64,000 bases of DNA from Spirochaetia bacterium (GCA_965226055.1 CBDDCA010000005.1:32001-96000); one strand, 5' to 3'; shown: positions 1 to 64,000, counted from the stretch's first letter. A program made the numbers and translations. Notes: generated from the sequence alone by a model not told the origin.

Positions 1-2654
1 TTACTCGTATTAAAATAAGGTACTGTTTTAAGATAGAATATTGAAAAATCATTTGTAGAGAGTAAATCTTCTGTTGTATAGTTGTCATTTGAAAGTTTTA
101 GTTTATCTCTTTCTGTTTCTGTTAAATTCTCATCTCTATTGAGAGTTTTATACTTTAAGTCAAGGGTAATACTATTGCTGAAAACAAAGATGCTTGCAAG
201 AAACTTTAATGAGTGATCTACCTTAAATGAATTATCGGTAGTAAGCAGTCCGTAATTTATAAAAGAGTCTGCAAAAAAATCATATTCTTCTGGGGTATCC
301 CTCTCTTTTGTGTTAACATATAACTGTTCAATTAAAGAGTGAGTGAAAGTGTATTTTAAGCTCCCTGTCACTTCAGAAAAATCATAATCAGGCACTTTCC
401 TTTGATTGATAGTAAGCAACGGATAAGGAAACTGTGTATCATCAATAGAATTGTTTTGTGGTGTATCCTCTGTCTGTGTAGAAGTATCATTGCTATATTC
501 TTCTCCTTCTTCTTCTATACTATACTCATCAGGATTAGTTTCTTCATTGCTAGTATTTGCATTTGCTGTTTCTCTGTTAAAAGTATATTCTAAAAGGGTA
601 CCTGCCATATTCATTTTATAGGAAGGAACATCAATACGTGAAGGATAAAAGAAATATCCTTCAATTTTTTGATCAATGGTGCCTGGCCCTCTTTTATATG
701 CATATGGCTGTGATGATTCTTTAGTAGTTTTTCTATTCCAACTTACTTGAAAACGTAAATCATTTACTGACAATTTTGTAACATAATTGCCTATAATATC
801 TTTACTAAGAGGAACAGAAAGATTACTAGAACTATTCCAATAAAACGAAGAGAGCATTGAAGATCTTTTGTTTAAGTTTTTTTTATCAAAGTTAGGATCA
901 AAGACTTGTTGCCAAGTAAAATCATATTGTCTTATACTAAAATCACGTATAATATATGCGTCAGAATAATGCTTAAATTTTATTGTGTTAGTAATGTATC
1001 TGCTAAAATCAAATGATGTATCTAAGGTAACATGGTATCGAAAAGGAATACGAGTATTAAAAAAATATCCATAATCAGGATTATTCGTCAATGTATTATT
1101 TTCATCTAAATAATAGGTAAAATAATTTTGATCACCTGTTCCCTTAAATATAGACTGAGTAACTGCAAAGCCCGTTTCAAATTCAAGAGACTTAAATATA
1201 CTTGCTTTCGTAAACTTTCCTTTCAAGGCTGCATACGCACCAAGATTAGTATAGTAATCGCCAATAAGACGTAAAACCCAATCTTTAGGAAATGTATATA
1301 CTACATCTCCAGCTTCAGCTTCTTTTAGAAACAGTCCTTTTATTACCTTTTTTTCTGCTTTTTGATTACCAAAATCAAAGATATCTAAAAATGCTTCATT
1401 GGTAATATCTTTTGCAGGATCTCCAAGAAGATAGGTAGTGGTATTTATAAAGGCTCCATTTCGAGAGCTAAACCCTATTGCAGGATGAAAGAAAAATCTA
1501 TCACTTGGATTAAAGAAAAAAGGTATCCACATTACTGGAATATTTCCCATGTATATTACCCCATTCGACATAACCCACTCACTTGGTGCAAGAATCCACA
1601 TTTTTCGCAGTGCAATACGATAGAGAGGACGAGAGCCTTTGTTAGTTGTAAATGATATTTTTTCTGCCACAATTACCTCTTCAACAGAATTGCTAATATG
1701 TGGAGAATAGATAATAAACTGCAATTTTTCCTTTTTATCCCTGTCTTTTCCATACTTCACTTCTTTCTCTGAGCTTGTCGTTCCTAAAATAATATCAGTA
1801 CTAAACTCATCTATATCAAATACCAATACCTGACTTGAAAATGTTTGTACAGGATCCCCAGTGGGAGTGCTCGGTGGCTCAGCAGAGGTATATTCAAACT
1901 CTTCAAAGATAACACTCCCTTCTGCGGTCCCTCTTCGAAGCGTTTCATTGTATGTTATTTTTTCTGCCTGAATTTTATACTGCTTTTTTTCATCTTCCTC
2001 TGTAACAATAATGATAACATTTCCTAATAGCGTAAAAATATCTTCATCAACTTGCTCTAAAGTAAAATACTCAGATTTCTCAGCATTTACTATGACAATC
2101 TCTGATACTTTTGCATCAACAACAGTATTTTTTCTTTCTACTTTTACAAGACTCTCAGGATCGCTTTCTACAGAATACGATTGAGTTTCCTGGGTGCTTG
2201 TACGCGGAGTGGGATCTAATGCAGTACTATCAATACCATAGTACTCTAACAGTCGCTTCTGTTTCTGTTGCTTTGTTCCATCAGAGGATAGCCCAAGACT
2301 TTCTAACCAATAGTATAAATCAAATGTTGTAGATACTCGAATACTCTCGCGAATATTATTTTGCTCATCACGTAATCGTTCTATTTCTTCTTGATCTATT
2401 ACTGGTGTAGATTCAACAATTTCAGCAGTATCAATAGCGTCTGTATCTACAGTTTCCTCACTTACAGTATCAGTAGCTGTATCAAGGTCCTCAGAAGTAC
2501 CTAGAGTTTCTGCATCTGTAGTGTCTGTACCTATAGCGTCTTTATTTACGGTATCAGCAGGAGTCAATGCATTATTACTCTCTTGAGCATATACAATAGA
2601 AATATACTGTGAAGCAATAAGAATAAAGAGAAAAATACTACAATTTTTTATCAT
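1..2654 (-). CDS. lptD: LPS-assembly protein LptD-like outer-membrane beta-barrel (3' end runs off the window)
   Basis: Absent from the ORF track because it has no stop inside the window. ATG at 2654 gives MIKNCSIFLFILIASQYISIVYAQES (signal peptide). Contains YRIALRKMWILAPSEWVMSNGVIYMGNIPVMWIPFFFNPSDRFFFHPAIGFSSRNGAFINTTTYLLG, typical of spirochete LptD. Confidence 0.75.
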   Translation of the reverse strand, partial: MIKNCSIFLFILIASQYISIVYAQESNNALTPADTVNKDAIGTDTTDAETLGTSEDLDTATDTVSEETVDTDAIDTAEIVESTPVIDQEEIERLRDEQNNIRESIRVSTTFDLYYWLESLGLSSDGTKQQKQKRLLEYYGIDSTALDPTPRTSTQETQSYSVESDPESLVKVERKNTVVDAKVSEIVIVNAEKSEYFTLEQVDEDIFTLLGNVIIIVTEEDEKKQYKIQAEKITYNETLRRGTAEGSVIFEEFEYTSAEPPSTPTGDPVQTFSSQVLVFDIDEFSTDIILGTTSSEKEVKYGKDRDKKEKLQFIIYSPHISNSVEEVIVAEKISFTTNKGSRPLYRIALRKMWILAPSEWVMSNGVIYMGNIPVMWIPFFFNPSDRFFFHPAIGFSSRNGAFINTTTYLLGDPAKDITNEAFLDIFDFGNQKAEKKVIKGLFLKEAEAGDVVYTFPKDWVLRLIGDYYTNLGAYAALKGKFTKASIFKSLEFETGFAVTQSIFKGTGDQNYFTYYLDENNTLTNNPDYGYFFNTRIPFRYHVTLDTSFDFSRYITNTIKFKHYSDAYIIRDFSIRQYDFTWQQVFDPNFDKKNLNKRSSMLSSFYWNSSSNLSVPLSKDIIGNYVTKLSVNDLRFQVSWNRKTTKESSQPYAYKRGPGTIDQKIEGYFFYPSRIDVPSYKMNMAGTLLEYTFNRETANANTSNEETNPDEYSIEEEGEEYSNDTSTQTEDTPQNNSIDDTQFPYPLLTINQRKVPDYDFSEVTGSLKYTFTHSLIEQLYVNTKERDTPEEYDFFADSFINYGLLTTDNSFKVDHSLKFLASIFVFSNSITLDLKYKTLNRDENLTETERDKLKLSNDNYTTEDLLSTNDFSIFYLKTVPYFNTS

Positions 2655-2857
2655 GCTGTTATATATGAGTTTAATATATTCCTTACAATTATACATATGC
2701 TTTATACCTATTTAAGAAAACAATAATGTAACACTATATCTTCATATCTTCTATTTACATGGTAGTAAAAAGGGTAATCTTGTATTATTATATATATAAT
2801 ACATGTATTACTCTATTTTTGTATATAATGAAAAGTAATTAGTACGCAGTTTTTACA

Positions 2858-3784
2858 ATGAAACATAACTATTTTAATATTATTTCTATAAATGACTACA
2901 AACGTAAAGATATAGAATATTTTCTTCAAATAATACATAGCTTTGATACAAAAGAGTATGCTACACTATTACATCATTGTATTATAGGAAGCATTTTTTT
3001 AGAAGCATCTACTCGTACTCATCTTTCATTTATATCTGCAGCAAAGCGCTTAGGTGCATCAACTATACGGTTTCCTTCGGCTTTATCAAGTTTTCAGCAT
3101 AAAAAAGAGACATTGTATGATACATTACGGGTAGTTGAGCCATATATAGATCTACTTATACTGAGACATTCACTTGAAGGAAGCGCACGTTTTGCTGCAG
3201 ATATACTGAACATTCCTGTTATCAATGCTGGTGATGGTGCTAATCAACATCCAACACAAACATTTATTGATTTATATACTATACAAAAATACATAGGGAC
3301 CTTAGATTCACTTCATATTGCATTTGTAGGAGATTTACGATTTGGAAGAACAGTGCATTCATTACTAGACGCATTAAAATACTTTCATTGTACAGTATAT
3401 TTTGTTTCTCCTAAAAATCTCACTATCCCGCCTATCTATAAACAAAAACTTGATCTCCACACTATTACTTACACTGAACATGACACGTTATCAGAAATAC
3501 TTCCACATGTTGATATTATGTATATGACACGCTTTCAAAGAGAACGTTTTGTAGATGATGCAGAGTTTGATTTTATAGAGGCTAATTATGCTATACACAG
3601 ATCTTTATTAGAAAAATATGCAAAAAATACATTAAAAATATTACATCCTCTCCCAAGAGGCAACGAAATACCCCGTAGTATAGACAACAGCCCCTATGCT
3701 TTGTATTTTGAACAAGCAAAAAATGGTATTCCAGTACGAAAGGCTTTGCTTGCCATAGCACTTAATGTACTGAACGGAGCGTAA
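2858..3784 (+). CDS. pyrB: Aspartate carbamoyltransferase catalytic subunit
   Basis: FLEASTRT, NAGDGANQHPTQ, GDLRFGRTVHS and HPLPR motifs. Confidence 0.97.
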   Translation: MKHNYFNIISINDYKRKDIEYFLQIIHSFDTKEYATLLHHCIIGSIFLEASTRTHLSFISAAKRLGASTIRFPSALSSFQHKKETLYDTLRVVEPYIDLLILRHSLEGSARFAADILNIPVINAGDGANQHPTQTFIDLYTIQKYIGTLDSLHIAFVGDLRFGRTVHSLLDALKYFHCTVYFVSPKNLTIPPIYKQKLDLHTITYTEHDTLSEILPHVDIMYMTRFQRERFVDDAEFDFIEANYAIHRSLLEKYAKNTLKILHPLPRGNEIPRSIDNSPYALYFEQAKNGIPVRKALLAIALNVLNGA

Positions 3785-3785
3785 T

Positions 3786-4232
3786 ATGCAATTACTCATT
3801 ACATCTATCAAACAAGGGGTAGTAATAGACCATATTCCTGCTCAATATACTCTGGCAGTCATGAATGTGCTACAGTTAAAAGATGCTTCTTCTCCCGTAA
3901 TTATTGCTACAAACCTTGCTAGCAATACACTAGAAAAAAAAGGTATCATAAAAATAGCAAATAGAACTTTTTCACAAGAAGAACTTAATGCTATAGCATT
4001 ACTTGCCTATGGAGCAACACTCAATATTATTGAGGCTCATACAGTTGTAAAAAAAATTACTATTACACTTCCTGATATACTTGAAAAAGTAGCAAAATGT
4101 CCTAACATACGCTGCATAAGCAACTTTGATGTCGATAGTAAGTTTATAAAAATAACACAGGAAGAAATGCAGTGTTACTATTGTGAAAAAAGTTATACCC
4201 GCGAAGATATATCTCCTTATAAAAATAAATGA
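3786..4232 (+). CDS. pyrI: Aspartate carbamoyltransferase regulatory subunit
   Basis: IKQGVVIDHI motif; Zn ligands CPNIRC...CYYCE; directly follows pyrB. Confidence 0.95.
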   Translation: MQLLITSIKQGVVIDHIPAQYTLAVMNVLQLKDASSPVIIATNLASNTLEKKGIIKIANRTFSQEELNAIALLAYGATLNIIEAHTVVKKITITLPDILEKVAKCPNIRCISNFDVDSKFIKITQEEMQCYYCEKSYTREDISPYKNK

Positions 4233-5077
4233 AACAACACACCTATACCGTACTACTGGAACATATACCAGTACAAATATATCAACATACCCATACTGTA
4301 CTACACGAATGTCTCACACAACTATCCACACACATACAAGTATATCCTGACAGTACTAACAGCATACAATACCCTAATACTTTCAACAATGTACAGGTAG
4401 CAGAAAAAGTAAGCAAGCACCTCTTTCAGGTTCACCCGTTCAGTATTATAAAAGTAGACAAGAAACTGCTTCCTACTACACCGTTATCCGCATACTTTCC
4501 CTCTCTCATACGGCTTACTACATTACCTTCACAGATAAAAAATCTTGCTCTGCCATGTATTATATGGCAGATAGAACACAATCATATACTGCTGCTCATC
4601 TCTCATAGACTTGTCACAAGCCGTAACTATACCACAACAGCACTAGAACAGCAAAAGCATATATCACTCTTACTCAATACTAGACAGAAATCAATACCAC
4701 AAAATCATAAACAACCATTACTCATATGTTATATCCATCCTAATGATATATACAGTACTTTAGCGTTACTACAACTACATAAAGATATGTATAACACATA
4801 TACCATTATCATCAGTGACACTATAAACATAGAGAGTATACGAGAATATCACAATATATCTTATCATAAAGAAATACTCGTATCATATTATTTTATTCAA
4901 CAAGCACCTCAACTGATGCATGTATTTGAAACATATAAATTCACCGTACATTTCATACATGATGTACAACATATTATTTGTGGAATAGGCACATGCCGAT
5001 TATGTGTAGAAGTACAAGAAAAGAATAATTACGAAGTATGCAAAAAAGGACTTTTTCAAACATTTCTGTACCGCTGA
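4229..5077 (+). CDS. pyrK: Highly divergent dihydroorotate dehydrogenase electron-transfer subunit (PyrK-like)
   Basis: C-terminal [2Fe-2S] motif CGIGTCRLC...VCKKG; lies directly before a class 1B pyrD; N-terminal FAD/NAD motifs not recognisable. Confidence 0.6.
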   Translation: MKQHTYTVLLEHIPVQIYQHTHTVLHECLTQLSTHIQVYPDSTNSIQYPNTFNNVQVAEKVSKHLFQVHPFSIIKVDKKLLPTTPLSAYFPSLIRLTTLPSQIKNLALPCIIWQIEHNHILLLISHRLVTSRNYTTTALEQQKHISLLLNTRQKSIPQNHKQPLLICYIHPNDIYSTLALLQLHKDMYNTYTIIISDTINIESIREYHNISYHKEILVSYYFIQQAPQLMHVFETYKFTVHFIHDVQHIICGIGTCRLCVEVQEKNNYEVCKKGLFQTFLYR

Positions 5078-6042
5078 TGATACACGATACCCTTGCTACA
5101 CCTACATATTTACACACTCAACTTGATACTGTATTACTCAAAAGTCCCTTTCTTAATGCATCAGGACCATTAGGATGGTTTTTTGAAAGTCATGCCATTA
5201 TGGATTATCATCACTTGGGAGCATTTGTCCTCAAAGGATTAACTAAACACAAAAGAAAAGGAAACGAAGGAACACGCGTACACATACTTCCTTTTGGAAT
5301 AATAAATACAGTAGGACTTGAAAATCCAGGCGTTCATACTTTTTTACGCTACCACTATCCTACTATTAAGCATACATCAAACAATGCTCATACCTTTATT
5401 GCAAATATAAACGGTACTACAAAGCAAGAATATGAATATATAGCACAACAGTTAGATAAAGCAGATAGTATACAAGGCATAGAAATAAACCTGTCTTGTC
5501 CTAATATAAAGAACGGGGGGCTTCATTTTATCAATGATCATACTGCAGTAAAACACATAGTACAAGCAGTACGAAACAGCACAAACAAAATGCTCACTGT
5601 AAAAATACCGTATATTGAAAACAAAACAACATTAAAACATCTTGTGAAAATAATACAAGATAACGGAATAAACAGCATATCAGCAATAAATACTATATCC
5701 ACTGAAGCTCCCACGTTTTCTCATATACAAGATATACATGCTATCACCAACACAATAAAAGGAGGACTCTCAGGGGCATATATTACACAGTATGCATTAG
5801 ATACTATACGAACAATTCGCTCGTACAGCACTATCCCTATTATTGGTTCTGGCGGAATTACACACTTTAGTGATGTGCTACAATTTTTTAAGGCAGGGGC
5901 ACATGCAGTAGCAATAGGCACAGCAGCGTTATACGATCATCATATATTCACAGATATGTTCAATACAGCACTCACATGCATGAAACAGAATCATCTCACA
6001 AGTATAGAAGAATTATACAGCTTTGCTAAAGCTATACTATAA
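5038..6042 (+). CDS. pyrD: Dihydroorotate dehydrogenase, class 1B catalytic subunit
   Basis: NASG, NTVGLENPG, EINLSCPN (catalytic Cys), GGLSG and IIGSGGI motifs. Confidence 0.95.
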   Translation: MQKRTFSNISVPLMIHDTLATPTYLHTQLDTVLLKSPFLNASGPLGWFFESHAIMDYHHLGAFVLKGLTKHKRKGNEGTRVHILPFGIINTVGLENPGVHTFLRYHYPTIKHTSNNAHTFIANINGTTKQEYEYIAQQLDKADSIQGIEINLSCPNIKNGGLHFINDHTAVKHIVQAVRNSTNKMLTVKIPYIENKTTLKHLVKIIQDNGINSISAINTISTEAPTFSHIQDIHAITNTIKGGLSGAYITQYALDTIRTIRSYSTIPIIGSGGITHFSDVLQFFKAGAHAVAIGTAALYDHHIFTDMFNTALTCMKQNHLTSIEELYSFAKAIL

Positions 6043-6050
6043 TATCAATA

Positions 6051-6794
6051 ATGATCTGTATAGTTGCCCTTGATTACAAAGATAAAGAGAAAGCTCTAAA
6101 AATAGTTGATATGCTTGGAGAAACTATAGAACACTATAAAGTTGGGCTTGAACTTTTTTTATACTCTGGTATATCAATAGTACAAGAACTACACAAAAAG
6201 AATAAACATGTCTTCCTTGATTTGAAATTACATGATATCACCAATACTATGCAGCAAGCAATGCGCTACATATTTGAACAAAATGTTTTTATGACTACTG
6301 TACATATTAGTGCAGGAGAAAAAAGCCTGAGAACATTACAAAGTTTAAAAGAAACATACGCATCAAATACAAACATACTTGGAGTATCGGTACTTACTCA
6401 CCTTGATACTACCGATGTTTATAGTATCTATAACACTCACAATACTGCACAGCAAGTGCTACAGCTTAGCTCTATTGCACATACAGCAGGAATAGACGGT
6501 ATAGTGTGTTCAGTACACGAATCACAGACAACATACAAACATTATCCTCATCTTATCAAAGTATGTCCTGGCATTCAATATCTTCCTCCCACAACACACG
6601 AGTTCTCTACAACACATACACGCAGCACAGATCAAAAACGAGTAGGCAGCCCCTATGACGCAGTAATGGCACACGCAGAGTACATAGTAGTAGGAAGAAG
6701 CATAACACAAGCAAAGCATCCACTTGCAGTAACACAGCACATACTACAGGAAATCAAACACGCAGAAGCACAAAAAGGTACACATACAGAATGA
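6051..6794 (+). CDS. pyrF: Orotidine-5'-phosphate decarboxylase
   Basis: VALD, KVG, FLDLKLHDITNT, DQKR and VVGRSI motifs. Confidence 0.96.
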   Translation: MICIVALDYKDKEKALKIVDMLGETIEHYKVGLELFLYSGISIVQELHKKNKHVFLDLKLHDITNTMQQAMRYIFEQNVFMTTVHISAGEKSLRTLQSLKETYASNTNILGVSVLTHLDTTDVYSIYNTHNTAQQVLQLSSIAHTAGIDGIVCSVHESQTTYKHYPHLIKVCPGIQYLPPTTHEFSTTHTRSTDQKRVGSPYDAVMAHAEYIVVGRSITQAKHPLAVTQHILQEIKHAEAQKGTHTE

Positions 6795-8143
6795 ATAGAT
6801 TAATTATTACAGGAGTACTGCTTGATACAAAAGAAAAGGGGTTTGTTGAGCAAAATATACACATATATAATAAAAAAATAGAATATATCTCAAGCGAAGC
6901 ACCTGATAACATAGATAAAAAGCATATTCCAATTATTGATGGTAAACACTATATGGCAATTCCAGGCATGATAGATGTTCATACCCATGTACGAGAACCC
7001 GGACTCTGTTATAAAGAAAATTTTCGATCAGCCTCTATGGCTGCTGCTGCAGGAGGAGTTACTACTTTTTTCGATATGCCTAATACTCTACCAGCTACGA
7101 CAACATATCAGCGTCTTTTAGAAAAACAAACAATGGCACAAACATCTATCGTAGATTATAACATGCATTTTGGTGCTTCTGAAAATTCTTCTAAAAATTC
7201 TTACAGCAAAGAAATACAAACATGTATTAAACAACACTCACAAGGAAAGGCGCTTCCTCCATCAGTAAAAATTTTTTTGAATGAAACTACTGGAAACTTA
7301 ACAATTACATCACAAGAAATATTAGAAGAGATAGTACAGCATGCATGGTTTATTACTGCTCATGCTGAAGAAGAAAAAGTAGAAACAATCATATCTCTTA
7401 CTCAAAAATACAATACCCCACTATATCTTGTACATATATCAAGAAAAAGTGAAATTGACTATATTAAATCTATAAAGCAACACAAAGTACCTCATTCATC
7501 TCCTATATATGTAGAAGTATGCCCTCATCACCTTGCATACACTCAAGACGATATACAGCAAAACCCATTGTTAACGATGAAACCGCCTTTACAGACGAAA
7601 CAAGATCGTGAAGCTCTGTGGGATGCCATTATCAATAATATGGTAGACAGCATAGGATCTGACCATGCTCCTCACAGTGTAGCCGAAAAAAAACACGCAT
7701 TACACCATAACACAGCAATATATGGAGTACCTGGACTTGAAACATCATTACTATACCTGCTGGATGCTGCCCATAAAGGAATACTCAGCATGCAGAAAAT
7801 AATGGCTCTTTGCTCTCACAATCCAGCAAATATATTTGCTATCAAACACAAAGGAAAGATTGAAGTAGGGTATGATGCTGATATAGTACTAGCAAAAATA
7901 CAGAATGCAAGCACCCAATACACACATGATCTCGTCATCAGTAAAGCTCATTGGTCAATTTTCAATGATACGCTATTTTATGCTAGTATAGGAGCAACAA
8001 TAAGCAACGGTACTCCTGTGTTTTTATCACATGATATATATAAAAAATATTATAATGCAAAAAAGCATACTATCCTTCAATCAAATGCACGAGGACATAT
8101 ACTTTTCAGTCAAGGAAAAGAGGTAACATGCCATGATAAGTAA
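6791..8143 (+). CDS. pyrC: Dihydroorotase
   Basis: PGMIDVHTHVREPG, DMPNT, EVCPHHL, MKPPL and GSDHAPH motifs. Confidence 0.93.
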   Translation: MNRLIITGVLLDTKEKGFVEQNIHIYNKKIEYISSEAPDNIDKKHIPIIDGKHYMAIPGMIDVHTHVREPGLCYKENFRSASMAAAAGGVTTFFDMPNTLPATTTYQRLLEKQTMAQTSIVDYNMHFGASENSSKNSYSKEIQTCIKQHSQGKALPPSVKIFLNETTGNLTITSQEILEEIVQHAWFITAHAEEEKVETIISLTQKYNTPLYLVHISRKSEIDYIKSIKQHKVPHSSPIYVEVCPHHLAYTQDDIQQNPLLTMKPPLQTKQDREALWDAIINNMVDSIGSDHAPHSVAEKKHALHHNTAIYGVPGLETSLLYLLDAAHKGILSMQKIMALCSHNPANIFAIKHKGKIEVGYDADIVLAKIQNASTQYTHDLVISKAHWSIFNDTLFYASIGATISNGTPVFLSHDIYKKYYNAKKHTILQSNARGHILFSQGKEVTCHDK

Positions 8144-8846
8144 CCGCGATTATTGTACTATATTACTTTCAACAAAAGCAGTACTGTTTAATTTTGAAAC
8201 ACCTTTTGAGTTTGCATCAGGCTTAAAAAGTCCTATATACTGTGATAACAGAATAGTACTAAGCAATGCAGAAATTCGAAAAAAAATAGCACACAGTCTT
8301 CACAGTATTATACATATATTAGAAACGCACCCTAAAACAATAGAAGAAACAACTGATTATATGTATAAACACTATGATCAATATATCAATAGTACTATTG
8401 ATACTATTGTAGGGGTTGCTACCGCAGGCATTCCTTGGGCAACACTGTGTGCCAACAGCCTCGACAAACCACTTAGCTATGCACGTTCAACAAGCAAAGG
8501 GCATGGCAAAAAATCTCAGTTTGAAGGAGCAACTGTTACCAACAAATCTGTCATTGTTATCGAAGATGTCATAAGCAGTGCCACAAGTGCTGTAACAGTA
8601 GTAGAAGCATGTAGGAAACAAAATGCCACTGTTACAGCAGTAGTATCTCTTTTTACATATAATTTTACCCATAGCAAAGAAACATTTTCTCAAGCAAAAT
8701 GTCCCCATCTATCCATTGCCTCATTTGAAACACTTGCAAAAACAGCATTGGACACCCACTATATTACACAAACACAGTATACACAACTACAAGAATGGCA
8801 TAGCAATGTTAATGCTTTACATTCCGAAAATCCAAATACTCCTTAA
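8133..8846 (+). CDS. pyrE: Orotate phosphoribosyltransferase
   Basis: ASGLKSPIYCDNR, GVATAGIP, KGHG and VIEDVISS (PRPP loop). Confidence 0.95.
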   Translation: MISNRDYCTILLSTKAVLFNFETPFEFASGLKSPIYCDNRIVLSNAEIRKKIAHSLHSIIHILETHPKTIEETTDYMYKHYDQYINSTIDTIVGVATAGIPWATLCANSLDKPLSYARSTSKGHGKKSQFEGATVTNKSVIVIEDVISSATSAVTVVEACRKQNATVTAVVSLFTYNFTHSKETFSQAKCPHLSIASFETLAKTALDTHYITQTQYTQLQEWHSNVNALHSENPNTP

Positions 8847-11652
8847 GAAATTTTCCTGTATACGATCTCTTGTCTTTCATAACCATCTCAGGAGATCCAA
8901 ATGTTACTACATTCCCCCCTTCATCTCCCCCTTCTGGACCAAGATCAATAATATGGTCAGCTTGTGAAATAAACTCTAAATTATGTTCAATAATAACTAG
9001 CGTGTTGCCTCTATCAACTAGCTCATGCAACACTGATAATAGATTCAATATATCCTTTTGATGCAATCCTGTAGTAGGCTCATCGAGCAAGTATAATGTA
9101 TTTCCTGTACTCACTTTTGATAGCTCAAGGGCTAGTTTTACGCGTTGTGCTTCCCCTCCTGACAATGTTACTGCAGATTGTCCTATTGAAATATAGCCCA
9201 TCCCTACGCGCTGTAATACTAAAAGCTTTCTAGCAATTACTGGTATCTTTTCAAAAAAAAGTAATGCTTCATCAACTGTCATAGCAAGAACATCATAAAT
9301 ATTCTTTTCTTTATATTTTATTTCAAGTGTTTCACGATTAAAACGAAACCCATTACATTTTTCACAGGTTACATAGACATCGGATAAAAAATGCATCTCT
9401 ATAAGCTGCGTTCCTGCTCCTTGACAGGCTTCGCATCTTCCTCCGCGCACATTAAAAGAAAAGCGTCCTTTAGAGTAGCCTCTTGCTTTTGCTTCAGGAA
9501 GCTGTGAAAATAAATCACGAATATGGTCGAATACCTTTATATAGGTACCGGGATTTGAACGTGAGGTTCTTCCTATAGGAGATTGATTTATATCAATAAT
9601 CTTATCTATGCTATCAATTCCTTTTATGAAATCATAAGCTCCTGTCCTCATTTTTGTTCTGAGCAAATTATTATGCACCGCTGGATACAGAACATCTTGA
9701 ATAAGCGTTGATTTTCCCGATCCACTTACCCCTGTTACTACTGTAAATTTTCCTAAAGGAATATGCACCTGTATATTTTTGAGATTATGCTCTTTAACCC
9801 CTCCTAATACAATTTCTTTTCCATTGCCATCTCTTCTTTTTTCTGGAATAGGAGCATATAACTCACCAGCTAAATACTTTGCAGTAAGAGAGTTTTTCAT
9901 TTTTTGCAACTGTGCTGGAGTACCACTTGCCACAACCTCACCACCAAACTTACCAGCATCAGGCCCAATATCAACGACATAGTCTGCCATCCGTATTGCT
10001 TGTTCATCATGTTCCACCACTAATACAGTATTACCTAGATCACGTAAATGTAACAGCATATTTAAGAGACGCTCATTATCTCTCTGATGTAATCCAATAG
10101 TAGGCTCATCAAGAACATACAACACTCCCACTAACGCAGAACCAATTTGAGAAGCAAGACGTATTCTTTGACTTTCCCCTCCTGAAAGAGAACCTGCATA
10201 CCTATCTAAAGTAAGGTATCCAAGTCCCACTTCACTTAAGAAATGTAATCGTGAGTTTATTTCACGCAAAATTTCCACTGCTATTGTCTTATCTCTTTCA
10301 TTAAGAACAAGAGCATTAAAAAATGCTATGCTTTCTTTTACAGACAAAGAAGTTAATTTATGAATAGGAACATTTTTTATTTTTACATGCAATGCCTCAA
10401 TACGTAATCGGCCTCCTTTACATTCTGAACATACATCTTGATCCATAAATTGTTCAAGAAAACTTTGAAATATCAAGTCACGAGTACTACGATACCGTCT
10501 CTCAAGCTCAGGTATGATACCATTAAACAGCTTATTTCTCTCCACTGTATAATTGCTACTTAACGAGGCATATGTATATTGAAGATGAGAATCAGTACCA
10601 TATAGTAATTCATTGAACGCTGTTTTTCCCCATTCATCAAGAGGAGTATCAATAGTCAAACCATGTTTTTTAGCAAGTGCATCAATAATAGAATCATAGT
10701 AATACCAGTTAGTAAATGGAATGATTGCTCTTTCACTAAAACTAAGCGTTTTATCAGGAATAAGTAAATCTGGAGCAAATTCCATAGTATATCCCAAACC
10801 TAAGCATCTAGGACAAGAACCAATAGGACTATTAAAAGAAAATGATTGAGGCTCAAACTCAGGGACATTTAATTCGCTATTGCTATAATTATACTGTAAC
10901 GCATAATGTTCCTCTTTATGATTGGTACCATCATCAAACACCCCTATTGCTTTTCCTGCAGCAATATCAAGAGCTCGCTCCAATGCTTCAACAATTCGTT
11001 TTTTATTTTTTACTGTTACTACAATACGCCCAGTCACTATGTCTATGGTGTACTTATTATTTTTTTTCAATGCTGGCATATCTTCTATGGCATGAAATTT
11101 GCCATTTAATCGTACACGAGTAAAACCTAGCTTCATTGCATCGTCTAATAATTTTTTATGTGTTCCTTTTTTGTTAATTACTACTGGCGCTAATATGGTC
11201 AATTTTGTATTTTCAGGATGATTCATGACAACATCACAAATTTCATCTATGGTAAATTTTTTAAGCATTTTTCCTGTATAGGGATCATATGGAACACCTA
11301 TACGGGCATACAATAAACGATAATAATCATAGATTTCAGTAATAGTCCCTACCGTTGAACGAGGGTTTTTTCCTATTGTTTTCTGCTCTATAGCAATAGC
11401 AGGAGACAGCCCTTCTATACTCTCCACATGTGGCTTATCAAGGTTATCTAAAAATTGACGAGCATAGCTTGATAGCGATTCAATATACCTCCGTTGTCCT
11501 TCAGCATAAATAGTATTAAATGCAAGAGTAGATTTTCCCGAACCGCTTACCCCAGTAATAACCACATATTTATCTCTTGGAATTGAAAGAGAAATTTTTT
11601 TCAAATTATGTTCATACGCCCCAACAATTTTTATAACATTACTCATATACAC
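8809..11652 (-). CDS. uvrA: Excinuclease ABC subunit A
   Basis: Two GVSGSGKS Walker A motifs, EGQRRYIESLS, LSGGESQRIRLASQIG, Zn-finger cysteines. Confidence 0.98.
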   Translation of the reverse strand: MYMSNVIKIVGAYEHNLKKISLSIPRDKYVVITGVSGSGKSTLAFNTIYAEGQRRYIESLSSYARQFLDNLDKPHVESIEGLSPAIAIEQKTIGKNPRSTVGTITEIYDYYRLLYARIGVPYDPYTGKMLKKFTIDEICDVVMNHPENTKLTILAPVVINKKGTHKKLLDDAMKLGFTRVRLNGKFHAIEDMPALKKNNKYTIDIVTGRIVVTVKNKKRIVEALERALDIAAGKAIGVFDDGTNHKEEHYALQYNYSNSELNVPEFEPQSFSFNSPIGSCPRCLGLGYTMEFAPDLLIPDKTLSFSERAIIPFTNWYYYDSIIDALAKKHGLTIDTPLDEWGKTAFNELLYGTDSHLQYTYASLSSNYTVERNKLFNGIIPELERRYRSTRDLIFQSFLEQFMDQDVCSECKGGRLRIEALHVKIKNVPIHKLTSLSVKESIAFFNALVLNERDKTIAVEILREINSRLHFLSEVGLGYLTLDRYAGSLSGGESQRIRLASQIGSALVGVLYVLDEPTIGLHQRDNERLLNMLLHLRDLGNTVLVVEHDEQAIRMADYVVDIGPDAGKFGGEVVASGTPAQLQKMKNSLTAKYLAGELYAPIPEKRRDGNGKEIVLGGVKEHNLKNIQVHIPLGKFTVVTGVSGSGKSTLIQDVLYPAVHNNLLRTKMRTGAYDFIKGIDSIDKIIDINQSPIGRTSRSNPGTYIKVFDHIRDLFSQLPEAKARGYSKGRFSFNVRGGRCEACQGAGTQLIEMHFLSDVYVTCEKCNGFRFNRETLEIKYKEKNIYDVLAMTVDEALLFFEKIPVIARKLLVLQRVGMGYISIGQSAVTLSGGEAQRVKLALELSKVSTGNTLYLLDEPTTGLHQKDILNLLSVLHELVDRGNTLVIIEHNLEFISQADHIIDLGPEGGDEGGNVVTFGSPEMVMKDKRSYTGKFLKEYLDFRNVKH

Positions 11653-11818
11653 AATACCTCTATTATTCTCTATCCATTATTGTACTACAGTGCATATCAT
11701 TATACAATAGAGGTACAGATGGGCATACTGATTCAAGAACTCATTGCAATACTACTATTTTACGAAATACACTATAAAAAACATAGAGATTTCTAAATAG
11801 TGTATAATAAAGATATTC

Positions 11819-13933
11819 ATGGAAACAATGGCATCTACTTCCTTTCAACATCATGCAGTGCTGCTTATACTTCAATTAGCATTTATTTTTGTTGCTACAT
11901 GGGGAGCATATGTTATCAGCAATAAAATCAAAGTTCCAGATGTCATACTATTTTTGACATTAGGGGTACTGTTTGGTCCTTTTTTACTTGGTTCTATTCC
12001 AGTATTTCAAATACTACCACATGGATTGTTTCCATTACAAAAAGGAGATATACCAGTATCTCAAGAATTATTCTCTTTGGCTACTATTGCATCAATTATT
12101 TTATTGTTTAGCTCAGGATTACAATCAGACATTGAATTATTTAAGAAATACTTACTAAAAGGAACAGTGGTAGGAATGAGTGCTATTATTTTCTCTTTTG
12201 CAGGAGGATACCTTATAAGTATGTTTTTTCTCCCTCATTTACCGTATATCCACCCTGTTCATCTATTTCTAGCTACCATATCAACGGCAACTTCTGTAGG
12301 TATTTCAAGTACCATACTCTCAAAAAATAAGATGATAAGTAGCCCTGAAGGAGTAACAATACTTTCCGCTGCGGTGATTGATGATGTCATAGGGGTAATC
12401 TTATTATCAATAGTGCTTAGTTTCTCAGCACTTCTGAGCGGAAACAGCATGGCTTCTGGAGAACTCATACAGACAATAATAGGTATATCAATAAAAGCAA
12501 TCTTTATATGGCTATTCTTTATGTTTTTAGGCATTCTCTTTTCCAGAAAAATTGGCTGGTTATTAAAAAAATTGCATGAACCCACGACTATAGCAATGAT
12601 TGCTTTGGCACTCAGCTTTATTCTCGGGTTTGTGTTTGAATACTTTAAGCTCTCAGTCATCGTAGGGGCATACATAGTAGGGCTTACTCTATCAAACACA
12701 GATATATCGTATCTTATACAAGAACGTGTATATCCTATATTCAAATTTTTTGTTCCTATTTTCTTTTTTGTAAGCGGTATGTATATCAATATCAATGTTA
12801 TATTCAATCTTGATGTTCTTATATTTGGAGTATGCTTTTCGCTCGTTGGTATTGTTACAAAATTTTTAGGAGCAGGTATTCCTGCACATTTTCTCGGATT
12901 TAATACACTAGGTGCATCAAGAATTGGTGCAGGTATGCTTCCAAGAGGAGAAGTATCACTGATTATCGCTAGTCTCGGACGAGCGTCAGGAGTACTTAAC
13001 GATACTCTCTTTGGAACAGTGCTAATTATGATATTTATTAGCTCTGTTATAGCCCCCATACTCCTTGATAAAATTTTAAGAATACCAAAAAAAGGAACAA
13101 GTGAAAAAATACAAGAAACAATGATAAATACTCATTTCTCATTTGAACGCGTAAAACTTGCAAAGTTTATACTCTCAGAGCTTATACAAATTTTTCAAGA
13201 TGATGGATTTTTTATTAACTCAACAAGAAGAAAAAAAAATACAATCATACATATCCGAAAGAATGCCACATTTATTACTCTTCATTATAAAAATAGCGAT
13301 ACCTTGACTTTTACATCTGAGCAACAGGATATAAAGATTATTAGGACTGCAGTAAATGAGTGTGTATCAAGTATAGCAGAAACAACTAAATTTATACAAA
13401 CAACACTTCATTCGCACCTTTCACAAATGATGAAAGATAACACAACAACACCGAACAATGAACAAATTATGCCCCAAGAAGATAGCATACAACTAAAACA
13501 ATTTCTCTCATCTTCTCGTATCGCTCTTAATCTACAATCAAATACAAAAAAAGATATTATAGCCGAACTTGTATCATATCTTGAAACAGATACAAACCAT
13601 ACACAACATGATATACAACAATTTTTAGAAGATGTGTATGAGAGAGAAGATGCAATATCAACTGGCTTGGAACATGGGGTTGCTATTCCTCATGCACGTT
13701 CCGATGCTATTGATACTTTGAAAATAGTTATTGGAATAAAAAAAGAAGGCATTGACTTCAAAGCATTTGACGGTAACCCTTGTTCTATTTTTGTACTCAT
13801 CGCTTCTCCACTTGAAGGGCCTCACTTAGAAGTTCTTACTAAAATAACCATACTTCTTAACAATAGTGATTTTAGACAACAAGTGTTACAAGCAACAAGC
13901 AAGCAAAAAGTGTTGACTTTATTTTCACAATAA
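11819..13933 (+). CDS. CPA2 cation:proton antiporter fused to a C-terminal PTS EIIA domain
   Basis: ATSVGIS, AAVIDDV and GMLPRGEV antiporter motifs; C-terminal ERE...STGLEHGVAIPH EIIA motif. Confidence 0.9.
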   Translation: METMASTSFQHHAVLLILQLAFIFVATWGAYVISNKIKVPDVILFLTLGVLFGPFLLGSIPVFQILPHGLFPLQKGDIPVSQELFSLATIASIILLFSSGLQSDIELFKKYLLKGTVVGMSAIIFSFAGGYLISMFFLPHLPYIHPVHLFLATISTATSVGISSTILSKNKMISSPEGVTILSAAVIDDVIGVILLSIVLSFSALLSGNSMASGELIQTIIGISIKAIFIWLFFMFLGILFSRKIGWLLKKLHEPTTIAMIALALSFILGFVFEYFKLSVIVGAYIVGLTLSNTDISYLIQERVYPIFKFFVPIFFFVSGMYININVIFNLDVLIFGVCFSLVGIVTKFLGAGIPAHFLGFNTLGASRIGAGMLPRGEVSLIIASLGRASGVLNDTLFGTVLIMIFISSVIAPILLDKILRIPKKGTSEKIQETMINTHFSFERVKLAKFILSELIQIFQDDGFFINSTRRKKNTIIHIRKNATFITLHYKNSDTLTFTSEQQDIKIIRTAVNECVSSIAETTKFIQTTLHSHLSQMMKDNTTTPNNEQIMPQEDSIQLKQFLSSSRIALNLQSNTKKDIIAELVSYLETDTNHTQHDIQQFLEDVYEREDAISTGLEHGVAIPHARSDAIDTLKIVIGIKKEGIDFKAFDGNPCSIFVLIASPLEGPHLEVLTKITILLNNSDFRQQVLQATSKQKVLTLFSQ

Positions 13934-13950
13934 CCAATAGTATACATTAC

Positions 13951-14823
13951 ATGAAATATATACGTTTTATTTTTTTGTTCTTATGTCCCTATGTATTTTC
14001 ATATCCTAGCATTCAATCTCTCAATGATAGTGATATTATCTTTATACAACTCACACAGCATATACATAATACATCAGAACATCTCTATCTTTTTGAATAT
14101 ACCTTAAAAGAAAATGAAACATTAGAAACACTTGCTGACACTGTTGGGGTGAGCTTTGAAAGTATTGTCAGTCTCAATCGTCTTCCTGCTCCCTTGCATG
14201 CTTTGACAGACAATAACACACAATACAGCGTTCTTATTCCAAGTAAATCAGGCATTTTTATTTCAAATACACGAAAATTTGATTTTGAAACCATGCTCTA
14301 TACACTCTATGAATCAGAAATAAAACATACCCCTCCCCTCGTTGTCAAGGCTTCATTTCAATCCTCTAATACTTACTTTTATTTTTTAGAACATCAAACA
14401 TGGAATGACGATATACAAAAACGATGGGAGATTATAGATTACCGTTTCCCTGTCCTTAACGGAGTTATTTCTTCCTATTTTGGATCAAGAACAAGCCCTA
14501 TAAGTGGAAGTACAGTATTTCATAAAGGGATAGATATATCTTCTCAAGAAGGGGAGTGGATATTTTCTTCTCGTAATGGGGTTATAAAACATACAGGATA
14601 TAGTAAGATATTTGGCTATTTTATTGAAATTGAACACCAAGATGGTAGTCGTACACTATATGGTCACATACTTGATTCTATACATACTATTGGAGATACA
14701 GTGCTTATTGGAGAACACATTGCATACATGGGCAGTACAGGAATGTCCACAGGAGTACATACTCATTTTGAGTTATCTATTGACAATGTTCCTGTAAATC
14801 CTCTATCATATCTTATACGATAA
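13951..14823 (+). CDS. LysM / M23 family peptidoglycan endopeptidase
   Basis: LysM-like YTLKENETLETLA...IVSLN; M23 motifs HKGID, YGH and STGVHTHFE. Confidence 0.9.
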   Translation: MKYIRFIFLFLCPYVFSYPSIQSLNDSDIIFIQLTQHIHNTSEHLYLFEYTLKENETLETLADTVGVSFESIVSLNRLPAPLHALTDNNTQYSVLIPSKSGIFISNTRKFDFETMLYTLYESEIKHTPPLVVKASFQSSNTYFYFLEHQTWNDDIQKRWEIIDYRFPVLNGVISSYFGSRTSPISGSTVFHKGIDISSQEGEWIFSSRNGVIKHTGYSKIFGYFIEIEHQDGSRTLYGHILDSIHTIGDTVLIGEHIAYMGSTGMSTGVHTHFELSIDNVPVNPLSYLIR

Positions 14824-14888
14824 GTATATATTATAAAATATCTATATTTTAAGGTAAAGTTTTTAGATTATAGAACGATAATAAAAAT

Positions 14889-14972
14889 GAAAGTTAGCAC
14901 CTTGTCATAGGTCCCCTCCCAGTTCCCTATTAGGTGTTGACTCTTGGCCGGTTCACACGAACCGGTCTTTTT
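14889..14972 (+). ncRNA. Candidate small RNA: long hairpin with a C-rich loop followed by an intrinsic terminator
   Basis: GC-rich island in an AT-rich spacer. AGTTAGCACCT (14892-14902) pairs with AGGTGTTGACT (14932-14942); inner ATAGG/CCTAT closes loop TCCCCTCCCAGTTC; terminator follows. Confidence 0.45.
14946..14972 (+). terminator. Rho-independent terminator
   Basis: GGCCGGTTC-ACAC-GAACCGGTC followed by TTTTT. Confidence 0.8.
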
Positions 14973-15138
14973 ATATTTGTTAAAAAACATATTTATACAA
15001 TCTATGATATAATTAAAAAAATGACTACTTAAACACGCAATATATTTTATAAGTATACAAAAATATACCTAATATTATGCATGTTTACTTATTTACTTAT
15101 AGATACTATAAGTATTACAGATTAATAAGGAGGATATT

Positions 15139-15744
15139 ATGTCACACCCAACAACATCAAAAGAAGAAATGCTTAGCAGAATTGTACGCTTTTCTGATTA
15201 TACAAAAGAAAATGCAGTACCGCTTATGTTTATTGATAGCTTACTTCCCGGTCACCATCGCTTAAATTATGCAGTAATTGGTGATACAGCAAGTGAAAAT
15301 CCTGATTTTAAGCCGATACTTTCTCAAGAACATGGCTTTCAAATTGGAATGTTTAAGGCAATGCCTGATGGAAATGGTCCTGCATACCATACTCATGATT
15401 ATATAGAAATCTTTCTTCCTCTTGAGGGAAAATGGCGATTTTGGTTTGGAAACGACCCAGAAAATGACTCTGAAAACTTTGTAGAGCTTGGACAGTGGGA
15501 CTTAATTTCCTTTCCTCCTGGACTATGGCGTCGCTTTGAAAATATAGATACTAAACCTGCATGGTGCTTTGCAGTACTAGAAAAACACAATGTATTTACA
15601 GGAAAAGACCCTTATTGGTCTCCTACTGTCATACGTAGATCTCAAGAGATGGGATTTGAATCAGATGAAAACGGAAAAATGAAAAAGCCTCCCAACTTTG
15701 AACAAATAAATGCTGAAATGTTAGAAAAAATGTATAATGCATAA
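15139..15744 (+). CDS. Cupin domain protein (putative metalloenzyme)
   Basis: Cupin motifs GPAYHTHDYIEIFLPLEG and GQWDLISFPPGLWRRFEN; AAGGAGG Shine-Dalgarno. Confidence 0.85.
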   Translation: MSHPTTSKEEMLSRIVRFSDYTKENAVPLMFIDSLLPGHHRLNYAVIGDTASENPDFKPILSQEHGFQIGMFKAMPDGNGPAYHTHDYIEIFLPLEGKWRFWFGNDPENDSENFVELGQWDLISFPPGLWRRFENIDTKPAWCFAVLEKHNVFTGKDPYWSPTVIRRSQEMGFESDENGKMKKPPNFEQINAEMLEKMYNA

Positions 15745-15813
15745 TCATAATACAAAATATACTTTCACTAATACTATAATAAACAATTAGATAACAAATA
15801 ATGAGGAGGTTTT

Positions 15814-16833
15814 ATGAAACATTTAGTTATCTCTGTACTGTGTATCTTTTTAATACCTATCTTTGCTTTTGCAAGTGGTAATGAGGATACATCAAATAAC
15901 GAAAAAGTACTACGTGTAGGACACGATAGTCAAGAGAACTCTGCACTTCACCAGGCATTTCTATTTTTTAAAGAAAAAGTAGAAAGTAACCCTGAGTTAA
16001 ATATAGCAGTTGAAATATATCCTGCTGCTCAGCTAGGAGGAGCAAAAGAACTGTTTGATACAGTGCAGCAAGGAAATTTGGAGACAACTGCATCAGCAAC
16101 AGTACTTCTGTCCAGCTCTATTCCTGAATTCAATGTATTAGATGTATTCTATCTGTTTGATTCTATTGAGCATGCCCATGCATCTCTTGATGGACCTGCA
16201 GGACAGCGATTATTACAAGTACTTGAGCCTTTAGGATTACATGGCTTTGGGTATATGGAAGTCGGTATGCGTAACATGTCTAATTCAAGAAACCCTATAC
16301 GTTCAGTTGAGGATCTTAAAGGACTAAAAATTCGTGCAGCTTCTAACCCACTACAAATTGCTGCGTGGAAATCAGCAGGTGCTGCTCCTATTCCTATGGC
16401 ATTTGGAGAAATCTTTACTTCTTTACAACAAGGATTATTAGACGGACAAGAAAGTGCCATAAGCTCTATGTACACTCAACGTTTCTTTGAAGCACAAAAA
16501 TATATAAGTATGACAGAACATATTTACACTAACTATCTATGGGTTATAAACAAAACTTTTTGGGATTCATTGAACGAACAAGAACAAGCAGCTTTAGATG
16601 CTATAGCAAAAGAAACAATACAAGAACAAAGAAACATTGCAGCACAGTTTAATAATTCATATCTCGAAAAATTAAAATCTGAAGGTGGCATGGTAGTTAA
16701 TCAAGTGGATAGTAGTGTGAAAGCACAGCTTTCTGAAAAACTAAATGCTCCGACACAAGAAGAAATAGAAAAACTGACTGGATCAGAGCTGTATAACTTT
16801 GTTATTACAGAAATAGATAATGCTCGCTATTAG
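15814..16833 (+). CDS. dctP: TRAP transporter substrate-binding protein
   Basis: IYPAAQLG, DLKGLKIR and EIFTSLQQGLLDGQE motifs; spirochete-style FASGNED N-terminus. Confidence 0.93.
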   Translation: MKHLVISVLCIFLIPIFAFASGNEDTSNNEKVLRVGHDSQENSALHQAFLFFKEKVESNPELNIAVEIYPAAQLGGAKELFDTVQQGNLETTASATVLLSSSIPEFNVLDVFYLFDSIEHAHASLDGPAGQRLLQVLEPLGLHGFGYMEVGMRNMSNSRNPIRSVEDLKGLKIRAASNPLQIAAWKSAGAAPIPMAFGEIFTSLQQGLLDGQESAISSMYTQRFFEAQKYISMTEHIYTNYLWVINKTFWDSLNEQEQAALDAIAKETIQEQRNIAAQFNNSYLEKLKSEGGMVVNQVDSSVKAQLSEKLNAPTQEEIEKLTGSELYNFVITEIDNARY

Positions 16834-16862
16834 TTTCTCATGAAGAATTGGAGAAAGATATA

Positions 16863-17408
16863 ATGAAACAATACTTCAAAGCAATGCTAAAATGGCTTGA
16901 TCTCAACTTAGAGATTATTATGTTAGTATCTTTCTCCATTACAATGACTGTTATAGTGTTTGCTCAAGTAGTAATGCGCTATGTATTTAATTCTGCTTTT
17001 TCTTGGGCAGAAGAAATATCACGCTACCTATTTATTTGGATAATCTATCTTGGCATCAGTTATTCCTGTCGTACCCGAAGACATGTACGCGTTATGTTCC
17101 TTGTTAATCGCCTTCCTAATACTGTTAAGCGCTTAGTTATTATTCTAGGAGATTTTATTTTTCTATCGTATTGCATAATTATCATACTATACGGTGTACG
17201 ACTTAATATCATCACTTATCAACTAAAACAATATACTGCTGCTATCCATCTCTCATATGTCTTTGTGTATAGTTCCATTGTGTTTGGATCTTTATTAAGC
17301 TCAATACGAATTATTCAAAATATAGTACATAAAATACAGCATTGGTCTGCCCCTATGAAACAGTTTGAACATTTAGAAGATAGCAACTATCTTTTTAAGA
17401 ATCAATAA
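16863..17408 (+). CDS. dctQ: TRAP transporter small permease
   Basis: QVVMRYVFN...WAEEISRYLFIW...HVR; ATG 16863 follows GGAG. Confidence 0.9.
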   Translation: MKQYFKAMLKWLDLNLEIIMLVSFSITMTVIVFAQVVMRYVFNSAFSWAEEISRYLFIWIIYLGISYSCRTRRHVRVMFLVNRLPNTVKRLVIILGDFIFLSYCIIIILYGVRLNIITYQLKQYTAAIHLSYVFVYSSIVFGSLLSSIRIIQNIVHKIQHWSAPMKQFEHLEDSNYLFKNQ

Positions 17409-17420
17409 AAGTATGCAACT

Positions 17421-18737
17421 ATGATTGGGTTTATACTCTTTTCTGCTTTTTTCGTTCTCATACTTCTTGGTGTACCTATTGGTATATCATTAGGGTTTTC
17501 TACTGTTATTGCTATACTGTTTATGCCTGGCCTTAATCTTGATTTTTTTGTTCGTGGACTTATATCAGGACTTGACTCGTTTCCTCTTATAGCAGTATTG
17601 TTTTTTACCATTGCGGGCAATATTATGGGACGAGGAGGCATTTCTGCACGATTACTACGATTAGCAAATATTTTCTTTGGACATATACGGGGATCACTGG
17701 GGATAGTTACTATAGTAGCTTGTATGATGTTTGCTGCTATATCAGGGACAGGTTCAGCAACAGTTGCTGCTATTGGCTCTATTATGATTCCTGCAATGAT
17801 AAAGCAGGGGTATAATAAAAATTTTGCTGGATCCTTAGTTGCTAGTGCTGGTACCATAGGTGCTATTATCCCTCCTAGCGTTTCTATGATTGTATATGCA
17901 GTAGCATCTGGGGTATCTGTTACCTCCATGTTTCTTGCAGGTATTGGTCCAGGAATACTCATTGGAGTATTTTTAATTATCTTTTGCTATATATATTCTT
18001 GTAAACACTCTTATCAAAAAGACAGTCACCTTGTACAGACAGAGCATGACACAGGAACACAGATTCAAGAAACAACAATACGCAAAGATGAAACTATTTT
18101 ACATAGTGTATGGGCCGTATCAGTTCCTGTAATGATATTAGGAGGAATTTACGGTGGAGTATTTACTCCTACCGAAGCAGCTGGAGTAGCGGTAGTATAC
18201 GGTACTGTTATTAGTATATATATCTACAAAGAGCTTAAATGGTCTGATCTTCCTGCTATATTTTTGGAATCTACACTATTAGTATCGTGTGTATTGGTTA
18301 TTTTAGGAGCATCGGTTGGGTTTGGGCGAGTGCTTACTTTAGAACGAGTACCTGTATCTATTGCAAACTTTATTACAAGCATAACTGATAATAAAATTGT
18401 AATATTGTTACTCATAAATATACTCCTACTTATAATAGGAACATTTATGGAAACATTAGCTGCTATTGTTATCCTTACCCCTATTTTACTCCCCATTGTA
18501 CAAAAGATAGGTGTAGATCCTACCCATTTTGGTATCATCATGATAGTAAATTTATGTATAGGATTTATTACCCCTCCTCTGGGAGCTAATTTATTTATGA
18601 CTGCCCAAGTAGGAAAATTACAATTTGATGAGTTAGCAAAAAGTATTCTCATATGGGTACTTATCATGATTGCTGCACTCATGTTTATAACATATATTCC
18701 AAGCATAAGCTTAGGATTAGAAACATTATTACCATAA
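17421..18737 (+). CDS. dctM: TRAP transporter large permease
   Basis: FAAISGTG, IIPPS, GGIYGGVFTPTEA and ITPPLG motifs. Confidence 0.95.
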   Translation: MIGFILFSAFFVLILLGVPIGISLGFSTVIAILFMPGLNLDFFVRGLISGLDSFPLIAVLFFTIAGNIMGRGGISARLLRLANIFFGHIRGSLGIVTIVACMMFAAISGTGSATVAAIGSIMIPAMIKQGYNKNFAGSLVASAGTIGAIIPPSVSMIVYAVASGVSVTSMFLAGIGPGILIGVFLIIFCYIYSCKHSYQKDSHLVQTEHDTGTQIQETTIRKDETILHSVWAVSVPVMILGGIYGGVFTPTEAAGVAVVYGTVISIYIYKELKWSDLPAIFLESTLLVSCVLVILGASVGFGRVLTLERVPVSIANFITSITDNKIVILLLINILLLIIGTFMETLAAIVILTPILLPIVQKIGVDPTHFGIIMIVNLCIGFITPPLGANLFMTAQVGKLQFDELAKSILIWVLIMIAALMFITYIPSISLGLETLLP

Positions 18738-18751
18738 AAAAGGAGATTTAT

Positions 18752-19504
18752 ATGCTAGTAAAACAAAAATTACAGCAGGGAAAACAAGTTTGTATCGCAT
18801 GGAACCAAAGTGGTTCCAATTATATATCTGAAATTTTTGCACGTGCAGGATTTGATGGTATTATTATCGATTTAGAGCATGGACCTTTTAGTTTAGAAAC
18901 TACAGCTCAACATTGCCAAGCTATTCAATGTAGTAACGCAACCCCTATGGCTCGTGTAGTTGATAGACATACAAGTACCATTAAAAGAGTACTTGACACT
19001 GGTATTTATGGATTGCTCATACCACACATATCAAGTGTAACAAAAGCGCAACAAGCCATAGCTGCCACAAAGTATCCCCCCGAAGGTGTTCGTGGAGTAG
19101 CAGGAAGCGGTCGTGCTGCTGGTTTTACGCACGATGCAATTCAATACTTTAAGCGAGCAAATAGAGACATTTTTGTTGCGTTAGCAGTCGAGACAATAGA
19201 AGGATACCATGCCTTAGATGATATCTTAGAGCTTGATGGCTACGATGCTATTTTTATTGGACCTGCAGATCTCGCTTCTTCTATGGGGTATTTAGGCGAT
19301 CCATCAGTACAAGAAGTACAAGATGTTATAACAAGCATAGAAAATAAAGTATTTGCTTCAAAAAAGTATCTTGGTACAGTAGCAAATAATGATGAGCAAA
19401 TTACACAAAAATTCAATAGAGGCTATAATTTTCTTATGCTTATGTCTGATGTTGGATGCATATCAAAAGAAGCATATCGCATTGTAAAAACATATGCCTC
19501 CTAA
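18752..19504 (+). CDS. HpcH/HpaI (GarL/RhmA-like) class II aldolase
   Basis: IDLEHG, VLDTG, KYPPEGVRG, VET and FIGPADL motifs; ATG 18752 follows AAGGAG. Confidence 0.9.
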   Translation: MLVKQKLQQGKQVCIAWNQSGSNYISEIFARAGFDGIIIDLEHGPFSLETTAQHCQAIQCSNATPMARVVDRHTSTIKRVLDTGIYGLLIPHISSVTKAQQAIAATKYPPEGVRGVAGSGRAAGFTHDAIQYFKRANRDIFVALAVETIEGYHALDDILELDGYDAIFIGPADLASSMGYLGDPSVQEVQDVITSIENKVFASKKYLGTVANNDEQITQKFNRGYNFLMLMSDVGCISKEAYRIVKTYAS

Positions 19505-20252
19505 GGTATCAGATGCTCATTCTTTTGTTATACTAAACGGAACATTATGCAATGAAACACTGTGGCTTCCGTGTTTACAGATACTGAAAAGGAAGCTCCC
19601 AAGTTCCCATTATATATTTCCTCGTATAGACGAAGGAATGAGCATTGAAGCTACTGCTACAAGTATCATACAACAGTACATACTCCCTTCCCACAGTAAT
19701 GTATGGATTATAGGATATTCCTTAGGTGGTATTATTGCACTAGAATGTGTAAGACAGCAACAAGAAAATATTGCAGGACTCATAATAACAAATACTAACC
19801 CTGAAGGACAAACAGAAAAAAGAACACAGGCAGTACACCGTCAATTACAATGCCTTAATGAAAAGGGATTAGAGGCAGTCTTTGATGAGATACTATTGCC
19901 AGCATATTTTGGAGATACATACAAAACATCTATGCAGGAACAAGCAAGCACTATAAAATCAATGGGACTATCTTTAGGACCAGAAGTTCTTAAAAGGCAG
20001 CTTGCAACTCTGATAACTCGTATTGATCAAAGACTGCATCTTCCTCGTATACATGTCCCTACCTTGCTTATATGCGGTAATAAAGACACTCTCTGTCCTC
20101 CTGCATTACATACCACAATGAATGCCCTTATAGCAAATAGTACTCTTACTATATTTGAACATGTAGGACATATGCTTCCTTTCGTGGCTCCACAGCAGCT
20201 TGCAGACACAATAGAAAAGTGGGTACACACAGTTAGCGTGCACGAAGGCTAA
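19494..20252 (+). CDS. Alpha/beta hydrolase (enol-lactonase-like)
   Basis: GYSLGG nucleophile elbow; PTLLICGNKD (Asp) and GHM (His) complete the triad. Confidence 0.85.
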   Translation: MPPKVSDAHSFVILNGTLCNETLWLPCLQILKRKLPSSHYIFPRIDEGMSIEATATSIIQQYILPSHSNVWIIGYSLGGIIALECVRQQQENIAGLIITNTNPEGQTEKRTQAVHRQLQCLNEKGLEAVFDEILLPAYFGDTYKTSMQEQASTIKSMGLSLGPEVLKRQLATLITRIDQRLHLPRIHVPTLLICGNKDTLCPPALHTTMNALIANSTLTIFEHVGHMLPFVAPQQLADTIEKWVHTVSVHEG

Positions 20253-21048
20253 ATCTAAAATTTCTCGTAGACGTTTTAGAGTGGTATACAAAAATATCTG
20301 CAGTAAAATATCCTTTTTTTATATCTATATCAGGAAGAGAAAATACGAGAAGATCATTTTTACTAAGAATATCCATATCAATAATACTGAGAAGATCATT
20401 ACGCCATAGTTCTATCACTGTATCCTGTAATGTTATACGTATAAATTGAGGTATAGTATAATGAAGAGATCGTTTGTCAAGTACAGACAAAGTAATATCT
20501 ATAGTATTATTTCCTGCATACAATACCCTATTTGATACAGACAGCTTCTCATTACTTTTTTCTTGATGTGTAAAAGAAAAATCATATAATTTCATTTCTA
20601 CAGCAATATCAAGCGTAGGAAATATATCAAAAGGATCTACCCACTGCTTCTGGTTAATATCAAATATCTTTATATGCCAAGGGGCTGTTGCTGTCCCTAC
20701 AATATCCCCTTGTACTACTGTATTTCCTATAGTAACAACTGGAAAAATACCGTAATATACAATATGAAATCCATTGTCTGTTTCTAGTATAAGCATAGTA
20801 TCTGTAATACTTGCCTCTATGACAAAAGATTTTGACATTACTACTTTTGCATTTGCACTTGCGTATACTGGCCCTTGTGATACAATATGAACAGTAGGTA
20901 TAAAAGTAGTGGTACCATCATTCTCAATAGTAGTATACTGGGGATATATATATTCTAAGGTATTGAAATCAAAAGGCCAATATTCAGCGTATGCATTGCT
21001 TATAGACAACAACATCATAAAAAGAACAATAAGACTATACTTATTCAT
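20233..21048 (-). CDS. Exported protein with a degenerate M23/duplicated-hybrid-motif domain
   Basis: Signal peptide; GPVYASANAKV...ILETDNGFHIVYYGI...VTIGNTVVQGDIVG...WVDP resembles the M23 fold without the Zn ligands. Confidence 0.55.
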   Translation of the reverse strand: MNKYSLIVLFMMLLSISNAYAEYWPFDFNTLEYIYPQYTTIENDGTTTFIPTVHIVSQGPVYASANAKVVMSKSFVIEASITDTMLILETDNGFHIVYYGIFPVVTIGNTVVQGDIVGTATAPWHIKIFDINQKQWVDPFDIFPTLDIAVEMKLYDFSFTHQEKSNEKLSVSNRVLYAGNNTIDITLSVLDKRSLHYTIPQFIRITLQDTVIELWRNDLLSIIDMDILSKNDLLVFSLPDIDIKKGYFTADIFVYHSKTSTRNFRFSLRAR

Positions 21049-22066
21049 GTTTAAGTACCATAGTGTAATAGATAGCATAATGATTGGAATTATTATTTTT
21101 TGATCTCACTATAAAACGTGTATCTTGCTTATCATAGTATATATTCACATTTTCTCTGTCATCTGTATTTTCAAATAGAGTAAAAGCAATATTAGTCCCT
21201 ATATTCAATGTGAGATACTGTTTCTTTTCTTTTTGAAATTGTAGTATATGAAAATTTTTTGATCCTCCAGCAAACTGTAATATTGCTTCATTAAAAATAC
21301 TATTGACTTTATCGTTAGATACCAGTTCAATACCTTTTGCAGTATTTATATAGATACCAATGTCTTCAATACTATATATTTTATTTATATAATCAAGTGT
21401 TAGTGCATCAAATAATGTCGATTTTTGTTGAAAAATAGTACTATCTCTTGATAGCCTATATATTGTCACAGAATTTTTTTTATCTATACTACTACTGTTA
21501 TCTTTTGATGACAAAACCTCCTTACTCCCTAAAGCAAATACAATAATATCTTTTTGTTGCCATGTTACCATAAGAATTGGTGTTTGAATATCTATACTCT
21601 GATATAATAATGATTCTTTTTCCGTTTCTACAGTAATGATTTTTATTCTACCATTACTACAGCCAAGCACTACACCATTTTTCTGTAGTACAGATGTACT
21701 GGATACTACACAATCTACACTCAATGGAAGAACAGTGCGATGAGAATCTTTTTGTAAGTATGATATTTCGCTCTCTTTCACAAAATCTGAAATAGTAATA
21801 GGCAGTGTACTTGAAAGAGTATATAAAGAATGGGTATGATGCAAAGAAAATATATTCTTTTGTTGATTTGATGCTAAGGAATGGAGCATATTATAGTCGC
21901 TTTGAGGTATTTTCTTAAATTGAAAATAGTATGTTTCATCTTCACTGTGAGGAGAAAAATATTGAATAGCAATAATAATAAAAATACACAGTAGTATTGT
22001 AAGAATGAAAGAGAAAATACGCTTAAAAAAACTTTTTCTCTCGTATTGAGAGCTTTCATAATACAT
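21041..22066 (-). CDS. Membrane-anchored hypothetical protein (possible beta-propeller)
   Basis: 341-aa ORF, single N-terminal TM segment, beta-rich; stop overlaps the next start. Confidence 0.6.
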   Translation of the reverse strand: MYYESSQYERKSFFKRIFSFILTILLCIFIIIAIQYFSPHSEDETYYFQFKKIPQSDYNMLHSLASNQQKNIFSLHHTHSLYTLSSTLPITISDFVKESEISYLQKDSHRTVLPLSVDCVVSSTSVLQKNGVVLGCSNGRIKIITVETEKESLLYQSIDIQTPILMVTWQQKDIIVFALGSKEVLSSKDNSSSIDKKNSVTIYRLSRDSTIFQQKSTLFDALTLDYINKIYSIEDIGIYINTAKGIELVSNDKVNSIFNEAILQFAGGSKNFHILQFQKEKKQYLTLNIGTNIAFTLFENTDDRENVNIYYDKQDTRFIVRSKNNNSNHYAIYYTMVLKHE

Positions 22067-22090
22067 ATACTTTAATTTTGGAGCTGAAAG

Positions 22091-22117
22091 GGAGGGTAAT
22101 GTGATACACTACCCTCC
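22091..22117 (-). terminator. Hairpin downstream of the giant lipoprotein gene
   Basis: GGAGGGTA...TACCCTCC inverted repeat; only a short T run on the minus strand. Confidence 0.5.
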
Positions 22118-22181
22118 TCACTACTATTCTCTTATGAAGATTTTATACTTCATCCCTACATACAATATATCTTAACTCCCT

Positions 22182-25100
22182 TTAATACCATGAGGGCAGT
22201 TTAGTTACTTTAGAATTAGTAAACATGTTAGATTTATCAATATCTTTTCTTATATGACTTCCCCATGCTTCTAAATTTTGTGCAAAATTACTATCCTCAA
22301 ACATCTGAATCATATTAATTACATTACTTACATTCCAATTTGATATATCTCCATTAAATTTATTAGGCTTTTGAGGAAATCCAAAATCTGCATCTGCAGG
22401 TATTCCATTAAACATATTGCCCATATTAGTTACTTTACTCACATCCCATTTTGATATATCTCCATTAAATGCAGAAGCGTTTTGAAACATACTTTTCATA
22501 TTAGTTACTTTACTCACATCCCATTCTGATATATCCCCATTAAATAGGTAAAATCCTTCCTCTGTCTTGAAACTGAAACCTGAGAATAGATAACTCATAT
22601 CTTTAATTTTACTTGTATTGATAAGGTTTAGATCTGCATCTAAATTATCCTTAGCATCTATGGTATCATCGTTGTTAGTATCAATTATGTCTTTAATTGT
22701 CTCTATTAGCTTAGCCCTATTTTCAGGGGTATATTTATGCACTACAGTAATATCAATAGAGACCTCTGCTTTCCTGTTGTCTCGTGCAGTAAATTTTATT
22801 GTATAGGTGGTTTTAGGTTGATATTTCGCTACCCCCGATATTGTGCCATTGCTGGTATTAAATGTAAGTCTAGTATTTTTTGTGATATTGGGAGTAATAG
22901 AAAATGTACCTCCCGTACCTGCACCACTAGGAGTAACTTCCATAACAATAGGAGTAATAGCTGTGCCGCCTTCCTCTTGTGCTGTTGTTGAGAAAGTAGT
23001 CAATATACTGCTGCTTCCTTGTTGCTTTGCTGTCACGTTAATAGATACAAGGGTAGTTACTTCTTCTCTCACTCCTGTAGAGATTTTTATGGCATCCGTT
23101 GCATTGACTGCCCGTACTACTATTTCATAGGTTGTAGTAGGCGTCAGATTACTTATACTTGTACTTGTTGTTCCTTTTGCTACTGCTATTGGACTCTTAT
23201 CTGCTGATATAATCTGTCCTACTGTTCGGACCCTTACTCCATCCTTTGTTACACGATATACTTTGTAGGATACATCTGATTGTGTGAGTTGTGTTCCATC
23301 TGCTTTCTTATGACTATCAGTAAGCATGGGGGCTGTCCACGATATTATTGTACTCGTATCAGCAGGATTTTCTGTAATATTTCTTACTTCTGCTGGGGCG
23401 GTTGCAGGGTTAGCGGTAGTTACTTCTATCTTTACTCCTGTAGAGACTTTTGTGGTATCTGTTGTATTAACTGCTTGTACTACTATTTCATAGGTGGTAG
23501 TAAAAATAAGATTACTTATATTTATGCTAGTTGTTCCTTTTGATACTGCTATCGGATTATTATCTGCTACTATAATCTGTGCTGCTGTTCGAGTGTTTGC
23601 TCCATTCTTTGCTATACGATATACCTTGTAAGATACATCTGCCGTTGTAAGTCCTTGTCCGTTTGCTTTCTTATGACTATCATTAAGCGTGGGGGCTGTC
23701 CATGATATTCTTGCACTCGTATCGGTAATATTTGATACTATAATATTTGTTACTTCCGCTGGGGCGGTTGCTTGATTAGTTGTAAGAGTAGTTACCTCAG
23801 ATCTCTTCCCTGTGGAAACTTTTATGGTATCTGTTGAATTGACTGCCTGTACTACTATTTCATAGGTAGTATTACGAGTAAGATTACTTATATTTGTGTT
23901 TGTTGTTCCTTTTGACACTGCTATTGGACTCTTATCTGCTGCTATAATCTGTGCTGCTGTTCGGGTGTTTGCTCCATTCTTTGCTACACGATATACTTTG
24001 TAGGATACATCTGCCGTTGTGAGTCTTTGTCCGTTTAATTTCTTATGAATGCTTGTAAGCGTGGGGGCTGTCCATGATATTCTTGCACTCGTATCAAGAG
24101 TGTTAGTAGTAATATTTGTTACTTCCGCTGGGGCGGTTGCAGGGTTAGCGGTAGTTACTTCTGCTTTTACTCCTGCAGATATTTTTGTGATATCTGTTGC
24201 ATTGACTGACCGCACTACTATTTCATAGGTTGTACTAAAAATAAGATTACTTATAGTTACATTTGTTGTTCCTTTTGCTACTACTATTGGATTATTATCT
24301 GCTGATATAATCTGTCCTACTGTTCGGGTGTTTGCTCCATTCTTTGCTACACGATATACCTTGTAGGACACATCTGCCACTGTAAGTCCTTGTCCGTTTG
24401 CTTTCTTATGACTATCATTAAGCGTGGGGGCTGCCCACAATACTACTGCACTATTATCGGTAGTACTCGATACTGTAACATTTGTTACTTCTGCTGGGGC
24501 GGTTGCGGGGTTCGTGGTAGTTACTTCTGCTTTTACTCCTGTAGAGACTTTTGTGGTATATGTTGCATTGACTGCTTGTACTACTATCTCATAGGTTGTA
24601 TTACCTATAAGACTACTTATAGTTGTGCTTGTCGTTCCCTTTGTTACTGCTATCGGACTCTTATCTGCTGATATAATCTGTCCTGCTGTTCGGGTGTTTG
24701 CTCCATTCTTTGCTACACGATATACCTTGTAGGACACATCTGCCACTGTAAGTCCTTGTCCGTTTGCTTTCTTATGACTATCATTAAGCGTGGGGGCTGT
24801 CCACGATATTCTTGCACTATTATCGGTAATACTTGATACTGTAACATTTGTTACTTCTGCTGGGGCGGTTGCGGGATTCGTGGTAGTTACTTCTGCTTTT
24901 ACTCCTGTAGAGATTTTTGTGGTATCCGTTGCATTGATTGCCTGTACTGCTATCTCATAGGTTGTATTACCTGTAAGATTACTTATAGTTGTGCTTGTCG
25001 TTCCCTTTGTTACTGCTATCGGACTCTTATCTGCTGATATAATCTGTCCTGCTGTTCGGGTGTTTGCTCCATTCTTTGCTACACGATATACCCTATATGA

Positions 25101-28100
25101 TACATCTGCTGTTGTGAGTGTTTGTCCATTTGCTTTCTTATGACTATCATTAAGCGTAGGGGCTGTCCATGATATTCTTGTACTATTATCGGTAATATTC
25201 GATGCTGTAACATTTGTTACTTCTGCTGGGGCGGTTGCTTGATTAGTGGTAGTTACTTCAGTTCTCATTCCTGTAGAGACTTTTGTAGTATCCGTTGAAT
25301 TGACTGCTTGTACTGCTATTTCATAGGTTGTACTACTTGTAAGATTACTTATAGTTGTACTGGTTGTTCCTTTTGCTACTGCTAACGGGTTCTTATCCAC
25401 TACTATAATCTGTGCTGCTGTTCGAGTGTTTGCTCCATTCTTTGCTACACGATATACCTTGTAAGATACATCTGCCGCCGTAAGTCCTTGTCCGTCTGTT
25501 TTCTTATGACTAGCCCCAAGCGTGGGAGCACTCCATGATATTCTTGCACTATTATCGGTAATACCCCCTACTGTAATATTTGTTACTCCTGCTGGGGCGG
25601 TTGCTTGATTAGTTGTAAGGGTAGTTAGTTCTGCTTTTACTCCTGTAGAGATTTTTGTGGTATCCGTTGAATTGACTGCTCGTACTACTACTTCATAGGT
25701 TGTACTCCCTGTAAGATTAGTTATAGTTGTGCTTGTTGTTCCCTCTGCTACTTCTATCGGGCTAGTATCTGCTGCTACAATCTGTGCTATTGTTCGACTC
25801 GATCCTCCCTTTGCTACACGATATACCTTGTATGATACATCTGATCGTGTGAGTAGTGTTCCGTCTGCTTTCTTATGATTAGCCTCAAGCGTGGGAGCTG
25901 TCCACGATATTCTTGCACTATTATTGGTAATACTTGATGCTGTAACACTGCTTGCATCTGCTGGGGCGGTTGCGGGATTAGTGGTAGTTGCTTCTCTCCT
26001 TACTCCTGTAGAGACTTTTGTGGTATCTGTTGAATTGATTGCCTGTACTACTATTTCATAGGTTGTACTTCCTGTAAGATTACTTATAGTTGTATTTGTT
26101 ATTCCTTTTGTTACTGCTATTGGGGTATTATCTGCTGCTATAATATTTGCTATTGATCGGGTATTTGATCCATTCTTTGCTACATGATATACCTTATACG
26201 ATACATCAGCTGCTGTGAGTCTTTGTCCATTTGCTTTCTTATGACTATCATTAAGCGTAGGGGCTGCCCATGATATTCTTGCACTATTATCGGTAATACT
26301 TGATGCTGTAACACTGCTTGCATCTGCTGGGGCGGTTGCGGGATTAGTGGTAGTTGCTTCTCTCCTTACTCCTGTAGAGACTTTTGTGGTATCTGTTGAA
26401 TTGATTGCCTGTACTACTATTTCATAGGTTGTACTCCCTGCAAGATTACTTATAGTTGTGCTTGTCGTTCCCTTTGCCACTGCTATCGGTGTCCTGTCTG
26501 CTGCTATAATACCTACTACTGTTCGGGTATTTGTTCCATTCTTTGCTATACGATATACCTTATACGATACATCTGAATGTGTGAGTTGTGTTCCATCTGC
26601 TTTCTTATGACTATCATTAAGCGTAGGGGCTGTCCATGATATTCTTGCACTATTATCGGTAATACTTGATGCTGTAACATTGCTTGCATCTGCTGGGGCA
26701 GTTGCTAAAGCTGCTGGGTTAGTGGTAGTTACTTCTGTCTTCGCTCCTGTAGAGATTTTTGTGGTATCTGTTGAATTGATTGCCTGTACTACTATCTCAT
26801 AGGTTGTACTCCCTGTAAGATTAGTTATACTTGCGTATGTTGTTCCTTTTACTACTGCTATCGGACTCTTATCTGCTGCTATAATACTTGCTATTGATCG
26901 AATGTTTGATCCATTTTTTGCTACACGATATACCTTGTACGATACATCTGCCGCTGTGAGTCTTTGTCCGTTTGCTTTCTTGTAACTATCATTAAGTGCG
27001 GGGGCTGACCACAATATTACTGCACTTTTCTCAGTAATATTCAATGCTGTAATACTACGTACATTCGCTGGTGCATTTGCTGGGTTAGTGGTAGTTGCTT
27101 CTATTTTCACTCCTGTAGAGGCTTTTGTAGCATCCGTTGCATTGATTGCCTGTACTACTATTTCATAGGTTGTACTCCCTGTAAGATCACTTATAGTTGT
27201 GCTTGTTGTTCCTTTTGCTACTTCTATTGGACTCTTATCTGCTCCTATAATCTGTGCTACTGTTCGGGTGCTTGATATATTCTTTGCTATACGATATACC
27301 TTGTATGACACATCTGAAGCTGTGAGTGCTTGTCCATTTGCTTTCTTATGACTATCATTAAGCGCAGGGGCTGTCCACAGTATTCTTGCACTATTATCGG
27401 TAATACTTGATGCTGTAATATTTCTTGCTTCTGCTGGGGCGGTTGCGGGGTTAGTGGTAGTTGCTTCTATTTTCACTCCCGTAGAGACTTTTGTAGTATC
27501 CGTTGCATTAACTGCCTGTACTACTATTTCATAGGTTGTACTCCCTGTAAGATCACTTATAGTTGTGCTTGTTGTTCCTTTTGCTACTTCTATCGGGTTA
27601 GTATCTGCTGCTATAATATTTGCTACTAATCGGGTGTTTGCTCCATTCTTTGCTACACGATATATCTTGTACAATATATCTGCTTGTGTTAATTGTGTTC
27701 CATCTGCTTTTTTATGGCTATCATTAAGCGTGGGGGCTACCCACGATATTCCTGCACTATTATCGGTAATACTTGATGCTGTAACACTGCTTGCATCTGC
27801 TGGGGCGGTTGCTTGATTAGTTGTAAGAGTAGTTACTTCAGCTTTCACTCCTGTAGAGACTTTTGTGGTATCCGTTGCATTGATTGCCTGTACTACTATT
27901 TCATAGGTTGTATTACGAGTAAGACTACCTATAGTTGTACTTGTTGTTCCCTTTGCTACTGCTATCGGGTTAGTATCTGCTGCTATAATACTTGCTACTG
28001 TTCGGGTGTCTGCTCCATTCTTTGCTACTCGATATACTTTGTATGATACATCTGATTGTGTTAGTCGTGTTCCATCTGCTTTCTTATGACTATCATTAAG

Positions 28101-29057
28101 CGTGGGGGCTGCCCACGATATTCTTGCACTATTATCGGTAGGACTTTCTGCAATACTACTTACCTCTGCTGGGACTGTTGCTTGATTAGTTGTAAGAGTA
28201 GTTACTTCTATCCTTATCCCTGTAGAGACTTTTGTGTCATCCATTGTATTGATTGCCTGTACTACTATTTCATAAGTTGTATTACGAGTAAGATTACTTA
28301 TATTTATGCTTGTCGTTCCTTTTGCTACTTCTATCGGACTCTTATCTGCTCCTATAATCTGTGCTACTGTTCGGGTGTTTAACCCATTCTTTGTTACACG
28401 ATATACCTTGTATGATACATCTGATTGTGTTAGTTGCGTTCCATCTGCTTTCTTATGGCTATCGTTAAGCGTGGGAGCTACCCACGATATTCTTGCACTA
28501 TTATCGGTAGTACTTTCTGTAACATTGCTTACATCTGCTGGGGCGGTTGCTTGATTAGTTGTAAGAGTAGTTACTTCTATCCTTATCCCTGTAGAGATTT
28601 TTGTGGTATCTGTTGAATTGATTGCCTGTACTACTATTTCATAGGTTGTACTACGAGTAAGATTACTTATAGCTGTGCTTGTCGTTCCCTTTGCCACTGC
28701 TATCGGGTTCTTATCTGCTCCTATAACCTGTGCTACTGATCTGGTATTTGATCCATTCTTTGCTACACGATATACCTTGTATGATATATCTGCCTGTGTT
28801 AGTTGCGTTCCATCTGCCTTCTTATAACTGTTTGTAAGCGTTGGAGCTACCCATGATATCCTTACATTCTTATCGGTAATACTCCCTGCTACAGTATTTA
28901 TTACTTCTGCTGGGACTGTTGCAAGGGATGTAACATTACTACCTCTCCCACTCTCACTACTTAATTTGTTTTCTTCGCAAGAAAAGAAAGCAAATAAAGA
29001 AATAAAAAGAATAATAAAAGAGATATGATTTTTATAAAAATTAAAAAAAGAAAACAT
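22182..29057 (-). CDS. Giant surface lipoprotein (2291 aa): 16 FN3-like repeats, Ig-like neck, DUF285/BspA-like head
   Basis: Lipobox FAFFSC; 16 copies of W.AP.L..SHKK..G..LT..DVSYKVYR...L...TTYEIVVQA.N; C-terminal FNGDISxWDVSKVTNM repeats; AAGGAG Shine-Dalgarno. Confidence 0.9.
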   Translation of the reverse strand: MFSFFNFYKNHISFIILFISLFAFFSCEENKLSSESGRGSNVTSLATVPAEVINTVAGSITDKNVRISWVAPTLTNSYKKADGTQLTQADISYKVYRVAKNGSNTRSVAQVIGADKNPIAVAKGTTSTAISNLTRSTTYEIVVQAINSTDTTKISTGIRIEVTTLTTNQATAPADVSNVTESTTDNSARISWVAPTLNDSHKKADGTQLTQSDVSYKVYRVTKNGLNTRTVAQIIGADKSPIEVAKGTTSINISNLTRNTTYEIVVQAINTMDDTKVSTGIRIEVTTLTTNQATVPAEVSSIAESPTDNSARISWAAPTLNDSHKKADGTRLTQSDVSYKVYRVAKNGADTRTVASIIAADTNPIAVAKGTTSTTIGSLTRNTTYEIVVQAINATDTTKVSTGVKAEVTTLTTNQATAPADASSVTASSITDNSAGISWVAPTLNDSHKKADGTQLTQADILYKIYRVAKNGANTRLVANIIAADTNPIEVAKGTTSTTISDLTGSTTYEIVVQAVNATDTTKVSTGVKIEATTTNPATAPAEARNITASSITDNSARILWTAPALNDSHKKANGQALTASDVSYKVYRIAKNISSTRTVAQIIGADKSPIEVAKGTTSTTISDLTGSTTYEIVVQAINATDATKASTGVKIEATTTNPANAPANVRSITALNITEKSAVILWSAPALNDSYKKANGQRLTAADVSYKVYRVAKNGSNIRSIASIIAADKSPIAVVKGTTYASITNLTGSTTYEIVVQAINSTDTTKISTGAKTEVTTTNPAALATAPADASNVTASSITDNSARISWTAPTLNDSHKKADGTQLTHSDVSYKVYRIAKNGTNTRTVVGIIAADRTPIAVAKGTTSTTISNLAGSTTYEIVVQAINSTDTTKVSTGVRREATTTNPATAPADASSVTASSITDNSARISWAAPTLNDSHKKANGQRLTAADVSYKVYHVAKNGSNTRSIANIIAADNTPIAVTKGITNTTISNLTGSTTYEIVVQAINSTDTTKVSTGVRREATTTNPATAPADASSVTASSITNNSARISWTAPTLEANHKKADGTLLTRSDVSYKVYRVAKGGSSRTIAQIVAADTSPIEVAEGTTSTTITNLTGSTTYEVVVRAVNSTDTTKISTGVKAELTTLTTNQATAPAGVTNITVGGITDNSARISWSAPTLGASHKKTDGQGLTAADVSYKVYRVAKNGANTRTAAQIIVVDKNPLAVAKGTTSTTISNLTSSTTYEIAVQAVNSTDTTKVSTGMRTEVTTTNQATAPAEVTNVTASNITDNSTRISWTAPTLNDSHKKANGQTLTTADVSYRVYRVAKNGANTRTAGQIISADKSPIAVTKGTTSTTISNLTGNTTYEIAVQAINATDTTKISTGVKAEVTTTNPATAPAEVTNVTVSSITDNSARISWTAPTLNDSHKKANGQGLTVADVSYKVYRVAKNGANTRTAGQIISADKSPIAVTKGTTSTTISSLIGNTTYEIVVQAVNATYTTKVSTGVKAEVTTTNPATAPAEVTNVTVSSTTDNSAVVLWAAPTLNDSHKKANGQGLTVADVSYKVYRVAKNGANTRTVGQIISADNNPIVVAKGTTNVTISNLIFSTTYEIVVRSVNATDITKISAGVKAEVTTANPATAPAEVTNITTNTLDTSARISWTAPTLTSIHKKLNGQRLTTADVSYKVYRVAKNGANTRTAAQIIAADKSPIAVSKGTTNTNISNLTRNTTYEIVVQAVNSTDTIKVSTGKRSEVTTLTTNQATAPAEVTNIIVSNITDTSARISWTAPTLNDSHKKANGQGLTTADVSYKVYRIAKNGANTRTAAQIIVADNNPIAVSKGTTSINISNLIFTTTYEIVVQAVNTTDTTKVSTGVKIEVTTANPATAPAEVRNITENPADTSTIISWTAPMLTDSHKKADGTQLTQSDVSYKVYRVTKDGVRVRTVGQIISADKSPIAVAKGTTSTSISNLTPTTTYEIVVRAVNATDAIKISTGVREEVTTLVSINVTAKQQGSSSILTTFSTTAQEEGGTAITPIVMEVTPSGAGTGGTFSITPNITKNTRLTFNTSNGTISGVAKYQPKTTYTIKFTARDNRKAEVSIDITVVHKYTPENRAKLIETIKDIIDTNNDDTIDAKDNLDADLNLINTSKIKDMSYLFSGFSFKTEEGFYLFNGDISEWDVSKVTNMKSMFQNASAFNGDISKWDVSKVTNMGNMFNGIPADADFGFPQKPNKFNGDISNWNVSNVINMIQMFEDSNFAQNLEAWGSHIRKDIDKSNMFTNSKVTKLPSWY
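23050..28922 (-). repeat. Intragenic tandem array of 16 units of about 366 nt
   Basis: Same sequence at 24361 and 24727, and at 25981 and 26347 (both 366 nt apart); 16 YKVYR-type motifs counted. Confidence 0.92.
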
Positions 29058-29089
29058 ATAAATAACTCCTTTTAAACAATAGTATTTAA

Positions 29090-29303
29090 GAGACTGGCAT
29101 AGATAAACAAAATTAGACTAAATTAGCCCCTACATACCCAATTATACAATACTTTGTAAATGTTTGTTTATAAAAGACGATACTTTTTACTGGTATTCCT
29201 GCTATAAAGCATTCTAATAATTTTTCTTTTTTATGGAATAATTTTCTCTTTCTTGGCATTCCTCTCTGAAGTATCTCATTTTTCAATTATTCATATCAGA
29301 CTC
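29090..29303 (-). mobile_element. Possible miniature or deleted IS1595-family (IS1016-like) element
   Basis: Imperfect terminal IRs GAGACTGGCATAGATAA / GAGTCTGATATGAATAA (12/17), each abutting TTAA; encloses frameshifted MPRKRKL...KEKLLECFIAGIP, similar to IS1016-group transposase N-termini. Confidence 0.4.
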
Positions 29304-30146
29304 TTAACTTTTGTTATAATAAGCATCTATTTTAAGTAATTCCTCAAGAGGAATAGCAGATAAATCTGCTTCTAACTTAGAATTATTATCTTTGTTTTCT
29401 ATATACATTCTTTTTCGGATGGCTTCCATTCTATCCTGTATTATTTTTTGTTCTTCTAAGTTATTCTCTAGCATATAGAAATTGCTTAAGGTATACAGTA
29501 TATTTAGACCTCTAAAACACCAATATCGTTGCTCATGGTTTATAGCATATATTTTCAAGCATTCTTCAGTAGTCCATTGAAAAATAGCAATAAGTAAATG
29601 GTAATTTTTTTTAATTGTTCCTAATGATAGGTTATTTAGCTCATCGTTCTGTTGATACGCTTTTACATCCATAAACGATAGTGATACACGAGGAAATAAA
29701 TAGCATAAATCTCCCGTTACAATTAACCATCTCTTGTCCATAGCAAAATATGTCATAAGACATCGTAAGATAAAATATATTTTTGTGATAATACCGTGCA
29801 ACACTACTGGATCTGTCTGCCATATTTTAAAATTCTCTGCTATTTCTGATAAAGAAAGTATTTTTCCTTTATTTTTCTGTTTATCAAGTACAAATATAAA
29901 CAGAGTATGAAGACTATTTATAAGATTATCAATATATTTTAATGGAATATCTTCTTTATGAGAAAGATAATATAACGCTACTGCATTTGACACAGATGCT
30001 TCTTTCAAAAGCAGTTGAATATACCCAATAGCAACTGCTATATCAAAGCTATCTTTCATATTATTTTTTTCCATAAAAGATGCCACTTCTTCTTTTACAG
30101 AGTTTAATAATTTTTTTACATATATTTCTTTATCTTTTCTCATCAA
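29304..30146 (-). CDS. Hypothetical alpha-helical protein downstream of recN
   Basis: 280-aa ORF; no recognisable motif. Confidence 0.6.
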   Translation of the reverse strand: MMRKDKEIYVKKLLNSVKEEVASFMEKNNMKDSFDIAVAIGYIQLLLKEASVSNAVALYYLSHKEDIPLKYIDNLINSLHTLFIFVLDKQKNKGKILSLSEIAENFKIWQTDPVVLHGIITKIYFILRCLMTYFAMDKRWLIVTGDLCYLFPRVSLSFMDVKAYQQNDELNNLSLGTIKKNYHLLIAIFQWTTEECLKIYAINHEQRYWCFRGLNILYTLSNFYMLENNLEEQKIIQDRMEAIRKRMYIENKDNNSKLEADLSAIPLEELLKIDAYYNKS

Positions 30147-30232
30147 TAATGTATAAAATTAAGCATAATATGTAAGTATTGTACATACATGTATACTATA
30201 ATCAGTATAGTATATTAAAGAAAATACTATTA

Positions 30233-31999
30233 CTACTCCTTAAGAAGTAATTTTTCTGCTTGCTGTAAAGCAAGTTCATCATTATCATTTCCTACTAACA
30301 TTCTAGCTATTTCCCTTTTTCTTTGTACATTTTCTATGAGCTCTAAACGAACAATAGTAGTAGTATCACGTTCCATCTTTTGTACAAGAATATGATGCTG
30401 AGCACTAGCAGCTATAATAGGAAGATGAGTAACACAAATAATTTGATATTGTTGTGCTATATTTTTTAAGTACTGTGCAAGCGAGACTGCTGTTTTTCCT
30501 CCTAGTCCTGCATCAACTTCATCAAGAATAAGTGTCTTTTGAAATGTATCCTTTTCTGTATCTTCATTACCAGACAATACTACTCCTTGTTTGCCTACAA
30601 CAGTAATAGCAAACATAACTCGAGACAACTCACCACCTGAAGCAATTTTTGATAATGTATCGCTATTCATACCTTTATTAGTACGTATATAAAATTCAAT
30701 AGGTTCTATAAGAGATGGCTTATTATTCATAATAATATCAAAAAGTGCAGCATCATCAAGAGTATCTTTTTCTTTGCTATATGTTTCAAATAACGAAGAC
30801 TGTTTTGTACGAATTTCAAAATAAGCATGCGGCATAGCAAGAGAATGCAAAACATCATTTATTTTTTCTTGAAATTTTAGAATAGCAGAATCTCTTTTCT
30901 CACAAATAATAGAACTTATATTAAAAAGCTCTTTAAATAATGCAATTATTTGCTTAGGAAGTAATTCTTTATCTTGCTCCATTGTCTGAATTTCATGTAT
31001 ACGTGTCTGTGATGTTTCATAAAAATTTCGTATTGCTCCTATCGATGCACCATACTTCTTTTTTAAGCCTTCAATAAGAGAAAGTCGGGCTTCAATATCA
31101 AAAATATTACTTTGTTCACTATCATTTACTCTATCAAGCTGAAATTGTAAAGACGCGATAACATCCTTACTTTCAAAAAGTATTGATTCTAGCTGCTGTT
31201 GTTGTGGCTGTACATCCTTTTGATATGCACTAATAGTTTCTAGTACCATCTTTGATTTTTCTAATAAAGGAATAGCTCCTACTGTCTCTGCTTCCATATA
31301 CTGAAAAAATTCATTCCACAATGATTTCATTTCTTCAATATTTGAGAGAGCATAAATTTTTTGCATCAATTCTTCATCTTCATTCTCTAGTAATGCAGCA
31401 TCATCAATTTCTTTGGTAGCATATTGAAGATAGTCCAATTCCCTCGCAAGAGACTCTTTGTTAGTATTTTGCTTTAGATTTTTTCTTACTAATGAAGTAA
31501 GTTGTGTTAATAATACTCGATATTGTTCAAATAACTGTTCTATGGCAGCAAACTCATATATGATACCTGTTTGTTTTGCAACTTTAAAGAGCGATTGATG
31601 TTCATGTTGTGCATGTATCTCACAAATTAAGCTAAAAAACTGCGAAAGCTCTTGTAAAGATACTATAGTACCCTGAATAAAGCACTGTGTACGCCCTTTG
31701 CGTTTTACAATACGACGTACATTTACAGTATCATCTTCCAATGAAAAAGCATGATCTTCTAGCCATTTCTGTGCTTGTATATTTTTGCTTATGTTCCATT
31801 CTGTAACAATGAGTGTTGCGTCTGCTCCTTGTCGAACAATAGATTCATCGCCTTTTGATCCAGATAACAATAATAACGAAGAAAGAAGCATAGATTTTCC
31901 TGCTCCTGTTTCACCACTAAACACAGTGAACCCTCGTTCAAAATCAAGAGAAGCTTCTTCTACAAGTCCTAAATTTTTTATATGAAGATACTGTAACAT
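30233..31999 (-). CDS. recN: DNA repair protein RecN
   Basis: GETGAGKS, KIASGGELSR, LDEVDAG and CVTHLP motifs; coiled coil. Confidence 0.96.
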   Translation of the reverse strand: MLQYLHIKNLGLVEEASLDFERGFTVFSGETGAGKSMLLSSLLLLSGSKGDESIVRQGADATLIVTEWNISKNIQAQKWLEDHAFSLEDDTVNVRRIVKRKGRTQCFIQGTIVSLQELSQFFSLICEIHAQHEHQSLFKVAKQTGIIYEFAAIEQLFEQYRVLLTQLTSLVRKNLKQNTNKESLARELDYLQYATKEIDDAALLENEDEELMQKIYALSNIEEMKSLWNEFFQYMEAETVGAIPLLEKSKMVLETISAYQKDVQPQQQQLESILFESKDVIASLQFQLDRVNDSEQSNIFDIEARLSLIEGLKKKYGASIGAIRNFYETSQTRIHEIQTMEQDKELLPKQIIALFKELFNISSIICEKRDSAILKFQEKINDVLHSLAMPHAYFEIRTKQSSLFETYSKEKDTLDDAALFDIIMNNKPSLIEPIEFYIRTNKGMNSDTLSKIASGGELSRVMFAITVVGKQGVVLSGNEDTEKDTFQKTLILDEVDAGLGGKTAVSLAQYLKNIAQQYQIICVTHLPIIAASAQHHILVQKMERDTTTIVRLELIENVQRKREIARMLVGNDNDELALQQAEKLLLKE

Positions 32000-32832
32000 T
32001 ATGCTCTAAACTCGCCTGACCATCCTAATTTTTTTCTTAATACCTCAAAATACGAGCGTTTACTTGATTGTATAATGCTTGCAACATACTCTGAGTTTGT
32101 AATAGTAATATTACAATTGGGCAATACACTTAATACTACTTTACCATCTACAACCAATAAAGAATGAGTACGTTGCACTTGATCAAGTTTGATTCGTATT
32201 GTTTCACTAGAAGATAACACTAAAGGTCTATTTGATAAAGTAAAAGGAGCTATAGGAATAAATATCATAGCCTGCAGTCCCGGAACAAGAATAGGTCCCC
32301 CAATCGATAAAGAATGCGCAGTAGATCCTATCGGGGTAGATATAAGCAATCCATCTGATCGATATTGTGAGAGAAACTCATCGTTGATATATACCGAAGA
32401 TCGTATAGTACCATACCCTGCAGTACACACGGAAATATCATTTGTAGCATATAGCGTATTATCTGCAACACACACTTTAAGTAAATGCAGCTTTGATATT
32501 GTAGATGCATTCTCTAAATATATACGTAATTCATTTTTCCATTCATTTGCTTGAACATCATTGATGAATCCAAAATTTCCTACTTTTACTGGAAGTATCG
32601 GTATATTGCGTTGTGCACAAATACGTGCTGCTTTTAGTACTGTGCCATCTCCTCCAATGGCAAATGCTATATCAATATCTTTATCAGGAAGAGGGGTATC
32701 AAAAGGATAATCATAAGAACCAAAATAGTCTATGACTGTATATCGACATTGAATAAGAGTATTTTCTATTTCTTTTGCTACTTCTACCACTTTTGGCTGA
32801 GTACTTGCTCTAATAAGAACAACAGTTTTCAT
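31999..32832 (-). CDS. nadK: NAD kinase
   Basis: GGDGT, GNFGF, ND and DGLLISTPIGSTAHSLSIGGP motifs. Confidence 0.95.
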   Translation of the reverse strand: MKTVVLIRASTQPKVVEVAKEIENTLIQCRYTVIDYFGSYDYPFDTPLPDKDIDIAFAIGGDGTVLKAARICAQRNIPILPVKVGNFGFINDVQANEWKNELRIYLENASTISKLHLLKVCVADNTLYATNDISVCTAGYGTIRSSVYINDEFLSQYRSDGLLISTPIGSTAHSLSIGGPILVPGLQAMIFIPIAPFTLSNRPLVLSSSETIRIKLDQVQRTHSLLVVDGKVVLSVLPNCNITITNSEYVASIIQSSKRSYFEVLRKKLGWSGEFRA

Positions 32833-32953
32833 TCTACTACCCTATTAAAATCAATATATATTATCCCTACTACTATACCTCTACTACTATTATACGAAAT
32901 ATAATTGAAAATAGTATATAACTATGAAAATAATAGCACACTATTCTATGTAT

Positions 32954-34153
32954 CTACAATACTGAGGCAATAGCCTTAGAGATATGCCCTACCTCATCAT
33001 TGGTAAGCGAAGCATATAAAGGCACATGTATCATATGATGTAATAACTCAATAGCGTTTGGATAGCGAGTGATATATGCTTCTTTTAGATGTGCCAATTT
33101 TGTTATACCATAATGTAAATAGGAATTTTCAAAAAACAATGCACATTCTATACCTTGTTTTCGAAAAAACTGTATGCTATTTTTAGTTCCTCCTTTAAGA
33201 ATAATAGGAAACGAGGACATAATGACATCTGTATCCACTACTATTTCTGGCAAAGAAAGAGCATTTTTATATGCTGATGCTTTATAATGATCTTTTATGG
33301 CAATACATTTTTGATTAAATCTTTCTAATTGTTTTAATTGAGAGTGAGCAAGAGCAGCATTAAAATCTGAAAGTAAATAATAGGAATCCTCTAGCTCTTT
33401 CAATGCTCCCTTATATTTTTTATGGTGTATGCTTACTACTGCCCCAGTAGCACTTGTAATGACATTATTCTGTTCCATGATAAGTACTGAAAAATCACTA
33501 TTTGACGTATAAAAATTCATAGGGTTTGTAGCTACTTCATCTGTCTTAGGGAGTACAGGAGAAGGTTCTTTTGTTGAAGTATCCGAATCGGTGCTTGCTT
33601 CTTTCTTAGCAGAAGGAATAGTATAGCTTAGTACTATTTTTGACATAGTATTGCATATAGGTGGCAATACTAAAGGAAAATGATTGCTAACACCAAAAGG
33701 ATAAAATAGTACAAGGCATTGAGGTAAATCTTTATATTGCTCTAAAAGAGTATTGACTACCTCTTCCTCAATGTTTGGAGTTATAGCATCTTCTGCAATA
33801 TCATAGAAGAACAAAGCAAAATTCATTCTTTGTAAAGATGCTGCTAGCACATGTGGTATAGTGACTGGCAATAGAAATAAAGCTCTGGGAGACATAGCTG
33901 TATGTTCTACCGTATTACTTTTAGCATGTATGTTCTTGTTTGAAGTGTCATTCTTATCAAGAAGATCTACTATACAAGAAAAAGAGTCAGGAATATTACC
34001 TACACTTATTCCTGAGATACCTCCCAGCATTATCGCAAGCTTAGTGGCAAAGTCTTGACCTAACTGTTTTCCACTAATGTTGTTTTCCACCATATTTTCC
34101 AATACGGTACTGAGATCAATGCGTGAAAGAGAGTTTTTACTTAACGGAATCAT
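32954..34153 (-). CDS. DegT/DnrJ/EryC1/StrS aminotransferase-like protein (degenerate)
   Basis: ITSATGAVV, LSDFNAALAHSQL and YPNA...VPLYASLTNDEV match the family; the PLP lysine appears to be absent. Confidence 0.7.
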   Translation of the reverse strand: MIPLSKNSLSRIDLSTVLENMVENNISGKQLGQDFATKLAIMLGGISGISVGNIPDSFSCIVDLLDKNDTSNKNIHAKSNTVEHTAMSPRALFLLPVTIPHVLAASLQRMNFALFFYDIAEDAITPNIEEEVVNTLLEQYKDLPQCLVLFYPFGVSNHFPLVLPPICNTMSKIVLSYTIPSAKKEASTDSDTSTKEPSPVLPKTDEVATNPMNFYTSNSDFSVLIMEQNNVITSATGAVVSIHHKKYKGALKELEDSYYLLSDFNAALAHSQLKQLERFNQKCIAIKDHYKASAYKNALSLPEIVVDTDVIMSSFPIILKGGTKNSIQFFRKQGIECALFFENSYLHYGITKLAHLKEAYITRYPNAIELLHHMIHVPLYASLTNDEVGHISKAIASVL

Positions 34154-34203
34154 ATACTTATATACAATATTGTAGCATCAAATGAAACAATAGAACATGA
34201 GTA

Positions 34204-34277
34204 TGGGCCAAACTAGACTTGAACTAGTGACCCCTTCCTTATCAGAGAAGTGCTCTAACCAACTGAGCTACTGGCCC
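34204..34277 (-). tRNA. tRNA-Ile(GAT)
   Basis: GGGCCAGTAGCTCAGTTGGTTAGAGCACTTCT-CTGATAA-GGAAGGGGTCACTAGTTCAAGTCTAGTTTGGCCCA folds into a cloverleaf. Confidence 0.96.
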
Positions 34278-34289
34278 CATAATATGTAT

Positions 34290-34319
34290 ATTGTAATAAC
34301 TACTAGGCATATATGTCAA
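34290..34319 (-). promoter_or_regulatory. Sigma70-type promoter of tRNA-Ile
   Basis: TTGACA-18 nt-TACAAT, 12 nt upstream of the tRNA. Confidence 0.65.
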
Positions 34320-34371
34320 GTCTTTTATGAGAGAAATTGGAAATTACTGGTATAAACAAGTGTTCTTACGT

Positions 34372-34395
34372 AAAAGGCAAAAAAATGCCTTTTTT
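34372..34395 (-). terminator. Terminator of the tro operon (possibly bidirectional)
   Basis: AAAAGGCA-AAAAAA-TGCCTTTT. Confidence 0.55.
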
Positions 34396-34429
34396 AAACT
34401 TTTTTTGTATTGTTTATAGTACAGTTTTC

Positions 34430-35731
34430 TTAATGATTGTGTCCTGGAATATGTATACGATGTTTTGATTTTTGAATTTTTTGAGCAACATTTACCTCAT
34501 TACTGTGTTCTAGCTGTTCAGCAGAAAGATGTATTTCTTCAGGAGACATTCCTTCTAAATAGAGGTATGTTTCCCATGCTCTATGTTGTTCAATAATTTC
34601 TTGTGCTTTTCTATCACCTTCTTCACTTGTTATAAAACCATCCTGAGTACTGTATACTATGTATTTTTTATACCGCAACACGCGTATTGCAAGTATAATA
34701 CTCATTATCCCTAGTTTCCCTGCGACAAAAGATTGATTATGTATCCTCTTAAAATCTTTGATACGCCTATACATAGTATTCTTATTTATATACAATGTCT
34801 TTAATATATCATAAGATGCTACTATAACAGCATTTTTAATCTTATTGATACTAATAATAACAAACCCCATACGTGGAGAAAATAACGCTGCTATGAGAAG
34901 AAATACTCCTAGTATAGTCACTATAGAGCCTGTACTGCTTATATCATCAATGCCAAAAAATGGTGGAATATAAATAGCAATAACATGCCCTAAATAAGAC
35001 GAGAGTATTGCAGTAATAAGTGATATAAAAAACATACGTTTAATTGTTATTGAAAAGAGCCATCCCACTATTGGTGGAATAATCAAAAAAGCTATAATTA
35101 AAATACTGCCTACACTTTCAAATGCAGCAACACTTGTAACAGTAATTAAAAGAATTTGTATCATACGAACAAAACGGACAGGCATGCCTATAGAAGTTGC
35201 AAAATAAGAATCAAACGTAACAGTTGTTATTATACGAAATAGCAGCAGTAAAAATACTATATTAAATATCATAACTGATGCATTTGTAATAAATGCGTGA
35301 GGAATATCAAGTGATGCTATTTGTACTGTTTCCAATGGAGTAAGTTCAAGCGATCCAAACAGTACACAGGAAGGATCTAAATCTACTGTACTGGCAACAT
35401 TAGATATGAGCAGTAATCCTACTGCAAAAAAACCAGAAAACACTACTCCCATTGAAGTTGAGGGATCAATACGACTTTGCTTGATAATAAAATTGATAAG
35501 CATAGTAGCAAATAACCCTGCTATAATTGCACCAATAAACATAGGTAAAGGCAAGCGAAGACCTGTTATAATATACGCAATTGCAATGCCAGGAAGTACT
35601 GAATGACTTATGGCATCTGATATGAGACTTTCTCTATTAAGTACAAAATGCATTCCTATACAAGTTGATGACACCGCTATGCACAGTGCAATAAGCACCA
35701 TCCAAGTATCTATACTATTCCAAATTACCAT
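34430..35731 (-). CDS. troD: Mn/Zn/Fe ABC permease with a C-terminal DtxR-like domain
   Basis: DAISHSVLPG, DLDPSCVLFG and AFESVGSIL; C-terminal HRAWETYL...IHLSAEQLEH. Confidence 0.88.
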   Translation of the reverse strand: MVIWNSIDTWMVLIALCIAVSSTCIGMHFVLNRESLISDAISHSVLPGIAIAYIITGLRLPLPMFIGAIIAGLFATMLINFIIKQSRIDPSTSMGVVFSGFFAVGLLLISNVASTVDLDPSCVLFGSLELTPLETVQIASLDIPHAFITNASVMIFNIVFLLLLFRIITTVTFDSYFATSIGMPVRFVRMIQILLITVTSVAAFESVGSILIIAFLIIPPIVGWLFSITIKRMFFISLITAILSSYLGHVIAIYIPPFFGIDDISSTGSIVTILGVFLLIAALFSPRMGFVIISINKIKNAVIVASYDILKTLYINKNTMYRRIKDFKRIHNQSFVAGKLGIMSIILAIRVLRYKKYIVYSTQDGFITSEEGDRKAQEIIEQHRAWETYLYLEGMSPEEIHLSAEQLEHSNEVNVAQKIQKSKHRIHIPGHNH

Positions 35732-35757
35732 AGTGTTCTCCTATATGTTTTGTAATC

Positions 35758-37128
35758 TTAATTATCAATTTTATGGGGCGTATACATATATGCATGCTGG
35801 TACTTATGAGTTTTCATCAGAGCTTGCTCTAACTCTTGTACTGTTTCTTCTCCTAATACATGCTCTACAGCATCAGCCGAAAAATCAATATCTTCAATAC
35901 TGGCCTGTGTATTCTTTAGTAAATACATTTCCCATAAACGATGATTACGCACAAACTTTGTAGCCTGTAAAAATCCTTTTTTTGTAAAAAGAATATCATC
36001 GTATACTTGTGTTACCAGTTTATATTTTTTTAATAAAAATATCACAGTAGTAAACGAAAAAGCACTAAGTGCTAACATATGCTTTAGTTCTTGTACTTTC
36101 ATTTTTCCATGTTGAATAACAGTTTCGTATACATTATGAATATCATTATTTTTACTACTTTGTATGTATTTTTCTTCAAAAAATTCATACATTTGTCTTA
36201 ATATATGCTGTGATATTATCTTTATTCTAAATAAAAGCGTATCTATAGCTTTACGAATTATTCCTTTATTACTCCCAAAAAGAACACTTATAATAAAAAA
36301 TACTTCTGCTACTAAAATAATAGTTGCTCCAGCAGGAAGAAATGTATATGTTGCACTTGCAATTCCTCCAATGACAACACTGCTTGTACAAAAAAATATT
36401 GAAATAATCATTATTTTACGAAGAGAGTAAGACCAAAAATGAGCACTCACAGGAGGAATAATTAAAATAGCACTCGCAAGGATTATTCCCATAGCTTGTA
36501 TTCCTACTATTGTCTGTACTAAAGTAATAGCTAACAAAAAAAAGTCCACATGTCTTGTGTTAATACCGATTGCCTGACCATACCGTGGATCAAAACAGCT
36601 TATAAGTAGCTTCCTACGATACACCATAACAAATACAATAATTATAATAGAACATATGAGAAAAAATATTGTGTCAATTTTCTGTAACGAAGTAGGGTTT
36701 CCATAAATATAAGACAGTAAGCCACTGGCACTTCCTGCGTTAATTTTACTTGCAATACTCATAAATACAATGCCTACTCCAAAAAAAACACTAATAATAA
36801 TACCAAAAATAGCATCATTTTTTAAGAATGTAAATTTATGAAAAAATTGAATAAGCAATAAAGCAGCAAATGTACTGAGCAAAGCACCAAACAACAATAA
36901 CCATATATTTTTATACTGATTGTTTCCTAATAAACTTGATATAAGAAAGGCTACTACAATACCAGGAAGGGTCGCGTGGCTAAACGCATCTGCAATCATA
37001 GAACGTTTGCTTAGCATCATATATACTCCTACCATACCGCTCCCAAGACCATAAATAAGCAAGGATACAATAACAATACGAGAATTATACTGTTGTAGCA
37101 ATAATATATTAGCAAAAAAATCTATCAT
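35758..37128 (-). CDS. troC: Mn/Zn/Fe ABC permease with a C-terminal DtxR-like domain
   Basis: DAFSHATLPG and FDPRYG; C-terminal FTKKG...VRNHRLWEMYL...ADAVEHVL. Confidence 0.88.
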   Translation of the reverse strand: MIDFFANILLLQQYNSRIVIVSLLIYGLGSGMVGVYMMLSKRSMIADAFSHATLPGIVVAFLISSLLGNNQYKNIWLLLFGALLSTFAALLLIQFFHKFTFLKNDAIFGIIISVFFGVGIVFMSIASKINAGSASGLLSYIYGNPTSLQKIDTIFFLICSIIIIVFVMVYRRKLLISCFDPRYGQAIGINTRHVDFFLLAITLVQTIVGIQAMGIILASAILIIPPVSAHFWSYSLRKIMIISIFFCTSSVVIGGIASATYTFLPAGATIILVAEVFFIISVLFGSNKGIIRKAIDTLLFRIKIISQHILRQMYEFFEEKYIQSSKNNDIHNVYETVIQHGKMKVQELKHMLALSAFSFTTVIFLLKKYKLVTQVYDDILFTKKGFLQATKFVRNHRLWEMYLLKNTQASIEDIDFSADAVEHVLGEETVQELEQALMKTHKYQHAYMYTPHKIDN

Positions 37129-37970
37129 CTTTTTCGTATTACCTCACGTGCTGCAGTATCAAGAAGCGTAAGCCTTCCTCGATATGTTTTGATAAGATTT
37201 TTTTCAGTAAACACTTCTTTGACTTTTCCTGCAGCAACTAAATTAAGATTAAGCAAAATAGCATAATCAAAGTATTCACTCACTGTATTGAGATTATGAT
37301 GTACTACTATGATTGTCTTTTTTTGTTTTCGCAACTCTTTTAGAATAGTAAATATAGCTTTTTCAGTAGTTGCATCTACTCCAGCAAATGGTTCATCCAT
37401 ACAGTATACATCAGAGTCTTCTACAAGTGCACGTGCCATAAATACACGTTGCTGCTGTCCTCCTGATAACTGAGAAATTTGACGTTCAGCATACGCTACC
37501 ATTCCTACTTTTTCTAACGCTTGATAAATTTTATCTTTGTACGCTTTTGGTATTGAAGAAAACCATCCGACTTTTTTATATACTCCCATAGTCACTAACT
37601 CTATGACATTTATAGGAAAATCCCAATCTATATATTTTCTTTGTGGAATGTAGCTAATATTTTTTCTGTATTGCTTCAAAGTTGTCCCAAAAAAAGATAC
37701 ATTGCCTGAAATGCTTGGTACAATGTTAAGAATTGCCTGAAGAAAAGTGCTTTTCCCTGCACCATTAGGTCCTACAATAGCCACTAAATTCCCTCTGGGT
37801 ATTGTAACATCTATATCCCATAGCACTGGCCGTTTATTGTACGCTACAGTAAGATGCTGTACTATAATGTTTGCTTCGGGTTGTATTTTTGTATCAGTTC
37901 CTTTAGAAGAAACATCAGTATTTTGTGTAGTATCTTTTGGTGTTTTGTGAGTAATATTTTTTTTCTGCAT
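37125..37970 (-). CDS. troB: Metal ABC transporter ATP-binding protein
   Basis: GPNGAGKS, DWDFP, LSGGQQQR and DEPFAGVD motifs. Confidence 0.93.
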   Translation of the reverse strand: MQKKNITHKTPKDTTQNTDVSSKGTDTKIQPEANIIVQHLTVAYNKRPVLWDIDVTIPRGNLVAIVGPNGAGKSTFLQAILNIVPSISGNVSFFGTTLKQYRKNISYIPQRKYIDWDFPINVIELVTMGVYKKVGWFSSIPKAYKDKIYQALEKVGMVAYAERQISQLSGGQQQRVFMARALVEDSDVYCMDEPFAGVDATTEKAIFTILKELRKQKKTIIVVHHNLNTVSEYFDYAILLNLNLVAAGKVKEVFTEKNLIKTYRGRLTLLDTAAREVIRKR

Positions 37971-37972
37971 AG

Positions 37973-39037
37973 TTAATTTTGCTCCATATACTCTAAAAAA
38001 GTAGTGTATAAAACAGTACCTCCTAAAGCTGCTGTTATTGTTCTTGCATTAGAATCCATCATTCCTATGTATGTTCCTTCATATGTATTTATGTTGCCCA
38101 TAGCATCTGCATACAATGAACCGCCATTCTTGACATTCTTTCCATTTGATTCAACTCCTTCAATAAGTACTTGAATATACTTAGAGGAAATACTTGTTTC
38201 TACAAACACTGCAGATACTTCCTTTTCTATGATAAGTGACACAAGAAAATTGATATAAAGCAAACTTGCTTCAGAAGTAGTGCTTATGCCTTGTATACCA
38301 TATACAGTAAACTGATACCCTTCGGAAAAATACTGAAAAGCATCATGAGAAGTAATAAGAATACGCGATTTTTCTGGAATAGTTTGTAACATATTGTAGA
38401 TATATGTATGCAATCGTGTGAGTTTGTACGAATACTCTCTTTGATTGCGTACATAAAAATCTTTATTCTTAGGATCAATAGTAGCAAAGATATCACCTAA
38501 ATGTTCTACTGCTTGATTCCAAATAAATACATTCATCCATATATGAGGATCGGTTTTCTTTTGTTTATCAACAAAAAAATCTACTCTCTCCAATAGTTCT
38601 GCCATTGAAATAATATTTTTTTTACCAGATAGGCGAGCAAGGGCATTATTAAGACTTCCTTCTAAATAAAGTCCGTTATACACTATGATATCAGCTTGAG
38701 ATATACGCACTATATCTGTTCTGCTTGGTATATAGGTATGAGGATCTAGCCCATTTGGAATAATTTGTGTTACTTCTGCTTTATCGCCTACGATATTTTT
38801 TACTACATCAGCTATCATGGCAGTGGTAGCTACAACTGAAAAAGGATACGAGAGAGATAATTGCGATAACTCTGTACTATGGACATCAGCCTTCTGTTTA
38901 TACTGTGGAATACAAGAGATCAATGATATGTATCCTATACAAAGTACTCCTACATATAAGAATACACGAAAAGAGACAGAGAAAATACTCTTATAGTATG
39001 TGTGCAAAGAAAACAAGCGGCCTATATATTTTAACAT
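37973..39037 (-). CDS. troA: Metal ABC transporter substrate-binding lipoprotein
   Basis: DPHTY, DPHIW, TSHDAFQY and GSLYAD motifs; lipobox LISC. Confidence 0.93.
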   Translation of the reverse strand: MLKYIGRLFSLHTYYKSIFSVSFRVFLYVGVLCIGYISLISCIPQYKQKADVHSTELSQLSLSYPFSVVATTAMIADVVKNIVGDKAEVTQIIPNGLDPHTYIPSRTDIVRISQADIIVYNGLYLEGSLNNALARLSGKKNIISMAELLERVDFFVDKQKKTDPHIWMNVFIWNQAVEHLGDIFATIDPKNKDFYVRNQREYSYKLTRLHTYIYNMLQTIPEKSRILITSHDAFQYFSEGYQFTVYGIQGISTTSEASLLYINFLVSLIIEKEVSAVFVETSISSKYIQVLIEGVESNGKNVKNGGSLYADAMGNINTYEGTYIGMMDSNARTITAALGGTVLYTTFLEYMEQN

Positions 39038-39124
39038 TTCTAATCAAGTTTATTATATCAATTTAAGACTATTTGTGTATGAGTATTTTTAAAATGAAAG
39101 TATCTATTGATTATGAGAGCGATT

Positions 39125-39541
39125 TTATTCTGCTATATCACTTAACTTTCTTAAGATATTAATGATGTCTCTTTTATGCTTTTCTATATCTTTTTTATTA
39201 TCTCTTTTTACTTTTTTTGTTATAAGATATTCTTCAAATGATGGAGTTTGTAAACGATCATTTATTTGTTCAGGTATATCTCTGTATTCTTTTTCTTTCT
39301 TTTTGGTAACAATATCAATATTTTTCTTCAATGAATCTATTTTCATTGCTAAAAAGTACCCTTCAACTAATTCATTGCTCCTGATATACTCAATAATCGT
39401 ATCTGTAAGATCAACTATTCGTTTCTTAGTTCTATCTTTTTTATCTTTTTTTGCCTGAATAGAGAGATATATAATAAATATACAAGTTGGAATAATTGAT
39501 GTTAGAATTGGATATATATAACCCAAAAATACTATAATCAC
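39125..39541 (-). CDS. Hypothetical membrane-anchored protein
   Basis: 138-aa Lys/Ile-rich ORF with an N-terminal TM segment, directly after the DUF4325 gene. Confidence 0.55.
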   Translation of the reverse strand: MIIVFLGYIYPILTSIIPTCIFIIYLSIQAKKDKKDRTKKRIVDLTDTIIEYIRSNELVEGYFLAMKIDSLKKNIDIVTKKKEKEYRDIPEQINDRLQTPSFEEYLITKKVKRDNKKDIEKHKRDIINILRKLSDIAE

Positions 39542-39560
39542 TACTATTCCCTATCTAGTA

Positions 39561-39905
39561 CTATTCTAACTTATCAGACCTAAGAGCTCTTTCTGCCCTT
39601 TCAATATATGATTGTATTTCTTCCTTTTTGTACTCTATGCTATACACAATTTCTATATTCTTCACTTGATCTAGGTATCCTTTCCGTATGGCTCCTCCAA
39701 AGGTTTCTTCTAAGAATGAAGGAGGATAACCTACAGCCCCATTCAAATCGGCTATGAGCTTTGTATCAGTATCATTTTTATGCTCCTTTAACCAAGGAAT
39801 AAAATGTTCTTCTCGAAATTCTTCTCCTGAAAAATCTCCCCATTTCCTATATCGTGGGCCTGGAGTAGTAGTAAAATCAGCAATTTTTAATACAGAATCT
39901 TTCAT
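39561..39905 (-). CDS. STAS-like DUF4325 domain protein
   Basis: DFTTTPGPRY...FSGEEFRE...DLNGAVGYPPSFLEETFGG; likely start MKDSV at 39905. Confidence 0.8.
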   Translation of the reverse strand: MKDSVLKIADFTTTPGPRYRKWGDFSGEEFREEHFIPWLKEHKNDTDTKLIADLNGAVGYPPSFLEETFGGAIRKGYLDQVKNIEIVYSIEYKKEEIQSYIERAERALRSDKLE

Positions 39906-40141
39906 ATTTTTATTATACACTATATCATTGATATATTGTAGTATTGAAAACTCCATGTAAATATATTACCTCACTTAATGTTATTTATTCAATATTATGA
40001 AAATCAATCTTTATATAAGTCTATAACTGTAGGAGCTTGTACTAGCATAATATTTTTTCCAGCACTCTCTTCTTCTTATAGATCATGTAAGTTAGTATAG
40101 AGCATTTATAAAATTCTTTTAACAAAGCATATACAGAAGTA

Positions 40142-40939
40142 CTAATCGATTCTTGCAAGGCTTAGCCCAATAATTGTAGGGTTGTTTTTCATCGTATAAG
40201 AATGAGAAGATTGCGTCTGTTCTCGTTGTTCCATACATGCTTTATATAACACTCTAAAAGCTGTTTGCATTGTTGTGCCAGTGGTAACAATATCATCTAA
40301 TAATATAATAGTATTGTGCATAGCTACTGTGCTGCACTTTTGAGTATTTTTTATCTGTAAGGCTTGTTTCATATTTTCATTACGCTCTTTTGCATTAAGA
40401 TTTTTTTGCTCTTTTGCTTTTCTCTTTCGATGAAATAGAGAAATATACTTGCTCTTTGTTGCTCTCGCTAGCATTTTGGCTAGCACTTTACTTTGATCAA
40501 AGCCTCTTTTTAATACCTTTTTAGGGTTAGCAGGAATAGGAACTATAGCAACATCATTCATAGTATGAGAAAGAACATGGGTAACAATATACCTGTACAA
40601 CTCAGAACAGAAAAAATACCGTAAAGCACGAAAAGTATTGTGTTTATACTCATAGATAAGTTTTCTTACCTCTTCAGTATAACTCCATAGGGAATACACA
40701 AAACAATCATGTACGACATCGTTGCTTTTATCTTTTGCATCTATACTTTCTCTACACGCTGTACAAAACTGTATTTCGCTTAACAAACGAATTCCACACT
40801 GACAACAAAAGAGGCCAGAACGTACAACAAAATTGCTCTTGCAATATTCACATACTACTCCTGCAAACGCACTTTTGCATATAAGACAACGTTGGAACGC
40901 AAACAAACGAGATAGTACTGTATTCTTCATCTCCATCAT
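40142..40939 (-). CDS. comF: ComF family protein (double zinc ribbon plus PRTase)
   Basis: Four CxxC pairs, RGFDQS and LLDDIVTTGTT. Confidence 0.9.
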   Translation of the reverse strand: MMEMKNTVLSRLFAFQRCLICKSAFAGVVCEYCKSNFVVRSGLFCCQCGIRLLSEIQFCTACRESIDAKDKSNDVVHDCFVYSLWSYTEEVRKLIYEYKHNTFRALRYFFCSELYRYIVTHVLSHTMNDVAIVPIPANPKKVLKRGFDQSKVLAKMLARATKSKYISLFHRKRKAKEQKNLNAKERNENMKQALQIKNTQKCSTVAMHNTIILLDDIVTTGTTMQTAFRVLYKACMEQREQTQSSHSYTMKNNPTIIGLSLARID

Positions 40940-41026
40940 ATAGGAAATACAATACGCGATGCAGTACTACTTGAGAAAAATAGTAACAAACAGTATATAG
41001 ATAGTATATGCTTACATATAGGATAA

Positions 41027-41476
41027 TTATTGCTGTGGCGGAACATCTACAATAATATTTACAGGACCAGCTGCCACTGCATCAATATACATAGAAGCTC
41101 CAAATACTCCAGAAAAACAAGGCATATGTGTAGCACAGTCTTCTATAAACATTTCAAATAGCTTTTTAGCATCATCAAACCCAATACCAGAAGAAAAACT
41201 AGGTCGTGTACCATTTTTAACTTCTGCGTAAAGAGTAAAATTAGGAATAATTAAAGCCGAACCATTACAGTCTTGAAGGCTTTCAGTAAATTTTCCATGC
41301 TGCTCATCACTAAAAATTCTCAGTTTCAATAGCTTTCGTGCCAACCACTGCCCTTCTTTTTGTGTATCACCCTGTGCAAAACATACATATACCACGATCC
41401 CTTTTTCTATAGAAGCTCGTACAGTATTGTCTATCATTAAATGAGCGTTTGATACCCTTTGAACTATTGCACGCAT
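41027..41476 (-). CDS. dtd: D-aminoacyl-tRNA deacylase
   Basis: MRAIVQRV, LRIF, NFTL, GTRPSF, GVFGASM and GPV motifs. Confidence 0.93.
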   Translation of the reverse strand: MRAIVQRVSNAHLMIDNTVRASIEKGIVVYVCFAQGDTQKEGQWLARKLLKLRIFSDEQHGKFTESLQDCNGSALIIPNFTLYAEVKNGTRPSFSSGIGFDDAKKLFEMFIEDCATHMPCFSGVFGASMYIDAVAAGPVNIIVDVPPQQ

Positions 41477-42714
41477 TAATTAATGATATAACGAAAGCCC
41501 TGTACAAGTAAAGCTATATTGAGCTTTGCTTCTACCAGTGTAGATAATATATTTATACTGGGTTCATTATACTTGATTGTAGCAAGTAGTTCTACCTCAT
41601 CTCCGTTTTGTAATCGTATTGTAGGAAGAAAATAAATAGGAATAATTGCACTTATCTCTTTGTTCACTGTGGAAAAATTTACTAAAAAATTGGCTTGTAC
41701 AATCTGTTGATATCCTTTTATGGCATCAGAAAGTCTCATGAGCTGCGTATTATCTTCAGTTGCTACAGAGAGTATATTTGCTACTGTCCCTTGCCATTTT
41801 ACTGTTATATTATTATATTTCCACAACTCTGATTTTATATCCTCAAAACTAAACCACGTTACCTTTGATATATAACTAGGAACTACTATACTTTTTTGTA
41901 ACACATATACACGTTGTTTATCATTATTACTTGCATTAGAATACAACAGAGTATTGATAAGCATTTGTGCTTTATTATCTTGATATGTAACAAAAGCATG
42001 TTCAACATCAGAAAGAAGTGATGCAATCTTTCTTTTTGAAAAAGTTTCTTTTAATGGAAATTGCAGCATTTCTTGCAATGTATATACACTATGATTATCT
42101 ACTGTTGCATTATTATTTTCTAATGCTCCATCAGCCTCTAACTGTTGCAAATAATCACTTCGTTCATTTTGTGGCTGAAAAAAAGCAACTATACTTTTTG
42201 AAATAGTTTGATAAAAAGGAATAATGGCAAGAACAATACTTATGAGTATACTAACACTTACTATACGTCTCCTTTTTTTTCTTCGTACCCAGAGAGGAAT
42301 AAAACGTGGAAGGAGTTTGACTTTATAGACATTCTTTGCTATTTCACTGATAGCATCTTTATTTGCATTCCGAAAAATAGCAACTGCTTTTTTAGCAAAC
42401 ACATTTTCAGCATCATCTTGTAAGATACTAAGCCATTCAGACATAGCTATATCAATTTTGTGATTTTTAAGATGAATACAGGCAATATATAATCGACATG
42501 CAATATCACCATGTTCAAGTGTAAGAGCATGACGAAATTCTTTATAAGAAAAATCAGTTTTTCCTAAATTAAATAAAGCAACACCATATAAGAAATGAAA
42601 TGTATATACCTCTTTCGCATCAAAAGGCATGCCTTCAAGCATTTGTATTGCAGTATCAAAATTTTCATTATATATTTCATTTTCTATATCATAAAATGAA
42701 TTATTTTTTCTCAT
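41476..42714 (-). CDS. TPR-containing membrane protein
   Basis: N-terminal TPR-like helices, one TM after RRKKRRR, C-terminal OB-like VKWQG segment. Confidence 0.7.
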   Translation of the reverse strand: MRKNNSFYDIENEIYNENFDTAIQMLEGMPFDAKEVYTFHFLYGVALFNLGKTDFSYKEFRHALTLEHGDIACRLYIACIHLKNHKIDIAMSEWLSILQDDAENVFAKKAVAIFRNANKDAISEIAKNVYKVKLLPRFIPLWVRRKKRRRIVSVSILISIVLAIIPFYQTISKSIVAFFQPQNERSDYLQQLEADGALENNNATVDNHSVYTLQEMLQFPLKETFSKRKIASLLSDVEHAFVTYQDNKAQMLINTLLYSNASNNDKQRVYVLQKSIVVPSYISKVTWFSFEDIKSELWKYNNITVKWQGTVANILSVATEDNTQLMRLSDAIKGYQQIVQANFLVNFSTVNKEISAIIPIYFLPTIRLQNGDEVELLATIKYNEPSINILSTLVEAKLNIALLVQGFRYIIN

Positions 42715-42726
42715 GTCCGAATGCCA

Positions 42727-43401
42727 CTAAAATGTGTTACGCTCCTTTTTATCAGTTGACTTACTATAGAGCCTTTCCAAAAATCCCTTTTTATTTTCCT
42801 GAGAAAAAAAAGCAGAACCCATAACAAACCAATCTACTCCACAATGTTGTAATGTTACTATATTATTTTCATCAATACCACCATCAACTGATATAAGAAA
42901 AGAATAATCGAAAGAATTACGTAACTGATGTAACTCTTGTATTTTTTTTATCATAGGCTCTATAAATTTTTGACCACCAAAGCCTGGATCAACAGTCATA
43001 ATAAGAACAACATCTACTTGATCTAATATTGATTGTATAGTAGAAATAGGAGTTTGGGGATTAAGTGCTATTCCTACTTTTATTCCTTTACTGCGTATAG
43101 CTTGAATACAACGAAAAGAAAATTGCTCTGCTTCTATATGAAATGTCAGCATATCTGCCCCAGCTTGTACCATATCATCAATATACTTTTGAGGATTCTG
43201 TACCATGAGATGTACATCAATAAAAAGTTTCGTTTTATCACGAATGTCTTTGACAAACTTAGAACCAAAGGTAAGCACTGGAACAAAATGCCCATCCATC
43301 ACATCAAAATGTAGATGACTTGCTCCTGCATTTTCACACATTACTATATCTTTTTCAAAATTACTCCAATTTGCTGATAAAATAGAAGGAAGAATAAGCA
43401 T
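42727..43401 (-). CDS. rpe: Ribulose-phosphate 3-epimerase
   Basis: PSILSA, HFDVMDGHFVP, DVHLM, MTVDPGFGGQ and VDGG; likely start MLILP at 43401. Confidence 0.96.
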   Translation of the reverse strand: MLILPSILSANWSNFEKDIVMCENAGASHLHFDVMDGHFVPVLTFGSKFVKDIRDKTKLFIDVHLMVQNPQKYIDDMVQAGADMLTFHIEAEQFSFRCIQAIRSKGIKVGIALNPQTPISTIQSILDQVDVVLIMTVDPGFGGQKFIEPMIKKIQELHQLRNSFDYSFLISVDGGIDENNIVTLQHCGVDWFVMGSAFFSQENKKGFLERLYSKSTDKKERNTF

Positions 43402-43513
43402 ATTATTATTGTAGTATGTTATTATACTACTGTAAATACTCATAACACAATAAATGAGTTACTTTCTATATTTCAAAAGATACTATACATAATTGCTCTT
43501 ATATATGCCTATA

Positions 43514-43540
43514 GCAAGAAAGGAATATTTCCTTTCTTGC
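43514..43540 (-). terminator. Hairpin downstream of lipoprotein paralog A
   Basis: Perfect inverted repeat GCAAGAAAGGAA-TAT-TTCCTTTCTTGC. Confidence 0.65.
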
Positions 43541-43570
43541 CTAAGCTTGTATTTTATGACAGAATATATG

Positions 43571-46500
43571 CTACGATGAAGAACACGCTGTTTTATCAGC
43601 ACTGTCCTTTGGGTACTGTGCTTTTTTCCTATGCATTGCTGAGCCTTGAAATTCATCATCTGTTAATTGGTGGACTGAAAGTTTACACAATTTCCATGAT
43701 GATAAATCTTGATTAAATGCACTAGCTCCAAAAAACATAAAAACTATAGAAATAGCATTCCCTACATCCCAATTTCCTATATCTTGATCAAAAGCACTTG
43801 CTTGAAAAAACATACTACTCATAGAAGTAACACTGCTCACATCCCAATCTCCTATATCTTGATTAAATTTACTTGCTCCATTAAACATACTATTCATAAG
43901 AATAACACTACTTACATCCCAATCTCCTATATCTTGATCAAAAGCACTTGCTTGAAAAAATAGACCTACCATATTCGTTACATTACTGGTATTCCACTGT
44001 GTTATGTCTCCATTAAAAGTACTGTCTTTATCAAACAATTGTCGCATATTATCAATAGCACTGGTATCTATCATATTGAGGTTAGGGCTAGGGTTACTAC
44101 TCTTCCCTCCTGTAGCTTGCCTTGTTTTTTCTTCTCTGATAATAGTTTGTAGTGCTGATTTTGTTGTTGGTCTGTAATAGGTAGCTGCTTTTCCTGATGG
44201 TGCTGTTCTTAGCTCTGTTTGTATAACAATAGTCGCTGGTACTTTTTTCTTTGAAGCGGTAAGGGTACACTGTGCTACATTATAGCTATACTCAGTAATA
44301 TTAGGGTCACGTATATTGGACTTATTTGCTATGCCTGTTATGGTAACTGTTTTGCTACTCTGTTCAAACGATACTGCTAGCCCTGTCTCTTTTTTGATTT
44401 TCTCTGCATCTGCCTCTTGTATATTGGCATCACAGGTAAAGGCATTGCCACTGGGTGTGCTTGCTAATACTCTTGTAGTATTTGATGCGAGTGCTGTGCC
44501 TACTGTTGCTGAAACTATGCTAGTGTTTCCTATAGATATTGCACTTACTTCAAATTCATGGCGTTCTCCTGTTGATGCTTTTGTAGGATCGGTGCTGTTT
44601 ACTGCTTGTACTACTATTTCGTAGGTCGTTCCGTTTGTCAATCCTGTCAGGGTAGTGTTGGTTGTTCCTGCTGCTACTGTTGTGGGGCTTGAGTCTGCTT
44701 GTTTTATTGCTGCTACATTTCTTGCACTGCCACCTTTGGCTACTTTGTATACTTTGTACGATACCTGTGCTACTGTTAGGGTATCGCCTGTATTTGCTTT
44801 GTGGCTTGCACTGAGGCTGGGGGCTGTCCATGATACTCTCATACCGCCTGTTTGGGCTACTCTTGTTTGTATGCTTGTTACTTCTGCAGGGGCAGTCGCT
44901 TGCGATGCGGTCGTTACGCTTGCCACTGACGATGCTACTTTTTTGCTTGGGTCTGTTTTTACTGCTACCTCTACCACAAAGTAATACTTTGTCGCTCCTT
45001 TTACTGCTACTACTGGTGCTGTGTCTGATGACAAACCTAAACTGGCAAGGGCTGGTACTGTGTACACTCCGCTTGTTGCACTGCCTATGTTTACCTTTCT
45101 GCCTGCAAGTACCTCTGCTACTGTAGGGTTAGTGTCTTTCTGTAAGCCATACACTGTGTATACTAGCTTGTCATTTGCTATTATGTTTGTACCATCGTAG
45201 TCTTTCGCTCCTGTAAATGTGCTTAGCTCGGTAAGTACCAGCTTTATTGTGCCTGTAGTATTTGTTGACGGTGATACTACCAGCTTTCCTGTGAGTAATG
45301 ACTGGCTGGGTGCTACTGCTTTGGAAGTATAGATTTCTTTTATTTCTGTTACATCGGTGTAAAAGCCTGCAGGAAAGAGCTTGTCGCTATTTGTTGCATC
45401 GTAATTGGGGGATGTCGTGTTTACTATCCTTACTCCTATGTAGTAATCTTTTGCTGTTTCTATGGGCGTTGCTCCTGCATTGCTTCCACTGGTGCTGTCT
45501 ACTATTGCTATGGATATTGTGTCTTGAGTTGTTCCTGTTGCTTTTGTGTATTTTGCTACTCTCGTACTGCTCTTTTCTGTTGCCCATAGTGCTGATACGC
45601 TGGCAGGCTTTCCTGTGGTATCTTCTTTCTTGAGATATAGCACATAGTACGCAAGGTCTGTCGCTTCAAGGGCATTGCCATTTGCTTTGCTCACTCCTGC
45701 TATTGCTGAGGCATTGAGCTGTGCTGTTATGACTTTTTTCCCTCTGTTGCTTCCTGTTGTAGGCACTGCAAATACCACTGCATTACTGTTAGTGTAGGTT
45801 GTTACTTTTGGTGTGCTTGGGGGAGCGGTAAGCGTTGCTTTCTTTATTGTTACTGATGCTCCTATGCTATAGGCAGGATTGAGGCTGTTTATTGCTTCTA
45901 CTCCTGCGGTATAGTCTGCTCCTTTTGTTCCTATAAATGTTGCTTTTAATGGAGTGCTGTTTCCTGCTAGCTCTCTTGTTTGTACTCCTGCAAGGGCTTT
46001 TATTTCGTCTAGTGTTTTTGTGCTGTGGTCTCCTGCTGCTATGTATACTTTGTATTGTATTTGTGCCTGTGTGAGTTTGCTTCCGCTGGGTGCTTTGTTG
46101 GTATCAGTAATGTCTCCTGCACTAAATGTATAGACTGCTTTTGCAGTTGTTTGGGTTACTGACTCTACGGAGAGCTTTGCATCTTTGGGAGCGGGCGGTG
46201 CTGTCGAGGTGCTATCGTATACTGCTACTGCATCACTCAGTGCGGTTACGGGACTTACTCTGTTATTTGCTATTTGCAGAAAATCAAAGCGATAATTCTT
46301 GGCATTTGCTTGGCTCTTAGGTACTTCTAAGCCATCTGCTATCCCAAAGCTAATGGTGATTGCTGTGTTTGTTATGCTTTTTTCTGCTACCAGTGTAGCT
46401 CCATCTTTCATACGCAGGGTGTAGTATCGCCCTATGCCAGGAGCATTCTTAAAAATTGCTTTTATCTGCACTGCTCCTGTTGTATCTAATGTAGGCTTGC

Positions 46501-48336
46501 TTTGAAAGAGATCTTCTGAGGGAGCTGTGAGTGAGTTGGGGGTGGTTATGTCTTTTGTTGCTTGGCTACTTTTGTTTTCTGAGTAATCAAGCGTGAGTAT
46601 TGTTATGGTATATGTTTTGCCTTGCACAAGTTCTTCTACAGAGAGTGCTATCGTGGGATAGGGTATTTTCTTCTCGCTCAGTACTGCAGTGCTTGTGCCT
46701 TTTTCTGCTATGCTTATGCTGTATTCTTTTATGTCTTTGTTGTTGGCTTTTGTTGTATCGGGGGCTGTCCATGTTATCTGTGTGCCTATCTTTGCTGCTG
46801 ATACAAAGGGATAGCTTGCTTGTATGTTTGTCACTGCATCGGGGGCGGTGCTGTCTGCTGATGTGCTGACTGTGGCTGTTGCTTCTGTTCCTTTGTTGCC
46901 TGCACTGTCTATTGATACGACTGCCACTGTATACTCGGTGGTTGCTTTGAGGCCTGGTATCTGTGTATTGCGTACTGTTCTCTCTGTTATTGTCACTGTC
47001 TTTGCTGGAGAACTGCTGTCTTTTTCTGTTGCTGTTATAGTCACTCCTGCGTAGTCTCTTACATCGGGGGCTTGCCAGCCTACTACTAGGCTTGTTGCTC
47101 CTCCTACGGCACTCACATTGCTTACAGGTTCTGTGCTTTTGTCTGTTGTTGCTTGTTCTTTTGACACTGCAGTGGAATACTTTCCGTTTTGAGAAACATA
47201 CACCTCTACTTTGTAAGTAAGCGTGCCATAGAGTTTTGTGAGTGCTATGCCATCTTTTGCCACATACACAGTGGCGTATTCTCTGTTGTCTGCACTTGCT
47301 CCGCTGACATTGGTTGCACTTGTATCTTTATCTATTGTCTCTTCTGCTACTACTGTATTTGTTGCGGTTGCTATCACTCGTACTTGCAGGCTTTTTTCTG
47401 TACTTCCTGTTCCAAAGTCAAAACTCCCCCACTTAATAAGCAGGCTTTCATCGGCTGGACTATTGCTTTTATCGTTTGCTGTTACTGTAAGATCTGCCTC
47501 TGGCAGTGGCGTTACTGTTTGTGAGAGTGCTGATGGCACTATGCCTCTGAGTGCTTGCTTTGCCGTGCTTTTGTTACCGTTGCTATCTTTGTACACTACT
47601 ACTATATCATAGCTGATGCCGTCTATAGTAGGGACTGCAATGCTTACCTCTCCTTGTGTTACATCTTGTACTGTTACTTCTGTCTTTACCCCAGTAGTTC
47701 TTTCTATCACCTGTATTGTGGCTTCTGCTATGTCTGTCTTACCTGACGAGAGCAGTACTTTGTCCCATGTTAGCTTTATGCCATTTGTTGCCTGTTCTAC
47801 CGCTACCTGTGTAAAGGTGTCCTGTGGTGCAGTTTCATCTGTCAGTGTTGTCACAGAGCGTGTTGTTTTTGGTGATACTTCTGAGTTTGATTTTTGTGCT
47901 TCTATCTCTACCGTATAATCGGTAGTAGCGTGCAAGCCTCTGAGTGTGTAGGGTCTGTTTTGTTGAAACAATGCACGATATTCTATTGCAGGAACACGCA
48001 CTTGTATGGACTGTGCTGGTGCGGTAGATGTAGCTTTTACGACTACATGCGTGGCATCACTGGGAGCTTGCCAGCGTAACGAGAGCGTCCCATCGTTGCT
48101 TGCTGGTTCTATCTGCACATTGGACACTGATGCGAGTGTCGGGGTTACTGGCGTTCCCCCTCCGCCTGAGGAACTGCTACTACCCTCTGCACATCCTACG
48201 AGTACGAGGATAGTTATTGCTAGCACTGCTAGTATAGTTAGGTTTTGCTTATATCGAGAGTGTACCCCCCCCCCCCCCCGATTTTCAGGCTCTGTAGCTC
48301 CTTGCTTTTGTAGCTATCATTCATCAATACTTTCAT
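43571..48336 (-). CDS. Surface lipoprotein paralog A (FN3-like stalk plus DUF285/BspA-like head), frameshifted at a G15 tract in the signal peptide
   Basis: Open frame 43571-48226 with lipobox VLVGC. The AAGGAG-preceded ATG at 48336 runs through G15 into TAA; G13 or G16 would restore the frame. Confidence 0.85.
48265..48279 (-). repeat. Poly-G (G15) homopolymer, putative phase-variation tract
   Basis: 15 consecutive C on the + strand inside the 5' coding region of paralog A. Confidence 0.85.
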
Positions 48337-48421
48337 AAAGATCTCCTTTTATTTTATTATCGTGTACTTATCAGTATACACAATAGTATTATAGTACAAA
48401 ATAGTATTTTTATGTCTATAG

Positions 48422-48458
48422 AAAAATGGCAAGAAAAGAGCTTTTCCTTTCTTACCAT
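48422..48458 (-). terminator. Intrinsic terminator of lipoprotein paralog B
   Basis: Minus strand AUGGUAAGAAAGGA-AAAGC-UCUUUUCUUGCCAU (14 bp with G-U pairs) followed by a U run; homologous to the 43514 hairpin. Confidence 0.7.
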
Positions 48459-48481
48459 AAGCTTGTATTTCTATGTATCTA

Positions 48482-51400
48482 CTATGATGTACATGCTGGA
48501 TCACCTTTACCTTTTGGATACTTGCTTGTTTTTCCTGCCATAGCTGAATTGTCAAACATAATGCTACTTATTGTTCCTTTACACATTTTCCATGATGATA
48601 AATTTTGATCAAATTTAGAAGCATTATAAAACATAGCAAAATTACGTTCAACATTCCCTACATCCCAATTTCCTATATCTTGATTAAAAGCATCTGTGCC
48701 TTTAAACATAGTATTTGTATTCTTTACATTGCTCATATTCCAATTTCCTATGTCTTGATTAAAAGCAGTAGCACTATCAAACATTGAAAACATATTAGTA
48801 ACCTTGCCTACATCCCAATTTCCTATGTCTTGATTAAAATTATTTGTGCTTTTAAACATAGATTGCATATCCTCTACATTACTAGTATTCCACTGTGTTA
48901 TGTCTCCATTAAAAGTACTATCTCTATTAAATAAACTATTCATACTAGTAATAGCACTGGTATCTATCATATTGAGATCAGGGCTAGGGTTGTTGTTCCC
49001 TCCTGAACCTTGCCTTGTCTTTTCTTCACTGATAATAGTTTGGAGCTTTGCCTTTGTTATTGGTCTGTAATAGGCTTCCGCTTTTCCTGATGGTGCTGCT
49101 TTTAGCACTGTCTTTATAATGATAGTAGCTGGTATTTTTGAAGAACCAACTGAACACTGTACTACATTATAGCTATATTCAGTAATGGCAATGTCATGTA
49201 TATTAGATTTATTTGCTATGCCTGTTACGGTAACTGTGTTAGTATTTTTTGAAAACGATACTGCTAATCCTGTTTCTTCTTTGATTCTCTTTGCATCTGC
49301 TTCCAGTATGGTGGCATCACAGGTAAAGGAAACGCTACTGGTCAGTATTCTCGTAGTATTTATTGCTTGTTTATTGCCTACTTCTGCTGAAACTACCATA
49401 GTATTTTCTATAATCACTGTTCTTGCTTCAAACTCATGGCGTTGTCCTGCTGATATTTTTGTGTCATCGGTGCTGTTTACTGCTTGTACGACTATTTCAT
49501 AGATCTTTCTGTTAGTCAATCCTGTCAAAGTAGTACTTGTTGTTCCTACCGCTATTGTTGTAGGACTTGAGTCTGCATTTTTTATCTGTGTTACTGTCCT
49601 CTGTATATCACCACTCTTGGCTACTTTGTATATCTTGTACGATACCTGTGCTGCTGTTAAGGTGTCTCCTGTATCTGTTTTGCGGCTTGCACTGAGGCTG
49701 GGAACTGCCCAAAATACTTTCATGCCTGTTTGGGCTACTCTTGTTTGTATGCTCCTTACTTCTGTTGGAGCAGTTGCTTGAGATGCAGTTGTTACGCTTG
49801 CCACTGATGAAGATGCTACTTTTTTGCTTGGATCTGTTTTTATGGCTACTTTTACCACAAAGTGATACTTTGTCGCTCCTTTTATTGCTATTATTGGATC
49901 TGTATCTAAAGACAAACCTAAACTGGCAAGGGCTGGTACTGTGTACACTCCGCTTGTTGCACTGCCTATGTTTACCTTTCTGCCTGCAAGCACTTCTGCT
50001 ACTGTCGGAGTAGTGTCCTGCTGTAGTCCATACACTGTGTATACAAGCTGATTACTTGCTGTTATGTTTGTTCCATCGTAGTTCTTTGCTCCCGTAAATG
50101 TGCTTAGCTCGGTGAGTGCTAGCTTTATTGTTCCTGTTGTGCTTGTTGATTGTGATACTACTAGCTTTCCTGCTAGTAGTGACTGATCAGGGGCTACTGC
50201 GTTTGAAGTATACACTTCTTTTATTTCTGCTACATCGGTGTAAAAGCCTGTAGGAAAGAGCTTGTCGATATTTGATGCATCATAATTGGGGGATGTCGTG
50301 TTGACTACTCTCACTCCTATGTAGTAATCCTTTGCTGTTTCTATAGGGGTTGCTCCTGCATTGCCTGCACTGGTACTGTCTACTATTGGTATTTGTATGA
50401 TCGCTTGATTTGCCACTCCTGTTGCTTTTGTGTACTTTGCTACTTTTCCACAGCTCTTTCCTACTGCCCACAAAGCTGATACACCAGCAGGCTTTTGATT
50501 TATATACTCTTTCTTGAGATACAACACATAGTATGCAAGATCAGTTGCTTCAAGGGCATTGCCATCTACTTTGCTTACTCCTGCTATGGCTGAGGCATTT
50601 ACTTGTACTGTTATGACTTTTTTTCCACTATTGCTTCCTGCCGTAGGCACTGCAAATACTACTGCATTATTGCTAATGTATGTTAGTTCTTTTGGTGCTG
50701 TGGAGGGAGTGGTAAGTGTTACTGTTTTTATTGTTGCTGATGATCCTGCTATGCTATACGAGGGATTGAGGCTATTTATCGCTTCTACTCCTGCGGTATA
50801 GCTTGTATCCTTCTTGCCTATAAATCTTACTTGTAAGGCACTGTCTCCTGCTATGTCTCTTGTTTGTACTCCTGCAAGGGCTTTTATTGCATCTAGTGTC
50901 TTTTTGCTATGATCTCCCTCTGCTATGTATACTTTATATTGTATTTGTGTCTGTTTGAGTTTACTTCCATTGGGAGCTTTGTTAGTATCAGTAATGTCGC
51001 CTGCATTAAACATATAGATTGCTGTTGCGGTTGTCTTTTTTTCTGACTTTACAGAGAGTATTGCATCCTTGGGGGCTGGTGGTGCTGTTGAGGTACTATC
51101 GTATACTGCTACGGTATCAGCAAGAGTGGTTATAGGACTAACTATATTATTTGCTATTATCAAAAATGTAAAGCGATAATTCTTGGTATTTGCTTGGCTC
51201 TTGGGTACTTCTACACCATCTGCTATACCAAATATAATATCTTTTGTGCCTCCTGTTGTGCTCTTTTCTGATACCAGTGTTGTGCTATCGTACATACGCA
51301 GGATGTAATATCGTCCTATGCCAGGAGCAGTCTTAAAGGTTGCCTTTATTTGCACTGCTCCCGTTGTATCAAGAGCAGGCCTGTTTTGAAAGAGATCTTC

Positions 51401-53227
51401 TGAGGGAGCTGTAGGTTGCGGAGTAGTTATGTCTTGTGTGGCTTGGGTGCTTTTATTTCCTGCGTAATCAAGGGTGAGTATTGTTATGGTATAGCTCTTG
51501 CCTTGCTTGAGTTCTTCTACAGAGAGTAATGTTATAGGGAAAGCTACTTTTTTCTCATTTACCACTGTAGTGTCTATGCCTTTCTCTGCTATGCTTATAC
51601 TATATTCTTTTATGTCTTTGTTATTGACTTTTGTCCCATCAGGCTCTGTCCATGTTATCTGCACTCCTACTTTTGTTACCGATATAAAGAGATAGCTTAC
51701 TTGTATATTTGTTACTGCATCGGGAGCTGTGCTATCGTCTGCGGTGGCTACTGTGGCATTTTCTGCTGTTCCTTTGTTGCCTGCCCTGTCCATTGATACT
51801 ACTGCCACTGTGTACTCGGTGTTAGCTTTTAGCCCTGTTATCTGCGTATTTCTTAGTGCTCGATCTGTTATTGTTACTGTCTTTGCTGCCGTGCTACTGT
51901 TCTTTTCTGTTACAGCTATACTCACTCCTGCATAATCTCGTACATCGGGGGCTTGCCAGCCTACTACTATGCTTGTTGCTCCTCCTACGGCACTTACATT
52001 GCTTACAGGCTCTGTGCTTTTGTCTGTTGTTGCTTGTTCTTTTGACACTGCAGTGGAGTACTTTCCGTTTTGAGAGACATATACTTCTACTTTGTATGTA
52101 AGCGTGCCATAGAGTTTTGTGAGTGCTATGCCATCTTTTGCTACATACACAGTGGCGTATTCTTTGTTTTGTGCAGCTGCAGAGTCTAGTCCTGCAGTAC
52201 TGCCATTACTTATAATTTCCTCTGCTATGAGGGTATTTGTTGCAGTTGCTATGATGCGTACTTGTAGATTTTTTCCTGTACTAAAGTCAAATCTATTATT
52301 TCTATCATCCCACCTAATAAGCAGACTTTCATCGGCCGGGCTATTGCTTTTATCGTTTGCTGTTACTGTAAGGTCTGATGCAGAAAGTGGCGCTACTGTC
52401 TGTGAGAGTGCTGATGGCACTATGCCTCTGAGTGCTTGCTTTGCTGTACTTTTGTTACCGTTGCTATCTTTGTATACTACTGCGACATCATAGCTAATGC
52501 CGTCTATGGTGGGGACTGCAATACTCACCTCTCCTTGTGTTACATCTTGTACCGATACTTCTGTCACTCCACGAGTGGTACTTTCTATCACCTGTACTAT
52601 GGCTTCTGCTATGTCTGTCTTGCCTGACGAGAGCAATGCTTTGTCCCATGTTAGCTTTATGCCATTGCTTGCCTGTTCTACTGCTACCTGTGTAAAGGTG
52701 TCCTGCGGTGCAGTTTCATCGCTAAGTGTTGTTACAGAGCGTGTTATTTTTGGTGATACTTCTGTGTCTGAGCCTGAGTCTGATTTTTGGGCTTCTATCT
52801 CTACAGTATAATCAGTAGTAGCAAGCAAGCCTCTGAGTACATAAGGTCTGTTTTGTTGAAACAATGCACGATATTCTATTGCAGGAACATGCACTGATAT
52901 TGATTGCGATGGCACTGTTGATATAGCAGTTACGACTACATGCGTAGCATCACTGGGAGCTTGCCAGCGTAACGAGAGCATCCCGTCATCGCCTGCCGCT
53001 TGTATCTGCACATTGGACACTGATGCAAGTGTCGGTATTACTGGTGGAGTTATCTCTCCTGATGAGGAACTACTACTGCTTTCTGCACATCCTAGCATGA
53101 AGAAAGTAATTACTACTAGCATCCATGCTAGTGCAACTATAGTTATATTCTGCCTATATTGAGGTTTATCTCCCATACCCCGATTTTTTTTCACACTTTG
53201 TAATTCCTTATCCATCCATTTTTTCAT
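48482..53227 (-). CDS. Surface lipoprotein paralog B (FN3-like stalk plus DUF285/BspA-like head)
   Basis: Likely start MKKWMDK at 53227 after AAGGAGG (ORF extends to 53272); lipobox FMLGC; collinear with paralog A; FNQDIGNWDV repeats. Confidence 0.9.
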   Translation of the reverse strand: MKKWMDKELQSVKKNRGMGDKPQYRQNITIVALAWMLVVITFFMLGCAESSSSSSSGEITPPVIPTLASVSNVQIQAAGDDGMLSLRWQAPSDATHVVVTAISTVPSQSISVHVPAIEYRALFQQNRPYVLRGLLATTDYTVEIEAQKSDSGSDTEVSPKITRSVTTLSDETAPQDTFTQVAVEQASNGIKLTWDKALLSSGKTDIAEAIVQVIESTTRGVTEVSVQDVTQGEVSIAVPTIDGISYDVAVVYKDSNGNKSTAKQALRGIVPSALSQTVAPLSASDLTVTANDKSNSPADESLLIRWDDRNNRFDFSTGKNLQVRIIATATNTLIAEEIISNGSTAGLDSAAAQNKEYATVYVAKDGIALTKLYGTLTYKVEVYVSQNGKYSTAVSKEQATTDKSTEPVSNVSAVGGATSIVVGWQAPDVRDYAGVSIAVTEKNSSTAAKTVTITDRALRNTQITGLKANTEYTVAVVSMDRAGNKGTAENATVATADDSTAPDAVTNIQVSYLFISVTKVGVQITWTEPDGTKVNNKDIKEYSISIAEKGIDTTVVNEKKVAFPITLLSVEELKQGKSYTITILTLDYAGNKSTQATQDITTPQPTAPSEDLFQNRPALDTTGAVQIKATFKTAPGIGRYYILRMYDSTTLVSEKSTTGGTKDIIFGIADGVEVPKSQANTKNYRFTFLIIANNIVSPITTLADTVAVYDSTSTAPPAPKDAILSVKSEKKTTATAIYMFNAGDITDTNKAPNGSKLKQTQIQYKVYIAEGDHSKKTLDAIKALAGVQTRDIAGDSALQVRFIGKKDTSYTAGVEAINSLNPSYSIAGSSATIKTVTLTTPSTAPKELTYISNNAVVFAVPTAGSNSGKKVITVQVNASAIAGVSKVDGNALEATDLAYYVLYLKKEYINQKPAGVSALWAVGKSCGKVAKYTKATGVANQAIIQIPIVDSTSAGNAGATPIETAKDYYIGVRVVNTTSPNYDASNIDKLFPTGFYTDVAEIKEVYTSNAVAPDQSLLAGKLVVSQSTSTTGTIKLALTELSTFTGAKNYDGTNITASNQLVYTVYGLQQDTTPTVAEVLAGRKVNIGSATSGVYTVPALASLGLSLDTDPIIAIKGATKYHFVVKVAIKTDPSKKVASSSVASVTTASQATAPTEVRSIQTRVAQTGMKVFWAVPSLSASRKTDTGDTLTAAQVSYKIYKVAKSGDIQRTVTQIKNADSSPTTIAVGTTSTTLTGLTNRKIYEIVVQAVNSTDDTKISAGQRHEFEARTVIIENTMVVSAEVGNKQAINTTRILTSSVSFTCDATILEADAKRIKEETGLAVSFSKNTNTVTVTGIANKSNIHDIAITEYSYNVVQCSVGSSKIPATIIIKTVLKAAPSGKAEAYYRPITKAKLQTIISEEKTRQGSGGNNNPSPDLNMIDTSAITSMNSLFNRDSTFNGDITQWNTSNVEDMQSMFKSTNNFNQDIGNWDVGKVTNMFSMFDSATAFNQDIGNWNMSNVKNTNTMFKGTDAFNQDIGNWDVGNVERNFAMFYNASKFDQNLSSWKMCKGTISSIMFDNSAMAGKTSKYPKGKGDPACTS

Positions 53228-53438
53228 AGATGCCTCCTTGTTGGTTATTTTATTATGTGTATTATTATACATACGAATAGTAAAGATAATATTATTTTTA
53301 TGTTAAAATAGTATTATTTTTATTTTCTTTTTTATGTTTATTTCTTGAGGCTGATCCATTTAGGGTACTAGTGTGAATCATTCCCTCTATTATTTTCATT
53401 GAAGTAATGATACTATTTTTGATATAATAAAAGAAACT

Positions 53439-54563
53439 ATGGTTGATAAATTATTTTCCTCATCTCCAACAAATATAAAAAATGTAAATACTCTTAGTGA
53501 AAATTTTGCAAAACAGACACATGATGTACAAAATATGCTTTTAGATGCATATAACTCTTTATTTAATGGAGATATAACTACGGCATCTGCATATATAAAA
53601 AATGCACGATCAAAAGATGTAAATAATATTCAAGTAAAAGAAAGTGAAAAATTACTTACAAAATGGATAGATATTTTTAGACAACTTAATCAAAATGAAA
53701 AATACTCCTATGAAGATAAAGCTGATTACATTATAAAAGAGTGGTATGCATTTTTACAATCATATAACAATATAGACCCACGAATTACACGAAATCAAAA
53801 TACCATCATTCCTAAAAATGGAAAAGAAGCATTCCAAAAATATATCATTTCTTATGCAAAAGAACTATACTTGCAGTATATCAATGAACACCCCGATAAA
53901 AGAAATACTTCTGAGTTTAGAATAAAATTTTTTCATTGCTTAAAACTATTAGGAGAATATGAAAAAGCTATAAGTTTTTTAGAGTCCTGCTTTCCTCATC
54001 TCTCCATCAATAAAAAAGCATATATTCTTTCTCATTTAGCTGATTGCCATGAATACTTAAAATACAATGATAACGCAAAAGTATTTTTTAGAAAGGCGTT
54101 TGAACTCTCTCCTTCATCAATAAAAATAGAAGAAATTCAATCACAAATGCTTCATGATATCATGCTTGCAATAAAAGAAGGAAACAGATACATAGAAAAA
54201 TATTATCAGTACTGGATACCAGTCTATGGATATATAATGGGATTTTTTAATATCAAAGTAAAATTAAGTCCTATAGAAGTATCAAATATCACACAAGAAA
54301 TATATTCTTTAGAGATAAAATTACAAGATATAAAATCACTTGGAAACGATGATCCTGCAATCATCCTCCCTATTTTTTTATCAAGAATATTTTTACTATT
54401 TGATCATTATTCCTTATATCCAACATATAATAATTCATCTAAAGAATTACTACAAAGAATTGCTCGATATGATCCTTTTATATTTGAAAAATGGCAAGGG
54501 ATACTAAAAGTGCAGCAAGAATTAAAAACTGATACTAAATCTTTCAAAGTGATTGAACAATGA
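53439..54563 (+). CDS. TPR-like hypothetical protein
   Basis: CLKLLGEYEKAI...LADCHEYL...AKVFFRKAFELSP helical repeats. Confidence 0.7.
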   Translation: MVDKLFSSSPTNIKNVNTLSENFAKQTHDVQNMLLDAYNSLFNGDITTASAYIKNARSKDVNNIQVKESEKLLTKWIDIFRQLNQNEKYSYEDKADYIIKEWYAFLQSYNNIDPRITRNQNTIIPKNGKEAFQKYIISYAKELYLQYINEHPDKRNTSEFRIKFFHCLKLLGEYEKAISFLESCFPHLSINKKAYILSHLADCHEYLKYNDNAKVFFRKAFELSPSSIKIEEIQSQMLHDIMLAIKEGNRYIEKYYQYWIPVYGYIMGFFNIKVKLSPIEVSNITQEIYSLEIKLQDIKSLGNDDPAIILPIFLSRIFLLFDHYSLYPTYNNSSKELLQRIARYDPFIFEKWQGILKVQQELKTDTKSFKVIEQ

Positions 54564-55213
54564 TAAAACTTGGAATATTAGGTCCTCCAGGATCAGGAAA
54601 AGGCACTCTGTGTGATGCACTTACCAAAAAGTATCATATGGTACACCTTGCTACAGGAAATATTTTTAGAAAAATTATTCAAGAAAATGATGTACTAGGA
54701 AAGAAAATACATGCGTTGATCACTGAAGGAAATTATGTCCCTGATTCAATAACGATTGAAGTAGTACAACAACATCTCGTACACACAGATACTCAAAATA
54801 AAGGATATGTACTTGATGGCTTTCCTCGAACACTTGAACAAACGAAATGGTTATTACAATATGCCTCCCTTGATTTTTTCATTATTTTAGATGTTGATTA
54901 TGATATCATCATGCACCGTATTACAGGAAGAAGAATACACCCTCGTTCTAATAGAGTATACCATGTCACCAATAATCCCCCTAAAGTTGCAGGAAGAGAT
55001 GATATAACAGGCGAAAGCCTCATACAAAGAGAAGATGATACTATTGAAAAAGTACAGCACCGACTAGAAATATATACACAAACTTCAAAAGAAATAGTCC
55101 CTCTTCTAAAATCACATGTTACCTGTATTCATATCAATGCCTCACAACAAAGAGAAAATATGATAGCAGAATGCTTACATATTCTTAACAAAAAATATAC
55201 AGCAACACCATAG
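54560..55213 (+). CDS. adk: Adenylate kinase
   Basis: GPPGSGKGT, GNYVPD, LDGFPRT and LID RRIH...QREDD. Confidence 0.96.
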   Translation: MIKLGILGPPGSGKGTLCDALTKKYHMVHLATGNIFRKIIQENDVLGKKIHALITEGNYVPDSITIEVVQQHLVHTDTQNKGYVLDGFPRTLEQTKWLLQYASLDFFIILDVDYDIIMHRITGRRIHPRSNRVYHVTNNPPKVAGRDDITGESLIQREDDTIEKVQHRLEIYTQTSKEIVPLLKSHVTCIHINASQQRENMIAECLHILNKKYTATP

Positions 55214-55214
55214 C

Positions 55215-56570
55215 TTACTGCCCTATATCAATAGCATACCTATCGTATATCCGAAGTATACGAGTTCTCAGTACATCAGTAGGAACCCTATCAAGTAATA
55301 CTCTAAGAGTGTCCAATTCTCTTTGTGTAGCACCATACCCTGCTTCAAGTGCAGATTCAAGGTATTGGAGACCTCTTAAAAAACGCTGTGGTACTATAAT
55401 ATCATAATCACTATCAAATAGTATTTGAGCAAGTACAAAGAAAATCTCTGTTAATTCAGATCTTTTATTGCTATCATCATTATCAACTTCAGACACTAAT
55501 GGAGTGTCTGACTCAGAAAGTACCTCGCCACTTTCTCCGTCTCCACTTTCCGCTGGAGTTTCTTCAGCTACGCTCTCATCTCCACTTTCCGCTGGAGTTT
55601 CTTCAGCTACGCTCTCATCTCCACTTTCCGCTGGAGTTTCTTCAGCTATGCTCTCATCTCCACTTTCCGCTGGAGTTCCTTCGGCTATGCTCTCATCTTC
55701 ACTTTCCGCTGGAGTTCCTTCGGCTATGCTCCCGTCTATACTTTCCGCTGGAGTTTCATATTGATTATCTTGTATAGTATCACTCTCTACTTCTACAAAG
55801 GAGTCTTCGTTATTATCTGATACATCAGATGTATTTAATTCTTTCTCTATTTCTTGTACTAAAAAAATATAAAGAGAATACGCATACTGAGATAAACGAG
55901 ACTCAAGGAGCATGTTTGCAAAATGCCTTACTTCTTCAAATGAAATATTTTTTTGCCTATATTCTACTGCTACCCTTTCTATAACAAACTGTATATCCAA
56001 AACAACAGTAGCTTGTGTCTTTGTTGTATTACTTTGATCATTATATAACTCAAGCAATACACGAAAGTAACTTTCCAATACTTTAACATTAATATCTGCA
56101 ATTTGAATTGCTTGCTGAAAATAATCATATGAAGTACGAAAATTCCCTATCCGTGCATAGAGTACCCCTAAGTTACTCAATGCTCTTAGTTGATATTTTG
56201 TATCTTCTAATAGTGATATATATAATTCAATAGCTTTCTCATTTTCCTCTGTAAGTAAATAGTAATAGGCATTTAGTTCTTGTACTATTTCATTATCCTT
56301 ATCCTGTTGTAGAATACTATCAAGCATTGATCTGGCTTGTGAATACTCTTCTAAAAGAAGATATATATCAACAATTTTTATTTTAAGTTCAAGTGTGTTA
56401 TCAAAACGTAACGCTTCATTAAAATTTTCAAGAGCAGCATCATACTCTTTTGCTGTATAGTGTATATTACCCTGTTGAATATACTCATTGGCACGCTCTT
56501 TTTGTTGGCTAGCACAGGAGACATATAAAATAAATATAATAACACACAAAAAATATAATAAGCGAAACAT
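55215..56570 (-). CDS. TPR lipoprotein with an acidic tandem-repeat insert
   Basis: Lipobox LYVSC; TPR motifs such as ALSNLGVLYARIGNF; (E/G)TPAESGDESxAE repeats. Confidence 0.8.
   Translation of the reverse strand: MFRLLYFLCVIIFILYVSCASQQKERANEYIQQGNIHYTAKEYDAALENFNEALRFDNTLELKIKIVDIYLLLEEYSQARSMLDSILQQDKDNEIVQELNAYYYLLTEENEKAIELYISLLEDTKYQLRALSNLGVLYARIGNFRTSYDYFQQAIQIADINVKVLESYFRVLLELYNDQSNTTKTQATVVLDIQFVIERVAVEYRQKNISFEEVRHFANMLLESRLSQYAYSLYIFLVQEIEKELNTSDVSDNNEDSFVEVESDTIQDNQYETPAESIDGSIAEGTPAESEDESIAEGTPAESGDESIAEETPAESGDESVAEETPAESGDESVAEETPAESGDGESGEVLSESDTPLVSEVDNDDSNKRSELTEIFFVLAQILFDSDYDIIVPQRFLRGLQYLESALEAGYGATQRELDTLRVLLDRVPTDVLRTRILRIYDRYAIDIGQ
55535..55758 (-). repeat. 39-bp coding VNTR (5 full units plus 1 partial)
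   Basis: CTCCACTTTCCGCTGGAGTTTCTTCAGCTACGCTCTCAT head-to-tail with no spacers. Confidence 0.9.
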
Positions 56571-56667
56571 AAATTATGGTTTTCTTTATTATTATATTGA
56601 ATAGTAAGTATAATGACTATTATATATTAGGAAACAGTTAATACAATTACTGAATAATACAATATAT

Positions 56668-56740
56668 TGAGCCGCGCAGGATTTGAACCTGCGACCACCG
56701 CCTTAAAAGGGCGTTGCTCTACCAGCTGAGCTAGCGGCCC
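56668..56740 (-). tRNA. tRNA-Lys(TTT)
   Basis: GGGCCGCTAGCTCAGCTGGTAGAGCAACGCC-CTTTTAA-GGCGGTGGTCGCAGGTTCAAATCCTGCGCGGCTCA. Confidence 0.96.
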
Positions 56741-56743
56741 AAT

Positions 56744-56815
56744 CATCTCCTAGGGGAGTTGAACCCCTGTTGCAAGAATGAAAATCTTGAGTCCTAACCA
56801 CTAGACGAAGGAGAC
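56744..56815 (-). tRNA. tRNA-Glu(TTC)
   Basis: GTCTCCTTCGTCTAGTGGTTAGGACTCAAGA-TTTTCAT-TCTTGCAACAGGGGTTCAACTCCCCTAGGAGATG. Confidence 0.96.
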
Positions 56816-56826
56816 AATTTAATCTT

Positions 56827-56855
56827 ATTATAAAAAATGTAGAAGAAAAAATCAA
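56827..56855 (-). promoter_or_regulatory. Sigma70-type promoter of tRNA-Glu/tRNA-Lys
   Basis: TTGATT-17 nt-TATAAT, 11 nt upstream of tRNA-Glu. Confidence 0.65.
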
Positions 56856-56921
56856 GTCCTCTATAAAGAAAATTGCAGATTCAAGTATTAAATGCAACAA
56901 AGGAGCAAAAAAAAGAGTATA

Positions 56922-57250
56922 GATGGCTGGTAGCCCGAACAAATAGCAGGAAAGCTTCGCATTGATATGCCCATATTCTATAACCAGTATGCTCTTAGTC
57001 ATGAGACGATATATCAATTTATTTACCGTATCGCTCCTCATTTGACACACTCTCTGAGAAAACAGCACATAACAAAAGAAACACATCTCGCTCTTGCTCT
57101 GCTGCTCGTATCCCCATCGTGTCTCAGTACACAAACGAGACAATGTTTATGAGGAATATGGCTACTGGTAAGTAGATCTTGTTGGCTCTTCTTAAAAAGC
57201 TACTGTGCTTGCTTTAGGAGAAAAACATACTCGCTCTGTTCTCTTTCATA
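56922..57250 (+). pseudogene. IS30-family transposase remnant
   Basis: GW*PEQIAGKL...SHETIYQFIY, then after frameshifts RIPHRVSVHKR...YGYW*VDLVG...VLALGEKHTR; matches the IS30 WSPEQI / SHETIY / GHWExD / TLVERKSR motifs. Confidence 0.8.
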
Positions 57251-57251
57251 G

Positions 57252-57329
57252 GAGAGATACAAACTCTCATAATACTTTCGTATTGCAAGATTGTAAGTCT
57301 TGTGTGTCTACCATTTCCACCATACCTAC
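57252..57329 (-). pseudogene. Decayed tRNA-Leu-type gene (anticodon now TAC, 3' acceptor strand missing)
   Basis: GTAGGTA-TG-GTGGAAATGGTAGACAC-A-CAAGA-CTTACAA-TCTTG-C-AATACGAAAGTATT-AT-GAGAG-TTTGTAT-CTCTC; no TACCTAC follows. Confidence 0.75.
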
Positions 57330-57336
57330 AATATAC

Positions 57337-57370
57337 AATAAGAGTGTTTCTTATAAGAAACACTCTTATT
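57337..57370. terminator. Perfect 34-bp palindrome downstream of lipoprotein D
   Basis: AATAAGAGTGTTTCTTA|TAAGAAACACTCTTATT. Confidence 0.6.
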
Positions 57371-57391
57371 ATTTATATCAAATAATATTGA

Positions 57392-60300
57392 TTATTGAAA
57401 GGTAGGGTATGTATTTCTTTTTCCTTCCATTGGAATACTTACAAAACTATTTTCTAAGAATTTAATATGTATATGACCATATAAAGGTTTATCAATTCCT
57501 GTATTCCAACTTACGTCTTTTCCATAACTTTTTTCAAATACTGTTTTATTGATTCTCCATTTACTAAGATCTTGATCAAATTTTTGAGAATTTTTGAACA
57601 TAAATTTCATAAATCTTATGGAAGAAATATTCCAACCTGATATATCTTGATTAAATTGTTCGGTATCTTCAAACATAGATGTCATATTGTAAACTTTAGA
57701 AGTATCCCAATTGGATATATCTTGATTAAAATTAGTAGCATTTTTAAACATCTGGTCCATATCATTTACTCTAGAAGTATCCCAATTGGATATATTTCCA
57801 TTAAAAGAACTTGCTTCTTCAAACATACCTCCCATATCATTTACTTTAGAAGTATCCCAATTGGATAAATCTCTATTGAATTTTGTTGAACGCATGAACA
57901 TAAACTTCATATTGGTTACTTTAGAGGTATTCCAATTAGATACATTAGGGTTATAATCTTTATTAACAAATAATTTAGACATATCAACTACTTCACTAGT
58001 ATCTACTAATCTTAAATTTTCTACTTCTTTATCTTTTTCTAATAATTCAATTACTCGTAATAATTCTTTATTACTAGTAGGCCTATAGAAGGTTGCACTT
58101 CTACCACCGACTTTTACTAGTTTAGTATTTACATTCACAGTCAAATCCTTTGTTACATTCCAATTTGGTATAGTAAATCTTATTTTACCATATTTCCTAT
58201 TAGTTATTTTAGAATCATAAAAATTACTTTTATTAACAATTCCTGTTATATGAACAGTATTATTACTAAAAGATGCTGTTAATCCTGTATCATGTTTTAA
58301 TCTATCTAAATCAGCTTTATCGAATGTAAATGATGAATTTAAGCTAACTCTCTTATTATTACTTCTTGTCCACTGTTGATTACCATTAACTATTCTTTTT
58401 TCTAAAACAGTAGCACCTATAATTAATTTTTTATTAACAGAATCTCCAACATTAAAATTAGCTCTTGCTATGTTGAGATCATAATCTATAACTAACTTCC
58501 AAGTTTCAAAATGTTGTGTTTTTCCATTTGAAACTTTTGTTTTATCAGTTTCATTAACTGAAGTTATTGCTATAGCATATGATGTTTCTGCATATACATC
58601 ATCTAAAAGATGTTTTTTAGTATTTGCAGGTATATTTATAGCTACTCCTTCATTTTTAATTCTGTCTAAATCATAATCATAACCGAATTCATCATCATCA
58701 AGTTTTTTAACATATAAAATATATGAAATTTCTGATATAGATAATATATCTCCGTCATTATTTTTATGAATTTCACTATCTATTGTTGGATAATCCCATA
58801 TCATATTGATACCACTAGATATGAATTTAAATGAAAAATTGCTTACTTCTGGAGGAATTTTTGTAGTGTTATCTATGGTACCACATATGGGGCTTCCTTT
58901 AAAATTAGGTCTCTTATTTTTTGGTATATATAAATCATCTGCATAAACATCTTTAATTCTCACATGAAAATCACTATCTGTAAGTGTTATTCTACACATA
59001 TTCCATGATGAAAAATCATGATCATAGAAATATAATCCACTGTATAGAATTCTATTTGCTTTTAAAACATTATTTGTATTCCAATTTTCAACACCATGTA
59101 TAAAAGCTCCACTTTGTAAATTTACTTGAGAAAATAGTTCTGTCATATCAGTTACATTAGAAGTATCCCAGTTTGATAAATCACTTTTAAACCTAGTTAC
59201 TCCATAAAATGTACTATTCATATTAGTAACATTTGAAGTATTCCATTTTGAAATATCTCCACTAAATTCATATATTTTATTAGTATTTTTATCTTTAAAA
59301 TCATATACATCTTTACTTAATTTTGAACTAAATAAATTACTAAAACTTTTTACATTACTTGTATCTATTATGTTTAAATCAGCAGATATTCCTTGAATGT
59401 CTATTTCTTGAGTAATATCAGCTATTAACTCACTGCTGTCAAGAGGAATATGTTTATATCCTATTATCAGATCTATAGTTTTACTAACTGTTCTGTTATC
59501 TTCTGATGTAAATCCTATGGTATATCTTCTGTTTCCCATTTTTGTAGCAATACCAGAAATAGAACCATCCAATTTATTAAATGTTAATCCAAATGTTTTA
59601 GATAAATCATCGGGACTAATAGAAAAAGTTCCTCTATCGGTATTAATACTTTCTGGTAATATTATGGATTCTATTTTAGTTATTTTCTCTTTTCCATAAT
59701 TACCTTGGGATACTAATCTTTTTTCAGTTATAAATATATCAGAATTTTCTTCTCTAAATTGTAATGAAATAGGTTCATCTGTATTAAATTCAAAAAGTTG
59801 ACTATTTGTAACCTTTGATACATCTGTATTATTTACAGATTGTAATACTATATTATAAGTTGTATTTGGCATTAAACCTGTTATAGTTATTCCTTCTTGT
59901 TGTGCTTTTAAAACTATCGGATTTCTATCAGATATTATAACTGCATCTACATCATTATTTTCTATCTTGTTTTCCTTTAATTTATATACTTTGTATATAA
60001 TATTTTGCTTAGTTAATTGGTTTTCTTCATTATCTAAATGAGTATCATCAAAAGGAAGCAATGCTCCTCTCCATTGTAATGATATAGATGTTTCAGTAGA
60101 GTTAGTTTTTAGTATTTTATTATTATTAAAACCAGGAGGATTAGTTGCTTTACTCCCTAAGGATATTGATTTAATATTACTATAAGTAATCTTACTCATA
60201 TCTGTTTTAATTTGAACTGAAAACATAAAATGATATGTTTTTTGTTCTTCAAAATTCACTCCATCTATTTCAGTTTCATTTATGTATTCTAATTTTCCAT

Positions 60301-60685
60301 TTTTAAAATTAATGATAGTATGTTTTTTTATCATTTCATTTAATTCTGGGACTATTGATGATTCTTTGACATATAATTTATATACCAATTGATCATTACT
60401 CGTTATATTTGTTCCATCTCTATTTTTCATATTAGTATATTTTTCTAAAGAATATACTGTTAGATTTATCGTTTCTATATTTACTCCTTTACCAAGAGAA
60501 ATTTTATTCAATAATAAAGAAGGATCAGCAGCTACCGATAGGGATATATCACCACCACCTCCATTCCCTCCCCCATTATTAGAAGATAGGTTGCTAGAAC
60601 TTTTATTTTTTTCACAATTAATTAAAGTCATACTTACTGGTGTTAATATTATTATTAACATTAAAAACATTACATTTTTTTTCAT
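57392..60685 (-). CDS. AT-rich surface lipoprotein D with two FN3-like / Ig-like / DUF285 modules
   Basis: ATG 60685 follows AAGGAG; lipobox TLINC; two blocks of WNTSNVTNM / WDTSKV repeats, each preceded by an FN3-like unit. Confidence 0.88.
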   Translation of the reverse strand: MKKNVMFLMLIIILTPVSMTLINCEKNKSSSNLSSNNGGGNGGGGDISLSVAADPSLLLNKISLGKGVNIETINLTVYSLEKYTNMKNRDGTNITSNDQLVYKLYVKESSIVPELNEMIKKHTIINFKNGKLEYINETEIDGVNFEEQKTYHFMFSVQIKTDMSKITYSNIKSISLGSKATNPPGFNNNKILKTNSTETSISLQWRGALLPFDDTHLDNEENQLTKQNIIYKVYKLKENKIENNDVDAVIISDRNPIVLKAQQEGITITGLMPNTTYNIVLQSVNNTDVSKVTNSQLFEFNTDEPISLQFREENSDIFITEKRLVSQGNYGKEKITKIESIILPESINTDRGTFSISPDDLSKTFGLTFNKLDGSISGIATKMGNRRYTIGFTSEDNRTVSKTIDLIIGYKHIPLDSSELIADITQEIDIQGISADLNIIDTSNVKSFSNLFSSKLSKDVYDFKDKNTNKIYEFSGDISKWNTSNVTNMNSTFYGVTRFKSDLSNWDTSNVTDMTELFSQVNLQSGAFIHGVENWNTNNVLKANRILYSGLYFYDHDFSSWNMCRITLTDSDFHVRIKDVYADDLYIPKNKRPNFKGSPICGTIDNTTKIPPEVSNFSFKFISSGINMIWDYPTIDSEIHKNNDGDILSISEISYILYVKKLDDDEFGYDYDLDRIKNEGVAINIPANTKKHLLDDVYAETSYAIAITSVNETDKTKVSNGKTQHFETWKLVIDYDLNIARANFNVGDSVNKKLIIGATVLEKRIVNGNQQWTRSNNKRVSLNSSFTFDKADLDRLKHDTGLTASFSNNTVHITGIVNKSNFYDSKITNRKYGKIRFTIPNWNVTKDLTVNVNTKLVKVGGRSATFYRPTSNKELLRVIELLEKDKEVENLRLVDTSEVVDMSKLFVNKDYNPNVSNWNTSKVTNMKFMFMRSTKFNRDLSNWDTSKVNDMGGMFEEASSFNGNISNWDTSRVNDMDQMFKNATNFNQDISNWDTSKVYNMTSMFEDTEQFNQDISGWNISSIRFMKFMFKNSQKFDQDLSKWRINKTVFEKSYGKDVSWNTGIDKPLYGHIHIKFLENSFVSIPMEGKRNTYPTFQ

Positions 60686-60819
60686 ATTTTTCTCCTTTTT
60701 CAAAATTAATACTTGAATTTTGAATAAATATAGCTATATTATAAAATAAAAACACAAAAAAAGCAATATTAAAAACCCTATTTTGGAAAAAAATGTAACA
60801 ATACTCCATTTGTAATGTA

Positions 60820-61398
60820 TCAATACCTAATCAGCTCTTTTTGTTTTAGAATACTAAGAATAGTAGTAATAGTACTGTTACTATCTTTTCCATTGTTATG
60901 AATAATTGTATCTGCTACCGACTCATAATCATCTATATTAATATTGTAAATTCTCTTGTACCGCTCTGTATCCCTATGATCTCTTGCACTTGTTTCCTGT
61001 ATCACTTGCTCAATACTTTTGTTCTCTCTTTGCTGTATTCTTGCATAGCGAACTGCTTTTTTTACCTTAAGATATATTTTTATACTAGCATCATGTATAA
61101 ACCATATAGCAAGCCGAGAACCGATGACACAACGCTGGGCATTGGCTGCCAACTCTTTTTGACGTCTATCGACTAACCTATCCACATCATCACTTTTTTC
61201 AGATAAGCAAGCAATTTCTTGCATACTCATATTACGATCTTTAGCAAGACTACGAAAAGTATAGTTAATACATTCTATGCGTAATATATGAGCAAGCTCT
61301 TTACAAATAGTTGTGTTTCCACAACCACTTAGCCCTGATATAGCAATACGAAGATTCTTTTTTACTATTGTTATTGGCTTTTCCTGTAATGTACTCAT
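60820..61398 (-). CDS. cmk: Cytidylate kinase (short, archaeal/spirochete type)
   Basis: IAISGLSGCGNTT, NYTFR, GSRLAIW and RYKRIY motifs. Confidence 0.88.
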   Translation of the reverse strand: MSTLQEKPITIVKKNLRIAISGLSGCGNTTICKELAHILRIECINYTFRSLAKDRNMSMQEIACLSEKSDDVDRLVDRRQKELAANAQRCVIGSRLAIWFIHDASIKIYLKVKKAVRYARIQQRENKSIEQVIQETSARDHRDTERYKRIYNINIDDYESVADTIIHNNGKDSNSTITTILSILKQKELIRY

Positions 61399-61449
61399 AC
61401 TATTATACTTGTTCTTATCAATTTTATAAAAAAGTGAATATGTTTTTTA

Positions 61450-63063
61450 TTATACCTCTCTTTGTTTTAATATATCAATAAGCATAGTAGCAACTCTAAA
61501 ATTATCACCTGCTCCCATTGTAATACACAAATCACCTTCTTGTATTATACTAGAAATATAGCCTGCACTTTCCTCAAAACTTGGTATTGACATTACTCCT
61601 CTTTGATATTCTCCTATATGTCTTGCCAATGTCTCTCCACTTATAACAGGCATAGAGACATCTTTTTGTGCTTTATTATAGTACTCTTCTCTCTCCCTTG
61701 CTGATGAATATATATCGTTAATAATAAGTATATCTGCTTTTTGAAAACATGTTTGAAATTCGTTCCATAATGATTGAGTTCTCGTGTATGTATGAGACAT
61801 AAAATCAACAATACAGCGTCGTGGCGTATAGTGATCTACCAAACTTTGTAGTGTCGCTGCAACAGCGGTGGGATGATGTGCATAATCATCGACAATATAT
61901 ATTCCGTTCTTTTTATATAATAGCTCTGCTCTTCTGCTTACCGAAGAAAAATGTAACAAAGCATCGTACAATGAGTCACTATTTACATGAGGCACACAGT
62001 AAGGTATACACAATAATGCAGCCATAGCGTTTCCTACTAAAGGATACACAGGGTTCTGCATATTCCATGTACGATCACATAATGATTGCACATTACCATA
62101 TTGTACAATATCATTTTGATATTCTTTCTTTGTGTCTTTAGAGACAGAAACTGCAAGCTGAAACGATTGAACACGATTCTTTGCTACTATGTCACGCTTG
62201 TAATGATGCATAGTTACAATAGGCGTATCTTCCAAATAAGACATACATATATGAGTATTCTCTTCTTTCTGCTGCTCTCCATTAAAAGCATAAGGAATAA
62301 TACGTAAATCGTTACGCTTTTTTACAACTTTTTCAAGTGTACATTGCACTCCTCTATCACTCATACAGGCGATGACTGTCCCATTATATGGCAAGGTTTC
62401 TATAAATGTAGCAAAGGAGTTATAGACTGCTTCTTTATCCTTAAAATAATCAGTATGATCCCATTCTGCATTCAAAAAAATAACACCAGTAGCCCTAAAA
62501 TGCAAAAAATGGTCCCGATACTCACATACCTCTGCTATAAATACCTCATCTCCATCAGAAAAAAAAGTAGAGTTATTAAACTCTTTCACACGTGCCCCAG
62601 TAAGCACCGTAGCGAGACATGATTGTGAACGTAAAAGCACTCCTACCAATGCTGAGGTAGATGTTTTTCCATGCGTGCCTATCACCGCCCATGAAGATTT
62701 CACTCTTTGCGAAAAAGCACCTAAAGATTCAGGGTAACTATAACAAGGGTACTGTTGTAACGCATACGCTAACTCTTCATTGTTATTTGAGTTATATGCA
62801 GCAGAATAAATTACCGCTTTCGTATTAGAAGGAATATTATGACGAGAAAAACCAGTACATATCGGAATATTCTCCGCATGTAACAGAGAGTCAGTATAAA
62901 ATTCATCTGCAATATCAGATCCACTAATACTTACTCCTCTTTTATGCAATAACAACGCTAAAGCAGCCATCCCACTTCCCTTAATACCAATGAAATGTAA
63001 AGCATCTGGCAATGTGTTTGATAAAAACGTATTAGAGGACGATACAGTATCACACTTACTCAT
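61450..63063 (-). CDS. murC: UDP-N-acetylmuramate--L-alanine ligase
   Basis: HFIGIKGSGM, GTHGKTST, EWDHTDYF, DDYAHHPT, HTYTRT and TMGAGD; likely start 63063. Confidence 0.95.
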   Translation of the reverse strand: MSKCDTVSSSNTFLSNTLPDALHFIGIKGSGMAALALLLHKRGVSISGSDIADEFYTDSLLHAENIPICTGFSRHNIPSNTKAVIYSAAYNSNNNEELAYALQQYPCYSYPESLGAFSQRVKSSWAVIGTHGKTSTSALVGVLLRSQSCLATVLTGARVKEFNNSTFFSDGDEVFIAEVCEYRDHFLHFRATGVIFLNAEWDHTDYFKDKEAVYNSFATFIETLPYNGTVIACMSDRGVQCTLEKVVKKRNDLRIIPYAFNGEQQKEENTHICMSYLEDTPIVTMHHYKRDIVAKNRVQSFQLAVSVSKDTKKEYQNDIVQYGNVQSLCDRTWNMQNPVYPLVGNAMAALLCIPYCVPHVNSDSLYDALLHFSSVSRRAELLYKKNGIYIVDDYAHHPTAVAATLQSLVDHYTPRRCIVDFMSHTYTRTQSLWNEFQTCFQKADILIINDIYSSAREREEYYNKAQKDVSMPVISGETLARHIGEYQRGVMSIPSFEESAGYISSIIQEGDLCITMGAGDNFRVATMLIDILKQREV

Positions 63064-63136
63064 ATAGTAAGTATACCATTGTTGCTTAATTAAAAAATAC
63101 AGTATAGTGTATTCAATACTCCATACTTTTCTTATG

Positions 63137-64000
63137 CTAAGGAAGAAAACGGTGTAGCAATTTTTTGAACAGCGAACGATAATTTGACACATACACTGGC
63201 ATATGAGGATTTATCGCTATAGTAGCTCCATATGTTACCCGAAGCTGTCTATGAAACGACACATGTTCACAATACGCAAAATTATCTTTTTCACAACTTG
63301 CAATATAACGAGTAGTACGAAGTAACGCTGCTTTGTATAACGCTAGCCCTGCAAACGCAGAATATACTGGTAATACTTGTTTCTCTGCTGATGCACGCTG
63401 TAATAGCTTTAATTTTTTTGTTACCACACGTTGTAAATTTGGTTGCCAACTAAACCCTTCATTTGCATGCTCTTGCATATCAAGTGCATAGCTATCGTAG
63501 TATAATGGCAAAAAATACGATTGGCGCGAAATAGACATGCCATTTGCAGTCAGTACATCCCAATTTTTAAGTAACTCTATACTACTGAGAATCCCTTTAA
63601 GACTACACTGGACAAGATCAAAATCTAACATCATGATATAATCTGCCACAAAATTGCTTGTACTAAGAGTGTCTAAATAACAATCGCGAGCAAGGGCAAT
63701 ACGCATGACACGCTCTTGCATATGATGTTTTTGTAGTGAACTATCATGTACCCTCTGAGCATTATACTGTATATGCCCTTCCTTACTGACAGTGTTTTCC
63801 TTTTCTTTTATATAGTGCGAAAAATTAGGCAACAAAATGTTCTGATTATTCTGCTGTGCTTGTTCCAATATAGTTCTGGTAGCATCTTTGCTATCGTTCT
63901 CTACAATACAAATACGATAATCTTTACACAGTGATCCTAATGTTTGCAATGTTTGTAACAACGATACCACTGTACCTTGACAATCTCTTGCACACCCTGC
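63137..64000 (-). CDS. GT-A fold glycosyltransferase (CAP59/GT69-like); 5' end outside the window
   Basis: Frame open to the window edge: GCARDC, IVENDSKDAT, IALARD, MLDFDL (DxD), YYDSYAL, VYSAFAGLALY and CEHV. Confidence 0.7.
   Translation of the reverse strand, partial: AGCARDCQGTVVSLLQTLQTLGSLCKDYRICIVENDSKDATRTILEQAQQNNQNILLPNFSHYIKEKENTVSKEGHIQYNAQRVHDSSLQKHHMQERVMRIALARDCYLDTLSTSNFVADYIMMLDFDLVQCSLKGILSSIELLKNWDVLTANGMSISRQSYFLPLYYDSYALDMQEHANEGFSWQPNLQRVVTKKLKLLQRASAEKQVLPVYSAFAGLALYKAALLRTTRYIASCEKDNFAYCEHVSFHRQLRVTYGATIAINPHMPVYVSNYRSLFKKLLHRFLP

Follow-up and report, generated by a model that had tools for sequence, protein, structure and literature searches.

Borrelia vlsE and Treponema tprK are varied by conversion from donor cassettes into one expression site, and the Vlp, Vmm and Vmc systems of Mycoplasma as well as homopolymer contingency loci of Campylobacter and Helicobacter use combinatorial on/off switching of many surface genes via simple repeats, tracts of this kind being found also in restriction-modification and surface-glycan genes. 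The donor-cassette layout is not that of the family described here, the Vlp-like systems consist of other protein domains, and the fast change in repeat number known from Vlp is not seen at gene g1 of our family.

Close to our family are the PARCEL/DUF285 lipoproteins of Mollicutes, such as LppQ/LppC of the M. mycoides cluster and drp of M. agalactiae. According to the available parts of the respective papers, mycoplasma PARCEL lipoproteins come with 5' homopolymers and coding poly-G, and Brachyspira is listed among the PARCEL carriers in a supplement (PMC2996958); the drp genes, 12-13 in number, are scattered and lie in rearranged regions, and phase variation was deemed unlikely for them by the authors (PMC2824730). 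In Treponema pallidum the poly-G tract length of tpr paralogues varies in vivo and alters expression (PMC7864442, available text).

Here we analysed a stretch of 64,000 nucleotides from a Spirochaetia bacterium (the window), which contains four genes, g1 to g4, of such a family. By its repeat this is a PARCEL family which would work like known phase-variable systems, and it is not of the Mbov_0838, BspA LRR_5, DGR or single-expression-site type. In comparison to the 12-13 drp genes it comprises 86 ORFs, and in contrast to the Mollicutes proteins, as far as described in the available text, the repeats sit at the tip of a long FN3-type stalk with neck and caps; the terms "fibronectin" and "gene conversion" are absent from the main text of PMC2996958. 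The tpr proteins, putative porins of the outer membrane, have their tracts in promoters (PMC7864442, available text), whereas the genes found here encode lipoproteins with stalks and have poly-G in the coding region or poly-T at the promoter. The initial annotation knew of no description of this architecture in spirochetes. We likewise found no account of a stalked, genome-wide recombining PARCEL form in the literature searched, which covered few subscription papers and bioRxiv supplements, but PARCEL repeats as such are already listed for Brachyspira (PMC2996958, supplement).

The four genes and their family

ORF calling in the window confirmed four minus-strand genes, each an ORF, with spans of 19,682 nt in total. 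They are located between housekeeping genes, none of which is broken, so that "interrupting" housekeeping neighbourhoods is correct for their position only.

22182..29057, minus strand: g1, lipoprotein of 2291 aa with 16 looped FN3-type units, type-1 neck and one PARCEL/DUF285 head, without slippery tract
23046..28916, minus strand: stalk of g1, 16 units of about 119-123 aa with 58-90% pairwise identity
22185..22742, minus strand: head of g1, cap and PARCEL repeats
43571..48336, minus strand: g2, member of the g2-type class (40 copies) with subtype A body, C-terminal unit, type-2 neck and head, out of frame as assembled
48265..48279, minus strand: G15 tract of g2 in the signal peptide n-region, which may act as a translational on/off switch and is OFF in the assembly
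44537..44893, minus strand: C-terminal looped unit of g2, modelled with an FN3 fold
43574..44191, minus strand: head of g2 with helical cap, 25-aa PARCEL repeats and a C-terminal cap containing two Cys, modelled as an LRR-like solenoid
48482..53227, minus strand: g3, g2-type and in frame; of the tract just an interrupted G4 remains at its site
57392..60685, minus strand: g4, lipoprotein of 1097 aa with two unit-neck-head modules, neck 1 g1-like and neck 2 g2/g3-like

The open frame of g2 covers 43571-48226 and its ATG lies at 48336; read from there, the assembled sequence reaches a stop after 32 codons due to the frameshift at G15. The ORFs of g3 and g4 extend to 53272 and 60703, with an RBS-linked ATG at 53227 and an ATG at 60685, respectively. 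No long homopolymer was found near the starts of g1, g3 and g4, and of the four genes only g2 thus carries the ON/OFF poly-G tract that had been proposed. An Rfam scan yielded three tRNAs and nothing else.

As to the shared parts, a lipobox Cys, recognized by eye and by pattern, comes together with a Ser/Gly tether. The YxP...L...I cap can also be read from the sequence, as can the LNxIDTS motif, with the variants LNLINTS and LRLVDTS, and HIP in head 1 of g4. Pfam assigns fn3 and DUF285 to all four proteins, DUF285 (PF03382) with 145-237 bits, while fn3 in g4 scores 22.9 bits and stays below the cut-off of 25. PARCEL-type models of NCBIfam match the four proteins as well; the model NF045896 (Mbov_0838 family PARCEL lipoprotein) reaches 56.6-168 bits over the repeats only, compared with a whole-protein threshold of 500.

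The stalks differ. Whereas g1 has 16 units, in each of the g2 and g3 proteins (about 1,550-1,580 aa) a long FN3-containing body is followed by two units, of which one scores strongly (150-152 bits) and the other weakly (21-22 bits). The earlier count of 16 versus 1-2 units is right for the unit itself but understates the g2/g3 stalks, which contain about 1,100 further residues with four Pfam fn3 stretches per protein. The necks are of two types: that of g1 groups with the first neck of g4 (score 136), those of g2/g3 with the second (117-139), and cross-type scores are 27-39. Judged from these sequences, the split of two neck types across g1-g4 is an old mix-and-match.

The genome holding the window (G000) has 2.25 Mb in 6 contigs with about 35% GC, is 89% complete and gives three FlaA matches. 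Using profiles built from g1-g4 and thresholds of our own, the genome scan retrieved 86 family ORFs with 362,751 nt, i.e. 16.1% of the genome. By type these are 44 with a g2 body, 26 with heads only, 9 with unit and head, 6 with units only and 1 other. Short headless or head-only ORFs are also present in the family. The same repertoire is found in a sister species of the same genus (G001, 93% complete, about 95% identity in housekeeping DNA), with about 44 g2-type genes, all but one of which were retrieved.

All five other genomes of the taxonomic family contain DUF285, four with 86-143 matches and the fifth with one. The looped unit is much rarer and occurs in three out of 401 genomes of the class (E<=1e-8); in the third of these (G008) it is joined to a PEBP-like domain and DUF285 is missing, as also in the protein P0006. 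The 75 homologues of the g2 body are located on contigs matching G000/G001 or on two other contigs, and in the latter two out of three bear Kelch tips. A scan of genome contigs gave 58 loci from a single record; being pattern-based and having missed G008, it sets no bound on the range of the family. The metagenome contigs searched contained no relative, and the protein-cluster Atlas returned generic FN3 clusters only, with low recognition. Proteins with ordinary fn3 and DUF285 do occur in other bacteria (P0046, P0097, P0106). They resemble the family in having both domains in one chain, but their FN3 lacks the inserted loop and gives no full-length unit match.

Homopolymer tracts and reading frames

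Long G/C tracts are more frequent in the G000 genome than expected by chance, because runs of 9-20 nt exceed the short-run background: counts fall from 105 (6 nt) through 19 (7 nt) to 4 (8 nt), but runs of 9-20 nt number 32. The 29 A/T runs of 13-30 nt are likewise set apart from the short runs. Twenty-three of the 32 long G/C runs lie at 5' ends of family genes, and 25 out of 29 A/T runs of at least 13 nt are found within 500 nt of such an end. The other nine G/C runs are located in four hsdS genes, one type III mod gene and two HtrL/YibB-like genes, and upstream of two Big_5/Kelch lipoproteins (gene families checked for one of each pair). Genes of these kinds are typical contingency genes.

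Among the 40 g2-type copies of G000, 17 have a G9-16 tract, 19 only a T14-27 tract and four neither, so that 36 carry poly-G or promoter poly-T and, as far as the tracts tell, are candidates for the switchable expression that had been postulated. Only 4 out of 17 poly-G copies are in frame and 13 are out of frame, compared with 22 in frame out of the 22 tract-less copies for which an RBS was found. In G001 a G tract is present in 35 of 41 scored copies, with eight in frame (one call is doubtful) and 27 out of frame. Three of 84 matches were dropped from this count (a pseudogene, an internal duplicate and one with an unparsed start), and an individual ON/OFF call may be wrong because of homopolymer sequencing errors. 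The tracts occupy one homologous position in both genomes, their lengths are spread over 9-18 nt, and the scored copies keep downstream frames of 1,400-2,600 aa with one exception per genome (481 and 716 aa). The tracts and frames are observed as such; that slippage switches the tract-bearing g2-type copies is what we infer from established cases.

The copies are dispersed whole genes, and 80 of the 81 g2-type copies examined have an RBS-linked start of their own, which does not fit variation at a single expression site of the vlsE or tprK type, where one expressed locus draws on silent cassettes lacking a promoter.

A diversified adhesin or S-layer-like coat that is mostly constitutive, expanded for ligands or dosage, with recombination as by-product and tracts which rarely switch, could explain part of these observations. 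It would fit with the stable orthologs of the tract-less genes g1 and g4 (see below), with the 42 out of 86 ORFs without tract, g1, g3 and g4 among them, and with the stalks, which are under purifying selection (dN/dS 0.21-0.41 in G000). It would also fit with a 99%-identical strain (X5) in which the g2 tail is kept with point changes only (3 in 141 nt and 3 in 166 nt). In the assembled contigs compared, which are not reads, no indel is listed at the g2 tract. However, it leaves unexplained why 13/17 and 27/35 of the G-tract genes are out of frame and nevertheless keep long downstream frames, why tract lengths range from 9 to 18 nt, and why the same tracts mark restriction-modification genes. 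We therefore consider a constitutive coat unlikely, and prefer a repertoire of switchable contingency genes.

Recombination and comparison with the sister species

For the trees 70 of 84 copies were used, which are full-length (1370-1700 aa) and 35 per species. In the stalks the nearest neighbour is a paralogue of the same species for 31-35 of 35 copies per segment of the alignment, and in 23/24, 13/13 and 34/34 cases where fewer could be scored. The best stalk identity across species is 84-93%, as against 94-97% in most flanks. Species labels change 3-4 times on the trees of body, unit and neck, nine times on that of the cap and 24 times on that of the repeats, compared with about 23.5 changes after shuffling. 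The trees of the single modules are incongruent: any two share 0-2 supported splits, while odd and even codons within one module agree at 0.58-0.92, except for the repeats (0.12), whose alignment holds little tree signal. Site incompatibility rises with distance from 0.24 to 0.66 and was as low in 0/200 permutations, and nearest neighbours switch every 100-300 codons or less. By sequence, then, the stalks are homogenised within species and the copies are mosaics.

This agrees with the recombining repertoire that had been suggested, and the loci themselves point in the same direction, with heads and 5' switch cassettes replaced at syntenic positions. The syntenic partner is ranked first in just 1-4 of 15 pairs per module. 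The best match of the head is the partner of the downstream flank in 4/19 pairs, whereas for the 150 nt after the stop this holds for 15/19 (five copies without cap pattern were left out). The type of switch agrees in 8 out of 18 syntenic pairs. Where the window has g2 and g3, G001 carries a single gene, whose body is of subtype B, whose G16 tract is in frame and whose head is 86% like that of g2; a second copy is missing there, and g3 shows lower similarity to its paralogues than g2. For the g2 head this neighbour is still the best match (86%, compared with a median of 70%), which suggests that heads turn over slowly.

The single-locus genes g1 and g4 serve as control for the mosaicism of the family. 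The g1 gene has a positional ortholog in G001 with 16 units as well, 14 of which match best in position. Between these two species, this speaks against rapid change in the number of stalk units at g1; the initial annotation had counted stalk copy number among the variable traits. In g4 the first 700 or so residues are kept and the distal head differs.

In some G001 copies the upstream flank is that of one G000 copy and the downstream flank that of a different one, and for G1:1989439 and G1:2045575 this exchange is reciprocal. Any enrichment of rearrangements is modest: among adjacencies that span family genes, 11 of 40 break synteny, versus 8 of 19 others. These counts are biased to family neighbourhoods because G001 was sampled in 40 chosen regions. 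One IS-like repeat is present in two of the family breaks and four of the other breaks. Both flank swaps and synteny breaks could include misjoins across repeats in either assembly.

Could the whole picture be an artefact, with frameshifts due to homopolymer errors and mosaics due to misassembled repeats? Both genomes are metagenome assemblies, and several contig ends of G000 lie in or at family genes. Nevertheless, the tract position is homologous in both genomes, and errors, which may change an individual ON/OFF call, are unable to produce the tracts; the neighbour changes are finer than misjoins at read scale, and contigs of three runs (X1, X2 and X4, which may include the source sample) match the unique g3 pieces and flanks with 0 differences. 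This explanation is already largely refuted and very improbable, and genuine recombination among the copies is by far the better reading.

Diversity, fold and possible role of the tips

The heads had been named as one of the variable parts, and in addition to the swaps described above their repeats are extremely diverse: the 234 exact 25-aa repeats from 70 g2-type copies are all distinct (234/234). Positions W1, V6, F13, A16, F19 and Q21 are near fixed, with W1, F13 and F19 nearly invariant, and positions 8, 10, 11, 14 and 15 are hypervariable (3.1-3.7 bits) with pN>pS. For the repeats overall pN is lower than pS (0.31 vs 0.45), values pooled over saturated and not strictly homologous units. 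The best match of a repeat is from the same species in 103 cases and from the other species in 106, with 25 ties; matches of at least 96% number 12 within species versus 2 across. Because variants are common to both species and the 99% strain keeps the g2 tail, tip diversity appears to be old and reshuffled and not rapidly minted. The tips are not targets of a diversity-generating retroelement (DGR), since no reverse transcriptase (PF00078) was found in G000 (89% complete) or G001 (93%) and diversity shows no adenine bias, consensus A positions being similarly diverse to those with G or C.

The model of the g2 head (pLDDT 91.6) is a repeat solenoid with a strand ladder running through position 8, and suggests a single variable face on the head. 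The best structural matches of this predicted model (VIA) are LRR proteins with middling Z scores of 9-10, among them TpLRR 6mlx (Z 10.1, rmsd 3.4, 159 aligned, 7% identity), which is tied with others. Foldseek gave no match at E<=0.001, and the head sequence none in the PDB. Because PF13306 (LRR_5) is not matched by any of the four proteins at E<=0.1, the label "BspA-like" applies to the predicted LRR-like fold but not to the repeat, which is PARCEL; with BspA/TpLRR and internalin-type LRR adhesins the family would share fold likeness only. The looped unit of g2 is modelled with an FN3 fold, matching fibronectin 3t1w (Z 11.8, rmsd 2.9, 93 aligned).

A one-repeat deletion in the g3 head, seemingly present in three runs, turned out to be a paralogue at C3:120155. 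One contig of run X1 (depth 2.55) joins the g3 head to the g2 head in register, 48670 to 43925; each 75-nt side is unique in G000, but the joint is a weak hint and could stem from an error or from a paralogue missing in the assembly. In X5 the g3 region 50998-51654 has low cover, which is not proof of absence.

Taken together, the family is probably (at roughly 0.7) a repertoire of contingency genes for surface lipoproteins with stalked PARCEL tips, slippage switching, ectopic recombination and selection for differing tips. Profiles give the domains and models the predicted folds of stalk and tip, according to which each gene would encode a lipid-anchored FN3/Ig-type chain displaying an LRR-like PARCEL tip; this chain is presumably exposed at the surface, and its variable stripe may bind a partner. 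Most g2-type copies would be switched randomly by slipped-strand changes, on/off by the poly-G in the signal-peptide coding region, and in level by the poly-T that lies shortly upstream of the promoter. About 40 dispersed copies would exchange sequence by ectopic homologous recombination and gene conversion, so that stalks would become uniform within a species, heads and 5' cassettes would be replaced at a given locus, and the chromosome would at times be rearranged. Selection would keep the tips different, providing varied contact surfaces toward host, predator or phage. In this scheme g1 and g4 appear as slower single-locus members, g2 as a typical switchable member, and g3 looks locked on.

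Adhesion need not be the purpose of such tips. They might vary as decoys that have no ligand of their own and evade host pattern receptors or the receptor-binding proteins of phages, in line with unique tips atop a homogenised stalk and with tracts of the phase-variable type in four hsdS genes and type III mod, which are consistent with phage pressure. Yet the variation is focused at five positions around the LRR-like strand ladder, as in binding surfaces, and in other lineages the same stalk ends in Kelch or PEBP-like tips, both being binding folds. Decoy and adhesion are not mutually exclusive, and evasion as the sole role seems improbable to us. A more speculative version of the contingency repertoire, for which we see only a small chance, is a bacterial counterpart to variable receptors built on LRRs, in which in-register short-patch recombination of the repeats in dozens of dispersed genes would keep building new binding tips on a uniform stalk, and two types of slippage switch would pick those displayed. 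Hints in this direction are the unique repeats, the old variant pool shared by the two species, the within-species matches of at least 96% and the g2/g3 joint contig.

The strategy of surface variation is thus a known one, here at unusual scale. Repeat-switched, recombining surface repertoires are extended to an uncultured spirochaete lineage, which devotes about a sixth of a 2.2-Mb genome to one modular family. As other lineages have Kelch or PEBP-like tips on the same stalk, it may represent a reusable display chassis. With its uniform stalk, dozens of unique LRR-like tips and five variable positions, the family offers a natural library for the question of PARCEL/DUF285 ligands.

Comparison of the window with the sister species

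Loci compared with G001, the sister species of the same genus, and tRNA genes of the window:
window 11725-11761 versus G001 1310802-1315679 (L029): uvrA/CPA2 antiporter interval
G001 1337208-1339380 and 1359162-1365038 (L030-L032): additional and transposase-like ORFs
window 34204-34277, 56668-56740 and 56744-56815: tRNA genes

The interval between the uvrA and CPA2 antiporter genes is an empty site in the window, whereas in G001 it harbours an additional gene encoding a unit stalk and, separately, one encoding a neck and head. G001 also has two additional ORFs after the NAD kinase gene, one of them methyltransferase-like as judged by eye. The G001 ortholog of g4, the lipoprotein gene at 57392-60685, is flanked on both sides by transposase-like ORFs, and there the synteny with the window stops. 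Two of the three tRNA genes lie immediately downstream of g4.

Family genes in the source genome and the looped unit in a third genome

Most family genes of the source genome follow the GC-skew strand. The assembly is interrupted within family genes or at the tracts of these genes at the end of C3, the start of C4, both ends of C5 and the start of C6. In a third genome, G008 (L013, 1-3021), the looped FN3 unit of the g1-g4 family occurs in tandem with a PEBP-like domain inserted, and no DUF285 match was found in that genome.

Homopolymer tracts outside the family

Tract-bearing loci of the source genome:
C1:12274-13413, C3:95198-96370, C4:27664-28851 and C6:662369-663514 (L127-L130): type I hsdS
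C6:564249-568911 (L131, L132): type III mod, then res
C5:638169-644231 (L135) and C6:715728-721811: Big_5/Kelch lipoprotein genes
C6:300338-303372 (L133, L134): two HtrL/YibB-like paralogues

All four dispersed hsdS genes carry a C14-20 tract at their 5′ end and are candidates for switchable methylation specificities. The type III mod gene, followed by res, has a G15 tract close to its 3′ end and is out of frame as assembled; this locus is a candidate phasevarion. A G14 tract precedes each of the two Big_5/Kelch genes, which are nearly identical and encode lipoproteins of 2,020 aa. The HtrL/YibB-like pair, with G13 and G14 near the respective 3′ ends, adjoins a GT11 glycosyltransferase gene, and surface glycosylation at this locus is a candidate for switching.
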